A DNA stretch of 64,000 nucleotides from NCBI GenBank assembly GCA_965204745.1, contig OZ242010.1, positions 1,280,001 to 1,344,000 of the forward strand, read 5' to 3'. Made by a program: the position numbers and the translations under genes. This document shows, one piece after another, positions 1-64,000 of this stretch; positions within the stretch are counted from its first letter, which is position 1; every line of letters begins with the position of its first letter. This DNA is from Candidatus Latescibacterota bacterium. Lineage in GTDB: Bacteria > Latescibacterota > UBA2968. Below the pieces are notes generated by a model. The model did no database searches. It was given only the letters and a program-made list of their open reading frames with translations, and had not been told where the DNA came from.

Positions 1-797
1 GGGTGGATGGTGCCGCCCCGGTCCGCCATGTTCGCGGCCATAATCGCCATGGAGAGGAGGATGGCGTCGAGTTCTGGCCCGGTGGCTTCGCAGAACAAAA
101 ACGCATCGCCCACTTCCACACGACCGAGTGTCTGGCTGTTGATCACCGGGGGCATGGAGAGCACTTCGCCGCGCGAATCGCGGATCAGGGGAAAGCGATC
201 TTTGCCCGCGAGGAGGTGCGAATACGCCCTGCCCGTGGGATGGTCGGACAAAACTTGCCGCAGGGTCATTGCGCGTTCAAACTCGAGCGGGACAAATGCA
301 GTCGCATCCGGATCGACCGCGTCGTAGCGCACGGGATAGGCGATGTCAGACGCATCGTAAATGCCGATGGCAACCGCGCTACGCCCGCGCCCGTACCCGT
401 CCGCGAGTTTTTCCTGCGCTTCGATGAGGGCTTTCAGCGCGGGTTCGTCTAGCCGAATGCCCTCGCAGGCAAAGGCCGCGATGTAGGGGCGGATGTGCTG
501 CAAACCGGGATCGACGATGACCTCCCGCTCTGCCCGCTGTGCATCAAAAAAGGGATACGGCGCGGATGACCCGTTGCCGGCCCTGGCTTCTCGATGGCTT
601 TTGAGCAAGCGCGCGAGGCCCTCTGCTGACCAGAGGTCCGGGCGGTTGGTGTCTTTGAGTTGAATGCGGAGCGCGTCGCCTTCTGCGGAGTCGATTTCGG
701 CTTTGGCGGTTTCGAGGGCCGCGCTCAGGCTTTCTGTGGAGTAGGTCTGACCTGCGAGGCGTTCAAGGTCGGCTTTGTCAACGGTGATTTTGGGCAT
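1..797 (-). CDS. pheT: Phenylalanine-tRNA ligase beta subunit, archaeal/eukaryal-type; 5' part only, runs off window start
   Basis: Manual translation from ATG 797: MPKITVDKADLERLAGQ...LKDTNRPDLWSAEGLARLLK. NRPDL motif within ~55 aa of the start (short N-terminus). Directly downstream of pheS; not in the ORF track. Confidence 0.9.
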   Translation of the reverse strand, partial: MPKITVDKADLERLAGQTYSTESLSAALETAKAEIDSAEGDALRIQLKDTNRPDLWSAEGLARLLKSHREARAGNGSSAPYPFFDAQRAEREVIVDPGLQHIRPYIAAFACEGIRLDEPALKALIEAQEKLADGYGRGRSAVAIGIYDASDIAYPVRYDAVDPDATAFVPLEFERAMTLRQVLSDHPTGRAYSHLLAGKDRFPLIRDSRGEVLSMPPVINSQTLGRVEVGDAFLFCEATGPELDAILLSMAIMAANMADRGGTIH

Positions 798-814
798 TGT
801 GGTTTCCCGTGCGA

Positions 815-2356
815 TTAGCGCGCGTTGCGGAGCAGATCGAGGTCCGTGCTGAACAAGTCGCGGATGTCGCGGATGCCGAGTGCGACCATTGCCATGCGGT
901 CGAGGCCCAGGCCCCAGGCGATGACCGGGACATCCACGCCCAAGGGGTGCGTGAGTTCTGGACGGAACAAGCCCGCGCCCCCGAGTTCGATCCAGCCGAG
1001 GAGGGGGTGTTTGGCCTGCAATTCGACCGAGGGTTCGGTGAACGGAAAATAGTCGGGCACATAGCGCACGGCTTCGGCTTGCGCGATTTCAAGGGCGAAC
1101 AGTTTGAGCAAGCCGAGCAAGTTGCGAAAGTCGATGGTTTCCCCCAAGACAATGCCCTCGGCCTGCGTGAAGTCCGCCGCGTGCGTGGCATCCACGTCTT
1201 CGGGCCGGAAGCAACGCGCAAGGGCGAAGTATTTGCCCGGGATATTTGGATTTGACGCCAGGGTGCGTGCGGAGAGCGCGGTGCCTTGGCTTCGCAAAAT
1301 GAGGCGGCGGGATTGTTCGGGGTTGAATTTGTAACGCCAGCCGCGCGATCCGGTTTGGCCCCCGTTTTCATGCGCTTGGGCCACGTTGGAAAAATGGGGT
1401 TCTTCAATGCGTTTGGATTGCGCGGGTTCCGAGACGTAATACGCGTCGTGGATGTTGCGCGCAGCGTGAAACTGCGGCATGAACAGGGCGTCCATGTTCC
1501 AAAATTCGGTTTCGACCAGCGAGCCTTTCATTTCCTCAAACCCGAGTGCCATCAGCTTGCGGCGCGCGCTGTCGAGGTACGCCCGATAGGGATGGTGTTT
1601 GCCGATGAGCACGCGCGGCGGTTTGATCGAGAGATCGTATCGGCGAAAGGACGCGCCGCGCCAGGTGCCTTTTTGGAGCATGTCCGGGGCGAGGCGAGAG
1701 ATTTCATCGCCCGTGAGCTCGGCTTTGAGGACTTCGGCGAGCACGCGCCGGCCTTCTTCTGTGAGGCGATAGACCCGCTCTGTGCGTTCGTCCAAGCGCA
1801 CGGGTGACTTGCCTTTGCCGCGTTTGCGGGCGTTGGCGTGGATGTATTGGGCGATGTCCGGAGGAAAGTTGTCGAGTTCAATGTGGGTCGTCGCGTCGGA
1901 GAATTGGGCGAAGAGCTCGGGGATGAGCCGATCCGCGAACAAGGACGCACGAGCCGCGTCCGCGATGGTGATGTTCCCTTTGTCGAGATCGATGACGCCC
2001 TCTTTTTTGAGACCGCCAAACGCGCTGCCCCAAGCCCCTTTGTCAAAGCGTTGATCCGCTTGCAGGTCTTTGAGCGCGACCGGCCCCGCGCTTGCCCGCG
2101 TCAAGAGCGCGGTTTCCGGGGTCGCGCCTTTGGCGGCAAAGTCTTGCCCCACTTCTGTCAGCGAGACGGTTGTGCGCGTGGTTTCCGCGGTGATTTCGAG
2201 GAGGTCTTTGGAGATGAGCCACTCTACCGCACGCCGAACCTGCCCTTCGCCGAGGCCCTGTTGCAGTTGTGAGTCGGACAGGGCGGCATCGGCATGGCAC
2301 TCATAAGCGCGCAAGATGCGAATTTCGAGGGCGTGGAGAGATGCGAGGTCGAGCAA
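815..2356 (-). CDS. pheS: Phenylalanine-tRNA ligase alpha subunit, long archaeal/eukaryal-type (513 aa)
   Basis: Motifs WNMDALFMPQFHAAR, RCFRPEDVDATH, YFPFTEPS, ELGGAGLFRPE, AWGLGLDR; ~210-aa N-terminal extension; TTG start with AAGGAG RBS. Confidence 0.95.
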   Translation of the reverse strand: MLDLASLHALEIRILRAYECHADAALSDSQLQQGLGEGQVRRAVEWLISKDLLEITAETTRTTVSLTEVGQDFAAKGATPETALLTRASAGPVALKDLQADQRFDKGAWGSAFGGLKKEGVIDLDKGNITIADAARASLFADRLIPELFAQFSDATTHIELDNFPPDIAQYIHANARKRGKGKSPVRLDERTERVYRLTEEGRRVLAEVLKAELTGDEISRLAPDMLQKGTWRGASFRRYDLSIKPPRVLIGKHHPYRAYLDSARRKLMALGFEEMKGSLVETEFWNMDALFMPQFHAARNIHDAYYVSEPAQSKRIEEPHFSNVAQAHENGGQTGSRGWRYKFNPEQSRRLILRSQGTALSARTLASNPNIPGKYFALARCFRPEDVDATHAADFTQAEGIVLGETIDFRNLLGLLKLFALEIAQAEAVRYVPDYFPFTEPSVELQAKHPLLGWIELGGAGLFRPELTHPLGVDVPVIAWGLGLDRMAMVALGIRDIRDLFSTDLDLLRNAR

Positions 2357-2390
2357 GGAGAACTCCTTGGATCAGTTGTCAGTTGTCAGT

Positions 2391-3006
2391 TGTCAATGCG
2401 AATTAAGAGTTGGATCCATCGCGTACTTGTCCTTTCTTGAGGGCGCAACCCTTTCACCCTTAAAGGTAAGGAGCACGCGATGGATTGGCAAGATAAACTC
2501 ATTGACTTGTCTGTCTCTATTTGTCAGCAGTATGACCAAAAGCATCTGTGGTTTTATACACAACGCATGAGCAAGAACGACACGCCGACCTTCACAGATG
2601 AAGAAGTGCTGACGATCTCTTTGTTTGGGATCATGCAACAGCACACGCAGATCATGGCGATTGATACCTATACGAAGGATCATCTGTCCGACTGGTTTCC
2701 CAATCTGCCCACTTATGCAGGCTATCCTTAAAAGACACGCTTAGCAAGCAACAGAACCTGATCTTCGAGACGCCGGTGAAGCGAAAGAAGGGACAAGAAA
2801 GCCTGACCGAAGCCGAAAAAGACTTTTCTCGGGCGGTTTCGAGCATGCGACAGCCGATAGCGGCCTTGTTCAGTTGGATTGAACGAAAGACGAACCTCTC
2901 GAGGGCGTCTCGGGTACGATCAGAGGATGGCTTACTCGTTCATGTCTTTGGGCGATTGACCGCGGCTTGCTTCTTACTCGCTTTCTACTCTTAATTCGCA
3001 TTGACA
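2391..3006 (+). mobile_element. IS982-family element, internally deleted (non-autonomous)
   Basis: Perfect 20-bp inverted repeats TGTCAATGCGAATTAAGAGT (2391-2410 / 2987-3006). Transposase N-terminus (FTDEEVLTI, WFPNLPTY) joined to C-terminus (RQPIAALFSWI, VRSEDGLLVHVFGRL) with the core missing. Exact ends uncertain because they merge with heptamers. Confidence 0.8.
2480..2994 (+). pseudogene. IS982-family transposase remnant (fragments 2480-2731 and ~2732-2994)
   Basis: Stop at 2729-2731; total far shorter than a full IS982 transposase. Confidence 0.8.
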
Positions 3007-3027
3007 ACTGACAACTGACAACTGATC

Positions 3028-4077
3028 TTACTTGATTTCCAACATGCGTTCCACGGCTCTGAACGCGCGGATGCGGATATCTTCGGGCACTTCGATGATT
3101 TGCTCGTCGTTGAGCAGGGCATTGCGCGTGTCTTCAAGGGTGATTTCGTTCATGTGCGGGCAACGGATGCTGCACAGGCCCACCATCTCCTTGTCTGGAT
3201 TTTCCGCGGCGATGTTGTCGCCCATGCTGCATTCCGTCAACAGCAAGTACCGCTCCGCATTCATTTCGCGCACGTAATCCACCATGCGGGACGTGCTGCC
3301 GGAAAAGTCGGATGCGGCGACCACTTCTGGGCTGCATTCCGGGTGCGCGAGGACGACGACATCCGGGAATTGTATGCGGACGTTTTCAATGTCCTGTACC
3401 GTGAATTGCTCGTGGACTTCGCACCGCCCGTGCCAGCCGATCATTTCGTATTCAAGGCCGGGTTTGGGATCGGCAAACCCCGTTGTCGTGGGAAAGATGA
3501 TGCGTTTATCGGTTTCTCGTGCGACATTGGCGGCCAGGTATTCGTCGGGCAAAAAGATAATGGTGTCCGAGCCGAGCGATTCGACGACCTTGTGGGCATT
3601 GCCCGAGGTGCAACAAATATCGCATTCGGCTTTGACATCGGCATAGGTGTTGATATACGTGACGATGGGAACGCCCGGATATTGGTCGCGCAAGTTGCGA
3701 ACGTCTCGCGCCGTAATGCTCGCGGCCAGCGAACACCCGGCAACGCGCGCGGGCAAGAGCACGGTTTTGTCCGGGTTGAGAATTTTCGCGGTTTCGGCCA
3801 TAAAGCGCACGCCGCAAAACACGATGGGATCCGCGTCTGTCTCTGCGGCTTTGCGCGACAATTCGAGCGAATCGCCCACGACATCGGGCACGGAGTGATA
3901 AAGCGCGGGCTCCATGTAGTTGTGCCCGAGGATGATCGCCCCGCGCTCTTTTTTCAGGGTGTTGATTTCAAAAGCCAGTTCGGCTTTGTAGCGCAATTCG
4001 ATATCCGGCACAATGCCGTCCAATCGCTCGGCCATCTGTCGATAGGTCTCTTTTAAGGTGGTGGCAGTCAGTGCCAT
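3028..4077 (-). CDS. nadA: Quinolinate synthase A
   Basis: GHNY, GDSLEL, VFCGVRFMAET, GCSLA, YINT, CEVH, AHPEC, GSTS, TE, CPHM motifs; start set at ATG 4077 with CAGGAG RBS. Confidence 0.96.
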   Translation of the reverse strand: MALTATTLKETYRQMAERLDGIVPDIELRYKAELAFEINTLKKERGAIILGHNYMEPALYHSVPDVVGDSLELSRKAAETDADPIVFCGVRFMAETAKILNPDKTVLLPARVAGCSLAASITARDVRNLRDQYPGVPIVTYINTYADVKAECDICCTSGNAHKVVESLGSDTIIFLPDEYLAANVARETDKRIIFPTTTGFADPKPGLEYEMIGWHGRCEVHEQFTVQDIENVRIQFPDVVVLAHPECSPEVVAASDFSGSTSRMVDYVREMNAERYLLLTECSMGDNIAAENPDKEMVGLCSIRCPHMNEITLEDTRNALLNDEQIIEVPEDIRIRAFRAVERMLEIK

Positions 4078-4182
4078 AACAGTTCGCTCCTGTTGTTGGG
4101 GTCTTATGGGCTGTTTGAACAAAGATATAAAAAGATGGCCTTTGTTGCAAGGCTTGGGTTATCGGATACGCGGGAGTGAAAA

Positions 4183-5247
4183 ATGAAATTTGTGATTCGC
4201 GCAGGCGGGGTCGGCACGCGGCTGTGGCCCTTGAGCCGCGAGCACGACCCCAAGCAGTTTCACGCCTTGACTGGCGAGCGCACGATGTTGCAAGAGGCGG
4301 TTCACCGCCTGCGACCACTCGCGGCAATGGACGACCTGTACATTTCCACGAGCGCGACATTGGTGCATCGCGTGCGCGAACAAGTGCCCGAGTTGGCACT
4401 TGAAAACATCATCGTCGAACCGGCACAGCGCAATACCGGCCCCGCGGTGGGCTTGGAGTGCGCCTTATTGGAAGCCCGATTTCCCGGATGCGCGATAGCG
4501 AGTTTGGGATCGGATCACCACATCGGCGCGCCGGGGGAATTTTGCCGGCTGCTCAAAGTGGCAGAAGACGCACTATCAGATCGCGCCGAGACCCTGTTCA
4601 CGCTCGGCGTCAAACCCACGCGGGCCGACACGGGGTTTGGCTATCTCCAAAAGGGCGAGGTGATCGCCACGGTGAACGATGAGCCGATCTACGATGTGGC
4701 GGCATTTGAGGAAAAGCCCGATGCAGAGACCGCAAAGACCTACTTGGAGAGCGGTCGCTATTTGTGGAACAGCAATATGTTTGTGTGGAAAGCGAGCGCG
4801 ATGCTGCGTCTCTTCGCCGAGTTTGAACCCGAGATCTACGCCCTTCTCGAACAAATTGCCGCCGCCGTTGGCGTTGGACGCGAAGCCGAGGTCATTGCCC
4901 GCGTGTACCCGCAGATGAAAACCGCGACCATCGACCACGCGATTCTCGAGCGCGCCTCCCGTGTTGCGACCGTAGAGGCCGATATGGATTGGTGCGACCT
5001 CGGCGCGTGGGATGCGTTGAAAGAGGTGTTGCCCGCAGATGCGAATGGCAATATATTGCGTGGCAATGTGCTGTCGCTCAATGCCAAAAACGCGACGGTC
5101 TATGGCGGCAAAAACAAAGTGATCGCGTTGGTCGATGTCGAGGATTTAATCGTGGTTGACACAGGCGACGCCCTGCTTATTTTGCCCCGCGATAGGTCTC
5201 AGCGCGTGAAGGATGTGGTTGCGGCATTGGACGAGCGGTATGTGTGA
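4183..5247 (+). CDS. manC: Mannose-1-phosphate guanylyltransferase
   Basis: AGGVGTRLWPLSR..PKQF, EPAQRNTGPA, FEEKPD, WNSNMF, WCDLGAW. Confidence 0.88.
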   Translation: MKFVIRAGGVGTRLWPLSREHDPKQFHALTGERTMLQEAVHRLRPLAAMDDLYISTSATLVHRVREQVPELALENIIVEPAQRNTGPAVGLECALLEARFPGCAIASLGSDHHIGAPGEFCRLLKVAEDALSDRAETLFTLGVKPTRADTGFGYLQKGEVIATVNDEPIYDVAAFEEKPDAETAKTYLESGRYLWNSNMFVWKASAMLRLFAEFEPEIYALLEQIAAAVGVGREAEVIARVYPQMKTATIDHAILERASRVATVEADMDWCDLGAWDALKEVLPADANGNILRGNVLSLNAKNATVYGGKNKVIALVDVEDLIVVDTGDALLILPRDRSQRVKDVVAALDERYV

Positions 5248-5256
5248 CGAAAGGAG

Positions 5257-5751
5257 ATGGCTGTGAAAATTTGGCGTTTTTGTCTCGCGCTCTGCGCGTT
5301 CTTCCCATGCACGGGCAACGCGGCGTTTATCGACGGTGTGAATTTAGGCGGGGGCTTTATGTGGAATGACAGTGTTCGCCTGAAGTTCGCATCCGCAGGC
5401 GGGATAACCCTGCACGCCTCGGTGCATCTCAAGCCGCCGGGGCCGTTTATACTGACGCCGTTTTACGATGTGAGTTTTGCCAGCCCCGCGATGCACGTCT
5501 TGGGCACGGGTCTCAATTATACGATTGGCATGCGCGATTTTGAAGCCCACAAGCTGTTTGTCGGCCCCATCATCGGGCGGGTGATATCCGCAGGCGAATC
5601 TCAGAGTTTTTTCGGCGGGGAATTGGGATACAAATTTCCCATCGGCGAAAAACTCGGCCTGTTTGCCCGAGTCAAATACCTCGAAGATCAAAACGACATG
5701 GTCAGCGGATTTTCCGGGCACCTCGGGGCGACGTTCAAACTCTTTCCGTAA
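5257..5751 (+). CDS. Putative small outer-membrane beta-barrel protein
   Basis: Signal peptide, amphipathic beta strands, C-terminal GATFKLFP; AGGAG RBS. Confidence 0.55.
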   Translation: MAVKIWRFCLALCAFFPCTGNAAFIDGVNLGGGFMWNDSVRLKFASAGGITLHASVHLKPPGPFILTPFYDVSFASPAMHVLGTGLNYTIGMRDFEAHKLFVGPIIGRVISAGESQSFFGGELGYKFPIGEKLGLFARVKYLEDQNDMVSGFSGHLGATFKLFP

Positions 5752-5768
5752 CAAAACAGGAGCAAATC

Positions 5769-6509
5769 GTGAAACGCTACCTAATCGCAATGCTGATCCT
5801 GACTGCCCAAGTCAGCGCGGAAGATGCGGACGAGATGTCGACCGGCGATGGGAAAACAGACGCGGTCATGGTCGAGATTCAAAAACTGGTCCGGGAAATT
5901 GACCGTTGCGCCGGAACGCAAACGACCGTTATTCGCATTCAAGGCCAGGAATTGACGCTTCGGGCCAACGCGGCATTCAAGCGGCCCAACCTCATGCGCC
6001 TCGACACAGTGGAAGACGCGGAGATCATCGCCCAACGCCTATCAGACGGGGGCCTGATGTGGACGTATGACCGCGCCGAAAAAATCGCCTCCAAAGTGAA
6101 CCTCGGGCGCGTCTATCGCCTGACCGACCTCGAAGCGGATGCAGACCAAGCCGATCCCCTGCGCCCCTTTCGCGGCTTGGAATGGACGACCATCCGCTAC
6201 ACCGGTGACGAAATATTCGACGACCAACCCCACCGCGTCTTTGAGGCCAAACCCAAAGTCAATCTTTTGCACGCGCAACTGCACCTCCCGCTCGTCAAAG
6301 CACAACTGACCATCAACGCCGAAACCGGCCTGTTGCGCGAAACCCGGCTTTTTGATGCGTCGGACGACGAGATCATCGCGCAGACCTTTCACAACCTGAC
6401 CATCAACCCCGACCTAAAAGACGCGAAGTTTGAATTTATCGTGCCCTCGGGCGCCCATATTATCGACGCAACCGACGAGGCGATCCAAGCCCTCAAAGCG
6501 GTTGAGTAG
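5769..6509 (+). CDS. LolA-like periplasmic lipoprotein carrier/sorting protein
   Basis: Signal peptide; FKRPNLMR, SDGGLMWTYD and C-terminal NPDLKDAKFEFIVPSGA resemble the LolA fold. Confidence 0.75.
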   Translation: MKRYLIAMLILTAQVSAEDADEMSTGDGKTDAVMVEIQKLVREIDRCAGTQTTVIRIQGQELTLRANAAFKRPNLMRLDTVEDAEIIAQRLSDGGLMWTYDRAEKIASKVNLGRVYRLTDLEADADQADPLRPFRGLEWTTIRYTGDEIFDDQPHRVFEAKPKVNLLHAQLHLPLVKAQLTINAETGLLRETRLFDASDDEIIAQTFHNLTINPDLKDAKFEFIVPSGAHIIDATDEAIQALKAVE

Positions 6510-6530
6510 CGACTGATTGGGGAAGATCAC

Positions 6531-7037
6531 ATGACGACCAAATATTGGCGCGTTGCCCTCTTGGTCTGGATGGCCTTCATTTTTTTCCTGTCGGGCAACA
6601 GCCTATCATGGCAAAAGACGGAAAAATTAATCGTTGCTTTGCGACCTCCAACTCAGTCCAGCACATGGACCCCACAATCGAGCAAATTCATATTTGTGCA
6701 TACTGCGATCCGCAAATTTGCACACATCGCAGAATACGCTATCTTGGCCTATTTGTGGTTCCGCTCTCTTTGGACGAAGCCCGGGCGATTTGTCTCCTGT
6801 ATGCGATGGAGCGTTTTGCTATCCATTCTCTATGCCCTGTTGGACGAATGCCATCAATATTTTTTGTTTTCTCGCGATGGTCAATGGACCGATGTACTTT
6901 GGGACAGTGCGGGAATCGCCATGATGAGTCTGGTCTTGTGGTATGTGAAACGCACGGGAAAGGGCAAGTGGATTTTAGGCGCGAATGGCAACCAACGACC
7001 CCTTTTTGGCCTCTTTAGGAAAAGAGAGATTTCGTGA
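6531..7037 (+). CDS. VanZ-family membrane protein (copy 1)
   Basis: RKFAHIAEYAIL, YALLDECHQYF..R...TDVLWDS. Confidence 0.85.
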   Translation: MTTKYWRVALLVWMAFIFFLSGNSLSWQKTEKLIVALRPPTQSSTWTPQSSKFIFVHTAIRKFAHIAEYAILAYLWFRSLWTKPGRFVSCMRWSVLLSILYALLDECHQYFLFSRDGQWTDVLWDSAGIAMMSLVLWYVKRTGKGKWILGANGNQRPLFGLFRKREIS

Positions 7038-7471
7038 AAACAACACATTGGCGCGTCGCCTTGTTTGTATGGATGGTTGCTATTTTTGTCTTTTCAAGTA
7101 GCCTGCTGTCGGCTGAAAATACAGCGACATATTTATCTTTCTCTGACGATCCGATGTTTGTGGCGATAGCAAATTTTGGGCTACGCAAATTTGCACACAT
7201 CGCAGAATACGCCATCTTGACCTACTTATGGTTCCGTTCTCTGTGGACGAAGCCCGGTCGATTTGTTCCCTGTGTGTGGTGGAGTATGTTGCTATCCATT
7301 CTCTATGCGATGTCGGACGAATGGCATCAAACTTTTGTCCCCAGTCGCGAGGGCATTTGGACCGATGTGGTTTGGGACGCCATCGGAGTCGCAATGATGG
7401 GGCAGGTCTTGTGGTATGCGAAACGCACGGGAAAAGGACAGCGAATTTTAGGAGGCATTGGCGATCAATAG
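7034..7471 (+). CDS. VanZ-family membrane protein (copy 2)
   Basis: RKFAHIAEYAIL, YAMSDEWHQTFVPSR...DVVWD; GTGA overlap with copy 1. Confidence 0.87.
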   Translation: MKTTHWRVALFVWMVAIFVFSSSLLSAENTATYLSFSDDPMFVAIANFGLRKFAHIAEYAILTYLWFRSLWTKPGRFVPCVWWSMLLSILYAMSDEWHQTFVPSREGIWTDVVWDAIGVAMMGQVLWYAKRTGKGQRILGGIGDQ

Positions 7472-7562
7472 TCTTTTTTATGAGGATCCCCACCATGACC
7501 AAATCCGGAAAATTTGAACGGGTTGTCGCCAGTTGTACCCCGCTCGTGTTTTTGTAGCTAAA

Positions 7563-7668
7563 CTCGCCTCTTACGTCTCGCCTCTTACGTCTTGCCTCTT
7601 GCCTCTTGCCTCTTGCGTCTCGCCTCTTGCCTCTTACGTCTTGCCTCTTACGTCTTGCCTCTTGCCTT
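7563..7668. repeat. Degenerate heptamer array, family B (CCTCTTG/CCTCTTA/CGTCTCG), ~15 units
   Basis: Read directly. Same family at ~18325-18352, 23430-23460, 28355-28372, 29868-29920, 30816-30966, 32327-32355, 32660-32730, 50760-50787, 60860-60952, 63535-63560. Confidence 0.9.
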
Positions 7669-7679
7669 TAGGAGTTTTT

Positions 7680-8999
7680 ATGTCTCACCGCAACGTTCTT
7701 TTGCTCATCGCCGACGACTGGAGCCCCATTGCCGGATGCTATGGCAATGCGGTCATCAAAATGCCCAGCGTGGATGCGCTCGCCGCGCGCGGCACGTTAT
7801 TTCAAAATGCCTTTTGCACCACCCCGTCGTGTGCGGCCAGCCGCGCCAATTTGCTCACCGGGCACTACAGCCACACGCACGGGCAATACGGGCACTCGCA
7901 CGGGGTTCACAATTTTCACACGCACCTCACCATGCCGTCCATCCCCAAAGTCTTGCAAGCCGCGGGGTTCCAGACCGGCGTCGTGGGCAAACTCCACATC
8001 CAACCCGAGTCGGTGTATCCCTGGCACTACGAGGCCGGCGGCGGGCGCAATGTGCGCGCGATTGCTGACAATGTCGCCGCGTTTTTTGAGACGATTGACC
8101 GCGACCAACCCTTTTATCTGCACGTCGGTTTTTCCGATCCCCATCGGGATTTTGGCAATGCCCGAACCTATCCAGGAGTGCCCGAAACCGCGTATTCGCC
8201 CGACGAGGTCATCGTGCCCGATTTCTTGCCCGACCATCCGGATGTGCGCCGGGAATTTGCCGAATACTACCAATCCGTCTCGCGCTTGGACACGGGCATT
8301 GGCATGGCCGTGCGTGCGTTGCAAGCCGCGGGCCGCGCCGACGATACGATGATCGTCGTGATGAGCGATCACGGCATGCCGTTTCCGGGCGGCAAAGCCT
8401 CCTCGTTTGACACTGGCCACCACTGCCCCCTCATCATCACGCGGCCGAATGCAGAGGCCGTTGTCAGCGATGCCCTGGTCAACTGGAGCAACATCGCGCC
8501 GACTGTTTTTGACTGGTGCGGCGTTGATCCGCCCGAGGGGTTGCCGGAAAAATCCCTGTTGCCCGTTCTCGACCAGGCCCATCCCGAAGGCTTTGACGAA
8601 ACCTATTTTTCGCACACGTTCCACGAAGTCACCAACTACTATCCCTATCGCGTCTTGCGCGGCCGCAAATACAAATACATCCGCAACCTCTATCCGGAAC
8701 TCACCACCCCGTTGCCGAGCGACCTTTGGGCATCGCCCACATGGCAGGCCATTCGCAGGGAAAATTTGGAGATGGGCAAACGCCGCACGGAAAAATTTCT
8801 GCACCAAGACGCCGAGGCCCTGTTCGACATTGAAAACGATCCCATGGAATCCACCAACCTCATTGACGACCCCGCGCTTCAAGACATCGCCGAAACCATG
8901 CGCCAAAAAGTTCGCGCCTTCCGCACGGAAACCAAGGACCCATGGTGCCTCGCGTCTTACCACGCAGGCGAGCCGGGCATGCGGCCGGTGGTGAAGTGA
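7680..8999 (+). CDS. Sulfatase, N-sulfoglucosamine sulfohydrolase-like
   Basis: LIADD, CAASRANLLTG, GKLH, DPHR, SDHG; ATG 7680 with AGGAG RBS. The longer ORF start only reads through the heptamer array. Confidence 0.88.
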   Translation: MSHRNVLLLIADDWSPIAGCYGNAVIKMPSVDALAARGTLFQNAFCTTPSCAASRANLLTGHYSHTHGQYGHSHGVHNFHTHLTMPSIPKVLQAAGFQTGVVGKLHIQPESVYPWHYEAGGGRNVRAIADNVAAFFETIDRDQPFYLHVGFSDPHRDFGNARTYPGVPETAYSPDEVIVPDFLPDHPDVRREFAEYYQSVSRLDTGIGMAVRALQAAGRADDTMIVVMSDHGMPFPGGKASSFDTGHHCPLIITRPNAEAVVSDALVNWSNIAPTVFDWCGVDPPEGLPEKSLLPVLDQAHPEGFDETYFSHTFHEVTNYYPYRVLRGRKYKYIRNLYPELTTPLPSDLWASPTWQAIRRENLEMGKRRTEKFLHQDAEALFDIENDPMESTNLIDDPALQDIAETMRQKVRAFRTETKDPWCLASYHAGEPGMRPVVK

Positions 9000-9001
9000 A
9001 A

Positions 9002-9153
9002 TCAGTAGTCAGTAGTCAGTAGTCAGTAGTCAGTAGTCAGTAGTCAGTAGTCAGTAGTCAGTAGTCAGTAGTCAGTAGTCAGTAGTCAGTAGTCAGTAGT
9101 CAGTAGTCAGTAGTCAGTAGTCAGTAGTCAGTAGTCAGTAGTCAGTAGTCAGT
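9002..9153. repeat. Perfect tandem heptamer array (TCAGTAG)x21, family A (GTCAGTN)
   Basis: 21 perfect units plus TCAGT right after the sulfatase stop. Shorter family-A arrays at 2371-2395, 3002-3026, 16914-16926, 32311-32325, 33763-33895, 35078-35110, 38737-38750, 40121-40153, 44419-44432, 58251-58289, 60977-60992. Confidence 0.97.
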
Positions 9154-9172
9154 CCACCCAACCCCAAACCCC

Positions 9173-9195
9173 GTAGGGGCAGGCCCGTGCCTGTC
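9173..9195. repeat. GTAG-type REP palindrome (representative copy)
   Basis: GTAG followed by a GC-rich imperfect palindrome. Further copies at 9779-9805, 33731-33754, 37743-37770, 38690-38714, 40167-40192, 46410-46434, 50839-50865. Confidence 0.8.
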
Positions 9196-9218
9196 TTCGA
9201 TATCCATCTCAGAAAACG

Positions 9219-9261
9219 AACGCCCCGGCGATTTTGTGTCGTCGGGGCGTTTTATTTTTTT
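9219..9261 (+). terminator. Rho-independent terminator after the manC-to-sulfatase gene run
   Basis: Stem AACGCCCCGGCGA/TCGTCGGGGCGTT followed by a T-tract. Confidence 0.75.
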
Positions 9262-9263
9262 AA

Positions 9264-9333
9264 CAATGCGAATTGAGAGTAGAAAGCGAGTAAGAAGCAA
9301 GCCACAACCCATCATCCAAAGACATGAACGAGG
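9264..9333 (-). mobile_element. IS982 right-end fragment (~70 bp)
   Basis: Reverse complement matches ~2936-3003, including the TIR. Confidence 0.75.
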
Positions 9334-9398
9334 TTCTGTTGACATTTTGTTTTTGAGCGATGAGCGTGCCCGTCCTCGCCACCCTGCCGCCCGTGTCT

Positions 9399-9436
9399 GA
9401 ATCGCGGATTAAACGGATTAGGGGATTACGCGGATT
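9399..9436. repeat. AATCGCGGATT/AAACGGATT 9-mer repeat module
   Basis: Similar copies at 28406-28450, 63358-63400, 63593-63636. Confidence 0.75.
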
Positions 9437-9619
9437 ACCCCACACCGCCCTACCGCCATAGCCCTATCCCCCCGGCCCCCTTTCCTACAAGGAAAGGGGG
9501 AGCGCATGGCTTTCTTAAAGGTTTGCATCCAGGGCTGTTTTGATGGCTTTGGGCGAATGGATCACGCCATGAAAATCCAAACCCCGCTCGCGCAATCCCT
9601 CGGAAAACCACTCACAGTT

Positions 9620-9660
9620 CCCCCTTCCTCGCAGGAAGGGGGTTAGGGGGTAGGTCCCCC
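9620..9660. repeat. CCCCCTTCCT-N3-AGGAAGGGGG-TTAGGGGG palindromic repeat family
   Basis: Related copies at 9463-9502, 32423-32462, 32572-32612, 44936-44976, 52730-52770, 52855-52895. Confidence 0.8.
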
Positions 9661-9696
9661 TCGCACAACCTCTCGCCATTCCCCCTTCCTCGCAGG

Positions 9697-9735
9697 CACA
9701 GGCGTAGCCTACAACGAAGCGTAGCGAGTAACGGG
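9697..9735. repeat. CACAGGCGTAGCCTACAACGAAGCGTAGCGAGTAA repeat module
   Basis: Copies or inverted copies at 14293-14332, 14543-14576, 46386-46410, 58195-58230. Confidence 0.75.
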
Positions 9736-9847
9736 GCCAGGGGGTAGGTCCCCCTCGCACACCCTGTCGCCATCCGTCGTAGGGGACGGGACCCTGTGCC
9801 TGTCCTTATCGCTTGACTGACCACCGATCCTATCGTCATTTTACCAC

Positions 9848-9876
9848 TTGACAAATAATAGCGTAATTTTTAATTT
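9848..9876 (+). promoter_or_regulatory. Sigma70-like promoter upstream of the leader ORF and surface protein
   Basis: TTGACA-N17-TAATTT. Confidence 0.55.
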
Positions 9877-9959
9877 TTACCCATTCGCTATTTCGATTTT
9901 GAGCGCGGAGGAAAAGCCGCGCCTAATTTGTGCGACAGCTTTTGCAAAGGAGGATTCAG

Positions 9960-10163
9960 ATGATTCCTACCATTTTCAGCCGCTGTTTGAACCTCATTTG
10001 GCACTATGTTTTTTCAGCCTGTCCCACCGCGAAAAGTGGCGTTCATGTCGCCGATTCTCGTCTTGGAGTGCCGTTCTATTTCATTGCAAATCAGTCTGTT
10101 AGGATGGTCAGTACAGTGTACCCCCCCCCCCCCCCCCCCCCCTCGGGAGGAGCGACAAAATGA
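9960..10163 (+). CDS. Leader ORF (67 aa) spanning the poly-C tract; stop overlaps the surface-protein start
   Basis: AGGAGG RBS, ATG 9960; ATGA overlap at 10160-10163. Confidence 0.45.
   Translation: MIPTIFSRCLNLIWHYVFSACPTAKSGVHVADSRLGVPFYFIANQSVRMVSTVYPPPPPPPSGGATK
10121..10142. repeat. Homopolymer C22
   Basis: 22 consecutive C, 17 bp upstream of the surface-protein ATG. Confidence 0.9.
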
Positions 10164-13100
10164 CCTCCCGATCCGCTCACTTGTTGGCTCTGGTCGCGTT
10201 GGGCATGCTGGTGGCATCGGGGCCGGCGTTTGCCCAAACCGACTACGACTACGACAACGACCGCCTGATTGACATCACGACTTTGGCGCAACTCAACGCC
10301 ATGCGTTGGGACCTCAACGGCGATGGTGTTGTGTCAAGCACCGACTCTACGAACTACTTCACCGCCTTCAGCAACCCCGCCTCGGGCATGGGGTGTCCGT
10401 CCGCCGGCTGTAATGGCTACGAACTGCTCAACAACTTGGACTTTGACGAGAACAACGATGGCGCAATCACCTCAGCAGACGCCACCTACTGGAACAGCGG
10501 CTTAGGATGGGAGCCAATCGGCTCCGACGCCAACCCAGCGTCTCGATACACAGGCGATTTCAAGGGCAACGGACACACCATCGACAACCTGTTCATCAAT
10601 CGCAGCTCCACCGACGTCGGGCTGTTCGGCGGTATTAGCTCCACATCCCGCATCGAGACCTTGGGCGTAACCAACGCCAATGTATCTGCGAGAAAATTCG
10701 TCGGCATTCTCGCAGGAACCAGTTACGGCGACATCTTCGCCTGTTACACCACCGGCGCGGTAAGCGGCAGCGACCAGCAGGTTGGCGGGGTGATAGGCTA
10801 CATGCAAACGCCTCAATCACAACCGGGCCTCCACTCCAGCTACTCCACCGCTTCCGTCACCGCGCCTACATACGCCGGAGGGCTTGTGGGACGTTTAGCC
10901 CGTGGCAGAATACAGTATTCATACGCCGCAGGTGCCGTCAGCGGCGCAGGATTCAACGGCGGGCTTGTAGGAAGCATAAACCCAGCCAATCCATCTGTCT
11001 CCTCCGCAACCGCTAGCTACTACGACATCACGACCACCGGACAGACCGGCGACCTCCGCGCCACGGCGGGCTACGCCACCGCAGACCTCCAGCGCCCCAC
11101 CGGCTACACCGGCATATACGCCGGCTGGAACACCAACATCGACGGCGTGATGGGCAACGACGACCCGTGGTACTTTGGCGCGACGAATCAGTACCCCGTG
11201 TTGAAGTATGCCGGCCTGGACACCACCGCGCAATTTGCGTTGCAACCGAGCATACCGACGGGTGTGGCCGTGACGTCCAATGGGGACACCTTGTACGTAC
11301 ACTGGCGTGCGGCGAGTCAAGCGACGGGGTACACAGTGCAGTGGAAATCCGGCATGCAAAGCTACGACGCCGCGCGTCAGGCCACCACCACGGCTACGCG
11401 CTACAAGATCGCCTTGACGTCGGGGACGACCTACACAGTGCGCGTCATTGCCAGCAAGACCGGTGTGCGCGATGGAACCTCGGGCGAGGTCATGCGCGCT
11501 CCAGGTCTCACCAATTACGATCCCGATGGCGATGGCCTCATCGCTATCACCACGCTGGCGCAACTCAACGCCATGCGCTGGGATATCAATGGCGATGGTG
11601 CTATAGACTCAAGTGCCACGACCGCCGATACGACTGCCTACAACGCCGCCTTTTCCGGCCGGGACACCGACACCGCCATCCGTATGGGCTGCTTCCCGGG
11701 ATGCACCGGCTACGAACTGCTCGCCAACCTGGACTTTGACGAGAACAACGACGGCGAGATCACCTCAGCAGACGCCACCTACTGGAATAGCGGCGCCGGC
11801 TGGGACCCTGTGGGGCCTTACAGCGGCACGTTCCAAGGCAACAACAATACGATCTCCCACCTGTTCATCGACCGGGGGACTCGGCATAATGCAGGATTGT
11901 TCCATGCGGTTGAGGGCAATATTTCGGGGTTGGGGTTGTTGAATGTGGATGTGACCGGCAATGACCGCGTGGGTGCTCTGACCGGTGTTCAGGGTGGTGG
12001 GGGCACCATCTCGTCGTGTTATGTGACGGGTCGCGTTTCGGGGGCGAAGTGGGGTGTGGGTGGTTTGGTCGGTCAGTCTCATCGCACTATGGGCACCAAC
12101 CGCATTGTGAGTAGCTACGCGAACGTCTCTGTGAGCATTCCTGCGACTGTGACGAGTGACGGGAAGGCTGGCGGGTTGGTGGGTTATCTGAGATTTCAGA
12201 CCGAGGTGGTGGCGTCTTACGCCCTGGGCCCGGTGTTCGTGGGACACAGTAGCGGGGTGGGCGGCGGGTTGGTGGGTGAACTCGCGAGCGGCAGTGGCGT
12301 GACCGCCAGCTACTCGATAGGGCGGGTCACGGGTGACTGCACGAAAGGCGGTTTGGTGGGCACTTCGGCTGGTACAGTGGTCGATAGCTACTGGGACACA
12401 CAAGAAAGCGGCATTGCCGACGATGGCGATACGGCTATGCCGGAGGGTGAGCCGACTGCCGACTTACAATCGGTCACGTCTGCGACAGGCATCTATAACG
12501 TTTGGGACATGCTGACCATAGATGCTTCGGGGACCAGCGATGATGCTCCCTGGACCTTTGGCGCGATGGATCAGTATCCGGTCTTGAAGTATGCCGGCAT
12601 GGACACCACCGTGCAATTTCAGCTTCAACCCGCGATAGTGACGTTGGCACTGACGCCCTCGACGCTCTCGGAAAGCGGTGGGATGAGCACCGTGACCGCG
12701 ACGCTGTCTCACCCATCGAGCGCGGCGACGACGATCACGGTGCGCCCGGTGGCGGGTGCTTACACGGTGGGGATGGATTCGACGATCACCATCGCGGCCG
12801 GGAGCACGGCGAACGCGTCGGACACGGTGGTCATCACAGCGGTGGACAATACCCAAGACGCGCCTAATCGCGACGTGGACATGTCCGTTGTGGCAGACAA
12901 CGCCCAGGGCAGTGTGGTCCGCCTGATCGAGATAACGATCATCGATGATGACGCGCCGCCGAGGCTCTCGATCAGTTCGCCGAGTGCGGTTGAGGGCACT
13001 GCCCTGACGTTCACCGTTAGATTGAATGCGGTGAGCGGCAAAGAGGTGACGGTGGCGTATGCAGACGCGGGCACGGGCACCGCGACTTCGGGGACGGACT

Positions 13101-14026
13101 ACACCGCGCTTACCGCAGGGACTCTGACCTTCGCGGCGGGCACGACCACGACCAGCCAGACCATCGCTGTTACTGTGACCGACGACTCGGATGATGAGCA
13201 GAACGAGACCGTGGAGGTGACGTTGAGCAACGCGGTCAATGCCACCTTTGATGGCGAGGCTACGAGCCTCACCGGCACCGGTACGATTATCGATGACGAT
13301 GGCGCGTCTGCGCTGAGTATCGGTTCGCCAAGCGTGATTGAAGGCGTGACCGGCGCGACCCTGACCTTTCAGGTGTACCTACGCCCAGCGCACAACACGT
13401 TACAAGTGACGGTGGCGTATGCAGACGCGGGCACGGGCACCGCGACTTCGGGGACGGATTACACCGCGCTTACCGCAGGGACCCTGACCTTCGCGGTAGG
13501 CGATACCATCCAGACCATCGCTGTTACTGTGACCGACGACTCGGATGATGAGCAGAACGAGACCGTGATCGTGACGCTGAGCAGTGCGACCAATGCGACC
13601 ATAAGCACGGCGGATGGCACAGGAACGATTATCGATGACGAAACCCCGAGTGCCAACTTGGATGTGGATGGCGATGGCCGGGTGAGATTGTTCTCGGATA
13701 TAATCCTGGTCATTCGATATGTCCTCTTCTTCCGGAACGAGGCCCTCCTCAGAGGGAACGTCATCGAGCCAACTGCCACGCGCACGACCGCTCAAGAAAT
13801 TGAACCCTACCTCGACACGTTGGTCAATCAGAACATTCTCGATGTGGATGGCGATGGCGATGTGAGGCTGTTCTCGGATATAATCCTGGTCATTCGATAT
13901 GTCCTCTTCTTCCGGAACGAGGCCCTCGTCAGAGGGAACGTCATCGAGCCAACTGCCACGCGCACGACCACTCAAGCCATTGAACCCTACATCCGAAGCC
14001 TCTATCCCGACTCCCACTTCCAATGA
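10160..14026 (+). CDS. Large secreted/surface protein: two GLUG-rich modules with DxNGDG Ca-binding loops, FN3-like domain, two Calx-beta repeats, two C-terminal dockerin-like repeats
   Basis: Signal peptide ending AFA-Q; repeated GGLVG; duplicated LAQLNAMRWD.NGDG and GYELL.NLDFDENNDG; near-identical TATSGTDYTALTAGTLTFA units; LDVDGDG...LFSDIILVIRYVL x2. Confidence 0.85.
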   Translation: MTSRSAHLLALVALGMLVASGPAFAQTDYDYDNDRLIDITTLAQLNAMRWDLNGDGVVSSTDSTNYFTAFSNPASGMGCPSAGCNGYELLNNLDFDENNDGAITSADATYWNSGLGWEPIGSDANPASRYTGDFKGNGHTIDNLFINRSSTDVGLFGGISSTSRIETLGVTNANVSARKFVGILAGTSYGDIFACYTTGAVSGSDQQVGGVIGYMQTPQSQPGLHSSYSTASVTAPTYAGGLVGRLARGRIQYSYAAGAVSGAGFNGGLVGSINPANPSVSSATASYYDITTTGQTGDLRATAGYATADLQRPTGYTGIYAGWNTNIDGVMGNDDPWYFGATNQYPVLKYAGLDTTAQFALQPSIPTGVAVTSNGDTLYVHWRAASQATGYTVQWKSGMQSYDAARQATTTATRYKIALTSGTTYTVRVIASKTGVRDGTSGEVMRAPGLTNYDPDGDGLIAITTLAQLNAMRWDINGDGAIDSSATTADTTAYNAAFSGRDTDTAIRMGCFPGCTGYELLANLDFDENNDGEITSADATYWNSGAGWDPVGPYSGTFQGNNNTISHLFIDRGTRHNAGLFHAVEGNISGLGLLNVDVTGNDRVGALTGVQGGGGTISSCYVTGRVSGAKWGVGGLVGQSHRTMGTNRIVSSYANVSVSIPATVTSDGKAGGLVGYLRFQTEVVASYALGPVFVGHSSGVGGGLVGELASGSGVTASYSIGRVTGDCTKGGLVGTSAGTVVDSYWDTQESGIADDGDTAMPEGEPTADLQSVTSATGIYNVWDMLTIDASGTSDDAPWTFGAMDQYPVLKYAGMDTTVQFQLQPAIVTLALTPSTLSESGGMSTVTATLSHPSSAATTITVRPVAGAYTVGMDSTITIAAGSTANASDTVVITAVDNTQDAPNRDVDMSVVADNAQGSVVRLIEITIIDDDAPPRLSISSPSAVEGTALTFTVRLNAVSGKEVTVAYADAGTGTATSGTDYTALTAGTLTFAAGTTTTSQTIAVTVTDDSDDEQNETVEVTLSNAVNATFDGEATSLTGTGTIIDDDGASALSIGSPSVIEGVTGATLTFQVYLRPAHNTLQVTVAYADAGTGTATSGTDYTALTAGTLTFAVGDTIQTIAVTVTDDSDDEQNETVIVTLSSATNATISTADGTGTIIDDETPSANLDVDGDGRVRLFSDIILVIRYVLFFRNEALLRGNVIEPTATRTTAQEIEPYLDTLVNQNILDVDGDGDVRLFSDIILVIRYVLFFRNEALVRGNVIEPTATRTTTQAIEPYIRSLYPDSHFQ

Positions 14027-14289
14027 AAGCCTGTTCCCTGACCGCCACAGATGAAGATGGCGATGAGAACACCCTGAGTTTCTTCTTCACCATCAGCGCG
14101 AATCTGATGCTGTCCTTTGGCGATGCGAGTGTGGAATACGCGGAAGCAAGAGATCGAATCCCTTTTCCTCATCTTCGCCGCCGGCTTTGGCTCGACAGGC
14201 TGAACGACGAAAGACGCGAAAAACAAAGTAAAGCCCGGGTTCACAGTGAACTCGGGCTTTACTTTTTGGAATTGGAACCTACCCACTAG
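14023..14289 (+). pseudogene. Short ORF with a putative Ig-repeat fragment
   Basis: LTATDEDGDENTLSFFFTI resembles the last strands of putative-Ig repeats; the 3' part runs through a terminator. Confidence 0.3.
14225..14267 (+). terminator. Rho-independent terminator
   Basis: AAAGTAAAGCCCGGGTTCAC-A-GTGAACTCGGGCTTTACTTTTT. Confidence 0.8.
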
Positions 14290-14442
14290 CCCCGTTACTC
14301 GCTACGCTTCGTTGTAGGCTACGCCTGTGCCTACGAGGAAGATACAAGGGGGAATAACATCTCTCCGTTGCGGGAAAGAGCCGGAGGAGGGGCATCCATC
14401 GTTCGTTTTAAGACAAGTTCAAGGGCGATTCTATAAGGGATG

Positions 14443-14515
14443 ACTCGTTCATGTCTTTGGATGATGGGTTGCGGCTTGCTTCTTACTCGCTTTCTACTCT
14501 TAATTCGCATTGACA
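14443..14515 (+). mobile_element. IS982 right-end fragment (~70 bp)
   Basis: Matches ~2934-3006, including the full TIR ACTCTTAATTCGCATTGACA. Confidence 0.8.
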
Positions 14516-14594
14516 ATGATGTGTGACCTATCCTCCCCGCTCCGTTACTCGCTTCGTTGTAGGCTACGCCTGTGCGGGGAGGGGGCACCGCTTC

Positions 14595-16976
14595 TCATTC
14601 CATATCCTTCAGAATCCGCATGAACTGCGGATCGTTGGGGGCGAATTGGCGTGCTCTTTCCTTTGCGCGTTGCGCGGCTTCTTCTTTGCCCAGCACGGAC
14701 AGGGCTTCCCCCATGACTTGGTACGCACGCGCATGGTCCGGGGCTTGTTTCAGCACTTGTTCCAGCGTTGCCACCGCGCCGATGTGATTTTTGAGCCCGA
14801 TTTGAACAACTGCAAAGTTGAACTGGTGGTCGGCATTATCGGGCACTAGGGCCAACACCTTTTCGAGAATGTCGCGTGCCTCTGCAAACTTGCCCTGTCT
14901 CGAATACGTCGCCGCGAGGCTGTTGAGTATGGCGGCATCGTCCGGGGCGATCCACAAAGCGCGTTGATAAGCCTGCGCGGCCTCTGCCAAGTTGCCCGTT
15001 TGTGCGTGTGCCCTGCCCAATAAGTGCCGTGCCGTTGCGTTGGTGGAATCCAATGTCGTTGCGCGTTCTGCCGCATCAATCGCGTCCGCACAGTGTCCAA
15101 AGTGCAGGCATACCTCGCCCAAGCCGGTGAGAAATTCCACTTTTATCGGATTGAGCGCGACTGCCCGTCGTGCATGCGCGACCGCCGCAGAGTCCCTCTC
15201 CATTTTGGTGAGTGCTTGTCCCAACAAGTAATGCACGCGCTCATTGTGGGGAAAATCGTCCAAACTTTGGCGCAAGGCCGCGATGGCGTCATCCCATTTT
15301 TTTTGATTGTAGAGCGCGGTTCCCAATGCTTGATGGATGCGATAATACCGCGTTGGGCTTTGCGCGGCGGCTTTGCGGTACCAGGTTTCGGCGGCTACAT
15401 ACTCCTTCTGATGCAAGGCGCGTTGCCCTTTGCGGTAATACAACTCGCCTGTGATGGTGCGCGTGCCCATGCCGAGGGCGACGATTGCGAGCGCGGCGCA
15501 CACACACCCCATGCCGACCGCCACTTTGCGGTTTCTTATGGCAAAGAGACGCACGGGCTTGGGTTTTAATGCCCATATCAATCCCACCACGATCCAGAAA
15601 TGCAGGGCAGATGCGGGTTGTTGAAAATTGCTACTGAAAAATGCGTGCGTGAGCGTTGCCACCACAGAAGCCGCAAATCCCACTGCGATGAAGGAGACCT
15701 CGCCGCGCAGGTAACGCCGCATCAGGCCGACCAATACCCAGCCGAGTTGCAGCAGGAAAACCCCGAAAATCAGCAGGCCGATCAAGCCGGTTTCCGCCCA
15801 CATTTCCAAATATTCGTTGTGGACAGTGAACGCCATCAGGTCGCGTTCATTCCGTTTTTCCATGCGGTCTTTCACGAGCAGGCTTTCGCGGCCCGTGAAC
15901 TCGGGAATCGCAAACTCGTAATTGCCCAGGCCCACGCCCAGAACGGGGCGATCCAAAATGAGGCGCGCCGCATCTTTCCACAAATTCACGCGCTGCACGC
16001 TGGAATCGTCTGCCAACTGAATGGCGTCCACGCTTCGATACGCCACCCCGGCCCCGTATCTGTTGACCAAATGATTGACGAGGCGAACCCTGCCCTGCGC
16101 GTCCGCATCTCGTTGCCCGGTGTAAAACGCCGCGCCCACGCCTGCGAGGATCAAGATGGGGATCGCCAAATCCACCCATCGGCGTTCGGTCAGAAAGCAA
16201 CGCAACCATGCCATCCCGCTCAATATGAGCAAGCAGATCACCGCGCCGAGCCAGCCGCCCCTGCTGCTTAACACGATCAAATGACACGCGATGAAAAAAC
16301 AAGCCGTGCCAATGCCGACCCGCGCCCACGGTTTGCGTGTGACAAAAACCATGGCAACCGCGATGGGAAAGACCACATTGTAGTATTGCGCGGTAAAGTT
16401 GACATTGCCAATGGTGGAGATGGGCAAGTACCACGGCGCGCCAAAATGGTAAATGCCATTGTGTTGCAACCACCCGATCACTGCGACAATCCCGCTCGCG
16501 ACCACCATCGCGCCCGTTATTTTGTAGATGTGCTCAGAACTTCGCACGGTGTTGAAGATCAAAACCGCGAGTACAAAAAAACAGCCTTGTCGAAACAAGA
16601 CATCTAGGCCCTGCGCGATGTTCTGCGCCCAAAACAGAGACGCAAACCCCATCGCCAACAAGCCCAATAGCGCGTAGTACAACGGGGTCTCGACAACCGA
16701 CACTTCGCCATCCAAGACCATGCTCAACACCCACGCCCCCGCGAGCATCGCAATCAGCACTGTGGCGAAGATGAGTTTGGGCGTGCCGTATTCTTGCATG
16801 GCCGTCGTAACTATCAAGGGCACCACCAGCACCAACGCCTGAAACCCACGCACCATCATCAGCCGTACCCGCGCCCCCATCCATGTTGTGTTTGTGATCA
16901 TGAGTGATTCCATGTCAGTTGTCAGTCCTGTGTGCCCATCCCCGCCCTGCCTCTCCGTGTGCGTTTTGCCTTGCAT
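14595..16976 (-). CDS. O-antigen ligase (Wzy_C)-family membrane protein with C-terminal TPR repeats
   Basis: Many TM helices; STIGNVNF, SSRGGWLG, R.NLW..A...I.DRPVLGVGLGN, HNEYLE.WAETGLIG; TPR helices. Start uncertain. Confidence 0.85.
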   Translation of the reverse strand: MQGKTHTERQGGDGHTGLTTDMESLMITNTTWMGARVRLMMVRGFQALVLVVPLIVTTAMQEYGTPKLIFATVLIAMLAGAWVLSMVLDGEVSVVETPLYYALLGLLAMGFASLFWAQNIAQGLDVLFRQGCFFVLAVLIFNTVRSSEHIYKITGAMVVASGIVAVIGWLQHNGIYHFGAPWYLPISTIGNVNFTAQYYNVVFPIAVAMVFVTRKPWARVGIGTACFFIACHLIVLSSRGGWLGAVICLLILSGMAWLRCFLTERRWVDLAIPILILAGVGAAFYTGQRDADAQGRVRLVNHLVNRYGAGVAYRSVDAIQLADDSSVQRVNLWKDAARLILDRPVLGVGLGNYEFAIPEFTGRESLLVKDRMEKRNERDLMAFTVHNEYLEMWAETGLIGLLIFGVFLLQLGWVLVGLMRRYLRGEVSFIAVGFAASVVATLTHAFFSSNFQQPASALHFWIVVGLIWALKPKPVRLFAIRNRKVAVGMGCVCAALAIVALGMGTRTITGELYYRKGQRALHQKEYVAAETWYRKAAAQSPTRYYRIHQALGTALYNQKKWDDAIAALRQSLDDFPHNERVHYLLGQALTKMERDSAAVAHARRAVALNPIKVEFLTGLGEVCLHFGHCADAIDAAERATTLDSTNATARHLLGRAHAQTGNLAEAAQAYQRALWIAPDDAAILNSLAATYSRQGKFAEARDILEKVLALVPDNADHQFNFAVVQIGLKNHIGAVATLEQVLKQAPDHARAYQVMGEALSVLGKEEAAQRAKERARQFAPNDPQFMRILKDME

Positions 16977-17049
16977 CTGTGTTCTTAGGCGAAGCGGACG
17001 TTTTCGCGTCTTTTCGCTTTTCCCGTCTTCCCTCTTGTATCTTGGAAGT

Positions 17050-17240
17050 AAGGTTTAATTAGGTGTTGCGCCCTCGCATCGAGACAAGCCATCTTGATGC
17101 CCGGCTCGGGGAAGGCCGGTCCCTCTCGAAGGCGATGACCTTGTAGGTGAGATAGGCCCCCCGACCGCCGGGTCTATGCCGAAGCGTATCTAAGTCCCTT
17201 GAGGCTGCATATACAAGACCGGTAGACTTGGCGTCAATGG
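17050..17240 (+). ncRNA. Predicted IS110 bridge RNA (copy 1); boundaries approximate
   Basis: Target loop: TCCCTCT (17120-17126) equals left target+core; AGGTGAG (17145-17151) is the reverse complement of core+right target. Donor loop: AGCGTATCT (17183-17191) and ATACAAG (17211-17217). Confidence 0.82.
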
Positions 17241-17300
17241 TCGGGATCGAACTCGAGCGCACACCAGACCCTTACAAACCCCTCATCACAGGAGGCCCCC

Positions 17301-18308
17301 ATGTCGAAATCTCAACCCGCTTTTGCCGGCATTGATGTCCGTGCCCGCACGTTGTCCGTTGCCCTGTCCAGACCTGGACAAGTTGTCATGCAAGCGACCT
17401 TTGCCAATGATCCCCAAGCCCATAAGCGGTTGCTGAAGTGGCTCACCAAGGGCGGGCACATGGTCTCTGTCTGCCTTGAAGCGACCGGGCTTTACAGCTT
17501 GGGGGTGGCCTTGGCCTTGCATCGGCATCGCCACACAAAGGTCATGGTCGTCAATCCCAAAGCGATGAGCAAGTACGGTCAAGCCTGCATGCAACGAGCC
17601 AAGACGGATGCGAAGGATGCGTTGTTGATCATGGATTATGCCGAGCGCATGCCGTTTGTGCCTTGGCAAGCGCCGAGTGAGCAACGGCTCCAACTGCAAG
17701 CCCTCACCAGACGTATTGACCAACTCAAGCAGGAGATCATCCGCGAACAGAGCCGCAACCACGCGCAAAGCTACCACATCCGGAGCACACGGCGCATCGC
17801 ACGCGATATTCAGGTGAATATCCGACACCTCAAACGCCGGATTGCCTACTTGGAAAGCCAAGCCCTCGATCTCGTTTTGCACGATGAGACCCTCAAGCGC
17901 GCCTACCAACGCCTCTGCTCGACGCCTGGCATCGCACAAACGAGTGCCTTGCGGCTCTTGGCCGAGTTGACCCTTTTGCCAGAGGAGATGCAACCGCCCC
18001 AGTGGGTCGCACATGCAGGCCTGGATCCCAAACCCAAACAATCCGGAACCGCCAACCCACAAAGACGCATCTCGAAAACCGGGAATAAGTACCTCCGCCA
18101 TGCCCTCTATATGCCTGCCTGGGTGGCCAGCAGACACGAAGTCCATGTCAAAGCCTTCTATGACCAACTCATTGCCAGAGGCAAGAAACCTTTGCAGGCT
18201 ATCGTTGCGGTGATGCGAAAGTTGCTCCATTCAATCTGGGGCATGTTGCGGCATGACCAAGATTTTAAGGGCGAAAAATTCTATCGAATCACCCCGAAAA
18301 CCCCTTGA
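17301..18308 (+). CDS. IS110-family recombinase (DEDD RuvC-like plus Tnp serine domain)
   Basis: GIDV, LEATG, KTDAKDA, PGI, QSG, RISKTGNKYLR.ALY, A.VAVMRKLL. Confidence 0.95.
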   Translation: MSKSQPAFAGIDVRARTLSVALSRPGQVVMQATFANDPQAHKRLLKWLTKGGHMVSVCLEATGLYSLGVALALHRHRHTKVMVVNPKAMSKYGQACMQRAKTDAKDALLIMDYAERMPFVPWQAPSEQRLQLQALTRRIDQLKQEIIREQSRNHAQSYHIRSTRRIARDIQVNIRHLKRRIAYLESQALDLVLHDETLKRAYQRLCSTPGIAQTSALRLLAELTLLPEEMQPPQWVAHAGLDPKPKQSGTANPQRRISKTGNKYLRHALYMPAWVASRHEVHVKAFYDQLIARGKKPLQAIVAVMRKLLHSIWGMLRHDQDFKGEKFYRITPKTP

Positions 18309-18491
18309 CCTTTTAAGAGAGTATCTCACCTCTTCCCGCCTCTTGCCTCTCCCCATCATACTCAGAGTTTTGGGTTTCTTCAAGGATTTTTTGTACCGAA
18401 CGCGGCGCGGGTTTTGGGTTGCGATACGTTTTGGGTCGCGTTATTGTTTTGGCGGATGCTGTCTCCAATCTGATACAATGGGAGGATCGCT

Positions 18492-20954
18492 GTGGATGCG
18501 TCAATTACCGTCGGTTATGGGGATCGGGTGGGGATGGATGAGCGGCATGTTTATCCGCGCTATATGGGGTTTCGGCCAGCAGATGGTCAGGTGTGCGAGG
18601 TGAATCCGCCCAGGTTGAGTTGGCCGTTTGATCCGAATATCATCCCCCAAGGGCCTCTGCCGGCAGGGCGGAGGTTTAGGTTGCTGATTGGGCGCACGCC
18701 CGAGTTGAAAGATCCGGTGGTGGATGTGAAGCGGACGCCGTACAATTTTTACAACGCGCTGCCGGTCTTGAGGCCCGGGCGCGAGTGGTTCTGGCGAGTG
18801 ATTTACGATGTGGAAACGCCCGATGAGCAGGCGAGTGCGGTGAGGCGTTTTGAACTTTCGGCCGATGCGGTGGCATGGGATCGCACGGCGATAGAACGAG
18901 CGGTGAGCGGGCATCCGAGGATCATTTTCACGCCTGAGAATCTGCACGCGCTGCGCGAGTTTCAAGACGGGGATGTGGAATGTGCGGAAATTGCGAGGCA
19001 GGCGATTCGCCTTGCGGACGAGACCCTGAAGGCAGACTGGTTTGTGGATTTTCCAGCGTCTGATGCGGCTGTGGGGCCTTTTGCATTCCCGTATATCTAT
19101 CCCGAATACGCGCAGTTGCTCGCGAATATGGCTTTTGCGTATATGCTCACGGGCGATGAAAAGTACCTGGGGATGAAAAGCCGGTTGTTGACGATGGCGC
19201 GTTATGAACCCGGGGGATATTCCTCGCCCGAGGGCTTTGGGAAAGGCGAAAAGTTTTGTACGAAGATCACGGAGTTTATGGGCGTGTGCTTTGACTGGCT
19301 ATACCCCATTCTCTCTGACGATGAGCGCGAGACGATCATCCACGCGCTGGATTGGCGCATCGCGCATACCATGAATGAATATTCATGGTTGCACAAAGGC
19401 GAAGTTCGCGCAAAGGGCATTGCCGTGGCGCCGACTTCTCATGCGTGGGAAAATATCACTTGGACCCTGTCAGGCGCGCTGGCGGTTGCAGAGCATTCGC
19501 GTGTTGCGCGGCAATTTTTGGAACTCGGCCTGCACTATGTCACGGGCGTGGGGACTGGGTTTGGGCCGGACGAGGGATGGAACGAAGGCGTGTCTTACAG
19601 CACTTGGAAGTTCTATTCTTTGGTCGCCACGTCGCTCTACGTCGCGATGACCCTTCCGGACCTGCACTTGGAACGCAATCCGTTTTACCGGGGGATGGGG
19701 ACGTTTCTCTTGAATCTGGCACCCGTGGGGGTCGTGCGGCCCGCGTGGGGCGATATTGCGTTTCAGTATCGCTATCACGAGCGCGGGCAACACGCTTATC
19801 GCAGAAAGCTGGCCTATTTGACCGGCGATGGGCGCGTGTTGACCGCGTGGAAGGAGTGGAAACGGGTGTTGGCAACGGGCGAGGTGCAACCCTTGAACTT
19901 GGGAGAACCGAATATCGCCGAGGTCACGGATTACCCCCGCCCGTGGATCGAATACGCGCTGAAACACTTTTTTCCCGAGCCAAAGGCGGCATCCAAACCG
20001 CCGCGCACGCACTTCTCGCCGGTTGCCGGCTGGGCGATGGGCCATTCAGAGCCGCCGGAGAAGCTCGAGTCGTTCCGCCGGGGCGTGGGGTTCGTGTTCA
20101 CTTGCCGACCGCGTGGGGGATATAGCCACAGCCACAGGAGCAATGGCGGGTTCGAGTTATTTGCTTATGGAAAGACCATTGCCACGGGCGGGGGCAAGCG
20201 GAGCAACCGGGATCGCGTGTCGCGGTCGAGCCAGTCGCACAATGTGGTGTTGATCGATGGCGAAGGACAGCGCGAGGTGCCCGGATCGGCTGACTTGCCA
20301 AACGCGGGGCGCGTTGTGGGATGGAAAGAGACGCGGGAAATGGTGTACGTGTGCGGCGATGTGCGAAATGCCTATCTCGAGCAGGCCAATCTCGCGCGGT
20401 TTTACCGGCATTTCTCGTTCGTCAGGGATCGCTACTTTGTCGTGTTCGACGATCTCGCGCTCGCCTCGGGGACCGCGGTGTTTTCGTGGTTGTATCACGT
20501 TCAACCAGATGTGCCTGTGGCGATGTCGGAAGCCGGTTTCGCGTATGCTGTTGGGGATGTGCGGGTGCAGGTGCATCACTTCGGGGAGACCGGGCCGCTG
20601 AAGGTGGAGAATATGCGCGGCGAAAAAGCGTATCGCAATCCCATTACCGGTGCGGATTTGTACGGTGAAATTGAAGCCAAAGTGAAACATTCCAAAACAG
20701 AGGAAATTTGGAATGGCACGCCGCAGGTCCACAACAATCTCTGGTTATCGACCAAACCGCGCCGCGAAGCCAAATTTCTCGCGGTGATCGTGCCGCATCG
20801 GGAAGGCGAGCCCACGCCGCGCGTGCGAAAAATCGCGCCAGATGTGATCGGCGTGTCTCTGCGAGCGGGGATGGAAGATGTGATCGCCTTTGGAAAACCG
20901 CGGCAAGGCGCGTTTGCGAGCATTGATTACAAGGCGATGCGCGTGGCGGAGTGA
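18492..20954 (+). CDS. Heparinase II/III-like (DUF4962-type) polysaccharide lyase
   Basis: NPPRLSWP, HPRIIF, DEGWNEGVSY, SHSH.SNGGFELFAYG, SHNVVLIDGEGQ, WLYH. Confidence 0.75.
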   Translation: MDASITVGYGDRVGMDERHVYPRYMGFRPADGQVCEVNPPRLSWPFDPNIIPQGPLPAGRRFRLLIGRTPELKDPVVDVKRTPYNFYNALPVLRPGREWFWRVIYDVETPDEQASAVRRFELSADAVAWDRTAIERAVSGHPRIIFTPENLHALREFQDGDVECAEIARQAIRLADETLKADWFVDFPASDAAVGPFAFPYIYPEYAQLLANMAFAYMLTGDEKYLGMKSRLLTMARYEPGGYSSPEGFGKGEKFCTKITEFMGVCFDWLYPILSDDERETIIHALDWRIAHTMNEYSWLHKGEVRAKGIAVAPTSHAWENITWTLSGALAVAEHSRVARQFLELGLHYVTGVGTGFGPDEGWNEGVSYSTWKFYSLVATSLYVAMTLPDLHLERNPFYRGMGTFLLNLAPVGVVRPAWGDIAFQYRYHERGQHAYRRKLAYLTGDGRVLTAWKEWKRVLATGEVQPLNLGEPNIAEVTDYPRPWIEYALKHFFPEPKAASKPPRTHFSPVAGWAMGHSEPPEKLESFRRGVGFVFTCRPRGGYSHSHRSNGGFELFAYGKTIATGGGKRSNRDRVSRSSQSHNVVLIDGEGQREVPGSADLPNAGRVVGWKETREMVYVCGDVRNAYLEQANLARFYRHFSFVRDRYFVVFDDLALASGTAVFSWLYHVQPDVPVAMSEAGFAYAVGDVRVQVHHFGETGPLKVENMRGEKAYRNPITGADLYGEIEAKVKHSKTEEIWNGTPQVHNNLWLSTKPRREAKFLAVIVPHREGEPTPRVRKIAPDVIGVSLRAGMEDVIAFGKPRQGAFASIDYKAMRVAE

Positions 20955-21766
20955 TCGCGATTGAGGATATTTGCAATGCTGTCGAGGTAGGCTTTGAGAG
21001 ATAATCCGTGGCTTTGTGCCAAAATCTCTAAAGTGCGAACCCGCGTGCGTTCGCCCTTTTCAATTCTCCGTACCTGACGCTCTGAAAGCCCCGCAATATC
21101 GGTTTGTCTGAGGTTGTATTTTTTTCGCAATGCGGCAACGGCCTCTCCAAACCGGCTATCGTATATCAGTCTTTCTCGATCCTTTTTTTGACGCCACGCA
21201 ACATCCTTGACGTAGCGAATCGCATCCAGATCAAGATGCACATCTGCCTCGGGCCAAGCGATATAACTGCCCTCGCTGGAAATAAAAAATAAAGCGCGTT
21301 GCGCGATTGGAACGCGCTTTAGTGCGGGCAGTTCTTCAAAGTCAATTCTAAACAACGCATGGTTACAGGACATAACAAAGAGCGCGTTATCAATAACCTG
21401 TGCCGTGGCAATCAGTTGATCTGGACATCCCAGGCTCCAAGCCATTAACACGCGCTTTGGTACGTCTTTGTTAGAATGGACGAGAATTTGGCGGTTCATT
21501 TTCATTTTTGCCTCGTAAAGCATCTGGGGCAGAAACTGGACATTGTCATTTTCGCGAATAAAAAGGGTCCGAAGGCGATGGTGCTGATTTGCAACGCGTA
21601 CAAATTTAGCTACAGCGGTAAGGCCGGAAATTGAAGAGAGCACAAAAATATCCCGATATTTCATTTTTGCCCAATCCGGTTCCCTAAAAACATCGAAGGA
21701 ATGTGGAATGATGTCATCGCTATATGGGTCTTGCGCCCAAACGGCTATTCCCGCAGTCTTTGGCAT
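20927..21766 (-). CDS. DUF2442-like plus XRE-HTH protein with extra N-terminal domain (putative antitoxin)
   Basis: LPALKR....QR..F.ISSEGSYIAWPEADVHL, then LRQTDIAGLSERQVRRIEKG; GAGGAG RBS before ATG 21766. Confidence 0.7.
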   Translation of the reverse strand: MPKTAGIAVWAQDPYSDDIIPHSFDVFREPDWAKMKYRDIFVLSSISGLTAVAKFVRVANQHHRLRTLFIRENDNVQFLPQMLYEAKMKMNRQILVHSNKDVPKRVLMAWSLGCPDQLIATAQVIDNALFVMSCNHALFRIDFEELPALKRVPIAQRALFFISSEGSYIAWPEADVHLDLDAIRYVKDVAWRQKKDRERLIYDSRFGEAVAALRKKYNLRQTDIAGLSERQVRRIEKGERTRVRTLEILAQSHGLSLKAYLDSIANILNRDHSATRIAL

Positions 21767-21768
21767 GT

Positions 21769-22047
21769 TTAGCTCCTCGTCTTTACTTTGTTTTCCCACT
21801 CGACATAAAGTGCATCTCGGTGTTGAAGCACCCGATTTAAGATATCCCTTTGCTCTTTGCCCGAAGGCCCTTCTCCGCTACGGGGAAATTTCACATTGAA
21901 GACCAACTCGCGTTCTGTACAGAGACCGAAAAAAACGCGAATCTCCCATTTATCCGGTTTGCGTGCATGAAAATGAGGCGGTTCGTGATCCGAGGAATGG
22001 AACCACAGGTCTAGACCCGCCAAGCGAAAGCAATCCAATTTTCCCAA
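21769..22047 (-). CDS. DUF4160-family protein (putative toxin)
   Basis: FHSSDHEPPHFHA and C-terminal L..EW; TTG start 22047 with AGGAG RBS. Confidence 0.75.
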   Translation of the reverse strand: MGKLDCFRLAGLDLWFHSSDHEPPHFHARKPDKWEIRVFFGLCTERELVFNVKFPRSGEGPSGKEQRDILNRVLQHRDALYVEWENKVKTRS

Positions 22048-22553
22048 AATATCGCTCCTATTGGTTTGGAGAAATGTATTCAAAACCGGCCAATAAATCA
22101 ATACCGTAAATTCAAAAAATGTCCGATGCAACGCGGGTTGTGGCGAAATGTCACAACCCCGTTTTTTTGTGAAAATATTTATCGTTTTGAAACCTTTAAG
22201 TGCAAGGCGTGTATCTAAGACGTAACAGAGGATGGGTGGTACGCGTCGATTCGGAAGATGGCTGGCATAACGGACATGTTGCGATAGCCCAACTGTGAAA
22301 CTTTGTAACGACACCATGCGTTTAAGGGATGTGTCCACTCGTTGCTGATTCTGAACGGGGTTCAATCAGGGAAATCCTTGTCAGCCGCGTTCTGGGAGGG
22401 AAGATCATGGTCGCAAAATTGAAAATGCCGACAACTTGCGCCAAACCGGGCGAGGGATTTCGCTGTGCGGATGGGCATGACCGCGAGCGCGGCGAGAAAA
22501 CCATGGCCTCGAATGACGCTGTCGGAAAACGAAAAGAATGGGTGGGAGATGCG

Positions 22554-23414
22554 ATGGCAGACATGAAAACAGAGACGCGGGCCGCGGGCGATGCTTCGGT
22601 TCAGAGCTATCTGAGGGAGCTCCGCAAGTATCCGCCATTGAGCCGAGAAGAGGAACGGCAAACCCTGTGCTTGGCGAAAAAAGGCGACCGCACCGCGGCA
22701 GACAAGATCATCACGTCAAACTTGCGTTTTGTGGTCAGCGTCGCACTCGAATATCAGGGCCGGGGCGTGCCCCTCGCCGATTTGATCGCCGAGGGCAATG
22801 TCGGGCTGATGGAAGCCCTCAAGCGGTTTGATGAAAAGCGCGGGTTCAAGTTCATCAGCTATGCGGTTTGGTGGATTCGGCAGGGCATTCTCAACGCGCT
22901 CAAGCGCACATCAACCGTGGCGATGCCCGCAAATCGCCAGGAAGATATGGATCGCATGGCGCGTCGCTATGGGCAGATGAGCCAAGAGTTGGGCCGCGTG
23001 CCCACATTGGACGAAGTTGCCAGCGATATGCAGATCAGCCTCGAGCGCGCAGAGCGGGCCTTGCGCTGTGTGCGCCCAGACCTGTCGCTCTCTGCGCCCA
23101 TAGACGCGGAGGGCGAGCAGTCGCTCATGAATCTGCTCGAGGCCGATGCAGAGGATCCCGATCAGTTGGTCATAGCACGCGATCAGGCCGAGTTGGTGTC
23201 TCGATCTCTCACCGAGCTCGATCAGCGCGAGGCCGATATCATTCGCGCCTATTTTGGGCTTGAGGGGCATGAGCGCGAGAACCTGAGCGAAATCGGTCGC
23301 GCTTTGGGCCTGACCCGAGAACGCATTCGCCAGATTCGCAACCGCGCGCTGTTCAAGCTCCAGCGATATTTTCGGCGCGAAGTGCCGGGGAGCAAGGGGC
23401 AAGATTTGGTCTGA
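22554..23414 (+). CDS. RNA polymerase sigma factor, sigma70 family (RpoD/RpoS-like, lacking region 1.1)
   Basis: YLRELRKYPPLS.EEE, NLRFVVSVA, DLIAEGNVGL, KFISYAVWWIRQ, LTRERIRQI. Start uncertain (22503-22563). Confidence 0.9.
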   Translation: MADMKTETRAAGDASVQSYLRELRKYPPLSREEERQTLCLAKKGDRTAADKIITSNLRFVVSVALEYQGRGVPLADLIAEGNVGLMEALKRFDEKRGFKFISYAVWWIRQGILNALKRTSTVAMPANRQEDMDRMARRYGQMSQELGRVPTLDEVASDMQISLERAERALRCVRPDLSLSAPIDAEGEQSLMNLLEADAEDPDQLVIARDQAELVSRSLTELDQREADIIRAYFGLEGHERENLSEIGRALGLTRERIRQIRNRALFKLQRYFRREVPGSKGQDLV

Positions 23415-23548
23415 TTAGAAGAAAAAGGCGGGTGAGAGGTAAGAGGCAAGACGGGAGAAGCCACCCAACAACCCCGAAACCCGATGCACTTCGTTGGGTC
23501 GCTTGAGAGATGGGTAGTTGTACCCCGATTCGCATATATGGAGGCACG

Positions 23549-24586
23549 ATGAACAAACGCGATTTTCTGAAAACAGCCGGCATTGCCGCCGCGGCCACAG
23601 CGGTCAACGCGCCTGCGGTGATCGCGCAATCCAAGTCCCCGATCCGCTGGCGCCTGCAAACGTATGCCGGCGCCTCGCTGGCAGAGCATGTGGTCAAGCC
23701 GGCGATTGACTCGTTCAACGAGATCGCCAATGGCGACATGACGATTGAGCTGTTCACTGCGGATCAACTCGTGCCCACGCCCGACCTGTTCAACGCGCTA
23801 CAAAAGGGCATACTCGACGCGGTGCAAAGCGACGACGATTCCATGGCGTCGCCCGCGGATGTGGCGGTGTTCGGCGGGTACTTCCCGTTTGCCACGCGCT
23901 ACAGCTTGGATGTGCCGGTGCTGTTCCACCAGTACGGTTTGAAGGATATTTGGGAAGAAGCCTACGCCGAGATCGACGGCGTGACGTGGTTGAGCGCGGG
24001 GTCGTGGGATCCATGCCATTTCAACACGGTCGATCCCATCCGCAGTTTGGACGATCTCAAGGGCAAGCGCGTGTTCACCTTTCCAACCGCGGGCAAATTC
24101 CTGTCCCGTTTCGGCATCGTGCCCGTCACCCTGCCGTGGGACGAGGTCAAAGACGCGGTGCGAACCGGCGCGTTGGACGGCTTGGCTTGGTCCGGCATCA
24201 CCGAGGCGTACACCGTCGGCTGGGCAGACGTGACCCGGTACTTTTTGACCAACAACATCTCCGGCGCGTGGTGCGGGTCGTTTTTCGCCAACGCGGATTC
24301 GTGGCACGCGCTACCGGCGCACTTGCGGGAATTGTTCCGCGTTTGCATGGACAGTTCTCATTATTATCGCCAACACTGGTACTGGGGCGGCGAGGCCCGC
24401 CAGCGCGTTGCGGGCACAAAGCTCGAACTCACGTCCATCCCGGACGCTGAGTGGCGAGAAGTGGAAGCCGAAGCCCTCAAGTTCTGGGATGAGATCGCCC
24501 AAACCAGCCCCCGCGCCGCACGGGTCATCGACATCTTCAAACAATACAACGCGACCATGACAAAAGCCGGCCCTCCCTATCGCTAA
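23549..24586 (+). CDS. TRAP transporter solute-binding protein (DctP/TakP-like) with Tat-like signal
   Basis: MNKRDFLK signal; WRLQTY, ADQLVP..DLF.A, I.SLDDLKGKR. Confidence 0.85.
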   Translation: MNKRDFLKTAGIAAAATAVNAPAVIAQSKSPIRWRLQTYAGASLAEHVVKPAIDSFNEIANGDMTIELFTADQLVPTPDLFNALQKGILDAVQSDDDSMASPADVAVFGGYFPFATRYSLDVPVLFHQYGLKDIWEEAYAEIDGVTWLSAGSWDPCHFNTVDPIRSLDDLKGKRVFTFPTAGKFLSRFGIVPVTLPWDEVKDAVRTGALDGLAWSGITEAYTVGWADVTRYFLTNNISGAWCGSFFANADSWHALPAHLRELFRVCMDSSHYYRQHWYWGGEARQRVAGTKLELTSIPDAEWREVEAEALKFWDEIAQTSPRAARVIDIFKQYNATMTKAGPPYR

Positions 24587-24610
24587 ACCCAACGGCTTAT
24601 AGGGGGTGTT

Positions 24611-26116
24611 ATGGCAAGAAAAACGACGAATGGGACAGCGATAATGGCGAAGGCGAATTGGGCGAATCGCACGATCTTTGAGGGCGACAACCTCGACATT
24701 CTGCGGGGCATGAACGCCGCGAGTGTGGATTTGGTGTATCTCGATCCGCCGTTCAACTCGAATCGCAATTACGCTGCGCCGATTGGTTCGGCAGCGGCCG
24801 GTGCGGCTTTCAAAGACGCTTGGACCTTGAGTGATGTTGACGAGGCTTGGCACGGGGAAATTGCCGAGCGCGATGAGCGGTTGTACAAGGTGATTGACGC
24901 GGCCGGGGCGGTGCATGGTAAGTCGATGAAGTCCTATTTGATTTTTATGGCTGTTCGGATTTTGGAATTGCACAGCGTATTGAAGCCGACGGGGAGTCTC
25001 TGGTTGCATTGCGATCCGACGGCGAGTCATTATCTCAAACTCGCGATGGACAGTATTTTGGGAAAAGACAATTTTCGGAATGAGGTTATTTGGAAGCGCA
25101 CGTCGTCCAAGACCGCGAGCCGTAAATTGCCCGCGGTGCATGATGTGTTGTTGTGGTATGCAGGGGGCGATGAGCATACCTATCACAAGGGCTATGGGCC
25201 GCATGATCCCGGATACGTCGAGAAGTTTTATCGCTATGAAGACGAGCATGGGCGGTATCGGACGGGTGATTTGACAGCGGCGGGCGTGAGCAATGGCGAT
25301 TCGGGTCAGCCGTGGCGTGGGATCGACCCTTCGGTAATCGGGCGACATTGGGGCGCGCCGGGGACTTTTCCCGAACATGTGGCAAAACCGGGGGATTGGA
25401 AAAATATGGATACGCGGGCCAAACTCGACTATCTCGACGCCAACGGCCTCGTCCATTGGCCCCAAAAGCAGGGCGGTGTCCCGGCCTTCAAGCGGTATTT
25501 GAGCACGTCTAAGGGGGCTATCCTGACGGACGTCCTGACGGACATTCCGCCTTTGTCTGCCCGATCCAAAGAGAAGACGGGCTATCCCACACAGAAACCG
25601 CTTGCGTTGCTGGAACGGGTTATCAAAGCGAGTAGCAATCCGGGGGATGTTGTATTGGACCCATTTTGCGGTTGCGCGACGACGTGTGTAGCTGCGGAGA
25701 TGTTGGGGCGCCAGTGGGTTGGGATAGACCTAAGCCCATTGGCTGGCAAAATTGTCGTTGAGCGATTGCAAAAGGTATCCGATGAAGATGGACTGCTGAA
25801 AGGCGGCAAACTCCCGAAAGTGATCCACAGAACAGACCTTCCGCGCCGCACGGACATCGAGGAATTGCCCGATTACAGGACGCACAAGCATGTGTTGTAC
25901 GGCGAGCAAGCGGGGAATTGCAAGGGCTGTGGCGTTCACTTCCCATTTCAAAATATGACCGTTGACCACATCACGCCGCGTGCAAAAGGTGGAGGAGATC
26001 ACAAAGAGAATCTGCAACTGCTTTGCAACAGTTGCAACGCTCGCAAGGGAAGCGGCACTCAAGCCGAGTTGATCGCGCGCTTGCGCGAGGCGGGGATTTT
26101 GTATCGCACGGTTTAG
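24611..26116 (+). CDS. Beta-class N6/N4 DNA methyltransferase fused to a C-terminal HNH endonuclease
   Basis: YLDPPF (motif IV) precedes YPTQKP..LL and LDPFCGCATT (motif I); C-terminal CKGC...VDHITP.AKGG.DH.ENLQLLCNSCN. Confidence 0.88.
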   Translation: MARKTTNGTAIMAKANWANRTIFEGDNLDILRGMNAASVDLVYLDPPFNSNRNYAAPIGSAAAGAAFKDAWTLSDVDEAWHGEIAERDERLYKVIDAAGAVHGKSMKSYLIFMAVRILELHSVLKPTGSLWLHCDPTASHYLKLAMDSILGKDNFRNEVIWKRTSSKTASRKLPAVHDVLLWYAGGDEHTYHKGYGPHDPGYVEKFYRYEDEHGRYRTGDLTAAGVSNGDSGQPWRGIDPSVIGRHWGAPGTFPEHVAKPGDWKNMDTRAKLDYLDANGLVHWPQKQGGVPAFKRYLSTSKGAILTDVLTDIPPLSARSKEKTGYPTQKPLALLERVIKASSNPGDVVLDPFCGCATTCVAAEMLGRQWVGIDLSPLAGKIVVERLQKVSDEDGLLKGGKLPKVIHRTDLPRRTDIEELPDYRTHKHVLYGEQAGNCKGCGVHFPFQNMTVDHITPRAKGGGDHKENLQLLCNSCNARKGSGTQAELIARLREAGILYRTV

Positions 26117-26224
26117 GGGCAGGCTGTTGAAAAAAAGTGGTGATTGCTGACCGTCTTGACAATGGCGAGCAAATCCCGTCTCAACAAAAAAAAGAAAAAG
26201 CCCTCCTGTTTTTGCAGAAGGGCT

Positions 26225-26333
26225 TCAATTTTTTGAAGGAACGTTACCGAGACGAGGCGGTTTCTCGCCCGGCTGGAGTTGGTCGACCAGTTCCAAGCCG
26301 CATACGCGCTTCGCGACTCGAAATTGTGGTCAT
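26225..26333 (-). pseudogene. Frameshifted Phd/YefM-like antitoxin remnant
   Basis: MTTISSREARMRLG, then ELVDQLQPGEK in a shifted frame; ATGA-coupled to the upstream gene. Confidence 0.4.
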
Positions 26334-26611
26334 GGTAGATGCTCCAAAGATGAATGTTTGACGAGGGATTCGGCCATTGTCACCTCTCGAATGGCGTTCC
26401 AATTGATCACAGCAACCCACAGATTTTCTTCTTTTGAGTATTCAACCATGCCATCAACTTCCAAATCTTCGCTGTAAAGAACCAGCGATTGCCCTTGTCG
26501 TAAAGAGATTTTCTGGCATGCCAAGTCTTCCACAGTGCCAACGCAGTTCAAGCGCAACCTGCCTTGTGCATCTGCGTTGTGAAAATCGGCGAACACACTT
26601 GGTTTTTTCAT
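26330..26611 (-). CDS. Small acidic hypothetical protein (candidate antitoxin/immunity)
   Basis: 93 aa, FADFHNAD.QGRLRL...W.A.I.W; ATGA overlap with the upstream gene; lower GC. Confidence 0.7.
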   Translation of the reverse strand: MKKPSVFADFHNADAQGRLRLNCVGTVEDLACQKISLRQGQSLVLYSEDLEVDGMVEYSKEENLWVAVINWNAIREVTMAESLVKHSSLEHLP

Positions 26612-26946
26612 TTTTTTGTCTCCCGTGCAGGATTTGAAATTGTTGGCGTAAAAAGTTGACTGGCTTGATCGGGCGTCAGTCCAGTCAACGTCGCATGGTA
26701 AGGGCTTCTGCCAGAAGTCCGTACCACATTCCCGCCAGCTTTTCGGATTTCACCAGCGGTTGTTACGCCAACTTGTCCATGCGGAATTGTCCTTGCCAGT
26801 TCAGAGACGGAAACATCTTCGCCACTTTCTACGGATACCCCAGTAACCCCACTTGGATGCGTTCCGCTTCCGCGGCGAATGTCTTCTGGGCGGTTTTGAC
26901 CACCGCGAACAACAAAGGCATCATCAGAGATTTTTGCATATTCCAT
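26608..26946 (-). CDS. Small hypothetical protein with ADP-ribosyltransferase-like pattern (candidate toxin)
   Basis: 112 aa; VVRGG...GVSV...PYHATL gives R, S and H in predicted strands. Confidence 0.6.
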   Translation of the reverse strand: MEYAKISDDAFVVRGGQNRPEDIRRGSGTHPSGVTGVSVESGEDVSVSELARTIPHGQVGVTTAGEIRKAGGNVVRTSGRSPYHATLTGLTPDQASQLFTPTISNPARETKK

Positions 26947-27079
26947 TGCGCTTTGAAAAATATTACTCTCCTCGTCATTTCGGCGAAATCAAGTCCGTTC
27001 CCCAAGCTATCGGCAATTAAATTAGTGCAGACATTGCCTTGGGGCGGTGGGGCGGTCTCGCCTCTTGTATGTTGTCAGA

Positions 27080-27270
27080 AAGGGTTAATTTAGGTGTTGC
27101 GCCCTCGCATCGAGACACGCCATCTTGATGCCCTGCTCGGGGAAGGCCGGCGCCTCTTGAAGGCTATGACCTTGTAAGTAAGATAGGCCCCCCGACCGCC
27201 GAGTTGATACCGAAGAGTATCTAAGTCCATTGAGGCTGCATATACAAGACCGGTAGACTGGGCAAACAGT
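27080..27270 (+). ncRNA. Predicted IS110 bridge RNA (copy 2); boundaries approximate
   Basis: Target guides CGCCTCT (27151-27157) and AAGTAAG (27176-27182); donor guides AGAGTATCT (27214-27222) and ATACAAG (27242-27248). Confidence 0.82.
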
Positions 27271-27331
27271 CGGGACGCGAACCCGAGCGCACACCAGACC
27301 CCTTCCCCACCCCTCATCACAGGAGGCCCCG

Positions 27332-28339
27332 ATGTCGAACACTCAACCCGCTTTTGCCGGCATTGATGTCCTTGCCCACACGTTGTCCGTTGCCCTGTCC
27401 AGACCCGGACAAGGGGGCATGCAAGCCACCTTTGACAACGCGCCTCGGGCGCACAAGCACCTGTTGAAGTGGCTCACCCAGGGCGGGCGCATGGTCTCGG
27501 TCTGTCTCGAAGCGACCAGGCGTTCTAGCTTGGGGGTGGCCTTGGCCTTGCATCAGCATCGCTGTACGCAGGTCATGGTCGTCAATCCCAAAGCGATGAG
27601 CAAGTACGCTCACGCCTGCATGCAACCGGCAAAGACGGATGCGAAGGATGCGTTGTTGATCCGCGATGATGCCGAGCGCATGCCCTTTGTGCCTTGGCAA
27701 GCGCCGAGCGAGCACCGGTGCCAACTGCAAGCCCTCACCAGACGCATTGACCAACTCAAGCAGGAGATCATCCGCGAACAGAGCCGCAGCCACGCGCAGA
27801 GCGACCCCATCCGGAGCACACGGCGCATCGCACGCGATATTCAGGTGAATATTCGACCCCTCAAACGCCGCATTGCCTACTTGGAAGACCAAGCCCTCAA
27901 ACTCGTTTTGCACGACGAGACTCAAAAGCGTGCCTACCAGCACCTCTGCTCGGTGCCCGGTATCGCCCAAACGAGTGCCTTGCGACGCTTGACCGAGCTG
28001 GCCTCCTTGCCAGACGCGATGGAACCGCCCCAATGGGTCGCTCATGCAGGCCTGGATCCCAAACCCAAACAATCCGGGATGACCAACCCGGAAAGACGCA
28101 TCTCGAAAACCGGGAATAAGTACCTCCGCCATGCCCGCTCTATGCCTGCCTGGATGGCCAGCAGACACGAAGTCCATGTCAAAGCCTTCTATGACCAACT
28201 CATTGCCCGCGGCAAGAAACCTTTGCAGGCTATCGTTGCGGTGATGCGAAAATTGCTCCATGCGATCTGGGGCATGTTGCGGCATGACCAAGATTTTGAG
28301 GGCGAGAAATTCTATCGAATCGCCCCGCAATCCCCTTGA
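27332..28339 (+). CDS. IS110-family recombinase, full length but with several non-conservative substitutions
   Basis: DEDD and QSG retained; EATG>EATR, MDY>RDD and ALYM>ARSM relative to copy 1. Confidence 0.9.
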   Translation: MSNTQPAFAGIDVLAHTLSVALSRPGQGGMQATFDNAPRAHKHLLKWLTQGGRMVSVCLEATRRSSLGVALALHQHRCTQVMVVNPKAMSKYAHACMQPAKTDAKDALLIRDDAERMPFVPWQAPSEHRCQLQALTRRIDQLKQEIIREQSRSHAQSDPIRSTRRIARDIQVNIRPLKRRIAYLEDQALKLVLHDETQKRAYQHLCSVPGIAQTSALRRLTELASLPDAMEPPQWVAHAGLDPKPKQSGMTNPERRISKTGNKYLRHARSMPAWMASRHEVHVKAFYDQLIARGKKPLQAIVAVMRKLLHAIWGMLRHDQDFEGEKFYRIAPQSP

Positions 28340-28442
28340 CCTTTAAGAGAGTATCTTACCTCTTGCCTCTTACTTGGGATAGGGCTTGCGGTAGGGTTGT
28401 GGGGGTAATCCGCGCAATCCCCTAATCCGTTTAATCCGCGAT

Positions 28443-29846
28443 TCAAACACATATTGAGGCGATGAAGTGCCTTTCGCGTTGGCTTTGGCACACGCGCTGC
28501 TCGATGGCTTCTGGGTCGCCCCAAATTTCCAAGAGCCGGGCGCGCATGGCGTCGCGTATTTCGCGGTGTTCGGCGGACTCCGATAGGTCGTTAAATTCCC
28601 CGGGGTCTTCTGCGATGTTGAACAATTCGGGCGCGTCTCCCAAACTGAGGTTGAGTTTGTAATCGCCCTGTTTGAGCATGGCCACGGGACGGAGAACCCC
28701 GTGCGCGAGGTATTCGCAAAAGGCTTCGTCTTTCCAGGTTTCGGCGTCGCCCGCGATCAGGGGCAAGAGGCTGTCGCCATCGAGGGGGGCGATTTCTTTG
28801 GACGCGCCGCTCATGTCGAGGATGGTGGCGACGAGATCGACTAAGGAGACATTTTGTGGGACGCGCAATCCCCCCGGAATTTGCCCGGGCCAGACGATCT
28901 GAAGGGGCACGCGAGCAGAGGCTTCATACATGTTGGACTTGCGCCACATGCCGTGTTCGCCATTCATCTCCCCGTGGTCAGATGTATGGATGATGATGGT
29001 GTTGTCGCGTTGTGCGGTTTCTTCAAGCGCGTCGATGAGCCTGCCGATTTTTTCATCCAAATACGTGATGAGGCCGTAATAACCCGCACGGGCGCGGCGC
29101 ACGAGGTGCTCTGGAAAATCGACCAACCCAAACATCGCGCGCAGGCGTTTGTACACCGGGTGCATGTTTTCGAGATGGCCCTCGGGGATTTCGGGCATGT
29201 CGATTTGATCGCGGGGATACAGATCCCAAAATCGCCGGGGGACGACGAGCGGGAAATGCGGCGCGATGAACCCCACGTTGAGGCACCACGGGCGGTCTTT
29301 GTCCGCGGCGGCTTTGATATAGGCGAGCGCGGCTTCTTCGACTCGATCATCCACTTCTATGGACGTGGTCGTGCCCGGCCCGGCTTCTGCCACACCCCCC
29401 CACGGCTTTTTGGCTTTCACAATGCCCGCTTCCCAATTTGCCGCGCCGTGCGGAACGCCGTTTTTCGTCCACAATTCAGCGTGCAGGTCGCGGGCGAGTT
29501 GCGTGCGGAACCCGTGCAATTGGTCCGGGCCGCAAAAGTGCTGCTTGCCGGAGAGGACCACATCGTAGCCCACGTTTCGCAAGCGATGCGCCCATGTGAC
29601 CGTGTCCGACGACATGGGAAAGCCATTATCATACGTGCCAATGCGATAGATGTACCGCCCGGTCATGAAAGACATGCGCGACGGCCCGCAAATCGGCGAG
29701 TTGCAATACGCATTGTCAAACGTGACCCCCATTTCGGCCATGCGTTCCATGTTGGGCGATTGCACCAGCGAATGCCCATACACGCTGCTGTATTGCGGCG
29801 CGTGCTCGTCAGACATGATGATGAGGATATTGGGTTGATCAGCCAT
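28443..29846 (-). CDS. Sulfatase, choline-sulfatase-like
   Basis: MSDEH, CGPSRMSFMTG, GKQHF.GPDQLHGF, PHFP, SDHGEM.GEHG.W.K. Confidence 0.88.
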   Translation of the reverse strand: MADQPNILIIMSDEHAPQYSSVYGHSLVQSPNMERMAEMGVTFDNAYCNSPICGPSRMSFMTGRYIYRIGTYDNGFPMSSDTVTWAHRLRNVGYDVVLSGKQHFCGPDQLHGFRTQLARDLHAELWTKNGVPHGAANWEAGIVKAKKPWGGVAEAGPGTTTSIEVDDRVEEAALAYIKAAADKDRPWCLNVGFIAPHFPLVVPRRFWDLYPRDQIDMPEIPEGHLENMHPVYKRLRAMFGLVDFPEHLVRRARAGYYGLITYLDEKIGRLIDALEETAQRDNTIIIHTSDHGEMNGEHGMWRKSNMYEASARVPLQIVWPGQIPGGLRVPQNVSLVDLVATILDMSGASKEIAPLDGDSLLPLIAGDAETWKDEAFCEYLAHGVLRPVAMLKQGDYKLNLSLGDAPELFNIAEDPGEFNDLSESAEHREIRDAMRARLLEIWGDPEAIEQRVCQSQRERHFIASICV

Positions 29847-29929
29847 AGATGCTCCTTAACAAACTCCGTCTCTCCTCTTACCTCTCCCCTCTTGCCTCTT
29901 ACGCCTTTCCCCTCTCGCCTCCATTTGCA

Positions 29930-30793
29930 TCAGAGTTCAACATCCACCTTTTCGCCCGATGCCTGCGATTTTTCCAGGGCTTCGAGCATCGCGACGGGCG
30001 CGAGCATGGAACGGTCGGTTTCATCGGTTTCGCCCGTGCGGAACATGTGGCAAAAGTCGCGGATGCCCGTGAGATAGGTGTTTTCATCGTAGGCGATTAC
30101 GCGGTCGATGCGTCCCTTTTCACACAGAACGGAAATGTGGAAATCCGGGCGGCCTTCGCCAATGAGATTCATCGTGGAGATCGCGCTGCTTGCCGAGTAC
30201 AGGGTCGCGGTGTGATTTTGCTTCCCGCGGTTGAGTTGGGCATGTACCACATCGCCATCGAGCAGGCGCGAGACCATATCGACTTGGTGAATGCCATAAA
30301 AAAACACGCCGCCGTACTCGGAATCGATATCGCAAGGCCCGGTCGAAACGACGGACAGAATGCGCCCGAGTTCGCGCACCTCTCTTTGCACCTGCACAAA
30401 TGACGCCTGCTTGGGCAATACCGAGAAGGAACACACGGGCACGCCGAGTTCGCGTGCACGGTCGAGAAATTCGCGGCCCTCATCGACGCGGTAGCAAAAG
30501 GGCTTATCGACGAAGAGTGGGATTTTGGCCTCCAGCAATGGCCGCACAGCGGGCAGGTGATATTTTGCGTGCCGGTGATCGACAATGGCCGCGTCAACCC
30601 GGCCGATCAGGTCTTCGGGATGTTGCGCGATATTGGGAATCTGCCCCCGCTCGCATGCGTCTCGCGCATCGCTCGGGGTTTCGCCCCACACATGGGTCAC
30701 GCTAAAATCGGGCACGCGCTTTTCGATGTTGATGGTTTTTGCGATGGCGACGGTATGGCTGTTTTCCGCGCCGATAATGCCAATGGTGATCAT
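29930..30793 (-). CDS. Gfo/Idh/MocA-family oxidoreductase
   Basis: IGIIG.ENSH, FVDKPF, FYGIH. Confidence 0.8.
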   Translation of the reverse strand: MITIGIIGAENSHTVAIAKTINIEKRVPDFSVTHVWGETPSDARDACERGQIPNIAQHPEDLIGRVDAAIVDHRHAKYHLPAVRPLLEAKIPLFVDKPFCYRVDEGREFLDRARELGVPVCSFSVLPKQASFVQVQREVRELGRILSVVSTGPCDIDSEYGGVFFYGIHQVDMVSRLLDGDVVHAQLNRGKQNHTATLYSASSAISTMNLIGEGRPDFHISVLCEKGRIDRVIAYDENTYLTGIRDFCHMFRTGETDETDRSMLAPVAMLEALEKSQASGEKVDVEL

Positions 30794-30966
30794 GGTGTCG
30801 TTCCTTTCAATAAAAGGTGAGAGGTGAGAGGCAAGACGGGAGAAGACCTACACGCACTGCTCGCCTTTCAACGACCTCTCGCCAGTTGTACCCCTTTTGT
30901 GCCTTTTGTGCCTCTTGTGGCTAAACTTCCATCTCACCTCTCGCCTCTCACCTCTCGCCTCTCGCT

Positions 30967-32274
30967 TTAACTCCACAATCGGTCATTCACGCGCTCATTG
31001 TTCCACGCATCGGTAGGCTCGAAATAGCCGGGCAAGTCCGGGTTGATGTGTGCTTTGAGGGCGGCTTCGTTGAGGTCGATGCCGAGTCCGGGGGTGTCGG
31101 GCACGCGGATGGAGCCGTTTTGGACGATGGGATTGGGCAAGCCCGTGACGAGTGTGTTCCAAGGCGGATAATCCACTGCGTGGCACTCGAGCGCGAGAAA
31201 ATTGTGCGTGGCAGCAGCGCAATGCACGCTGGCCATGGTCGCGACGGGCGTGGCGGCCATGTGTAGTGCCATGGGAATGCCGCATTCTTCGGCGTAGTCG
31301 CCAATGCGCTTGGTTTCGAGGATGCCGCCCGAGGTGGCGAGGTCCGGGTGGATGATGGACACGGCGCGGTTGTCGAGGAGGGGTTTGAAATTTTCGAGGA
31401 GATAAATGTCTTCGCCCGTGCAAACCGGGGTCGCGGTTGCGTTTTTGAGGCGCGCCCATTGATCGGTGAATTGCCACGGGATCATGTCTTCGAGCCACGC
31501 GAGGTTGAACCGCTCGAGGGCGCGCGCGAGGCGGATGCACGATTCGACATTGATATGCCCGAAGTGATCCGCGGCCAGAGGGATTTCGTAGCCGACGATA
31601 TCGCGCACGACCGCCACGTATTGAACGAGCGCGTCAATGCCTTTGTCCGTGAGTTGGATGCCGGTAAACGGGTGCATGACCTGCGCGGTTTCCAGCATGC
31701 CAGCGGGACGGGATGGGTTGCGCGCCTCGCGGTAATACGGATGGTGAAGCGCGGTTTCCAACATGCCAGCGGGATGGGATACCGCGCCGTCAATGCCTTT
31801 GATCAAGCGCACGCCAATGTCCATTTTGAGGAACGTAAAGCCGCTGTCCATGCGCGCTTTGAGGCGGTTGCCCATTTCTTCTGGGTTTGGGGTTGAAGCC
31901 GTGTCGCAGTAGATGCGGATGTCGTCGCGGAATTTGCCGCCCGCGAGTTGGTAACAGGGCACGCCATACGCCTTGCCCGCCAAGTCCATCAGCGCCATTT
32001 CCACGCCGCATACGCCGCCTGCCTGCCGCGCGTGCCAGCCGAATTGTTTGATTTTGCGAAAGACTTTGTCCACGTTGCAGGGGTTTTCACCCAAGAGTTG
32101 ACGCTTGAGTTGCAAGGCGTAGATGTGGCTTGCCCCATCGCGCACTTCGCCCAAGCCGTAGATGTCCTGATTCGTGTCCAAGCGAATGAGGGTCGAGCGC
32201 ATAGGCACGCCCGCGAGGTTGACGATACGCAGATCCGTGATTTTGAGTTCAGACGGGGAGGAATGCGCGTTCAT
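30967..32274 (-). CDS. Mandelate racemase/muconate lactonizing enzyme family protein
   Basis: GLGEVRDG, EMALMDLAGKA, FLKMD, DH, WLED, TGED, HPD; CAGGAG RBS. Confidence 0.9.
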   Translation of the reverse strand: MNAHSSPSELKITDLRIVNLAGVPMRSTLIRLDTNQDIYGLGEVRDGASHIYALQLKRQLLGENPCNVDKVFRKIKQFGWHARQAGGVCGVEMALMDLAGKAYGVPCYQLAGGKFRDDIRIYCDTASTPNPEEMGNRLKARMDSGFTFLKMDIGVRLIKGIDGAVSHPAGMLETALHHPYYREARNPSRPAGMLETAQVMHPFTGIQLTDKGIDALVQYVAVVRDIVGYEIPLAADHFGHINVESCIRLARALERFNLAWLEDMIPWQFTDQWARLKNATATPVCTGEDIYLLENFKPLLDNRAVSIIHPDLATSGGILETKRIGDYAEECGIPMALHMAATPVATMASVHCAAATHNFLALECHAVDYPPWNTLVTGLPNPIVQNGSIRVPDTPGLGIDLNEAALKAHINPDLPGYFEPTDAWNNERVNDRLWS

Positions 32275-32385
32275 GAAGTTCTCCTGTTGGCAAATGGCGG
32301 TAGGGCGGGGACTGACAACTGACAAAGGTGAGAGGTGAGAGGCAAGACGGGAGAAGACTTACACTCACTGCTCGCCTTTGAATTA

Positions 32386-32625
32386 GGTTGTGTTGACATT
32401 TCATTTTTTTTGTTGCGCGAGGGGACCTATCCCCCGGCCCCTTTCCTACAAGGAAAGGGGAGTAAAGCACCTTTGATGGCTTCTCGCTCTGGTTGCTCTG
32501 ATGGCGTTGACCGAGGGCATAAAGCGATTAAAAATCCCTCATCAATCCCCTCGCAAAACCGCTCACAGTTCTCCCCTTCCTCAAAGGAAGGGGGGTTAGG
32601 GGGGTAGGTCCCGATACAGAACCTA
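32386..32625. mobile_element. Partial IS5(IS427-like) MITE end with nested palindromic repeats
   Basis: TA-GGTTGTGTTGACATTT end; internal blocks shared with 44434-45020. Confidence 0.55.
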
Positions 32626-32732
32626 GCTATCGCCAGTTGTACCCCGCTCGTGGCTAAACTTCCATCTCCCCTCTTGCATCTTCCTTCTTCCCTCTCCCGT
32701 CTTACGTCTCACCTTTCTTACGTCTTACCGCT

Positions 32733-33701
32733 TTACGGAATCAACAGCACCTTCCCCGTGGTCTGCCGACCTTCGAGGCGGGTGTGGGCGTCGGCGGCAT
32801 TTGCGAGGGGATGCTCTTCGCCAATCCGCACATTGAGAGCGCCATCTTGAAGCCAGCCCATCACCTCGTCTGTGCGCTGGAGGTATTCCTCGCGGGTCTG
32901 CGTGTAGTCGTTGAGGGTGGGGCGCGTGAGATAAATCGAGCCTTTTTGCGACAAGAGCAGGGGATCGATGGGCGGCACCGGGCCGCTGGCATTGCCGAAA
33001 AAGACCATGTAACCGCACGGCTTGAGGCAGTTGATGCTCTTTTCCCAGGTGGCTTTGGCAACGGAATCGTACACGACTTCGACGCCTTGCCCATTTGTGA
33101 GCCGCTGGACTTCGGCTTCAAAATCCTGTTCCGTGTAGAGGATGAGGTCGTCTGCTCCTGCGCCGCGTGCGAGGGCGGCTTTTTCGTCGGTGGAGGTGGT
33201 GCCGATAACCCGCGCCCCGCGCATTTTCGCCATCTGCACGAGCAAGAGGCCAACGCCCCCTGCGGCTGCGTGGATGAGACAGGTGTCGCCTTCTCGAATG
33301 GGGTACGTGCTGTTGACCAAGTAATGCGCGGTCAGGCCCTGCAACATCACGGCGGCGGCGGTCTTGGTGGCAACTGCACCGGGGATTTTGACCACATCAT
33401 CCTCATTGGCAACGACTTGCTCGGCATAAGACCCTGCCACGCTTTTCCACGCAACGCGGTCTCCTTCTGCCAAACCCGTGACCCCCGCGCCTACGGCGTT
33501 CACAGTGCCCGCGCCTTCCAGCCCCAGGGTGAGGGGCAAGTCCAAGGGATAGAGGCCCGTGCGGTGATAGGTGTCGATAAAGTTGACACCAGCGGCTTCG
33601 ATGGCAACGCGAACCTGTCCATCTCCCGGCTCTGGCGCGTCAACATCCTCAAAACACAACACCTCTGCACCGCCGTATTGTGCTATGCGAATGGCTTTCA
33701 T
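32733..33701 (-). CDS. qor: NADPH:quinone oxidoreductase (zeta-crystallin family)
   Basis: GVNFIDTY.R.G.Y, LQGLTAHYL, HAAAGGVG, YLTRPTL, TTGKVLL. Confidence 0.92.
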   Translation of the reverse strand: MKAIRIAQYGGAEVLCFEDVDAPEPGDGQVRVAIEAAGVNFIDTYHRTGLYPLDLPLTLGLEGAGTVNAVGAGVTGLAEGDRVAWKSVAGSYAEQVVANEDDVVKIPGAVATKTAAAVMLQGLTAHYLVNSTYPIREGDTCLIHAAAGGVGLLLVQMAKMRGARVIGTTSTDEKAALARGAGADDLILYTEQDFEAEVQRLTNGQGVEVVYDSVAKATWEKSINCLKPCGYMVFFGNASGPVPPIDPLLLSQKGSIYLTRPTLNDYTQTREEYLQRTDEVMGWLQDGALNVRIGEEHPLANAADAHTRLEGRQTTGKVLLIP

Positions 33702-33895
33702 GTGGCTCTCCTTTAAAAAAAATAAGCAACACAGGCACGGGAGCCTGTCCCTACGGGTGATGGTAGTCAGTGGTCAGCCCCCACCTGACCCTACCGCCCA
33801 AGTAGTCAGTGGTCAGTCCCCGCCCACTCCCCACCACTATGTTCATTAGAATTAGTCAACTGACCACTGACCACTGACCACTGACCACTGACAAC

Positions 33896-35077
33896 GGCGT
33901 TGTTGCATAAATCGCTATTGCCTGCGAGTTGGGATTGCAAAAAGACAGGCTCCTTCGTAGTTGGGCATATGGAGCACCGAAACCACTCACCCTTTCTCAC
34001 CAGGAACCTGTCATGCCCAAGATAACCGCTTCCAAGACCGCCGTCAAGGCCCCTCGTCGCCTTCGTCGCCCGCGCTGTGAGCCTGTCTATCGGGTTCGGA
34101 ACTGGGCGGCCTACGAGGCCGGTCTCAAGCAGCGGGGCAGTCTGACGTTTTGGATCACGCCGCAAGCCCTTCGGGGGTGGTACCATCAAGGGCCAACGCA
34201 ACGGGGGAGGCAAAACACCTTTTCAGATTTGGCTATTCAAACGGCGTTGATGGTGCGCTTGGTCTATGCCTTGCCCCTGCGTCAAACCGAGGGGTTTCTC
34301 ACGTCCATCCTGGCGTTGATGGGGGTGGCTTTGCGCGTGCCCGATCATACGACCCTCTGCCGGCGACAGGGCGATTTGAATGTGGATTTACCTGTCCAAT
34401 CCCATCATGCGCCGATCCACTTAGTGGTGGATTCCACCGTCCTGAAAGGGTATGGCGAAGGGGAATGGAAGGTGCGTCAACACGGCTTTTGCAAGCACCG
34501 GACTTGGCGCAAATTGCACATCGGCGTCGATGAGGCCACCGGCGAGCTTGTCGCACAGACCCTGACCTCGGCAAGCGTTGATGACGCTTCGCAGGTCAAC
34601 CCCTTGCTCGATCAAGTCCCGGCCCCTGTGATATGATGGGTGCAGATGGCGGCTATGACAAACGCAAGGTCTTCAACACATGCGCCGCCCCCAAACAAGG
34701 AGCCCCCATCCGACCCCTGATTCCCCCGCGCCATGACGCGAAAATTGAACAACACGGAAACAGGAAGGCCCCCCCCTCGCTCGCGATGAAATCATCCGAG
34801 CCATCCGGCGTCAAGGCCGCCGACAGTGGAAACGCACCAGTGGCTATCATCGTCGCTCGGTCGTTGAAACCCAACTATGCCGCTACAAACAACTCATTGG
34901 GCGGCAGTTGCACGCACGAAGTCAGGAGAACCAAGAAACGGAAGCGCGGTTGGGATGTGCGGTGCTCAATCGCATGATGAGGATCGCGAAACCCGTGTCC
35001 TATCCCAGAGAAAGAGGGGCTTAAATCTCGCGGGAAAGGGACGAACTTTGCCACGACAACATTTATGCAACAACGCC
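33896..35077 (+). mobile_element. IS5-family element, IS903-like group, with 9-bp target duplication
   Basis: Perfect 17-bp TIR GGCGTTGTTGCATAAAT (33896-33912 / 35061-35077); TSD ACTGACAAC at 33887-33895 and 35078-35086. Confidence 0.93.
34013..35024 (+). pseudogene. IS903-like transposase, frameshifted
   Basis: NWAAYEAGLKQRGSLTFW, LRQTEGF, DSTVLK.YGEGEW, WRKLH, ADGGYD; breaks at ~34635 and in a C-run at ~34770. Confidence 0.85.
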
Positions 35078-35134
35078 ACTGACAACTGACTACTGACTAC
35101 TGACTACTGATTTTTCGGGACGATACGAGGCGCG

Positions 35135-36097
35135 TTAAACCACCGCATTCCGCGTTCGGCCCTCCAAGAATGCGATCACATTTTCCACTGCGCCGCTGTT
35201 GAGCAAATCCACGCCTTCCGGGGTCATGTCCGCGCAATGGGGCGTGAGCACCACTTGGTCGCACGCAAACAGGGGATGATCCGATGGCGCGGGTTCTTCC
35301 TCGAACACGTCAATGCCCGCGCCGCCTACCTGACCGCGATTCAACGCCTCCGCGAGCGCGTCAGTATCCACAATCGCGCCGCGCGCCCCATTCAGCAACA
35401 GCACGCCCTTTTTCATCTTTGCCAACTCGGCCTTCCCAATCAGCCCTTCGGTATCTTCTGTCAGCGCGACGTGCAAACTGATCACGTCAGCGGTTTCGAG
35501 CAGCGCGTCCCATTCCACGAATCGCACCCCGAGTCGTTCGCCCCGTTCGACAGAGGGGTGAAAGGTCCACGCGATCACCGCCATGCCAATGGCCTGCGCG
35601 AGGCGCGCCATCTCCGCGCCGGTATTGCCCGCGCCGATGATCCCCAATGTCTTGCCCTGAAGCATCGCATTGTCCAGCCGAGGCCAGCCTCCGTTTTTCA
35701 TCGCCGCGGTAAAGTACGCCGCGCGTTTTGCCACCGCGAACATCAGCCCGAAAATGTGTTCTGCCACCACCGGCGCGGTTCTGCCCGGCTGATTGCAAAT
35801 CGCGATTCCCCGCGCTTTTGCGGCGTCCAAGTCGAACATGTCCGTGCCGATGGAACAGGTCGTAATCATCTTCAACTTGGGCAAGTGGGAAAACTCGGCC
35901 TCGCCCCATGTGACTGCGCCGCGCGTGTTCATAATCACATCGGCGTCTCGCACCCGGGCGATTTTCTCTGCCACTGACGCGGGCCGCGTGTCGTAGAGCA
36001 CCACCTCGCCATAAGGGCGCAATTTCTCGAGATGGGGCGACCCTGCGATCTGCACGGGCGCGTCCCCCGGCACCACGATTTGTATATGTCCCGCCAT
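35135..36097 (-). CDS. D-isomer-specific 2-hydroxyacid dehydrogenase
   Basis: GIIGAGNTG, LLNGARG, DVFEEEP, LTPH. Confidence 0.9.
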   Translation of the reverse strand: MAGHIQIVVPGDAPVQIAGSPHLEKLRPYGEVVLYDTRPASVAEKIARVRDADVIMNTRGAVTWGEAEFSHLPKLKMITTCSIGTDMFDLDAAKARGIAICNQPGRTAPVVAEHIFGLMFAVAKRAAYFTAAMKNGGWPRLDNAMLQGKTLGIIGAGNTGAEMARLAQAIGMAVIAWTFHPSVERGERLGVRFVEWDALLETADVISLHVALTEDTEGLIGKAELAKMKKGVLLLNGARGAIVDTDALAEALNRGQVGGAGIDVFEEEPAPSDHPLFACDQVVLTPHCADMTPEGVDLLNSGAVENVIAFLEGRTRNAVV

Positions 36098-36231
36098 AGC
36101 CACTCCTTTCAGAAACATTGCCCGTCAAAACATCCTTTGGTATATTCCCCAATGTACGCAACGGGGCATCCCCGTGCCAACAACTTTGTTTGGACGTAGT
36201 ACCCACCCATCAATACGCTCGAGGAGTGCCA

Positions 36232-37704
36232 ATGCCGCTGGCAAAATATCAACGCATCGGACATCACAAAACCGTAGCATCATTCCGAGAACATGTCAAA
36301 AGCCTGGGCCTCGACCTGCCCTGCGATAGCGACATTCTCACAGCGCCCGAATCCCCGCTCGCGCAACCGGCCGAGTGCCACGGGTTTCGCATTGGCAATC
36401 GCTTCTGCATTCACCCCATGGAGGGCTGGGATGGCGAAGCCGATGGCAACCCCTCGCAATACACCCTGCGCCGATGGCACAACTTCGGCTTGAGCGGCGC
36501 GAAATTGATCTGGGGGGGCGAAGCGGTTGCGGTGCGCGACGAAGGCCGGGCAAATCCCAACCAACTCTATGCTGCGGGCCACACCAAAGCGGGCCTCGGG
36601 CAACTCCGCGAGGTGCTCTTATCCGCGCACCGCGACCACATCGGCGATACCGACGACCTGCTCATCGGCCTTCAACTGACGCATTCGGGTCGCTTTTGCA
36701 GGCCCAATGACAAGATCAAACTCGAACCCCGCATCGCGTATCGGCATCCGATCCTCGACCGCAAGTTCGGCATTGACTCGGACGACCCCATCCTGTCCGA
36801 CAGCGAGATCAAACACCTGATTGACGACTACCTCAACGCGGCGCGCATGGCCTGTGACCTCGGCTATCAGTTCGTGGATATCAAACACTGCCACGGCTAC
36901 CTCGGCCATGAGTTTTTGAGCGCGTTCACCCGCCCGGGCCCCTATGGCGGCAGCTTTGAAAACCGCACTCGGTTCCTGCGCGAAATCGTCGCGGGCATTC
37001 GCGCCGATTGTCCCGATCTCCAAATTGGCGTGCGCCTCAGCGCGTTCGACTTTGTGCCCTTTTATCCGGATCCCGACCGATCCGAAGGCAAAAAACTCGG
37101 CCCGGGCATTCCCGAAGACTTCGGCGCGTGCCTGCCCTACAAGTACGGCTTTGGCATTGACGAAAACGATCCCACCGCCGCCAATCTCGCCGAGACCTGC
37201 CGCTTCCTCGCCCTGTTGCGCGACCTCGACATCGCGCTCGTCAACCTCTCTGCCGGCAGCCCCTACTACAACCCCCACATCCAACGGCCCGCCTATTTTC
37301 CGCCGTCGGACGGGTACCAACCCCCCGAAGACCCGCTCGTGGGCGTCGCGCGGCAAGTGGAGATGGTCGCGCAAATCAAAAAGCAATTTCCCGACCTGCT
37401 CATCGTGGGCACGGCCTATTCCTACCTCCAAGACTTTCTGCCCCACGTAGCCCAACCGCTCGTGCGCGATGGCATGGTCGATTTCATCGGCCTCGGGCGC
37501 ATGGTGCTGTCCTATCCGGACTTGCCCGCGGATGTGCTCCAAAAAGGCGAAACCGTCAAACGCAAATTCTGCCGCACTTTCAGCGACTGCACCACGGCCC
37601 CTCGAAATGGCATGATCTCGGGCTGCTTCCCCCTCGATCCCTACTACAAAAAATCCCCCGAAGGCACCGCACTCAGGGAACTCAAAAAGTCCATTCAGTT
37701 GTGA
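36232..37704 (+). CDS. NADH:flavin oxidoreductase (Old Yellow Enzyme family)
   Basis: [46 protein letters not shown]. Confidence 0.88.
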
Positions 37705-38082
37705 AACAATGCAATCACAGAGAAACACCGATGAACGCGAATGTAGGGGCGTGGCCCCTGTGCCTGCCTGAATCGAACATCACTACGGCCTAGCAGGGCA
37801 ACGCCCGGTGGGAGACCACCAAACGAGACAGTTTTTACGGCTCAAATCAGAAATCTTGCATTTGTAATCAGATTTGAAATGCTATTTATCGACCTGCTCA
37901 AGAATCACCTTTTCCATTATAGCCGTAATGCCCTCACGCAGTTCAACATGCCTATATAGGAGCCGTCCCTACATATCCTTCTTTGCCTCATTGACTATGT
38001 AATCAATAGCTCCAGCCATCTCTTGCCGTCGGAAGAATAATGTCACAACGATGCGGTTTTGTCAATCGCGCGTTTATCGACC

Positions 38083-38634
38083 TCACCGCTCGTCGAAGCC
38101 GAGGAATTTGAGAAATGTCTTTTTGCCGCCTGCTTTTTTGCGCGTGTTCCATGCTTTGAGGAGCGCGTAATAGGGGGCTTCTTCCCACGCTTCCCATTTG
38201 GCGATAGCCTTGATTTCGCCCAACGGGGTGTAGCTATCGAGTTCATACGGGCAATCGGTGGATTGGCTGATGCTGAGCAACTCGATGTCGCCATTCGCGT
38301 CAAATTCCAAGTCGAACGGATAGCGGCGGCAGGTCACGGGCCGGTAATTGTAGATGCGGCACAAGTCGTCATCGCCCAAGTATTGGCATCCGCTTTCGGT
38401 TCGGCGCAACCCCATGATGCGGCGCCCCGTCTTCAAACGGATCCAGCCGGGCTGATCCTCGCCCCATTCGATTTCACTCGGTTTGTAAAAATCGACAATG
38501 CCATAAGCCGTCTGACCCGTGCCCTCGATGATGCGGCGCACGTCCTCATCCGTGACCAAGACGATGGGTTCTCGACAACAGTTGCCACAGCGCGTGCAAC
38601 GAAAATTGAGCAGGTGTTTCCAGGATTGGGACAT
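38083..38634 (-). CDS. YkgJ-family Cys-cluster (CxxCxxCC) protein
   Basis: FRCTRCGNCC...C.YL....C.IY..RP.TCR.YPF. Confidence 0.85.
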   Translation of the reverse strand: MSQSWKHLLNFRCTRCGNCCREPIVLVTDEDVRRIIEGTGQTAYGIVDFYKPSEIEWGEDQPGWIRLKTGRRIMGLRRTESGCQYLGDDDLCRIYNYRPVTCRRYPFDLEFDANGDIELLSISQSTDCPYELDSYTPLGEIKAIAKWEAWEEAPYYALLKAWNTRKKAGGKKTFLKFLGFDER

Positions 38635-38755
38635 GGGGTCTCCTGCAAAAAAACAAAAAAAGCAAAAGTCAGCGGATGTCTCGCGTTTCGGGCGGACACA
38701 GGGCCCGCCCCTACGGTTTGGAGGCGGGGAGTTGGGACTGACCACTGACCACCTT

Positions 38756-39946
38756 TCATCGGGGGTCACTTTTCGCCCTCTCTTCCAACCACGCTTTCGT
38801 GACTTCGATGCCAAAGCCAGGCGCGTTGCTCGGGATGAGGTACCCGTCTTTAATTACGGGTGTGCCCGGCAGGGCGACGCGTTCTTCCAAAGGCACGCCG
38901 GGGGGTGACACGCCTTCGGACCGCTCGCCCCATTGGATCGCGGGCATGGCAAAGGAAAGGTGTTGTCCGTAGGGGTAATTCATGCCCGCGTGGCTGATGA
39001 CCGTCATCCCATGCGCTTCGGCGAGGTGGCAGATCCGCACCAACGCCGTGATGCCGCCTGCCCATTGGATATCGGGTTGCAAAATATCGACAAGCCCGTG
39101 GCGTGCGGCAGTGGCAAAGGGATGGATGGTGTACCAGTGTTCGCCCGTGGCGAGGATTTGTTCGGGCACGCGCTGGCGCACCTTCATGTAGCTCTCCATA
39201 TCCTCGGGCAACACGTAATCCTCGAGCCACTTGAGGCGATACGGTTTCAGGGCTTCCACGAGGCGCACGGTGTATTCCACATTGAGCGACATCCACGCAT
39301 CGAGCATGAGCTCGACATCATCGCCGATTTGAGCGCGCGTTTGGGCGACGAGGTCTTCGGTCTTGCGGATGCCCTCAATGCCGGATTCCGGGCCGTATCG
39401 CGCAAAGAGCTTCACGGCCTTGAACCCCAGTTCGAGAAACCAAGCGATGCTGTTCTCCGTGCCGTAGGAAAGGTCCGTGTTGCTGGCATAGCAAAAAATT
39501 TTGTCTTTTTGCGGCCCGCCTAAAAGCTCGTACACCGGACGCTGCAACAATTTGCCCTTCAAATCCCACAGCGCGTTATCCACCGCGCTGATCGCGTAAC
39601 TGGGCAACCCGGCCGTGTGATAGGGCGAGGACGCCCGGCGCATCATATCCCACAACTTTTCGGTTGCCATGCAATTTTGGCCTTGGAGCAAGGGGGCAAA
39701 GTGGTCGTTGATGATGCGGATCACCGGGCCGCTGTGGTTGGTCAGGCCAAGCCCCCAGGTGCCGTCTTGCGCGGTGACGACGCAAGCCGTGCGCGTCCAA
39801 CTTGGATTCCAGTCGGATCGTCTGTATTCGGGATACCGCGCCATCGGGCTGATGAAGCCATCGGTCCGTCGCTTGGGAACGCGGGCCCGTGTCCGCTGTA
39901 CAGGCGTGAGATCCACCGCCACAGCGCGAATGTCTTTGATGTTCAT
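38756..39946 (-). CDS. Enolase-superfamily acid-sugar dehydratase, L-rhamnonate dehydratase-like
   Basis: ISPMARYPEY, AISAVDNALWDL.GK, YGP.SG.EG, LMLDAWMSL, WLED, TGEH, QPD. Confidence 0.82.
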   Translation of the reverse strand: MNIKDIRAVAVDLTPVQRTRARVPKRRTDGFISPMARYPEYRRSDWNPSWTRTACVVTAQDGTWGLGLTNHSGPVIRIINDHFAPLLQGQNCMATEKLWDMMRRASSPYHTAGLPSYAISAVDNALWDLKGKLLQRPVYELLGGPQKDKIFCYASNTDLSYGTENSIAWFLELGFKAVKLFARYGPESGIEGIRKTEDLVAQTRAQIGDDVELMLDAWMSLNVEYTVRLVEALKPYRLKWLEDYVLPEDMESYMKVRQRVPEQILATGEHWYTIHPFATAARHGLVDILQPDIQWAGGITALVRICHLAEAHGMTVISHAGMNYPYGQHLSFAMPAIQWGERSEGVSPPGVPLEERVALPGTPVIKDGYLIPSNAPGFGIEVTKAWLEERAKSDPR

Positions 39947-40320
39947 GAGTGCTCCTTTGTTGATGAACCTCTCCCCAAGGCGGGAAGACCTGCTCCCACC
40001 TTTCTCGCAGGCATAAGCAAAGCCTTGGGGTTGGGCAGTTGGGTGGCCCTCTCCCGTCTCTTAAGCAATCAGCAAAACAATCGGTCAGCACATACATTGC
40101 CTTGGGGCGGAAGGGTGGGGACTGACCACTGACCACTGACTACTGACCACTGCACCTTGTATCTTCGGGCGAGCACGGGGCATCGCCCCTACACACACCG
40201 CTCGTGCCTTTGAACGGGCTATCGCCAGTTGTACCCCTTTTGTGCCTTTGAACGGGCTATCGCCAGTTGTACCCCGCTCGTGCCTTTTGTGGCTAAAATC
40301 CCGTCTCCCCTTTTTATTTT

Positions 40321-41973
40321 TCAAAACGCAACCGCGTACCCATCGTGGCGAGGGTCCGAGCCGGCCATGAGGCTGCCGGTTGCGGGGTCAATTTGAATGG
40401 CTTGTGCGTTGCCGGTCGCGCCCCACAATGGGAGGCTACGCACGTCGTGACCCTTCTTCTCGAGGTCCATGTGCAGAAAGGTGTCGAAACGGGCTTCGAG
40501 TTGCAACACGTCTTCGCATGTGTGGGGCACGGTGGATTCCATCGGGTTTTGCAGGGAACGCCAGCGCGGGGCTTCGACCGCTTCTTGCGGGGTCAGGCCA
40601 AAGTCCAGAATGTGCGTCACCAGTTGCAAATTGGTCTGAACCTGCGTGTCTGCGCCCGGGGTGCCGCAGATCAGAACGGGCTTGTCGTCTTTGGTGACGA
40701 TCACCGGGTTCATCGTGTGGCGCACCCGTTTGCCGGGCATGAGGCAGTTGGGATGATCGGCGTCCAAGTGCCAGTAGGTCATGCGGTTGTTGAGCAAGAT
40801 GCCGGTCTCGCCTGCGATCAGGCTCGATCCCCAGCCGGATTGAATGCTCTGAAGTTGACACACGGCATTGCCCGCCTTGTCGGCCACGCAAAAACAAGTG
40901 GTGTCTTCCACGGCTTCTGGGATGCCGGGAGGGACATGCACAGATGCACGGTCGGGATCGATCAGGGCGGCGCGTTCTTTGGCATATACTTTGGACAGCA
41001 GGGCATCGATGGGTATGTCTATCCAGTCCGGATCGGCCACGTACTTTTCCCGATCCGCAAATGCGAGTTTCTTGGCCTCGACCATCAGGTGGATCCGCTC
41101 TGCTTTGCTCATGGCGTGCAGGTCGAAATTTTCCACGATGTTGAGTTCTTGCAACAAGATGTGGCCGCTCGAGTTGGGCGGCGTCTCATAGACCGTGTGG
41201 CCTTTGTACGTCACGGCAATGGGATCCGCGATGTGGGCGCGGTGGTTTTTCATGTCGGCTTCTGTGAGCAAGCCCCCGCGCGATTGGCTGAACGCGACCA
41301 TGGCTTTGGCGATTTCCCCTTCGTAAAACGCATCCCGGCCCTGCGCGGCGAGGGTTCGCAAGGTTTTGCCCAAGTCTTTTTGATAGACGATGTCCCCAGG
41401 CGCGAGGGGTTGACCGTCATCGGTGAACACGGCCCGCGTGTGCGGGTCGGACGCAAAGCGTTTGGTCTGTGCTTTTAAGGAGCCGGCCAATTTGTGGCTG
41501 AGGGGAAAGCCGTCTTCGCACAGGCCAATGGCCGGGGCAAAGACCTCGTGGAGGGGGCGCGTGCCAAAGCGTTCGTGGGCGACGAGCCAGCCATCGACCA
41601 AGCCGGGGATGGACGCGCTGAGGATGCCTTTCATCGGGATGCCATCGCGCTTGAGATAAAATTCCCGGGTGGCGCCGGTGGGCGCCGCGCCCGTGGCATT
41701 GACGGCATAGACGTCGCGGGTTTTGGCGTCGTAGATCAGGATGAAGCCATCCCCGCCCACGCCAGAGGACTGCGGTTCGACCACGCCCAGGGCCGCGGCT
41801 GTGGCGATGGCCGCGTCAATGGCATTGCCTCCGGCCATCATGATTTGCAGGCCCGCTTGCGACGCGAGGTAATGGCCCGATGCCACCGCGCCATTTCTGC
41901 CCCTGACGGACGGCCTGTAAGCTTTTTGCGAGATTTCGTGTGGGGAATATGGCGAAGGAGGTTGAGAATACAT
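40321..41973 (-). CDS. ggt: Gamma-glutamyltransferase-family protein
   Basis: GGNAIDAA, SSGVGGDGF, PPNSSG, DTT nucleophile, GTPG, GSDPR.DG; GAGGAG RBS. Confidence 0.9.
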   Translation of the reverse strand: MYSQPPSPYSPHEISQKAYRPSVRGRNGAVASGHYLASQAGLQIMMAGGNAIDAAIATAAALGVVEPQSSGVGGDGFILIYDAKTRDVYAVNATGAAPTGATREFYLKRDGIPMKGILSASIPGLVDGWLVAHERFGTRPLHEVFAPAIGLCEDGFPLSHKLAGSLKAQTKRFASDPHTRAVFTDDGQPLAPGDIVYQKDLGKTLRTLAAQGRDAFYEGEIAKAMVAFSQSRGGLLTEADMKNHRAHIADPIAVTYKGHTVYETPPNSSGHILLQELNIVENFDLHAMSKAERIHLMVEAKKLAFADREKYVADPDWIDIPIDALLSKVYAKERAALIDPDRASVHVPPGIPEAVEDTTCFCVADKAGNAVCQLQSIQSGWGSSLIAGETGILLNNRMTYWHLDADHPNCLMPGKRVRHTMNPVIVTKDDKPVLICGTPGADTQVQTNLQLVTHILDFGLTPQEAVEAPRWRSLQNPMESTVPHTCEDVLQLEARFDTFLHMDLEKKGHDVRSLPLWGATGNAQAIQIDPATGSLMAGSDPRHDGYAVAF

Positions 41974-42106
41974 GGTGTGCTCCTCGTGGTGATGAGTATG
42001 AAACGGGTGAACAGCCGGATTAGCCACAAGAAGCACAGAAACACACGGGAAAGTCGTAGGTACCCTGCTCGGTGCCTTTGTGGCGATAACGGGTTTAAGA
42101 TACGGC

Positions 42107-42135
42107 TTGACAAAATTTCGCGCACGCCCTAATTT
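42107..42135 (+). promoter_or_regulatory. Sigma70-like promoter of the response regulator
   Basis: TTGACA-N17-TAATTT. Confidence 0.5.
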
Positions 42136-42173
42136 GCGAACCAAAATCACATCAATCCCTCCCTTCCCTTCCC

Positions 42174-42845
42174 ATGGCAACGATTCTCCTTTTCGCGGAC
42201 GAAGCCCACGGCGCGCGTCTCAAATCTGACCTCGAGTACATCGGGCATCAGGTCGACCACCTGATCATGCGCGGGCAGAGTAACTTGCCTTCTGTTTCCG
42301 CCAATGGGATTGACCTGACGATCATCGACCCGGAATCCTCGCTCGACCGCCTCGCCCACGCCATCTCGCACCTGCAAAAACACCACTCTGCCAACGCCTG
42401 TCCCTTGCTCGTGGTCACGGACGAAATGACCGCGCTCAACTTGGATTTTTCGGTCGGGATTTCGGATTTTGTCATCAAGCCGTATAGCATGCGCGAATTT
42501 GAAGCGCGCTTGCGCTTGGCCCTTTGGAACGACGACCGCCCCGCGGACAACCAAACGGTAAAAGTCGATGATCTCGTCATCAATATGGCGCGGTATGAAG
42601 TGCGCGTCAAGGGCAGCGTGGTCGAACTCACCCTCAAGGAATACGAACTTCTCAAGCACCTCGCAACGCACGAGGCCCGCGTGTTCACCCGCTCGGACTT
42701 GCTCGACAGCATCTGGGGCTACGACTATTACGGCGGCATGCGGACCGTGGATGTCCACATTCGCCGGTTGCGCTCCAAACTCGGGGAATCGGGCAAAGCC
42801 ATCACCACCGTGCGCGGCGTGGGCTACAAATTCGATCCGCCGTGA
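42174..42845 (+). CDS. Orphan OmpR/PhoB-family response regulator, GlnR-like
   Basis: wHTH LTLKEYELL..RVFTR..LL..IWGYDYYGG.RTVDVHIRRLR.KLG; degenerate receiver domain. Confidence 0.88.
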   Translation: MATILLFADEAHGARLKSDLEYIGHQVDHLIMRGQSNLPSVSANGIDLTIIDPESSLDRLAHAISHLQKHHSANACPLLVVTDEMTALNLDFSVGISDFVIKPYSMREFEARLRLALWNDDRPADNQTVKVDDLVINMARYEVRVKGSVVELTLKEYELLKHLATHEARVFTRSDLLDSIWGYDYYGGMRTVDVHIRRLRSKLGESGKAITTVRGVGYKFDPP

Positions 42846-42934
42846 TGTGCAGCTCGCCCACCAGCACGACAAAGCCCCCAAGAGTGCATGGCTCTTGGGG
42901 GTCAGTTTTTGGGGGTCAGTTTGGTATTGTACTA

Positions 42935-43103
42935 GGTCGTGTTGACATTTTATTTTTTGCGCTGAAAGTGGTAGCAAAACAGAGAAATCCGAAGAATCGA
43001 CCTGTCCCAATTTCTTAAACCGAGAGCATATCCTGCGATAGGGCTTGATTTTCCCGATAAACCGCTCAATTCAGTTGCAGTGCTCGTAAATGTCAACACG
43101 ACC
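42935..43103 (-). mobile_element. 169-bp MITE derived from an IS5 (IS427-like) element, TA duplication
   Basis: TIR GGTCGTGTTGACATTT at both ends, each flanked by TA; minus strand encodes IERFIGKIKPYRRICSRFKKL (IS5 transposase C-terminus). Confidence 0.85.
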
Positions 43104-43119
43104 TACTGACCACCTTTGC

Positions 43120-44394
43120 CTATAAAGCACTGTGCCATGCATTGAGGCGGGTGAGGAGGGCGTTGGTCAACTCGGGTTCGTCGCCTGCGATGTTGGTGGT
43201 TTCGTTGGGGTCCGCATCGAGATTGGAGAGGTGAATTTCGTTTTTGTCGAGCAGGAGTTTGTAGCGGTTGTGCTGAATGGCGCGGGTTTCGCCTCGTTGT
43301 CCGCGCGTCCAAAAAAGGTCGGCGTCGGCGTGCGGCGAGGGCGCGTCGTCAGCGATCATGGGCAGAATGTCCGTGCCGTCGAGGCGATAGGTTGCCGGGT
43401 CCCCACCTGCGGCGGTGAGGATGGTGGGGAAGATGTCCATGCCAATGCCGACTTCGTCGATGGTCTTGCCACCTTGAACGCGGGCGGGCCAACTCATCAG
43501 GGTGGGAACGCGGATGCCGCCTTCCCAAAGCGTGCCTTTGTGCCCGCGCAGGCCGCCTGTGTCGCCGCCGGGAAAGGGGAGATCGGTGCCGTCTGTCCAG
43601 TTGCGCGGTTCGCGTGAAGGGCCGTGGTCGGGTTGAAAAAAGATGCAGGTGTTGTCGAAGAGGGCTAAGCGTTCGAGTTCGTCGAGGATTTTGCCGATGG
43701 CGTCGTCCATCACCGCGAGCATGGCGGCCATGAGTTGCCGCGAGCGCGACAAGTGGGCAAAGCGTTCCATGTACGCTTCGGGCGCGTGCATGGGATAGTG
43801 GGGCGTATTAAAGGGGATGTACATGAAAAACGGACGGCCATCGCGGTTGGCTTTCCGAATGTATTCAATGGCTTTGTCGCGCATGAGATCGACGAAATAC
43901 TCGCCGTTGCGATACGCTTCCCGGCCATTTTCCCAAAGGTCGTGACGCGCTTGTCGCCCCGAGCTCAGTGCCCAATAGAACGTGTGGGAATAGTAGTCGA
44001 TACACCCGTTTGTGAACCCAAACCAATGGTCAAAGCCGTGGTTGTGCGGCAAAAAAGGCTCGCGGTTGCCCAAGTGCCATTTGCCCGACATGTAGGTCTG
44101 ATAGCCCAATTTTTTGAGCGCGCTGGGAATGGTGGGCAAATCCGGCGACAGGCCATCGGCATCGATGCCCACGTTGCCGGGAATGCCCGCGGCAATGGGA
44201 TAACGCCCGGTGAGAATGCCGCATCGCCCGGCCGAGCAGATCGGCGCGTTGGAATACCAGCGGGTGAGTTTGACGCCCCGCGTAGCGATGCGGTCAAAAT
44301 GGGGCGTTTGAAAATCGGTGGCCCCCATGCATGAGAGATCGCGGTGCCCGTGGTCGTCACTCATAAAGACGATGAAGTTGGGTTTGTCGGACAT
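43120..44394 (-). CDS. Arylsulfatase A-like sulfatase
   Basis: MSDDHG, CSAGRCGILTG, GKWHLG, PHYP, DHG, KGTLWEGGIRVP. Confidence 0.88.
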   Translation of the reverse strand: MSDKPNFIVFMSDDHGHRDLSCMGATDFQTPHFDRIATRGVKLTRWYSNAPICSAGRCGILTGRYPIAAGIPGNVGIDADGLSPDLPTIPSALKKLGYQTYMSGKWHLGNREPFLPHNHGFDHWFGFTNGCIDYYSHTFYWALSSGRQARHDLWENGREAYRNGEYFVDLMRDKAIEYIRKANRDGRPFFMYIPFNTPHYPMHAPEAYMERFAHLSRSRQLMAAMLAVMDDAIGKILDELERLALFDNTCIFFQPDHGPSREPRNWTDGTDLPFPGGDTGGLRGHKGTLWEGGIRVPTLMSWPARVQGGKTIDEVGIGMDIFPTILTAAGGDPATYRLDGTDILPMIADDAPSPHADADLFWTRGQRGETRAIQHNRYKLLLDKNEIHLSNLDADPNETTNIAGDEPELTNALLTRLNAWHSAL

Positions 44395-44433
44395 GGGCGT
44401 TCCTTTCTTCTGGCGAGTACTGACCACTGACTA

Positions 44434-45020
44434 GGTCGTGTTGACATTTTATTTTTTGACCTGACATTACGCACAGATTAGCAACTGTGTTGCTTGCTGC
44501 TTTAAGGCGTTTGGTCCTACAGCCTCGTTGGTTGCCTCCGATGCCTTCGGCGACCTACTTTTTTCAACAGCAAAAAAAAGTAGGCGAGCGGGGTACAACT
44601 GCCCCAGCAGTTCAAAAATGCCGCTCTCAAACGCCGAGAGGCTTGCACAGCGCAAAGCGCTTTTGTAACAGCACGACATGCGTCAGCCTGCAAAGTGGGT
44701 TGCAACATGGATGTTGGTTGCGAGACGGACTTGCGCGCTGTGCGTGATGGCTTTATCCGAGGGGGTTTTGCGAGGGCATAAAGCGATTAAATATCCCCCA
44801 TCAATCCCCTCGCAAAACCGCTCACAGTTCCCCCTTCCTCACAGGAAGAGTTCTGGTTGCTCTGATGGCGTTTTGCGAGGGCATAAAGCGATTAAATATC
44901 CCCCATCAATCCCCTCGCAAAACCGCTCACAGTTCCCCCCTTCCTCGCAGGAAGGGGGGTTAGGGGGGTAGGTCCCGATAAGAAGCGACTGTTCTAGTTT
45001 CTCAAAATGTCAACACAACC
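44434..45020 (-). mobile_element. 587-bp MITE of the same IS427-like family carrying nested palindromic repeats
   Basis: TIR GGTCGTGTTGACATTTT / AAAATGTCAACACAACC flanked by TA; internal tandem duplication ~44766-44840 / ~44870-44945. Confidence 0.8.
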
Positions 45021-45045
45021 TACTGCACTTGGTGGTTGAGGCCAT

Positions 45046-45453
45046 CTATTCATCTGCGGTTGCTTCCAAATCGAGCGCGACGGAGTTGATGCAATAGCGC
45101 AGGCCCGTAGGAGCCGGGCCGTCGTCGAAGATGTGCCCCAAGTGGGCGTCGCAACGGGCGCAGGTGACTTCAATGCGGCGCATGCCAAAACTCAGGTCTT
45201 CGTGCTGGTTGATGCGAGTGGGGTCAATGGCGTCAAAGAAGCTGGGCCAGCCGCAGTGCGAGTCGAATTTTTGGTCCGAGCGAAAGAGTTCCGCCTGGCA
45301 ACACACGCAGCGGTACACGCCTTTGTCTCGGCAGTCCCAATACATGCCGGTGAAGGCGCGTTCCGTGCCCTTTTGACGGCAGACATAGTACTGTTCGGGC
45401 GTGAGTTGGGCGCGCCATTCCGCGTCTGCTTTGGTGATTTTTTCGTCTGACAT
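45046..45453 (-). CDS. msrB: Peptide methionine-R-sulfoxide reductase
   Basis: [39 protein letters not shown]. Confidence 0.96.
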
Positions 45454-45575
45454 GGTCATCCTTTCGTTTCGCGTTGCGAGAACATTTTGTTGCTGGAGTG
45501 CGATGGGGCCGGGCGCGTGAATGTGGGTTTGACATAGCGGTTGTGCGCCGGGTCTTGAACGACAGGTCTGGATGT

Positions 45576-46232
45576 TCAATTTTCATCTAAAATCGGATAC
45601 CCTGTCAACTGCGTCGCCTCAATCCATCCTTCGAGACGTGCGGTTTTGACTTTTTTTACCCATAGATACCGGGGTTCCGATAAAAAATCAAAGCAATCTT
45701 GGGAGAGTACGGCAAAGTGTTTGCCCAACTTGATCAAGTGGTACCCTTCCCCTAAATAGCGATAGAGGAGAGCCTCGGTTCCAACTTTCAAACTATCGCG
45801 TGCGTCGGCATCGAGCTTCTCTATCATTTTCAGCGTCCTCGCATCAGACAGGTCAAATTTTCGATGATAATATTCCCAGACACGCACCAATTCTCCTGTT
45901 TTGTTAAACAAATAAAAATCGAGATCTTGTGGTGGCTTTTTGACTTTTAGGCGTCCAAAGTTGTAGAGCATCAAAACAGAATCGAGAACCTCAATATCAT
46001 CGGTGGCATAAACAGTCCCAACCTCACTTTTTAGGCAAGAATCTCGATAAGCAGACACCGAATCAGTTTTGATGGCCAGGCGCCATTTTCCGCTTGTGGA
46101 GACGATCTCAACCTCCCGCTCAATGAGAATGACCTTATCTTCAGAACTTGATACACAGCCAAAAAAAATCAGAAAAAAACAAACAAAATTTCGCAGGAGC
46201 AGTGTCGATTTCACGGGCACAAAATATTTCAT
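45576..46232 (-). CDS. Hypothetical lipoprotein, AT-rich
   Basis: Hydrophobic stretch ending FFGC; visibly lower GC than neighbours. Confidence 0.6.
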
Positions 46233-46546
46233 GTCTATTTCCCTTTCGTTCGCAAAAGAGCGGGATAGCCAAAACGACTGAGCGACACCGCGTCGCGGTC
46301 AACCGTTGATTATGGACTCAAAAACCCATCATTATACCAATTTGATTTTTAGTTGTCCTAATTTTTAGTACACGACAAAAGCGCGCACAGGCGTAGCTTA
46401 CAACATAGCGTAGGGACAGGCCCCGTGCCTGTCCGAAGCAGGGACTCGTTGAAGTGTCCTACGTATATAGGACAACAACAATTCAATTTGGTATTATATT
46501 GTCGCATCTTGCCTCACATCGTCCCGATTACCGGCACCTTTATCCC

Positions 46547-48523
46547 ATGGCACTTTCGCAATCACAATCCGAACCCGTGCGTCCTCGACGCATTACTGTC
46601 CGATCCGTTCTCCTCGGCGCGGGGACCGCTGCATGGCTCAATATTTACAGCGACTACACGGGCATGATACTGGGTTCTGCCTCGCTGGTCAAATCGCAGT
46701 TGTCCATGGCCATGCTCTTGCCCTTTGTCGCGTGGTTGGCGGTCAACCTCGTGCTCAAGCTCGCCTGGCCGCGCATGGCCTTGTCCAGCGCAGAGTTGTT
46801 GGTCATTTACAGCATGTCGTGGATCGTGGGCACGGTCTCGGCGAGTGGGTGGACGACTTACTGGGGCGGCGTTGTCAGCACCCCGTTTTACTACGCGTCG
46901 CCGGAAAACCGATGGGAAGAAATCCTCTTTGATATTTTGCCCTGGTGGTGTTTGCCCCAGGCGACGCCCGAGATTATTCGCACGTACTACGAGGGCCTGC
47001 CCGATGGCGCGGGCATTCCTTGGCGCGGATGGCTGGCGTCTTTGCACTGGTGGTTTGCGGTGTCCATTGCCTTGGTGGTCGCGGGATTGTGCCTCGCGGT
47101 CATTTTTCAAAAACAATGGGAGGAAAACGAGCGGCTGACCTTTCCGCTCGCCGCGTTTCCCATCGCGCTGACCGAGGGCTTTGACGAACCCGGCCGCGTC
47201 CTGCCCGGGATTTTTTGCAACAAGCTCTTTTGGGCGGGCTTCTGCATCGTGTTCGGGGTGTTTGCGTGGAACATTCTCGGGTATTTCGCCATCAGCTTGC
47301 CGCGCATCGGCATTTACGACGGGTATCTGACCAAAGAAGTGCCTATCGCGCGCGACTTTCCATCGTTCTACTTGCGTATCTTGCCGCCCGTCGTGGGCTT
47401 GACCTACTTGTGCAATCTCGACATTCTCTTCAGTTTCTGGGCGTTTCGCCTCATCGCCATTGTCAAAGAAGGGGCGATGTCCCGCACGGGCTTTCACGTC
47501 GGGCTTTCCGGGCAACAGGCCGAGGCGGGTGAAATCCTCATTTTGGAATCCCACGGCGCGTTTCTCTTTCTCGCACTGTGGGCGATTTGGGTCGCGCGCG
47601 GGCATTTGCGGCATGTGCTCCGCGTCGCCATCACGGGCCGCGGGGATGACGGCCTCATCGCCTATCGCTTTGCCGCGCTCGGCTTTCTCGCGGCAACCCT
47701 CTTTGTTTGGGGCTGGTTCGTCGCCGTGGGCCTGTCGCCGGTTCTCGCGATCTTCCACTTGTTTTTGCTCTACGCCGCCTATTTCACCATTGCCAAATAC
47801 ACCGCGGCCAGCGGCTTTTCCTATCTTTTTCCGGTGGGCGGCAAAGGAGGCCAGATCGTGGAAATTTTTACGGGAACGGCAACGCTGACACAAAAAAACG
47901 CGGTTGCACTGGGCGTTATCAATTCCAGCGCGTTTTTTGGCAATTCGCGCATTCCCGCGTGGCCCGCCTTGCCCCATCATCTCAAACTCTTGGGCGATGA
48001 CTTTCGCCGCCGCTGGGTTTTCTGGATCGTCCTTCTGGCCTTTGCCGCGGGGTTCTTCGGCTCGTGCCTGTTCATTATCCAGTTGGGCTATCATTACGCG
48101 GGCCAAAACCTCGGCTTGTCGGGTTTTAGCGGCGCGAATATCCGCACGTACGACCGCATGGTTTCCGCCATTGTGGGCGCGGACAAAACGGTTTTTGACC
48201 CCGGCAAAATCGCGGTCTGGGTTTTTGGGCTCGCGCAAGCCGGCCTGCTGATGCTCCTCCGCAATCGCGTTCCGTGGTGGCCCCTGCACCCGCTCGGCTT
48301 GGCATTTCAGCGCATGCAAGGCTCTCGCATCTATGCGTTCAGCATTTTTCTCACCTGGGCGTCCAAACTCGTTATTTTGCGAATGGGCGGCATCGCGCTC
48401 TACCGGCGGTGCGTCCCGTTGTTCTTTGGCTTGGTGATCGGCTACGTGGTCGGCGTGGGCGTTTCCTCGCTCGTCGATTTTACCTTTTTCCCGGAAGAGG
48501 GCCATTCCGTTCACGGGTGGTAA
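46547..48523 (+). CDS. Polytopic membrane protein, DUF6785/DUF6784-like putative transporter
   Basis: YYASPENRW, KQWEENERLTFPL, WWPLHPLG, PLFFGLVIG; many TM helices. Confidence 0.75.
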   Translation: MALSQSQSEPVRPRRITVRSVLLGAGTAAWLNIYSDYTGMILGSASLVKSQLSMAMLLPFVAWLAVNLVLKLAWPRMALSSAELLVIYSMSWIVGTVSASGWTTYWGGVVSTPFYYASPENRWEEILFDILPWWCLPQATPEIIRTYYEGLPDGAGIPWRGWLASLHWWFAVSIALVVAGLCLAVIFQKQWEENERLTFPLAAFPIALTEGFDEPGRVLPGIFCNKLFWAGFCIVFGVFAWNILGYFAISLPRIGIYDGYLTKEVPIARDFPSFYLRILPPVVGLTYLCNLDILFSFWAFRLIAIVKEGAMSRTGFHVGLSGQQAEAGEILILESHGAFLFLALWAIWVARGHLRHVLRVAITGRGDDGLIAYRFAALGFLAATLFVWGWFVAVGLSPVLAIFHLFLLYAAYFTIAKYTAASGFSYLFPVGGKGGQIVEIFTGTATLTQKNAVALGVINSSAFFGNSRIPAWPALPHHLKLLGDDFRRRWVFWIVLLAFAAGFFGSCLFIIQLGYHYAGQNLGLSGFSGANIRTYDRMVSAIVGADKTVFDPGKIAVWVFGLAQAGLLMLLRNRVPWWPLHPLGLAFQRMQGSRIYAFSIFLTWASKLVILRMGGIALYRRCVPLFFGLVIGYVVGVGVSSLVDFTFFPEEGHSVHGW

Positions 48524-49682
48524 AGCTGCGTTTTGAGAACTCGGGCAAGCGCGTTTGGGGATCGATGCGGAGGGCGCGTTCGCCATTTAAGAGCGCGATC
48601 AAATCCGCGCCCACAAATTCGTATCGCCAACCGGTGTGCAATGGATGCGCGGTTTCGCTTTTTGACTCGTAAACGAGCGCTTTCACGTCTGCACGCGATG
48701 CCACCATTGCGATGTCGATTCCCCGCGACAAACACCGACCGCGCAAAAATGCCAGGGCGAGATCGAGCCGCGCTTCGTCCACCGGATTGGGCGGTGTAGG
48801 CCGCGCGATAGGCGGGTGATTTTGGATGTCTATCGCGCGCCGCACGATCTCCAAAAGGATTCTGCCGTGGTACTTTGCGGTCGATCTCCCAATGCCCCGC
48901 AATTTTTTTAATGCCTGAATCGATTGGGGCTTGCGCTTGGCGATTTGCACGATCACCTCATCCCTCAGCACGCGGTTTTTGGGGCGGTCGATCTGGCGCG
49001 CTTTTTGTTCTCGCCATGTCGCCAGATCGCGCACGATGCCCATCTCGCGCCTCGAAAGCCGGCTCGCGCCTTTTACGCGCAGATACTGCTCTTCGGGCAC
49101 GCGGTCGTCATACAAGTTGGCACAATCGTATTGTCGGAGTTCGTCCGCCAAATAGGTTTCCCGACCGCGTTGCCGAATTTCGGCGAGGAGGTGGTCGCGT
49201 AGCGCGGGCAAGAATCGCACGTCATCCGCAGCATAAGCGCGCTGTTTTTCGGATAGGGGGCGTCTCAACCAGTCCGTGCGCGTCTCGGTTTTGGTCAACT
49301 GAATATCGAGACAGAGCCGCAACGAGTTGTTCAGGGACAGGGTCGATCCCATACCCACAAACCCCGCGGCGCGGCGCGTGTCGAAGACGTTGCGGGGCAC
49401 AGCGCCTGTTGCCCGTCTTAAAATCCAGAGGTCTTGCTGTGCGTCGTGCAGAATTTTCACCGTGCCGCAATCGGCTAGCAACGCGCCCAACGGAGACAGA
49501 TCGGGCAATGCGACCGCATCGATCAAGTGGCTATCGTCCGCGGCAAATCCCACTTGCACGATGCCCAACTGCGGGTAATAGGTTTGCTCCCAAACAAATT
49601 CCGTGTCGATGCCCACACAGGGCGCGTCCAAGGCGCAGTTGACCAGGGCGTTCAGCGCGGCGGGCGTATCGATCATCGCCAT
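48480..49682 (-). CDS. rnd: Ribonuclease D (3'-5' exonuclease plus HRDC)
   Basis: IDTEF...TYYPQL, KILHDAQQDL, FDT, DW.RRPLS..Q..YAADDV, WRE..AR..DRP. Confidence 0.92.
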   Translation of the reverse strand: MAMIDTPAALNALVNCALDAPCVGIDTEFVWEQTYYPQLGIVQVGFAADDSHLIDAVALPDLSPLGALLADCGTVKILHDAQQDLWILRRATGAVPRNVFDTRRAAGFVGMGSTLSLNNSLRLCLDIQLTKTETRTDWLRRPLSEKQRAYAADDVRFLPALRDHLLAEIRQRGRETYLADELRQYDCANLYDDRVPEEQYLRVKGASRLSRREMGIVRDLATWREQKARQIDRPKNRVLRDEVIVQIAKRKPQSIQALKKLRGIGRSTAKYHGRILLEIVRRAIDIQNHPPIARPTPPNPVDEARLDLALAFLRGRCLSRGIDIAMVASRADVKALVYESKSETAHPLHTGWRYEFVGADLIALLNGERALRIDPQTRLPEFSKRSFTTRERNGPLPGKR

Positions 49683-49814
49683 AAAAAACCTTTCTGTTTG
49701 ATTTCGGGTTGTCCGTGTCCTAACTTCCATCTGGTATCGGCTGGGACTTCAGAACTTATGGCATCCCACATCGAAAATCAAGCATCGAAGTTTCCCACAT
49801 TTCAAGGAGGAATC

Positions 49815-50708
49815 ATGAACTATCGACAACTCGGCAAAAACGGCCCGGAGGTGCCGGTCATCGGCTTGGGCGCGTGGCCCATTGGCGGCGGGATGGGCGA
49901 CTTGGACGAGAGCACTTGCATCGCCACTGTGCGCACGGCTATCGACAGCGGCATTACCCTGCTCGACACGGCCCAAGCCTATCGCACGAGCGAAGCCACA
50001 TTGGGCAGGGCACTCAAAGACGGCTATCGCGAGCGGTGCTTTCTCGCCACAAAAGTCAGCCGCCACTATTCGCGCAAAGCCATTGACCGCGCCATTGAAA
50101 ACAGCTTGCGCGCACTCGATGTCGATTGCGTTGACCTGTATCAGATTCACAGTTGGAACGCGCAATATCCCATTGCGGAGAGCATGGAAGCGATGGCGCG
50201 GTTGCAAGAACAGGGCAAAACGCGCTTTATCGGGGTGTCCAATTTCAATGCTGTGCAACTGCAACAGGCGTACGACATTGCCCCGTTTCACGCTAACCAG
50301 CCGCGCTACAACATGTTTGACCGCGCCATCGAAGCCGAAGACTTGGGCTTTTGCAACCGCACGGGCATTGGCATCTTGGCCCACAGCCCTTTGGGCAAAG
50401 GCTTGCTCACGGGCAAATACGCGCCCGACCACGTCTTTGCCCCAGGCGATGAACGGGCGCGTTCCCCTCGGTTCCAAGGCGACCTCTTCGCGCAGTATCT
50501 CGCCATGGCAGACCGGTTGCAGGCTGTCGCCGCAGACAAAAATATCACGCTGGTGCAACTCGCCATCGCTTGGCTTTTGCGCCGCGAAGAAGTGACGTGC
50601 GTGCTCGTCGGCGCGAAAAATCCCGACCAAGTCGAGGAACACGTCGGCGCGGCAGACGTCGCATTCTCGGACAGGGAATTGGAACGGATCGAGGATATTT
50701 TGCGATAG
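49815..50708 (+). CDS. Aldo/keto reductase
   Basis: IGLGAW, DTAQAY, ATK, DLYQIH, IGVSNF, SPLGKGLLTGKY. Confidence 0.92.
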   Translation: MNYRQLGKNGPEVPVIGLGAWPIGGGMGDLDESTCIATVRTAIDSGITLLDTAQAYRTSEATLGRALKDGYRERCFLATKVSRHYSRKAIDRAIENSLRALDVDCVDLYQIHSWNAQYPIAESMEAMARLQEQGKTRFIGVSNFNAVQLQQAYDIAPFHANQPRYNMFDRAIEAEDLGFCNRTGIGILAHSPLGKGLLTGKYAPDHVFAPGDERARSPRFQGDLFAQYLAMADRLQAVAADKNITLVQLAIAWLLRREEVTCVLVGAKNPDQVEEHVGAADVAFSDRELERIEDILR

Positions 50709-50901
50709 GCGGAAAGCAAGGTGCGTGCCTCGCCGCCCTACCGCAAGCCCTATCCCCAAGTAAGAGGCAAGAAGTAAGAGGCGAGAGCCACCCACCGCCC
50801 TACCGCCGCTTCGTCCTTCCCATCCGCTACATCCTTCGGTAGGGACAGGCCCCCGTGCCTGTCCCTAGTTAACCAGCAGATTCGCCGACAGGAGATCGCC
50901 C

Positions 50902-52380
50902 ATGATCCTCAGCATCGATCAGGGAACGACCGGAACCACCGCATTGGTTTTGGATTCACAGGGAAAAATTTTGGGCAGGGGATACGCGGAATTTCGACAG
51001 ATTTTTCCCCGCCCCGGGTGGGTGTCGCACGATGCGATAGAGATATGGGACACGGCGTTGAACGTCATCGGCCGGGCTATCGCCGATGCCGGGATAGACG
51101 CGACGGACATCCAGGGCATCGGCATTGCGAATCAGCGCGAGACAACGGTGATGTGGTATCGCAAAACCGGCATCCCCGTTCACGACGCCATCGTTTGGCA
51201 GTGCAGGCGCACCGCGGATTTGTGTGCCCAGTACCGCGCAACTGGACTCGAAGACGTGGTGCGAGAGAAAACCGGATTGGTCATTGACGCCTATTTTTCC
51301 GCGAGCAAAATCGCGTGGTTGCTCGAGCAGGTGGATGGCTTGCGTGCGCGTGCGGACCGGGGCGAGGTGTGTTTTGGCACGGTGGACAGTTTTTTGTTGT
51401 ACAAACTCACGGGTGGGGCCGTCCACGCCACGGACTATACCAACGCGTCGCGCACGATGATTTACGATATCCACGCCAAAGAATGGGATGCCGAATTATT
51501 GCGTCTCTTCGACATCCCCGCGGCGATCCTCCCCGAGGCGCGCCCGTCGTCTGGCGTATTTGGAAGCACAGTGGATTTGGGCGTCTTGCCCGCGGGCATT
51601 CCCATTGGCGGCATGGCGGGCGATCAACAAGCCGCGCTCTTTGGGCATCGCGGCGTTCGCACAGGCGATCTCAAAAACACCTACGGCACGGGTTGTTTCA
51701 TGCTCTTTCAAACCGGGAATACGCCCGTGCCCTCGTCGCATGGCCTGTTGACGACGCTCGCGTGCGACCCGTGCGGGGGCGTGTGCTATGCCCTTGAAGG
51801 CGCGGTATTCAGCGCGGGGTCAGCGGTTCAGTGGTTGCGCGATGGCCTTGGGATGATCAAAACCGCGGCTGAAACCGAGGCGATGGCGCGTTCCATTGAC
51901 GATACCGGCGGCGTGTATTTCGTCCCGGCATTTACGGGCCTGGGCGCGCCGCATTGGAACGCGGATGCTCGCGGCACAATCGCGGGGATCACGCGCGGTA
52001 CCCAACGCGCCCATCTCGCACGCGCAGCCTTGGAGGCCATTGCCTATCAATCCGCGGACCTCGCGGTTGCGATGGTCGCCGATGCCGCGCAACCCATCGC
52101 GGGTCTAAGCGTGGATGGCGGCGCGGTGGCGAATGATTTTTTGATGCAATTTCAAGCGGATATTTTGAACGTGCCGGTGATGCGCCCGCAATGCGTGGAG
52201 ACCACCGCCTTGGGCGCGGGCATGCTGGCCGGACTGGCAATAGGCGTGTGGACGGATTCGGACGCGCTCGTCGATATCAACGCGCCACAGCGGATTTTTG
52301 AACCCGAGATGTCCCGCGACCGACGAGACGCCTTGCTGGCGGGTTGGCACAAGGCGGTTGAGCAGACCTCGTTGACATGA
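50902..52380 (+). CDS. glpK: Glycerol kinase
   Basis: DQGTTGT, NQRETT, VWQCRRT, YFSASK, TNASRT, GDQQAALFG, KNTYGTGCF, DGG..NDFLMQFQAD. Confidence 0.96.
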   Translation: MILSIDQGTTGTTALVLDSQGKILGRGYAEFRQIFPRPGWVSHDAIEIWDTALNVIGRAIADAGIDATDIQGIGIANQRETTVMWYRKTGIPVHDAIVWQCRRTADLCAQYRATGLEDVVREKTGLVIDAYFSASKIAWLLEQVDGLRARADRGEVCFGTVDSFLLYKLTGGAVHATDYTNASRTMIYDIHAKEWDAELLRLFDIPAAILPEARPSSGVFGSTVDLGVLPAGIPIGGMAGDQQAALFGHRGVRTGDLKNTYGTGCFMLFQTGNTPVPSSHGLLTTLACDPCGGVCYALEGAVFSAGSAVQWLRDGLGMIKTAAETEAMARSIDDTGGVYFVPAFTGLGAPHWNADARGTIAGITRGTQRAHLARAALEAIAYQSADLAVAMVADAAQPIAGLSVDGGAVANDFLMQFQADILNVPVMRPQCVETTALGAGMLAGLAIGVWTDSDALVDINAPQRIFEPEMSRDRRDALLAGWHKAVEQTSLT

Positions 52381-52401
52381 TCTCTTGATTCCGCGTATAT
52401 T
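52372..52401 (+). promoter_or_regulatory. Sigma70-like promoter
   Basis: TTGACA-N18-TATATT upstream of the DUF1992-like gene. Confidence 0.5.
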
Positions 52402-52442
52402 CACCGCAGATGATCCATTCGCCAAGTGCTCGGAGAAATGCC

Positions 52443-52652
52443 ATGGGCAAAACGATCAGCCGCACGCCGGATGGGAAGTTGGAAAGGCGCACGCCCGATG
52501 AACTGTTGCGCGATGCTGTGGCAGGTGATATGGACTTGCCCGGCAAGGGCAAAGCGCTCGACTTAAAGGCGTATTTCCAACCCGACGCGGAACACCGCAT
52601 GGCGGGCAAAATTATGCGCGACAACAACGTGCTTCCCCCGCAACTTGGTTGA
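52443..52652 (+). pseudogene. DUF1992 (DnaJC28 domain)-like gene truncated by an IS5 remnant
   Basis: LPGKGKALDL....EHRMAGKIMRDNNVLPP stops exactly where transposase-derived sequence starts. Confidence 0.6.
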
Positions 52653-53014
52653 GCGGTTTATCGAGAAAATCAAGCCCTATCGCAGAATATGCTCTCGGTT
52701 TGAGAAACTGAAACAGTCGCGCCTTATCGGGACCTACCCCCCTAACCCCCCTTCCTGTGAGGAAGGGGGGAACGGTGAGCGGTTTTGCGAGGGGATTGAT
52801 GAGGGATATTTAATCGCTTTATGCCCTCGCGCAACGCCATCAAAGAAACTTTACTCCCCTTTCCTCGTAGGAAAGGGGCCGGGGGATAGGTCCCCTCGCG
52901 CAACGCCATCAGAGCAATCAGACCGAGAAGCCATCAGAGGAAACGCCTTAAATGAGCAAGCAACACAGTTGCTACTCTGTGCGTAACGTCAAAAAATAAA
53001 ACGTCAACACGACC
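52645..53014 (+). mobile_element. IS427-like right-end remnant with nested palindromes
   Basis: VERFIEKIKPYRRICSRFEKL; end ...CGTCAACACGACC-TA; much of it is the reverse complement of parts of 44434-45020. Confidence 0.8.
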
Positions 53015-53085
53015 TACTGACCGTAGCCTTGGGAACAACTACATCTCATTTTTCGTCAAAAGCCAACCACAACGAGGAGGACGTT

Positions 53086-56000
53086 ATGAAACTCAGCGAA
53101 TTTGCCATTCACAAGCCGATTAGCACCATTATGATCGCGATCAGTATCGTGGTGATGGGGTTTATTTCCCTGTTCAGGTTGCCGCTCGAATACCTGCCCA
53201 GTCTGACATTCCCGCGCATTTTTGTGTCGGTCAATTATCCCTCGTCTTCGCCGGAGGAAATCGAGCGGTTCATCACGCGGCCCATCGAGGAGATTCTCGG
53301 CACGATGTCCGGTATCGAAGGCATCAGTTCCTCGTCGAGCGGTTCTAGCGCGCGCATTGGGATGGAATTTGCGATGGACGCGGACATGGACCTCGTCGGC
53401 GTCCACATCCGCGACCGCTTGGATCAAGTGCGTGCGGACCTGCCCGAGGATGTGGACCGCATCGACATTCGCAGCTTTGACACCGAAGACTTTCCGGTGC
53501 TCGAATACTCCCTCACCTGGCTCGGGGAAAACGAACAAGAACTCGTCAATCTGTACAACCAGACGATCCTGCCCAGATTGCAACGTCTCGATGGCGTGGC
53601 GAGTGTGGTACTCGAGGGCTTGCGGGAAAAAGACCTGCTCGTGGAAGTCGATCAAAAAGCCCTGACCGCGTACAAACTCGACTTTCGCACCATCAATCGC
53701 GCCCTGAACAGCAACAACATCAACATCTCGGCGGGTTATGTCACCGAAGGCGGCAAACGCCTCGCGATTCGCAGCATGGGCGAGTTTGAAACCATCGATC
53801 AAATTCGGGAATTGCCCATTCGCCCCAACCTCACCTTGGGCGATATCGCCAACGTCACGTACGATTATCCCGAATCCCGCAGATTTGAACGCCTCGACGG
53901 CCGCGCCGCGCTGACCCTCGAAGTGCAGAAAGCCTCCACCGCCAACATGGTTGACGTGTGCAAACTCGCACGCACAGAACTCGAGACCATCCGCGATGAA
54001 GTCGGCAAAGACAAACTCCGCATGCACTTGGTGCGCGACCGGTCCATCGACGTGACGAACAGCATCGCCAGCCTCAGCCAGTCCGCGATCTTGGGGGGCC
54101 TGTTGGCCGTTGTTGCGATTTTCATTTTTCTCCGCAACTTCCGCAGCACGCTCATCATCGGCTCGGCCATTCCCATCAGCGTGCTCACCGTGTTTTTGAT
54201 CATGTACCTCATGCGGCAATTCGGGTCGAACATCACCCTCAATCTGATTTCCATGATGGGCTTGATGGTCGCCATCGGCATGCTGGTCGATCCCGCTGTC
54301 GTGGCCCTGGAAAATATCTTTCGCAAGCGATTTGACGAAGGCCAAGGCGCCACGCGGGCCGCACTCGAAGGCAGCGATGAAATCGGCCTGCCCGTGCTCG
54401 CCGCGTCGCTGACGACCATCTGCGTCTTCGTCCCGGTCATTTTCGTGACGGATTCGCGCACCTCGCTTTTCATGCGCGACTTTGCCGTGACGGTCATCAT
54501 CTCGGTCATCGCCTCGTTTTGCATCGCGCTCTCGCTCATCCCCTTGGCCGCGTCTCGCGCCTTCAACGCGGGCGGGCGCACGGTCGACCGCGTGCTCAAA
54601 GGCATCGTCGGCCTCGTAGGCGCGCTCGGGGTGGCTGTTTTTGCGTATTACACGGATTTTAGCAAAGTCGATTTTGCGGGCATGTGGGCAAATTTTGAGA
54701 ACACCATCCGCGCCTTGCCGGCATTTGCCAAAGTCGGTTTTCCCGGCATCGTCGCGCTGATCGTCTTTCTCGTGGTGCGATACCGCGCCATCGGCCCCAA
54801 AGCCCTGTACGCCAAGTGGGTCTCGGCCACCTTGCACTACCGCTGGGCCACGCTCTCTGCCGCGTGCGTGCTTCTGTTTGTGGGCAATCACATCTACGGC
54901 AAGGTGGAGCAACAGCCCTTCCGGTACCAACCCTCGCGGGCCGTGCGCCTCACGGTGGAGATGCCCCGTAGCTACGATGTGGATAAAGCGCGCGAGATTT
55001 TTGAGATCGCGGAAAACATTTTGATCGCGCGCAAAGACGAACTCGACATCGAGGCTATCGGTAGCCGATACAGCGGGCGGCGCGGCACGCGCTTGACCTT
55101 GTACCTCACGCCGGCAGACGAGGGCAAACTGACCACCGATGAGGTTCAGCGCAGGGTGATGGCCCTGTTGCCCAAAGACATTCCCGGGGTGCGCTTCAAA
55201 TCCGGCGGTGGGCGCGGCAGTTCGGCGGTGGGCGCGGGCGTGCAACTCAAGGGCCGCAACCAAGAAACGCTGGCGATTTTGGCCGAAGACATCGAGACCG
55301 GCATGCAGGACATGCCCGGCGTCCACGAAATCCAGACCAGCCTCGAGAGCGGCACCGAGGAAATCCGCGTGACCGTCAACCGGGAGCGCGCACAGCGATA
55401 CGGCCTTTCCCCACGCGACATCGCCACGACCATTGCCTCGGCCTTGGGGTCGCGCGGCGGGTCGAACTTCAAGACCCCGGATGGGGAGATCGACATCACC
55501 GTGCTCTTGCGCGAAGAAGACCGCGCCACCCTCGAGCAACTCAAAACGACGGAATTTGAGAGCGACAATGGCGGGATGGTCGCGTTCTCGAGCTTGGCGA
55601 ATTTCGACCTGACCACGGGCCGCAACACGATCCAGCGCGAAGACCGCATGTCAACTGTGACGGTGTTCGCCAACACGGACCAGCAAGCGGTGTTTCGCGT
55701 GGGGCAGATCATGAAAGCGCGCATGGAGGGCGTGCCCTTGCCCAAGGGCTATTCCTACGAAATGGACCGCCGGTTCCGGTCGATGAATGCGGAACAGGCG
55801 CAGGACTACGAGACCCTGATCTTCGCGCTGATCCTCATCTACATCATCATGGCGTCGCTCTTTGAATCCTACGTGCATCCGCTGACCATCATGTTCTGCA
55901 TCTTCTTTGCGTTCATCGGCGTGGCCTTGGGCCTCTACACGTTCAAAATCGCGATGGACAGCAATGCCAAGTACGGGCTTTTGGTGTTGTTTGGGATTGT

Positions 56001-56340
56001 GGTGAACAACGGGATCGTCTTGGTGGATCACATCAACCGGTACCGCAAACAGGGGCTCGTGCGCCGGGATGCGATTATTCGCGGGGGTCAGGACCGCCTG
56101 CGTCCGATTATGATGACCGCCACGACCACGATCATCGGCCTGATGCCGCTCGTCGTCCCCATGCTCTTTGGCAATGCCGAAGGCACGTCTCGGCGCTGGG
56201 GGCCCATTGGCTTGGTGGTGATTTCCGGGCTGTCCATCTCCACGGTTTTGACCCTCGTGCTCTTGCCCACGGTGTATTCGCTGATGGACGATTTGTCGCA
56301 CTTTGCCAAGCGCGTCACCGCTGTTGCGCGTGCGCGGTGA
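53086..56340 (+). CDS. RND efflux permease (AcrB/MdtBC family)
   Basis: SPEEIERFITRPIEE, AIPIS, IGMLVD.AVVALENI, GIVVNNGIVLVD, RLRPIMMT; GAGGAGG RBS. Confidence 0.93.
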   Translation: MKLSEFAIHKPISTIMIAISIVVMGFISLFRLPLEYLPSLTFPRIFVSVNYPSSSPEEIERFITRPIEEILGTMSGIEGISSSSSGSSARIGMEFAMDADMDLVGVHIRDRLDQVRADLPEDVDRIDIRSFDTEDFPVLEYSLTWLGENEQELVNLYNQTILPRLQRLDGVASVVLEGLREKDLLVEVDQKALTAYKLDFRTINRALNSNNINISAGYVTEGGKRLAIRSMGEFETIDQIRELPIRPNLTLGDIANVTYDYPESRRFERLDGRAALTLEVQKASTANMVDVCKLARTELETIRDEVGKDKLRMHLVRDRSIDVTNSIASLSQSAILGGLLAVVAIFIFLRNFRSTLIIGSAIPISVLTVFLIMYLMRQFGSNITLNLISMMGLMVAIGMLVDPAVVALENIFRKRFDEGQGATRAALEGSDEIGLPVLAASLTTICVFVPVIFVTDSRTSLFMRDFAVTVIISVIASFCIALSLIPLAASRAFNAGGRTVDRVLKGIVGLVGALGVAVFAYYTDFSKVDFAGMWANFENTIRALPAFAKVGFPGIVALIVFLVVRYRAIGPKALYAKWVSATLHYRWATLSAACVLLFVGNHIYGKVEQQPFRYQPSRAVRLTVEMPRSYDVDKAREIFEIAENILIARKDELDIEAIGSRYSGRRGTRLTLYLTPADEGKLTTDEVQRRVMALLPKDIPGVRFKSGGGRGSSAVGAGVQLKGRNQETLAILAEDIETGMQDMPGVHEIQTSLESGTEEIRVTVNRERAQRYGLSPRDIATTIASALGSRGGSNFKTPDGEIDITVLLREEDRATLEQLKTTEFESDNGGMVAFSSLANFDLTTGRNTIQREDRMSTVTVFANTDQQAVFRVGQIMKARMEGVPLPKGYSYEMDRRFRSMNAEQAQDYETLIFALILIYIIMASLFESYVHPLTIMFCIFFAFIGVALGLYTFKIAMDSNAKYGLLVLFGIVVNNGIVLVDHINRYRKQGLVRRDAIIRGGQDRLRPIMMTATTTIIGLMPLVVPMLFGNAEGTSRRWGPIGLVVISGLSISTVLTLVLLPTVYSLMDDLSHFAKRVTAVARAR

Positions 56341-56348
56341 TGCAACCC

Positions 56349-56377
56349 TTGACAATTTCCGAAAAAGATACTACAAT
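56349..56377 (+). promoter_or_regulatory. Near-consensus sigma70 promoter
   Basis: TTGACA-N17-TACAAT. Confidence 0.75.
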
Positions 56378-56422
56378 CGCATATCGTTCATCCAACCCCA
56401 CCCACACAAGGAGATGTCGTCT

Positions 56423-57058
56423 ATGATTCCCTATTTGGAGTTAGGTCTCGGGCTGCTCGTCGTGTTGCTGTTCATTTTTAATGTCTGCCAGTTTCTCCAG
56501 CGGCGGGCCGCTTTGCACATCGCCGAAGTGCTCTACGTGATGACCCGGCATGTGCGCGAAAAGATCGCCGAAGCCAATGCCGAACCCAAAGACATTGAAA
56601 TCGTGGAAGCCCATCTGTTTTCGATGATCACATCCGCCCGCAGCCTGTTGCGGACCTTGGGCCGCAAGTTGCGCCCAGACCCGGCATTGGATTTGACCGG
56701 CAACGCGCCCAAAATGGACGATGAAAGCCTCGTCCGCCTCGCCGACAATATCCTCTTTTCGGTCAAAGAAGATGCGAAAGATGTCAGTTGGAATGAGGTT
56801 GTCGATAACGCGCTCGACAAATTCCATCAAAGAACGCCGGAACTCGACCGCGAAGGCGCGAAGAAAATCATGACCGTCGTCGCCAAACAACACGAGCCGG
56901 ACAACTCGTACACCTTGCGCGAAGAACCCGCCCGAGAAGAACCGACCATCAAAGCATCCGCAGAACCCGTGCAAGGCTCAAAAAGCAAAACCGCAGAGGA
57001 TAACCGCCGTGAATCCAGAAGCGAGCCCATTCAGACCGGGGCAGCCAGTGCCGATTGA
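56423..57058 (+). CDS. Hypothetical membrane-anchored protein
   Basis: N-terminal TM helix, helical body, charged tail; AAGGAG RBS. Confidence 0.65.
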   Translation: MIPYLELGLGLLVVLLFIFNVCQFLQRRAALHIAEVLYVMTRHVREKIAEANAEPKDIEIVEAHLFSMITSARSLLRTLGRKLRPDPALDLTGNAPKMDDESLVRLADNILFSVKEDAKDVSWNEVVDNALDKFHQRTPELDREGAKKIMTVVAKQHEPDNSYTLREEPAREEPTIKASAEPVQGSKSKTAEDNRRESRSEPIQTGAASAD

Positions 57059-58223
57059 GTTTTTTGTCGGACGCATCAAAGAGATCGACCGCGTGCGCGG
57101 CATGGCAAAAGCGGCCGCGCAGGGCAGATTCAAAATTGGATTCATCAGCGGAGAGCGGGGCATTGGCAAGAGCTCTTTGGCCTATTTCGCACGCCGCCTT
57201 TCGGCCCGCGAGTGCAATACCGCAGGTTGCCACGTTTTTCTCGGCGGCGTCCAAGCCTTGAACGAGATGGTGCGAAAGACATTTGATCACCTGATCAAAG
57301 AGAGCGTCGACCAGCCGTGGCACCAGCAAGTCAGGGGATTCTTTGGCGATCACATCCGCAAAGTGGGCTTGTTTGGCTTTTCGCTCGAGTTGGATCTCAA
57401 AGAGCGCGATTTATCCATCCTGACCCAAAATTTTGTTCCGTCCATGAGAAATTTTTTGGACGAACTCAAGGGTCAAAAGGACGCGCTCTTTTTGGTTTTG
57501 GATGATATCAACGGGCTTGCGACCTCCGAAGAATTTGCCAACTGGCTCAAAAGCACGGTGGATGAAATCGCCACATCCGACCGAGAAATGCCGCTTTGCA
57601 TGCTCGTCGTTGGGCTTGAAGAGCGACGCCGAGAACTGGTAGAGAGACAACCCTCACTCGCCCGGGTTTTTGAACTGATCGATATCGCCCCATGGTCAGA
57701 CGAGGAAGCCGCAGAGTTTTACCGACGCACGTTCCAATCCGCACGCGCAAAAATAGAACCGGCGGAACTCAATACCCTCGTTCAGTTCACGGGTGGCTTG
57801 CCGGTTTTGGCGCACGAGATCGGCGATGCAGTGTGGCGAACCGCCAAAACCTTGGAAATCAATGCGCGGGAAATTTCCCGAGGCATCGTCAACGCGGCCG
57901 AGGTCATCGGTCACAAATTGTTGGAACCGCAAATTTTCAGCGCGATTCGCAGTGAAAGGTACCGATCAATTTTCCAGAAAATGGCGGATAAGCCCCAAAT
58001 GCGTTTTCGGAGATCGGAACTCGCGGCGCGTCTGACGACCGAAGAGGGAAAAGTGATGGACAATTTCCTCAGACGCATGCGAAACCTGGGCGCCATCGAG
58101 ACAGACGCCGATGTGCGCGGGGGGTACAAATTTCCCAATCACCTCCACGCCCTCTATTTTTGTTTGGAAGCGAAACGCGCAAAATCAAATAGACGCACAG
58201 GCGTAGCCCACAACGCAATGTAG
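57009..58223 (+). CDS. AAA+ (AAA_16/STAND-like) ATPase with probable C-terminal winged helix
   Basis: SPFRPG.PV...FVGR..EI, Walker A GERGIGKSS, Walker B LVLDD, TGGLP. Confidence 0.82.
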   Translation: MNPEASPFRPGQPVPIEFFVGRIKEIDRVRGMAKAAAQGRFKIGFISGERGIGKSSLAYFARRLSARECNTAGCHVFLGGVQALNEMVRKTFDHLIKESVDQPWHQQVRGFFGDHIRKVGLFGFSLELDLKERDLSILTQNFVPSMRNFLDELKGQKDALFLVLDDINGLATSEEFANWLKSTVDEIATSDREMPLCMLVVGLEERRRELVERQPSLARVFELIDIAPWSDEEAAEFYRRTFQSARAKIEPAELNTLVQFTGGLPVLAHEIGDAVWRTAKTLEINAREISRGIVNAAEVIGHKLLEPQIFSAIRSERYRSIFQKMADKPQMRFRRSELAARLTTEEGKVMDNFLRRMRNLGAIETDADVRGGYKFPNHLHALYFCLEAKRAKSNRRTGVAHNAM

Positions 58224-58323
58224 CGAGTAATTTCGTCCAACGCGCCAAACCAGTTGTCAGTTGTCAGTTGTCAGTTGTCAGTTGTCAGTCCCCGCCCAAC
58301 ACACCCAAAACCGAGGAGCAACT

Positions 58324-58698
58324 GTGGCATTTACCATTACCAAAACCATCCGTCCCAATGCCGTGTGGCAAGAGATGTATCTCCAGGTGCAAAAAGATCA
58401 GCGCGTGATCATCAGCGCGGAGGGCCTCTGGTCGCCCGAGATGCGCCCGCTGACAATCGTCTGGTGCGGGCCCGATGGCATTGAAGGCCGTCCCGCGGGC
58501 GAGCGATATCTTTTGCCCGGCACCAATGTCGGCGCGTTGGTCGGGCGCATTGCCGGTAGCCCGATCCTCGCGGTGGGCAATTACTTCGATTTTTATTCGC
58601 CCTACGAAGGCCCGCTGTTTCTCGCGATGAACGAAAATCCCGACTACCACGGTCAGGCCGGTTCCGTCCACGCGCAAATCATCTTGTTCGACCTGTGA
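58324..58698 (+). CDS. LecA/PA-IL-like lectin-fold protein
   Basis: WQ...V...Q.V.I.A.G.W, GPDG, GALVGRI, G.L.L.MN pattern; GTG start with GAGGAG RBS. Confidence 0.6.
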   Translation: MAFTITKTIRPNAVWQEMYLQVQKDQRVIISAEGLWSPEMRPLTIVWCGPDGIEGRPAGERYLLPGTNVGALVGRIAGSPILAVGNYFDFYSPYEGPLFLAMNENPDYHGQAGSVHAQIILFDL

Positions 58699-59477
58699 AA
58701 CTTTTCCGTTTTTTCGCCCGCGAATACGCCCTGTCCGGGCTGTTCATCCTCTTGTTGCTCGGCGTGTGGGAAGCCATCGTGCGAACCCTCGACATCGCGG
58801 CATTCATCTTGCCTCCCCCCTCGCAAATCCTATCCAAATTCGCAACCTCGCATCGCCTTTTGCTCTCGCACGGCGCGGTGACATTGACCGAAGCCCTGGG
58901 CGGTTTTTTCCTCGGCGCCTCGTCCGGCTTGCTCTGCGCGATAGCCATGGCCCGCTCTCGCCTGATCGAGCGGATGCTCTATCCGCTGGTCATCTCCACG
59001 CAGACCTTTCCCAAAGAAGCACTCGCCCCGGTCTTCGTGATCTGGTTTGGATTTGGCCTGTTGCCCAAGGTGATCATCGCCGGACTCATTTCATTTTTTC
59101 CGGTCGTGATCAACACCACGCGCGGCCTGCTCTCGGTTGACAAACCCATCCTCGACTTGATGCGGTCGCTTTCGGCCAATCAACGCCAGATATTTTTTAA
59201 GGTTCGCCTGCCCCATGCCATTCCCTACCTTTTTGCGGCCCTCAAGATGTGCATCACGCTCAGCGTTATCGGCGCGGTGGTCGGCGAATTTGTCGGCGCC
59301 AGCGCGGGATTGGGCCACCTCATTCGCCTCGCCAATTCAGAACTCGCCACGGACCTGATGTTCGCCGCGCTGCTCGCCTTGGGTTGCATGGGCACGGGCC
59401 TGTTTTTGCTCGTGGATGGCCTCGAGAAAATCGCCCTGCGCCGTTGGGGCGGCACCGTTGAAACGATGGGTCGCTAA
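58695..59477 (+). CDS. ABC transporter permease, NitT/TauT family
   Basis: ILPPPSQI, P..ALAP.F.IWFGFG, KVRLP.A.P.LF, IGAVVGEF.G...GLG. Confidence 0.9.
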   Translation: MKLFRFFAREYALSGLFILLLLGVWEAIVRTLDIAAFILPPPSQILSKFATSHRLLLSHGAVTLTEALGGFFLGASSGLLCAIAMARSRLIERMLYPLVISTQTFPKEALAPVFVIWFGFGLLPKVIIAGLISFFPVVINTTRGLLSVDKPILDLMRSLSANQRQIFFKVRLPHAIPYLFAALKMCITLSVIGAVVGEFVGASAGLGHLIRLANSELATDLMFAALLALGCMGTGLFLLVDGLEKIALRRWGGTVETMGR

Positions 59478-59582
59478 CTGGAAACTGGAATTGCGAATGC
59501 CCATCCCCGACAGCTCGTTTTGTTCGTCTATTACTCGCACGTCGTAGCACTTGTATCGCGTATTCTGAACGGAGAGATCGCC

Positions 59583-60557
59583 ATGAAATGGATCGCTTTT
59601 GCCCTCGGGTTCATCGCCCTGTCCTGCACGGGGACGGATGAGACGCCTGTGCCGTTCATCCTCGACTGGAAGGCGCAGATGGAACACGCGGGCTTTTTTG
59701 TCGCGCAACAAAAGGGGTTTTACGAACAAGAGGGCCTCGAGGTCGAAATCCTCGACGGTAGCGGCGCGCCCACTGCGGCCCGCGTGGTTGGCAACGGGAC
59801 TTACAAACTCGGCGTGGCGAGTGGCGCGGCAACGGTGATGGCACGCGCGCACAATATCCCCATCGTGTCGCTGGCCGTGATCAATCAGCAAACCCCGGTG
59901 GTCGTGTATTCGCTCGTAGAAAAAAATATTACAACCCCCGCGGACTTGATCGGCAAACGCATTGGGGTCAACATCGGCGGCACCAAGCACCGGGAATTTC
60001 AAGCCTTTTTGCGCCGGCAAAATATTTCCGAAGACGACATCCAACTGATGGGCATGAGCGAAGCCAGTCCCGCGCCGCTCTTGGCGGGTCAAGTGGATGC
60101 GATGCTCGGGTACACCGAAGACCAACCCGTGACCGTAGAACTACAAGGCCACGCGGTTCACCGCCTCGCGCTGTCGGATTACGGCATCGACATCTACAGC
60201 ACCAACATCATTGCCAACGCGAATTTTCTCAAAGAAAACCCCGATCTGGTCAAACGCTTTTTGCGGGCGAGTCTGCGCGGCTGGCAACGCGCTGTCGATC
60301 ATCCCGAAGACGCGGTCGCCGCGTACATGGCGGCCCGCCCGGAAAGCGACGAGGCTTTCAACCGCGCCAATTTCAAATACCTAATCCCCCTGTTGCAAAG
60401 CGCGGACACGCAGCAACTGGGCTTGGGGGCGCAAACAAAAGCCAAGTGGCAACAGACGCAGGACATCCTCCACAGCTTGGGCATGATCGATCAAAAAGTC
60501 GATCCCGACCTGCTCTTCACCGCGGCGTTTATGCCTGAAAAGGGGAGCCGCCCTTAG
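59583..60557 (+). CDS. ABC transporter substrate-binding lipoprotein, NMT1/THI5-like
   Basis: Lipobox ALSC; LDW....HAGFFVA..KGFY..EGLEV, DL.GKRIG, NPDLVKRFLRA..RGW. Confidence 0.88.
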   Translation: MKWIAFALGFIALSCTGTDETPVPFILDWKAQMEHAGFFVAQQKGFYEQEGLEVEILDGSGAPTAARVVGNGTYKLGVASGAATVMARAHNIPIVSLAVINQQTPVVVYSLVEKNITTPADLIGKRIGVNIGGTKHREFQAFLRRQNISEDDIQLMGMSEASPAPLLAGQVDAMLGYTEDQPVTVELQGHAVHRLALSDYGIDIYSTNIIANANFLKENPDLVKRFLRASLRGWQRAVDHPEDAVAAYMAARPESDEAFNRANFKYLIPLLQSADTQQLGLGAQTKAKWQQTQDILHSLGMIDQKVDPDLLFTAAFMPEKGSRP

Positions 60558-60995
60558 CCCTAACCCGTGCGATCCCTGCCCACCGCCACCCCGCCGTGTG
60601 CGTGAGTGCGTTAGAAACAGGCCATCCATCTAGACCGCATGCCCGTGAACTCAAACCCCATTCCCAAGCCCCGTGCCTGTCCGAAGCAGTGATAGTTGAA
60701 GTGTTCCAGTATATAGGACAACAACAATTCAATTTTGTATAAGTAATCCAGTAATTTTTTTTCCAACAAAATAACATGCCCCGACGATCCAAAAATCGCC
60801 GGGGCGTGTGTTTTGGCGGATGGGCGGGGACTGACCACTTGGGCGGCGGGATTGCCTCCCCTCCCGTCTTACATCTTACGTCTCACGTCTTGCCTCTCAC
60901 TGGTGGATGGGCTGTTGGGCGGCCCTCTCCCGTCTCACCTCTTACCTCTCACTGGTGGATGGGCGAATGGGTGGGGACTGACCACTGACCACGAC

Positions 60996-61739
60996 ATGAA
61001 AAATTGGCTCATTTATTTTCTTTTTTTCACCTCGCACGGAACCACCTTTGCCGAACCCGTGACCGTGTACGCGGCGGCCAGTTTGACGAGCGCGTTGCAG
61101 GACGTGTCCAAAATCGCAGAACAGCGGGGTGTGGCACTGCGCTTGTCTTTTGCCAGTTCTTCCATCCTCGCCAAGCAAATTGCGATGGGCGCGCCTGCGG
61201 ACGTGTATTTCTCCGCAAATGTGAAATGGATGGATTTTCTGGCAGATGAAAATTTGATAGAACCCGATACCCGCATCGACCTCTTGGGCAACGCGCTGGT
61301 GGTGATCGCGCCCAAGGGCGAGCAAAAACCCTGGTCCGAGTTTCGCTTGCCCGCGTCCGGGACAGTGGCCCTGGGCGATCCGTCCCATGTGCCTGCGGGG
61401 ATGTACGCCAGAGACGCGCTGAAAAAATTGGGCTGGTGGGACGTGCTCAAAAACCGCATGGCCCCTGCAATGGATGTGCGCGGCGCGTTGGCATTGGTCG
61501 CACGCGGCGAGTGCGCGTTGGGAATCGTCTATGCCACTGATGCCGCGATCAGCACTGAGATCGAGATACTCGCCACCCTGCCCGATTCCCTGTTGAATAC
61601 ATCTATCGCCTATCCCATCGCCATTGTAAAAGGCCGCCGCACGCCCTCGGTCAATGCGGCGATGGCCCTTTTGCAATCGGCCACAGCCGCTACGGTATTT
61701 CGACGATACGGATTTCGCGTCTTGCCCATAGCGAAATAA
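60996..61739 (+). CDS. modA: Molybdate ABC transporter periplasmic binding protein
   Basis: AAASL, FASSS.LAKQI..GAPADV, N.LV, GDP..VPAG.YA, DVR.AL..V, GIVYATDA. Confidence 0.93.
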   Translation: MKNWLIYFLFFTSHGTTFAEPVTVYAAASLTSALQDVSKIAEQRGVALRLSFASSSILAKQIAMGAPADVYFSANVKWMDFLADENLIEPDTRIDLLGNALVVIAPKGEQKPWSEFRLPASGTVALGDPSHVPAGMYARDALKKLGWWDVLKNRMAPAMDVRGALALVARGECALGIVYATDAAISTEIEILATLPDSLLNTSIAYPIAIVKGRRTPSVNAAMALLQSATAATVFRRYGFRVLPIAK

Positions 61740-61776
61740 AAAAAAGGACGGAAGCGAGATTGCCTCCGTCCTTTTG
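61738..61776. terminator. Bidirectional intrinsic terminator after modA
   Basis: AAAAGGACGGA...TCCGTCCTTTT. Confidence 0.7.
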
Positions 61777-61817
61777 CATAACGAAGCGTAGCGAAGGGGG
61801 CGGTTGGTTTTATCACG

Positions 61818-61846
61818 TTGACAATACTGGGCGTTTTGTCTATTAT
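61818..61846 (+). promoter_or_regulatory. Near-consensus sigma70 promoter
   Basis: TTGACA-N17-TATTAT. Confidence 0.75.
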
Positions 61847-61875
61847 GCGAACTCTTTTTTACGGCGATTGATCCC

Positions 61876-62583
61876 ATGGTGGCATTAGAAAAATTGGCGA
61901 AAATTTGTGCCCAAAATCCCGCGTCCGTTTTGTTTGCGCGATTGGCGGATGGGTTGTTGCAACAGGGAGATGTTGCACGGGCACTGGCGGTTTGCCGCAC
62001 CGGAGTGCGATATCGACCGTCTTATGTGGCCGGGCAAGTGGTGATGGGCAAGTGCTATTTGGCCGCGGGTCAGTGCGAAGAAGCGCGGTTGGCGTTTGAA
62101 AAGGCGTTGCAGTTGGATGCGGACCACTTGGTTGCGCGCTGGCATTTGGGCCATATCGCGTTGCAACAGGGCCGAGGCGCTCTCGCGCTGGAGCACTTTG
62201 AATCGGCGCGGGCACGCGATCCCTTTGGCCCTGAACTCCGCGAGCAAATTTGCAAACTCAAGGGCGAACCGACCGAAGAGGCGCGAGATGAAACATCGAA
62301 AGCCCCACCCGATGAATCTGACGCGCCTGTTCCCGTATCCGAGTCGCTACCGCCTCTCGCAGAGGAAGGGATTGAGGAACATTTAGACGCGCTGATCGAG
62401 CCGCGCAACCCAGCGCCGAAATCCGACGCGCCGCTGATCGCAACCGCAACACTGGCCGAACTCTACGCCAATCAAGGGTCGATTCAAGAGGCCATCGCGG
62501 TTTTGGAACAGATGCTCGCACGCGAGCCAGACAATAGGCGCGTGATCGCGCGGTTGGACGAGTTGCGAAATTTGCCGGAATAG
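61876..62583 (+). CDS. Tetratricopeptide repeat protein
   Basis: NP.S.LFARLA, TPR helices, acidic/Pro linker, TATLAELY..QG...EAI. Confidence 0.85.
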   Translation: MVALEKLAKICAQNPASVLFARLADGLLQQGDVARALAVCRTGVRYRPSYVAGQVVMGKCYLAAGQCEEARLAFEKALQLDADHLVARWHLGHIALQQGRGALALEHFESARARDPFGPELREQICKLKGEPTEEARDETSKAPPDESDAPVPVSESLPPLAEEGIEEHLDALIEPRNPAPKSDAPLIATATLAELYANQGSIQEAIAVLEQMLAREPDNRRVIARLDELRNLPE

Positions 62584-62617
62584 GCGACCCACCCATTCAT
62601 CTTTTTTGGAGTGCATC

Positions 62618-63361
62618 ATGAGTGCTGAAAATCAGTATGACGCGATTGCCGAAGCGTATAAAAATTCCAAGCAACTGCCCTTTCGGGAATATATCGAAGC
62701 CCATACGCTTTTTGAGATTTTGGGCGACATCCGCGGGGCAAGCGCGTTGGACTTGGCTTGCGGCGAGGGGTTTTACACGCGCAAGATCATGCAGGCCGGG
62801 GCACGCGCAGTGACCGGCGTGGATATTTCCGCAGAGATGATCAAGTTGGCCGAAGCAGAAGAGCGCGTCCGGCCTTTGGGGTGCGCGTACTTGCATCGAG
62901 ATGCGGCGGACTTGGATTTGACCGAACAGGTCGATCTCGTGGTGGCGATGTACCTTCTGAATTACGCCAAGACGCCTGCGGATCTGTTGCGCTTTGTCGA
63001 GGTGGCGCATCGCAGTTTGCGACCAGGGGGCCGCTTTGTCGGGTTCAACGACAATGTTCAGAATGTGCCGCAGAGCACGGTTTCCTTTCCGCAATACGGA
63101 TTTGACAAGACGTGTGCCAACGCGCCGCAAGAGGGCGATGTGATTTTGTACCGGGTGAAAAATGCGGATGGCACGGTGTTTGAATTTGAGAATTATTATC
63201 TCAAACCCGATACCTATCACTGGGCGTTCCAACGCGCTGGATTCGCCGATTTTCAATGGGTCGGCCCGTTCCTCCACCCGTCTCAACAGGGCAATCCCCA
63301 TTGGGATGCGTTCCTGTCGCACGCGCCAGTCATTGGCTTTTGCGCGGTGAAAACTGTCTGA
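62618..63361 (+). CDS. Class I SAM-dependent methyltransferase
   Basis: LDLACGEG, GVDISAEM, YLLNYA, LRPGGRF. Confidence 0.88.
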   Translation: MSAENQYDAIAEAYKNSKQLPFREYIEAHTLFEILGDIRGASALDLACGEGFYTRKIMQAGARAVTGVDISAEMIKLAEAEERVRPLGCAYLHRDAADLDLTEQVDLVVAMYLLNYAKTPADLLRFVEVAHRSLRPGGRFVGFNDNVQNVPQSTVSFPQYGFDKTCANAPQEGDVILYRVKNADGTVFEFENYYLKPDTYHWAFQRAGFADFQWVGPFLHPSQQGNPHWDAFLSHAPVIGFCAVKTV

Positions 63362-63648
63362 ATCGCGGATTAAACGGATTACGCAGATGAACGCGGATTG
63401 GGTTGGCAGGTAGAACAGAGGGCGCAGAAAATACAGACGCCGCAAGTGGGCAGAGGACGCGGATTGGGCAACGCAGGTGGGACAGAGAATGCAGAAGGCA
63501 CGAAGGACATAGCGGCGGTAGGGCGGTGGGGGGATCTCACCTCTTACCTCTTGCCTCTTACTTGGGGATAGGGCTTGCGAGGGGTGGATAGGTAATCCGC
63601 GCAATCTCCAAATCCGCGAAATCCGCGATTCAGACAAATGGACCATCC

Positions 63649-64000
63649 ATGAATAACAACATCAGAGAGCAAATCGGGCATGCCTTGGGCGCGCTGGCGG
63701 ATGGGGATTTTGTGGTGGGGGCGCGAGACTTGCTCGCGGTGCTCGGTTATGAAAGCACGCGCACCTTAGACATCTCGGGCAAGGTGAATGAGTTTATTGC
63801 TCAATTCCCCGCGCCAAACGAGAACACGCAGACCGAGCAAGTGTTCTGCGAGAACGCCCAATCCGTGCGGATTCTCTTTCAAGTGACGGATACGGAAATC
63901 GCGGCGCAGAATACGCTGTTTGACACGAACGATTTTGACACGGGCAATGCGCGGAGTTTCTTGTTCGCCGCCGTCGAACTAAACGGCAAAACCTATTCGC
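63649..64000 (+). CDS. N-terminus of a probable type IIG (Eco57I-like) restriction-modification enzyme; runs off window end
   Basis: Manual translation MNNNIREQIG...LLAVLGYES.R...VRILFQVTDTEI...SFLFAAVELNGKTYS; no catalytic motifs inside the window. Confidence 0.5.
   Translation, partial: MNNNIREQIGHALGALADGDFVVGARDLLAVLGYESTRTLDISGKVNEFIAQFPAPNENTQTEQVFCENAQSVRILFQVTDTEIAAQNTLFDTNDFDTGNARSFLFAAVELNGKTYS

Follow-up and report, generated by a model that had tools for sequence, protein, structure and literature searches.

In a 5.48-Mb genome of Candidatus Latescibacterota, two abundant, non-coding families of tandem heptamers very probably serve as multi-copy targets that four insertion sequence (IS) families recognize, each through a specificity of its own. 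We analyzed a 64,000-nt stretch of contig OZ242010.1, hereafter the window, against the background of the whole genome (G000) and those of its relatives. The arrays fall into family A, made of ACTGACN units, and family B, made of TCTYNCS units, so that (ACTGACN)n and (TCTYNCS)n stretches would offer the target sequences. Three IS families with DDE-type transposases (IS903-like, IS982-like, and IS427-like) are found on A and the IS110 family on B, a partition that would arise because each family has its own target specificity.

Period-7 repeats dominate the tandem repeats of the whole genome (1,195 of 4,547 TRF rows). There are about 630 A arrays (626) and 1,070 B arrays (1,069), occupying 2.3% and 3.4%, respectively, of the intergenic DNA as defined by an ORF-based mask, and of the bases in arrays, 75% (A) and 57% (B) lie outside the coding part of that mask. 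The heptamers follow one another as direct repeats and show no dyad symmetry. A B array lies within 30 bp of 202 of the 626 A arrays, compared with 9% for random intergenic positions, so A and B are not independent landing pads. Unoccupied examples in the window are a B array at 7562..7666 (plus strand), whose orthologous place in the sister species G018 also has a B array, and an A array of about 21.7 GTCAGTA units at 9001..9153 (minus strand). A G-rich box adjoins the A arrays, whereas the B arrays trail, as variable 3' tails, a conserved unit of ~110 nt whose core motif occurs in 282 copies. A role for B arrays as 5' leaders was rejected: a Shine-Dalgarno sequence and start codon follow within 45 nt in 51 of 1,097 cases, compared with 4.2% for random intergenic positions.

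We scored an element end as touching an array when the array lay within 10 nt, and took the background from intergenic DNA defined by an ORF heuristic rather than gene calls (2.9% for A, 4.2% for B). By this measure A arrays are touched by 37 of 56 IS903-like ends (p 5e-43), 65 of 120 IS982-like ends (p 4e-66), and 31 of 165 ends of IS427-like MITEs (p 2e-16), none of which touches B, and B arrays by 37 of 42 IS110 right ends (p 1e-45), none of which touches A; the p values are per family, within which the insertions are not entirely independent. No exception to the partition occurs in these data: all 133 array-touching DDE ends are on A and all 37 array-touching IS110 right ends on B (Fisher p 3e-38). 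Depending on the DDE family, arrays account for 19–66% of ends, leaving one third to four fifths elsewhere. IS4-like and TnpB elements avoid the arrays, with 1 of 15 and 0 of 9 ends, respectively, touching one genome-wide. Large clusters of ORFs without a Pfam match (124, 64, and 50 members) were rejected as candidates for another IS, one of them being an antisense frame of IS110. The window's 1288-aa surface-protein gene has a repeated 3' 1.5 kb, which does not suggest another IS either.

A first-pass annotation of the window had proposed that heptamer arrays are preferred insertion targets throughout the genome, partitioned between DDE elements and IS110. Both proposals are borne out, with enrichment far beyond chance and no cross-touching among the ends scored genome-wide; the lack of enrichment over intergenic DNA that it named as grounds for giving up the idea is clearly not what we observe. 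Each insertion that it placed in the window (the IS982 remnant, the IS903-like element, the MITEs, and both IS110 copies) was confirmed. Its statement that nearly every IS boundary touches a heptamer was too strong, as roughly one in two IS982-like and MITE ends in the window lies off arrays: the array mask places 2 of 2 IS903-like ends, 2 of 4 IS982-like ends, 3 of 4 IS110 ends (4 of 4 by eye), and 1 of 7 IS427-like MITE ends on arrays, with three more MITE ends beside a single ACTGAC-like unit.

The registers of insertion are fixed. In ISfinder, the IS903 group of the IS5 family is characterized by a DDE_Tnp_1_5 or DDE_Tnp_1 transposase, terminal inverted repeats, and a 9-bp target duplication, all features of the 1182-bp window element with inverted ends GGCGTTGTTGCATAAAT at 33896..35077 (plus strand). 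Its transposase reading frame is broken into two ORFs (33929-34636 and 34633-34977), and PF13737 is matched at E 3.6e-37 in this copy and at 2.2e-38 in an intact copy of 366 aa. The element lies between plus-strand A arrays at 33859..33895 and 35078..35111; the last nine bases of the former (33887-33895) and the first nine of the latter (35078-35086) are the duplicated target ACTGACAAC, and once the element and one duplicate are taken out, the ACTGACN units run on in phase. Genome-wide, the 9-bp duplication is perfect in 12 of 22 IS903 pairs and is ACTGACAAC in seven of these, and the sequence leading up to the junction is ACTGACAAC or GTCAGT at 35 of 37 array flanks. The transposase would thus favor the 9-mer ACTGACAAC, 881 sites of which are still present in the genome.

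The IS982 family comprises elements of ~1 kb with a DDE_Tnp_1_3 transposase, inverted ends, and a short target duplication (ISfinder criteria), and the IS982-like element conforms to this description: PF13612 is matched at E 1.7e-10 (41.6 bits, cut-off 27), 13 of 21 pairs are 950–1050 bp long, and an exact 3- or 10-bp duplication is found in 13 of 21. Its window representative at 2395..3002 (plus strand) is a 608-bp internal-deletion derivative with intact inverted ends AATGCGAATTAAGAG, set between an A array of GTCAGTT units (2371..2394, minus strand) and one of ACTGACA units (3003..3026, plus strand; adjoining unit AACTGAC). Because these two flanks run in opposite orientations, the derivative has no target duplication. 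The inverted 25-nt flanks raised the suspicion of a carried array, which was rejected, since other IS982-like flanks end alike in ...ACTGAT and the flanks of other copies vary. Two further IS982-like ends in the window, at 9265 and 14511, touch no array. Across the genome, 61 of 65 array flanks are compatible with duplication of GAC; the transposase would duplicate GAC within ACTGAC, in most cases next to units of type A.

Members of the IS427 group combine the N-terminal part DUF4096 with a DDE domain, measure 0.8–1 kb, and duplicate 2–4 bp (ISfinder). The IS427-like IS here matches DUF4096 (E 7.4e-20) and no DDE domain, is 823 bp long, and has a TA duplication in 8 of 8 pairs; its ends and those of the MITEs have 12 of 14 terminal bases in common. 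Three plus-strand MITEs in the window, ending at 43103, 45020, and 53014, show the TA duplication followed by CTGAC or CTGCA: one of 169 bp (42935..43103; right flank TA-CTGACC, a single unit), one of 587 bp (44434..45020; inserted at the TA of ACTGACC-ACTGAC-TA-CTGCAC), and a partial one (52636..53014) with the right end alone intact, followed by TA-CTGACC. A fourth, at 32386..32622 (plus strand; right end degenerate, coordinate approximate), lies outside A arrays and interrupts the conserved unit preceding a B array. Genome-wide, 18.8% of MITE ends are on A arrays vs 2.8% of intergenic TA sites, 25 of 31 array flanks read GTCAGTA or ACTGACTA up to the junction, and TA is duplicated in 22 of 24 pairs. 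The IS427-like transposase and its MITEs would therefore use the TA of ACTGAC-TA-CTGAC, and for all three DDE families the target preference presumably lies in the transposase.

The two IS110 copies in the window lie on the plus strand. Copy 1 (17037..18323) has a left non-coding end with a bridge-RNA-like region (~17037-17300) and a recombinase ORF at 17301-18308 matching the DEDD RuvC-like domain PF01548 (E 2.8e-23) and Transposase_20, PF02371 (E 1.3e-19). Its core copies are TCTT (17033-17036) and TCTC (18324-18327), and a B array follows on the right (18324..18354, plus strand). Copy 2 (27067..28353), of a second subfamily with guide segments CGCCTCTT and AGTAAGATA, encodes its recombinase at 27332-28339 (PF01548, E 3.4e-17; PF02371, E 2.3e-15) and adjoins a B array at 28354..28374 (plus strand); the representative of the family in the genome also matches both domains. 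Both copies are flanked by ...CCTCTT on the left and TCT[CT]ACCTCTT... on the right. All 52 full copies in the genome lie in B arrays, with CCTCTT meeting GTAT at the left junction and GAGAGTATCT ending the element at the right; long terminal inverted repeats are absent, and a short TCT[TC] core is common to the target and both junctions. Reconstructed empty sites contain at least four in-register B units in 48 of 52 cases, and two copies are only one unit apart (G000:1121583 and 1122880).

IS110 targeting looks RNA-guided by a predicted RNA. In 43 of 52 copies, an 8-nt loop segment of the left-end RNA is identical to the left flank of that copy, and a second segment agrees with the right junction with at most one mismatch in 49 of 52. 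Moreover, guide and flank covary across five subfamilies in three species, the covarying sets being the main family and second subfamily of G000, window copy 1, those of G018, and two variants in a third species, G016. The G016 relatives insert at another target that matches their own altered guides, and specificity therefore resides in the elements. The predicted fold of the left end has two stem-loops with internal loops; its minimum free energy is no better than that of shuffled sequences (z -1.05), and an Rfam scan of the left end gave no family match and one chance lncRNA match (E 0.87). A contig search with the recombinase found two distant loci only, which were uninformative on flanks. 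In a bridge-RNA-type mechanism, the two loop segments would each match one half (CCCCTCTT or TCTTACC) of a B-array junction that surrounds a TCTT-like core, and the left-end RNA is presumably made and guides recombination. The layout agrees with that of IS621, where the guides pair with opposite strands (PMC11208160).

These registers bear on whether the elements choose the arrays at all. If insertion were random and only insertions in harmless arrays survived, one would expect what is seen of the non-coding arrays and of the IS903-like insertions outside them, which lie in A/T-rich, apparently intergenic spots. The arrays' small shares of the intergenic DNA (2.3% for A, 3.4% for B), however, hold 19–66% of DDE ends and 52 of 52 full IS110 copies; A and B are not cross-used although both should be equally harmless; and the use of one register out of seven by each family already contradicts this explanation, which we regard as barely credible.

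It is also highly improbable that the elements carry or generate the heptamers, for instance as carried flanks or through repair after insertion or excision. No element end is found at 497 of 626 A arrays (~79%) or at 985 of 1,069 B arrays (~92%), and these untouched arrays, together with the in-phase target duplications, show that the heptamers are not carried by the elements. Additionally, the flanking arrays vary from copy to copy in length and unit make-up, deletion of an element and one duplication gives a continuous in-phase array, and the excision footprints expected of such a source are absent (0, 1, and 0 matches). The orthologous sites are mixed on whether empty sites lack arrays, which the first-pass annotation held would refute its proposal. 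At the G016 counterpart of the MITE at 44434..45020, the array is kept as ACTGACCACTGACC without the MITE. Three relatives lack both the array and the IS at the locus of the IS982 and IS903 copies, and the B array right of IS110 copy 1 is missing in two relatives, both of which would be expected of heptamers brought by elements; the array that separates the IS982 copy from the IS903 copy, however, exceeds 270 bp. From these relatives, arrays and elements are both recent, and the order of array before element rests on the in-phase duplications. No filled and empty orthologous pair was found among five IS110 sites examined, all of which are synteny breaks relative to G018.

Both families are lineage-specific expansions, A in G000 only and B in G000 and G018 only, which are the genomes whose IS target them; this coincidence would also fit elements promoting arrays. 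A arrays of at least four units number 0 in G018 vs 904 matches in G000, and A arrays are present in relatives without a match to the window's IS903-like element. Orthologous intergenic regions are often replaced in relatives: the genes flanking the IS903-like element are not adjacent in relatives where both were matched, and synteny breakpoints also occur at the IS982 derivative and at two MITE sites. This turnover counts against a safe harbor maintained by the host, in which selection would keep arrays to absorb insertions away from genes, one pad type serving each of two transposon classes. The convergence of four families on arrays with an absolute partition, the location of most array bases outside the coding mask, and the many target sites still free are in its favor. 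It is nonetheless very improbable, as the arrays are not conserved, IS4-like and TnpB elements leave them unused, the IS903-like and IS982-like relatives in G018 and G006 insert elsewhere, and the G016 IS110 relatives follow their changed guides to a different target. The genome-wide safe-harbor system of the first-pass annotation is thus not demonstrated: fixed registers and the covariation of IS110 guides and flanks explain the pattern, and other IS families ignore the arrays. Under element-encoded targeting of abundant repeats, which is our reading, the arrays tolerate and accumulate insertions owing to their number and non-coding nature; an insertion there probably costs little, and the arrays are a safe harbor in effect only.

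Tandem heptamers and tandem-repeat targeting each have precedents. The short tandemly repeated repetitive (STRR) sequences of cyanobacterial genomes are tandem heptamers, the units of which we take to differ from those here. The comparison with them, drawn in the first-pass annotation, holds only as analogy, since this host is not a cyanobacterium: photosystem II families had no match in the 97.65%-complete genome, and a Synechococcus control matched. Eukaryotic microsatellite-targeting transposons also enter a short tandem repeat at one set position, but belong to other element classes and other hosts. The GGGAATC-type repeats of Xanthomonas and Nostoc are likewise abundant intergenic tandem heptamers, with lengths that vary between close relatives; they are reported generally to lack an association with insertion sequences, unlike the arrays described here (PMC4692102).

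The closest parallels are IS that target REP sequences. Transposases of several families, with IS1397 among the elements named, use repeated extragenic sequence as a highly selective hot spot (Tobes and Pareja, 2006; PMC1525189). Like IS621 of E. coli and ISPpu9 and ISPpu10 of Pseudomonas putida, the IS110 elements here have a DEDD and Transposase_20 recombinase, no long inverted ends, a short core at both junctions, and a highly repeated intergenic target (PMC11208160; PMC1525189), and their predicted left-end RNA resembles the IS621 bridge RNA in its two internal loops with segments matching target and element ends on opposite strands (PMC11208160). They differ in inserting at junctions within arrays of tandem heptamers instead of at palindromic REPs, so that one array offers several targets, and in their natural retargeting, seen among relatives in three species, to whichever repeat is abundant. 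Unlike the DDE elements that prefer REPs or BIMEs, three DDE families here share one heptamer family, each with its own register and preferred unit variant, and a fourth, RNA-guided family uses a second. The arrays thus act like REPs as IS targets and, without a palindromic unit, are not REPs or BIMEs. The finding extends the known IS habit of targeting repeated intergenic DNA to tandem repeats. A literature search covering few subscription journals returned no description of IS targeting of tandem heptamers, and an earlier one may exist.

How the arrays themselves multiplied invites a more speculative reading, which we consider rather unlikely: that they spread by some templated or mobile process, with IS families repeatedly retargeting to the expanding array. 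It is suggested by the G-rich box, the position of B arrays as 3' tails, and the expansion of both families within one or two species. If true, array and transposon loads would rise together and, with the arrays as a sink, repeats could come to fill 22% of the genome while doing genes little harm.

Element-encoded targeting of the arrays has consequences of its own. For annotation, the boundary between an IS end and its flank is hard to draw in genomes of this kind. For genome evolution, a sudden expansion of heptamer arrays is linked to IS proliferation and rearrangement, with five IS110 sites at synteny breaks. For RNA-guided IS110 elements, three sister genomes provide natural guide-target pairs and a view of retargeting in the wild, the array presenting many equivalent sites. 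More broadly, several transposition mechanisms that are unrelated to one another have come, in a natural setting, to target simple tandem repeats to the exact base.

The window lies in a single contig of 5.48 Mb with 56.5% G+C, and because PSII families have no match in this 97.65%-complete genome (G000), the organism is not a cyanobacterium. Tandem Repeats Finder detects many period-7 arrays of two kinds in the window: A arrays of ACTGACN (NGTCAGT on the other strand), and B arrays of the pyrimidine-rich TCTYNCS, which is the CCTCTYR unit of the first-pass annotation in a different register. Seven is the commonest repeat period of the genome (1,195 of 4,547 Tandem Repeats Finder rows), and nearly all of these rows belong to the two unit families. 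A mask of two units with one mismatch yields 635 A arrays (18.4 kb) and 1,163 B arrays (36.1 kb) genome-wide, or 626 and 1,069 after merging; a shuffled 2 Mb control gave 7 A and 114 B matches, so the B mask includes some chance matches. By an ORF-based coding mask, A and B arrays make up 2.3% and 3.4% of intergenic DNA. Self-comparison finds a second copy at ≥80% identity for 1.23 Mb of the genome.

Transposon families were identified among repeated ORFs and ends of the genome: IS110 (52 full copies and one partial), the DDE families IS903-like, IS982-like (with deletion derivatives) and IS427-like (an 823-bp element with many MITEs), an IS4-like element (13 copies), TnpB/IS605-type elements, and an IS607-like serine recombinase. 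An A array lies within 10 nt of 37 of the 56 IS903-like ends, 65 of the 120 IS982-like ends, and 31 of the 165 MITE ends (the latter two sets taken at ≤1 mismatch), and a B array touches none of them. Among IS110 right ends, 37 of 42 touch a B array, and no IS110 end in the genome touches an A array. Contacts are few for the IS427-like IS (3 of 48 ends on A), the IS4-like element (1 of 15), and the TnpB element (0 of 9), again with none on B. Relative to intergenic background, for which the heuristic ORF-based coding mask puts one-sided contact (≤10 nt) at 2.9% of positions for A and 4.2% for B, the enriched families have p values of 2e-16 to 4e-66; the 18.8% of MITE ends touching A compares with 2.8% at intergenic TA sites. 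A DDE end occurs within 14 nt of five B arrays, as expected since A and B arrays are often adjacent. Four families out of at least seven use arrays, with no exception to the A/B split. The first-pass annotation had assigned DDE elements to A and RNA-guided IS110 to B, and the genome-wide counts, free of cross-touching ends, agree; its broader statement that nearly every IS boundary touches a heptamer was too strong, the mask placing arrays in the window at 2/2 IS903, 2/4 IS982-like, 3/4 IS110 (4/4 by eye), and 1/7 MITE ends.

Reading the window junctions bears out each of the specific sites proposed for IS982, IS903, IS110, and the MITEs. The IS982-like derivative at 2395–3002 (608 bp, an internal deletion of a 986-bp element with intact ends AATGCGAATTAAGAG) has GTCAGTT units on its left and ACTGACA units on its right, and lacks a target duplication because these flanks are mutually inverted. 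The IS903-like element at 33896–35077 is flanked on each side by the duplication ACTGACAAC, having inserted into the sole ACTGACA unit of an array otherwise of C and T units. Pfam identifies its DDE transposase at 33929–34633; the frame (33929–34977) is split into two ORFs of 235 and 114 aa, and as an intact 366-aa version exists elsewhere in the genome, the window copy is probably inactive. Both IS110 copies (17037–18323 and 27067–28353, with Pfam recombinase matches at 17301–18305 and 27332–28336) sit between ...CCTCTT and TCT[CT]ACCTCTT.... The MITEs end in GGTCGTGTTGACAT and are flanked by TA duplications, with CTGAC or CTGCA coming next at 43103, 45020, and 53014. Two further IS982-like ends, at 9265 and 14511, point inward 5.2 kb apart, touch no array, have no duplication, and bracket a gene for a 1288-aa Calx-beta/dockerin-like surface protein. 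This gene contains a 180-bp internal tandem repeat (13661–13990), and the genome contains more than 15 other copies of its 3' 1.5 kb (12547–14069) at 90–95% identity, so it belongs to a large family whose C-terminal part is conserved. The remaining genes are ordinary (sulfatases, dehydrogenases, transporters, and others); the phenylalanine-tRNA ligase alpha chain (815–2353, minus strand) is of the long archaeal/eukaryotic-like type, judging from the nearest Atlas clusters.

Within array flanks, each family uses a single register. The junction follows ACTGACAAC or its complement in 35 of 37 IS903-like flanks, ACTGAC or GTCAGTNGTC in 61 of 65 IS982-like flanks, which implies a GAC duplication, and GTCAGTA or ACTGACTA in 25 of 31 MITE flanks. 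At the variable position, IS982-like has T in 32 of 36 cases, even though units with A, C, or T all abound (681, 544, and 457). Among IS903 pairs, 12 of 22 show a 9-bp duplication; 13 of 21 IS982 pairs show one of 3 or 10 bp, and 22 of 24 MITE pairs one of TA. Random insertion followed by selection is very unlikely, as it would yield neither fixed registers nor the A/B split; the arrays also occupy little of the intergenic DNA, and the pattern points to targeting rather than survival.

For IS110, the junctions are identical in all 52 full copies, and 48 of the 52 reconstructed empty sites carry at least four in-register B units across the junction. The left end (∼260 nt) is predicted to fold into two stem-loops with internal loops, although with no extra stability relative to shuffles (z −1.05), and matches no Rfam family. 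In one loop, an 8-nt segment repeats the left-flank sequence and a further segment is complementary to the right junction; the other loop corresponds to the ends of the element itself (GTATCT and the complement of TCTTGTAT). Of the 52 copies, 43 have a first segment identical to their own left flank, and in 49 the second segment fits the right junction with at most one mismatch; element or core bases account for five of its nine positions. There are four guide classes in G000, and the predicted guide covaries with the flank across subfamilies: first and second segments (the latter as target) are CCCCTCTT and TATCTTACC in the main G000 subfamily, CGCCTCTT and TATCTTACT in the second, TCCCTCT and TATCTCACC in window copy 1, CGCCTCT and TATCTCCC in the sister species G018, and TCCTCCTT or CCCCCTT with TATCTTTTC in two variants from another relative, G016. 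By inspection, all 13 G018 copies examined lie in B arrays; none of seven G016 copies lies in a clear one, although two B-like units lie to the right of one of them. IS621 targets REP sequences, and its published bridge-RNA layout (PMC11208160) is the same as the one predicted here from sequence. At G000:1121583–1124200, two IS110 copies in tandem, with just one heptamer (ACCTCTT) between them, have taken adjacent units of the same array.

The elements do not carry the heptamers, because element ends are absent from 497 of 626 A arrays and from 985 of 1,069 B arrays, 881 ACTGACAAC and 84 CCCCTCTTRCC sites exist in the genome, flank arrays differ between copies, removing an element and one duplication restores phase, and excision footprints are essentially missing (0, 1, and 0 matches). 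The evidence from empty sites is mixed. Beyond the restored phase, G016 has ACTGACCACTGACC without the MITE at the site syntenic to 44434–45020 (G018 has neither), and the unoccupied B array at 7562–7666 has a counterpart in G018. On the other side, one IS982 copy and one IS903 copy at G000:1886035–1888466 lie inside a GTCAGTT array of >350 bp, and the syntenic sites contain no array in G018, G016, or G001 and other DNA in G008. G018 and G016 lack the B array found to the right of IS110 copy 1, and G018 has other sequence in place of the one at 29869–29919. These missing arrays count against a simple picture of old landing pads.

The arrays belong to a wider repeat landscape. A B array lies within 30 bp of 202 of 626 A arrays, compared with 9% of random intergenic positions, and G-rich linkers of 20–27 nt such as GAAGGGGGTTGGGCGGGG join the two kinds (e.g., 32296–32354). 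A GGGCGGGG-like box usually precedes A arrays, and a conserved unit containing CGCCAGTTGTACCCC often precedes B arrays, 97 of the 282 copies of this motif being followed 3' by a B array within 90 nt. Genome-wide, a B array whose length varies comes after this ∼110-nt unit (AAAAAGGTGAGAGGTGAGAGGCAAGACGGGAGAAGAC...CGCCAGTTGTACCCCGCTCGTGGCTAAACTTCC); in the window the unit occurs at 30812–30967, 32326–32730, 7519–7562, and 40198–40287, where part of it forms a 38-bp tandem repeat. A small palindromic module, GGGACCTATCCCCCGGCCCCTTTCCTACAAGGAAAGGGGAG, and its variants are nested within MITEs and elsewhere (32420–32470, 44900–44970, 52720–52900), and the module opens more than 100 repeat boundaries. 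The hairpin-type repeat GGACAGGCACGGGGGCCTGTCCCTACG (33730–33757 and 9160–9195) is common to G000, G018, and G016, recurs at loci L022 and L033 and several G018 loci, often adjoins TCTTGTATCTT, which resembles an IS110 junction, and may represent a REP-like element.

The nearest known parallel is that of insertion sequences targeting REP sequences, described for both IS110-type and DDE-type elements (PMC1525189, PMC11208160). Here, in contrast, the targeted repeat is a tandem array without palindromic character; one array family serves three DDE families, each in a different register, and a second serves a putatively RNA-guided family; and sister genomes show natural retargeting. A study of Xanthomonas and Nostoc heptamer repeats reports no general association with IS (PMC4692102), and we found no description of the present pattern in a search of largely open-access literature.

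All five IS110 sites compared with G018 (17037–18323, 27067–28353, and G000:1879701, 3595574, and 3602346) fall at synteny breaks, as do the window's IS982 derivative, IS903-like element, and two MITEs, suggesting that rearrangement is frequent at these repeats. Both array expansions are explosive and lineage-specific. A arrays of at least four units have 904 matches in G000, none in G018, its closest relative, and at most 45 in any other of 150 phylum genomes sampled, with any match in only 14 of 151 genomes; B arrays of this length have 1,412 matches in G000, 1,374 in G018, and at most 75 in any other of 51 order genomes. IS903-like and IS982-like relatives in G018 and a further relative, G006, lie outside arrays, with duplications CTACAAATC and CCAGCAAAG. 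Target use therefore tracks array abundance, a correspondence that gives a small probability to the elements themselves promoting the arrays and fits elements that have adapted to abundant repeats.

Follow-up and report, generated by a model that had tools for sequence, protein, structure and literature searches.

Covariation of putative bridge RNA guides with heptamer-array insertion sites in an IS110-group element family of a Latescibacterota genome

Introduction

For the insertion sequence IS621, a CT core, a donor with A and T at positions 6 and 7, A/U handshake bases and the catalytic set D11/E60/D102/D105/S241 have been described (PMC11208160, PMC11208158). According to Durrant et al. 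(2024, PMC11208160), mismatches of the IS621 donor guides are poorly tolerated, and natural guides and targets covary over 5,511 pairs, with natural guides binned against target motifs. A 2026 preprint reports a survey of 32,190 bridge-RNA loci, and ISPpu10 has been reported to require a target DNA stem-loop too (10.64898/2026.03.19.712850).

Here, we describe two elements in a 64,000-nucleotide window of the genome of a Candidatus Latescibacterota bacterium (contig OZ242010.1); all coordinates refer to this window and all features lie on its forward strand. A first-pass annotation had proposed that the elements form a new family whose guides track variants of a host repeat. The tracking is borne out by guide-target covariation, whereas novelty was overstated, as natural covariation had been published earlier (Durrant et al., 2024). 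A literature search with narrow terms retrieved no earlier description of heptamer arrays as insertion sites of IS110 elements, nor of several guide variants coexisting in a single genome.

Results

Both elements (copy 1, 17036-18326; copy 2, 27066-28356; 1291 bp each) are IS110-group insertion sequences and members of one IS621-like family. Their boundaries were set by alignment of the two copies and by the 52 full-length copies in the genome, all of which terminate precisely at TGTAT and AGAGTAT-CT and carry the CT core (52/52); in the relatives from genome G036, the left junction is AT rather than CT in two of three. The 52 copies fall into four guide classes, comprising 45 class A and 7 non-A copies. 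The targets are CCCCT-CT-TACCT for class A, CGCCT-CT-TACTT for class B, and TCCCT-CT-CACCT for class C, whose sole member is copy 1, with 97% identity to subfamily A2. Within the B lineage, copy 2 has diverged furthest and shares 94-95% identity with the other four members, namely c216675m and the three others of its guide class. Thirty copies are identical across the whole element, and such identity points to recent activity. B-lineage copies (94-99.8% alike) are older. In c5198949m, one nucleotide is inserted at the left end. We also considered other IS110 families aimed at other heptamer classes and rejected them, as all 57 PF01548 matches in the genome were copies or fragments of the one element. 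A search of genome contigs for related loci yielded only two distant ones, L061 and L062, and L062 had no clear bridge scaffold by eye.

Genome-wide, 50 of the 52 copies lie within CT-rich heptamer arrays of at least three in-phase units. Removal of either element from the window restores such an array, as originally claimed, although a modest one, with 3+1 in-phase units around copy 1 and 1+2 around copy 2. In X4 and in X6, a single contig passes over positions 27062-28354 (1291 bases), as would be expected of an empty copy 2 site; the shorter side has 21 letters and the flanks are dispersed repeats, and these contigs may represent an unoccupied paralogous site.

Each element contains a recombinase gene for a protein of 335 amino acids (17301-18308 and 27332-28339). 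Both proteins show a DEDD_Tnp_IS110 domain (PF01548) followed by a Transposase_20 domain (PF02371) above the curated cut-offs, with 2.8e-23 and 1.3e-19 for copy 1 and weaker scores of 3.4e-17 and 2.3e-15 for copy 2. The PDB matches were the recombinases of ISCro4 (E 2.5e-38) and IS621 (E 1e-35). Both copies and every subfamily of the element have D12, E60, D103, D106, and S258, which by position and motif appear to be equivalent to D11, E60, D102, D105, and S241 of IS621. The copy 2 gene is intact and has unusual substitutions at conserved positions, with GLY replaced by RRS and ALY by ARS in the alignment, and retains D, E, D, D, and S.

The left end of copy 1 comprises 265 nt (17036-17300), and only 16 nt plus the core follow the stop codon at 18308. 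The left ends of the two copies differ at the guide positions, as noted before, and are about 90% alike elsewhere. RNAalifold consensus folds of 13 and 10 sequences, the latter including L038 without its target loop, predicted two modules of stem, internal loop, and hairpin, with 4 and 10 compensatory pairs, respectively. The guides of the first module match the flanking target and those of the second the element's own ends. In copy 1, the predicted target-binding loop module spans 17114-17158. A stem of GGCC (17114-17117) and GGCC (17155-17158) encloses a hairpin of AAGG (17129-17132) and CCTT (17139-17142), which is flanked, in agreement with the first-pass annotation, by the left guide TCCCTCT (17120-17126) and the right guide AGGTGAG (17145-17151); the handshake bases AT follow at 17152-17153. 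The predicted donor-binding loop module (17160-17245) has a long stem and an AGTC/GGCT hairpin and contains the left guide AGCGTATCT (17183-17191), the right guide ATACAAG (17211-17217), and the handshake base A at 17218. In copy 2, the target guides CGCCTCT (27151-27157) and AAGTAAG (27176-27182) likewise flank the AAGG/CCTT hairpin, and the donor guides are AGAGTATCT (27214-27222) and ATACAAG (27242-27248). A 5′ stem-loop of the RNA (17076-17100) was predicted by single-sequence folding and is weak because it is absent from the consensus folds. The covariation energy terms were small (-0.74 and -0.33 kcal/mol for the 13- and 10-sequence folds), and the single-sequence fold was no better than shuffles (z -1.12; 30 of 200 shuffles folded equally well). 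Given these weak statistics, the predicted structure rests on conservation and a few compensatory pairs among relatives. A search of 16500-29000 against Rfam 15 at E up to 1 gave no match; such a family may simply not be curated.

The guides follow the strand scheme published for IS621 (PMC11208160), in which the 5′ guide reads in the same sense as the left target followed by CT, and the 3′ guide corresponds to the reverse complement of CT and the right target together. Copy 1 is preceded by the left target arm CTTCCCT (17027-17033) and the core CT (17034-17035), and its left target guide equals the last five bases of this arm plus CT. At the other side, the right end AGAGTAT (18318-18324) and CT (18325-18326) are followed by the right target arm CACCT (18327-18331), and the reverse complement of the core and this arm together gives AGGTGAG exactly. 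In copy 2, the left arm CTCGCCT (27057-27063) with the core CT (27064-27065) fits the guide CGCCTCT exactly. The right end AGAGTAT (28348-28354) and CT (28355-28356) adjoin the right arm TACCT (28357-28361), to which the right guide matches at 6 of 7 positions, because the guide of this subfamily suits TACTT, the right-hand site in three of the four members of its guide class; copy 2 is the exception, with one A.C mismatch. All strings and positions given in the first-pass annotation were found as described in both copies. The match of the donor guides to a shared donor, also noted there, has one exception among the 52 copies. AGAGTATCT and ATACAAG match AGAGTAT-CT-TGTAT in 51 of them, including copy 2, whose guides are both exact to its own ends. 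ATACAAG is found in both elements, but in copy 1 the left donor guide AGCGTATCT deviates from the right end of the element at one base (AGCGTAT versus AGAGTAT). As to the proposed likeness to the IS621 donor, the short donor strings searched for are absent from the main texts of PMC11208160 and PMC11208158. The presumed handshake bases also fit: the AU that follows the right target guide pairs with donor T7/A6, and the A that follows the right donor guide pairs with target T7.

The inferred circle junction of all 52 copies contains TTGACC, a spacer of 17-18 nt, and TATCTT or TATGTT, which we assigned as a candidate promoter by consensus match. In copy 1, the -35-like hexamer TTGACC (18305-18310) lies in the right end and overlaps the stop codon, and the -10-like hexamer TATCTT (17038-17043) would pair with it only in the circular form. 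No promoter-like site was found upstream of the integrated left end.

Guide-target covariation over all genomic copies, named as a check in the first-pass annotation, was evident in the genome and also in relatives. Within the genome, 40 of 624 guide-target positions (52 copies with 12 positions each) were mismatched. The permutation figures overstate independence because the copies are kin, and with this reservation shuffles within the genome averaged 60.3 mismatches and never fell below 47, so that 0/20,000 reached the observed value; 0/20,000 shuffles reached the observed fit for 70 copies from four genomes; and 6 of 362,880 class-level permutations of the nine guide classes from G000, G016, G018, and G036 fitted equally well. 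The matches analyzed were 6 of 8 in G016 and 9 of 18 in G018. In five further relatives with 48-63% protein identity, read by eye with loci L067-L069 left out, the guides match their own flanks, and in one of these the donor arm is altered and the donor guide altered with it.

Occupancy of potential class A sites fell with the number of mismatches, from 20 of 25 sites without mismatch (80%) to 18 of 237 with one (7.6%), 5 of 1,130 with two (0.4%), and 2 of 3,144 with three (0.06%). Sites with an rU.dG mismatch were occupied in 17 of 82 cases, compared to the 20 of 25 perfect sites. The commonest junction, TGCCT-CT-TGCCT, is present at 241 free sites and has no insertion. Seven of the 45 class A copies fit poorly, with two to three mismatches. 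Among the class A copies, four have a perfect right arm and two mismatches in the left arm, and two have a perfect left arm and three mismatches in the right arm.

Discussion

The match between guides and sites could be incidental if heptamer arrays were recognized generally, by the recombinase protein or through the shape of CT-rich DNA. All targets share an NNCCT-CT-NNCCT-like sequence, and any CT-rich segment of the left end would thus partly match. However, 1,751 junctions of like form are free, and guide-matched sites are occupied in 20 of 25 cases, the commonest junction in none of 241. In G016, moreover, the guide borne by the same scaffold is AGAAAAG, and insertions there lie at CT-TTTCT, outside heptamer arrays. 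Together with the class-level permutation (6/362,880), this makes general recognition very improbable. A match made after insertion, with the guides rewritten from flanking DNA, e.g., by conversion, would account for copy 1, a singleton with a 12/12 fit and no parent with the same guides among the 52 full copies. We nevertheless give it almost no credence, as it would need a separate change for the guides of both strands, and 30 copies are identical despite differing class A flanks (TACCT, TGCCT, and CCCGT on the right, CCCCT and TACCT on the left), which means that the guides do not adapt to the flank. Equally slight is the chance that the copies were spread by segmental duplication or homologous recombination between arrays rather than by site-specific transposition. 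The flanks are repetitive, and among the matches listed the right flanks of B-lineage copies have about 70 nt in common, as have two of the left flanks over about 200 nt, but the similarity among these matches consists of short repeat stretches of at most 210 nt and every copy ends exactly at TGTAT and AGAGTAT-CT. In addition, the sites of the B lineage resemble a short dispersed repeat that is also present in 25 exact copies without an insertion.

A further explanation accepts the guides and assumes that they act mainly in trans, so that the fit of a copy to its own guides mirrors the RNA that was abundant when the copy moved. Bridge RNA of IS621 is described as functional in trans (Durrant et al., 2024, PMC11208160), the donor ends AGAGTAT-CT-TGTAT are common to all classes, and the class D copy c602782p is located at copy 1's kind of site, which has three mismatches to its own guides and fits the guide of copy 1 instead. 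On the other hand, class A sites hold none of the 7 non-A copies, exact class B or C sites hold none of the 45 class A copies, and the promoter is found only in the circle, favoring the circle's own RNA. We therefore consider a mainly trans mode of action unlikely. The argument from class separation is weakened by the age of the B-lineage copies, which may have moved before the expansion of class A.

We conclude that both elements very probably represent one IS110-group family of the IS621 type that transposes by bridge-RNA-guided recombination. The first-pass annotation had suggested this type of bridge recombination, and the recombinase homology, the two-loop left end, the strand scheme, and the covariation support it. 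From the observed anatomy, homology, covariation, and occupancy we infer transcription, RNA binding, and catalysis as follows. The element would excise as a circle, whose RE-CT-LE junction would rebuild a sigma-70-type promoter for transcription of a left-end RNA of about 200 nt with two internal loops. The element's own junction, AGAGTAT-CT-TGTAT, would be recognized in the donor loop, one strand by pairing with AGAGTATCT and the other by pairing with ATACAAG, and the DEDD/Ser recombinase would exchange strands at the CT core. Guides and CT-core exchange together would define the target as the 12-base junction of two specific variants of the host heptamer NNCCTCT. Point changes in the two target guides would have retargeted subfamilies to other unit junctions. 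Counting against bridge-RNA-guided recombination are the donor-guide mismatch of the singleton copy 1, the A.C mismatch of copy 2, the copy c602782p, the class A copies off their fit, the weak fold statistics, and the lack of an Rfam match.

In a search of 41 relatives, G000 and G018 alone had abundant CT-rich arrays, and the elements of these two genomes target them. The idea that the element creates heptamer arrays in general was rejected: of 20 same-genus genomes, 11 have CAGTDGT arrays, and among these 11 only G016 carries the element, the other 10 lacking it at the searched threshold. Tentatively, exhaustion of landing sites might drive guide diversification, with the arrays serving as partitioned safe landing pads and with a preference for action in cis, although we regard this scenario as rather doubtful. 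The dominant class has filled 20 of its 25 perfect sites, and in this scenario one or two guide changes would open other junctions of heptamer units. The near-perfect separation of classes despite the shared donor would then mean that in nature the circle uses its own, junction-promoted RNA. In a stronger version, recombinase activity between heptamer units would help to spread the CT-rich arrays. As a natural dataset, one closed genome offers 52 copies with four target-loop variants on one scaffold and with one shared donor, as well as some 1,800 near-cognate sites with one to three base differences. It yields a natural mismatch-tolerance curve, including apparent rU.dG tolerance, and candidate half-matched off-target events, and may serve as a test bed for cis versus trans use of bridge RNA and for guide evolution. 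Specificity studies could also draw on the element as a compact orthologue that pairs with its target over 7+7 bases and already comes with variant guides.

Among the known systems, IS621 of E. coli (PMC11208160, PMC11208158) has much in common with the family. As described there, IS621 shares the DEDD RuvC-like and Tnp_20 architecture with the same pattern of catalytic residues, a long, RNA-encoding left end next to a very short right end (reversed in the IS1111 group), the CT core, and a promoter, putative here, split across the circle junction. It also shares the two-loop RNA, predicted here, whose 5′ guide is directed at the bottom strand and whose 3′ guide is directed at the top strand, with overlap at the core, the A/U handshake bases after the right target guide, and the targeting of host repeats. 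Differences are the distant protein homology (phmmer E 1e-35 over nearly the full length), the pairing of the right target guide (7 here, 4 in IS621) and the left one (7 here, 9 in IS621), the target, which is a junction of tandem heptamer units here and a REP element for IS621, and the presence of several guide variants side by side in one genome. The ISCro4 recombinase (PDB 9t56) is the best match of solved structure (E 2.5e-38, residues 7-325 aligned), a comparison that concerns the protein only. ISPpu9 and ISPpu10 of Pseudomonas putida (PMC12288879; 10.64898/2026.03.19.712850) are, as reported, also many-copy IS110 elements in a conserved intergenic host repeat, but their targets are REP or hairpin-bearing repeats, in contrast to the unstructured CT-rich heptamer arrays found here, where no further need besides the 12 bases was apparent. 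The one-arm off-target insertions reported for half-match recombination of IS621 (10.64898/2026.08.31.748434) resemble the six class A copies with one perfect arm, a likeness in appearance only. The proposed mechanism is the already known one of Durrant et al. (2024), and the genome provides an unusually clear natural case of guides and targets changing together.

The two elements in the window

Copy 1 (17036-18326) and copy 2 (27066-28356) are both 1291 bp long, start with TGTAT, end with AGAGTAT-CT and are directly preceded by another CT. Each has a left end (LE) of 265 nt and a right end (RE) of 16 nt plus the core, and such a combination of a long LE with a short RE is the layout of the IS110 group. 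The recombinase genes (17301-18308 and 27332-28339, respectively) encode proteins of 335 amino acids containing the Pfam domains DEDD_Tnp_IS110 and Transposase_20. The nearest solved structures, matched over almost the full length, are those of ISCro4 (E 2.5e-38) and IS621 (E 1e-35). D12, E60, D103, D106, and S258 are all present in the recombinases, the catalytic set published for IS621 being D11/E60/D102/D105/S241 (PMC11208160; PMC11208158). Both copies are intergenic in ordinary chromosomal surroundings, copy 1 next to genes for a Wzy_C/TPR protein and a heparinase-like protein and copy 2 next to a small ORF and a sulfatase gene. A 501-aa ORF at 24611-26116 (+) encodes an N6/N4 DNA methylase domain fused to a C-terminal HNH endonuclease domain.

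The guide and target strings that the first-pass annotation had assigned to both copies were all found at their positions. Removal of the elements restores, as it had also claimed, a heptamer array, which is short and degenerate (3+1 in-phase units for copy 1, 1+2 for copy 2). The LEs of the two copies are about 90% alike, and the proposed guide positions are among those that differ.

The element family in the source genome

A blastn search with copy 1 gave 75 matches in the closed 5.48-Mb source genome (G000), 52 of them full-length and representing 15 distinct sequences. Subfamily A1 comprises 30 identical and seven near-identical copies, and subfamily A2 eight identical copies with 96% identity to A1. 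Copy 1 is a single sequence with 97% identity to A2, the four copies of the B lineage are 97-99.8% alike and share 94-95% with copy 2, and one further copy, c602782p, is a single mosaic sequence. All 57 PF01548 matches in this genome belong to this single element, and 50 of the 52 copies lie within at least three in-phase CT-rich heptamer units. In four sequencing runs (X1, X2, X4, X6) aligned to 16000-29500 of the window, summed contig depth on the element exceeded that of its flanks by a factor of about 6-70, depending on the run, which agrees with the element being present in many copies in these samples.

Some copies have particular surroundings. At G000:C1:1121591-1124180, an A2 and an A1 copy stand head to tail with a lone heptamer TACCTCT between them, one having inserted adjoining the end of the other. 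LE stubs of 59-61 nt (G000:C1:950646-950704 and 2089406-2089466) both break exactly at an internal CCAT-CT-TGAT, which is similar to the donor core, and may reflect aberrant recombination at a pseudo-donor site. The B-lineage copies occupy a dispersed short repeat made up of a G-rich GGGYGGTGGG, 3-4 heptamers and TTGGGGA (e.g., window 27030-27065 and 28357-28400), with about 70 nt of right flank and up to about 200 nt of left flank in common; 25 exact B-type target sites in this repeat carry no insertion.

Guide classes and their targets

All copies share the scaffold order GGCC, 5′ guide, AAGG/CCTT hairpin, 3′ guide, AU, GGCC, and four guide pairs occur among the 52 copies. Class A (45 copies) has the guides CCCCTCT/AGGTAAG and is found at CCCCT-CT-TACCT with an exact fit (20 copies), at CCCCT-CT-TGCCT with one rU.dG position, i.e., guide base opposite target base (17 copies), at TACCT-CT-TACCT (four), at CT-CCCGT (two), and at TACTT and TGCCC (one each). 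G.T non-canonical pairs also occur in the IS621 structure (PMC11208160; PMC11208158). Six class A copies fit well in one arm only and resemble the ‘half-match’ off-target events reported for IS621 (10.64898/2026.08.31.748434). Class C is represented by copy 1 alone, whose guides TCCCTCT/AGGTGAG match TCCCT-CT-CACCT at 12 of 12 positions. Copy 1 may nevertheless be impaired, since it is a singleton and its donor guide AGCGTATCT has one mismatch against its own RE.

Class B (four copies including copy 2) has the guides CGCCTCT/AAGTAAG. Its right arm is TACTT, an exact fit, in three of four members; its left arm is CGCCT in three and CACCT, with an rG.dT position, in the remaining one. The 6/7 match reported for the right arm of copy 2 was correct in number. 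Because the class guide fits TACTT, the single A.C mismatch at the TACCT of copy 2 points to a site that was imperfect or has since changed, and not to a flaw in the model. Conserved positions of the copy 2 recombinase carry odd substitutions, with reading frame and catalytic residues intact; this copy may be decaying.

The fourth guide pair, TGCCTCT/AAGTAAG, is present in two copies. One lies at TACCT-CT-TACTT with one rG.dT position, and the other, c602782p, occupies the same kind of site as copy 1 with three mismatches. The 5′ LE and the guides of c602782p are B-lineage-like and the remainder resembles A2 and copy 1, while its site is the one to which the guide of copy 1 would direct insertion. 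Possibly it was placed there in trans by the RNA of copy 1, or its LE was converted later.

Guide-target covariation and site occupancy

Covariation across further copies, which had been proposed as a check, was borne out. In the source genome, 40 mismatches were counted over 52 copies × 12 positions, and none of 20,000 target shuffles was as low (mean 60.3, minimum 47). For 70 copies from four genomes there were 81 mismatches versus a shuffle mean of 198.7 (0/20,000), and for the nine guide classes an equal or better fit was obtained in 6 of 362,880 permutations, all these figures overstating independence because the copies are kin. More telling is occupancy by number of mismatches to the class A guide: 20 of 25 sites with no mismatch are occupied, 18 of 237 with one, 5 of 1,130 with two, and 2 of 3,144 with three. 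About 1,751 junctions of the general form are unoccupied in this genome, and TGCCT-CT-TGCCT, the most frequent one (241 sites), carries no insertion.

Predicted RNA structure and circle junction

RNAalifold consensus folds of 13 and 10 sequences yielded the same two modules, a target module with a GGCC/GGCC stem around the target loop with its AAGG/CCTT hairpin, and a donor module with a stem of about 22 pairs around the donor loop with an AGUC/GGCU hairpin. Compensatory changes affect four and ten pairs, with covariation terms of -0.74 and -0.33 kcal/mol, respectively; the single-sequence fold has a z of -1.12, and Rfam gave no match. Statistical support for the predicted fold is modest. The 3′ target guide is directly followed by A and U, which could pair with T7 and A6 of the donor after strand exchange, comparable to the handshake guides A81/U82 described for IS621 (PMC11208160; PMC11208158); an A directly 3′ of the 3′ donor guide could likewise pair with target T7. 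The inferred circle junction contains TTGACC, a spacer of 17-18 nt and TATCTT/TATGTT in 52 of 52 copies, which corresponds to the junction promoter reported from IS110 elements (PMC11208160). Upstream of the integrated LE of copy 1, no promoter-like site was found.

Elements in related genomes

The element was detected in four of 41 related genomes. In G016 (80-82% protein identity), the elements have the same scaffold with AGAAAAG, or a variant of it, as guide. Of the six copies read (of eight), four have an exact right arm CT-TTTCT and the others have one and two mismatches there; the left arms fit less well (0-3 mismatches), and these six sites lie outside heptamer arrays. One G016 locus, L040, has LKAP instead of the family LEAT, losing the catalytic Glu, and may be inactive. 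In G018 (76%; nine of 18 copies), the 5′ guide CTCGCCTCT has no mismatch in four copies, one G.T position in four and two mismatches in one, and the 3′ guide, shorter by one base, fits only CT+CCC (8/9). In G036 (53%), all three copies (loci L034, L038, L042) have a guide ACGTTAG that fits CT-AACGT, and the left guide fits exactly in one. In two of the three the left junction is AT instead of CT; the left target guide likewise ends in AT, and CT is retained on the right side, in junction and guide alike.

Guides fitting the flanks of their own element, with 0-2 mismatches per 12, were also recognized by eye in a Deltaproteobacteria MAG (L061, 48%) and four same-phylum genomes (L063-L066, 54-63%). 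In L066 (G097), the donor arm is altered (RE AGAAAAC-CT) and the donor guide GGAAAACC is altered in step (by eye), which on sequence grounds would be a natural case of donor reprogramming.

Heptamer repeats of the host

TRF detected 1,399 tandem arrays in the source genome, 533 with period 7 and 228 with period 14; period-7 arrays in the window include 16917-16935, 7593-7613, 30935-30962, and 63538-63558. The heptamer arrays are mainly of two groups, one CAGTDGT/GTCAGTT and the other CT-rich (NNCCTCT). Since 11 of 20 genomes of the same genus contain CAGTDGT arrays, heptamer arrays are a host trait; the source genome is about 20-fold richer in the CAGTDGT group than any of 40 searched relatives. 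Only in G000 (579 pattern matches) and G018 (276) are arrays of the CT-rich group abundant, with at most two in the other 39 genomes, and precisely these two genomes have elements targeting CT-rich arrays. This co-occurrence may be due to common ancestry, to permissiveness or to a causal connection.

Comparison with known systems

The bridge-RNA interpretation is supported: all features of membership that were assessed computationally are present and IS621-like, and the system would work like IS621. The first-pass annotation had proposed a new orthologue family whose guides track host repeat variants. The guides do track their targets, but such natural covariation across orthologues has been published for 5,511 target pairs, and guides have been binned against target motifs (PMC11208160), and a large bridge-RNA survey already exists (2026 preprint). 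A limited, narrow literature search did not find heptamer-array targets, 7+7 pairing, coexisting guide variants or near-saturation described. The particular features here are the target as a junction within a tandem heptamer array, the 7+7 pairing, several guide variants on one scaffold in one genome, and the near saturation of the sites that fit the main class perfectly. The mechanism is not new; the value of the system lies in providing a good natural dataset.
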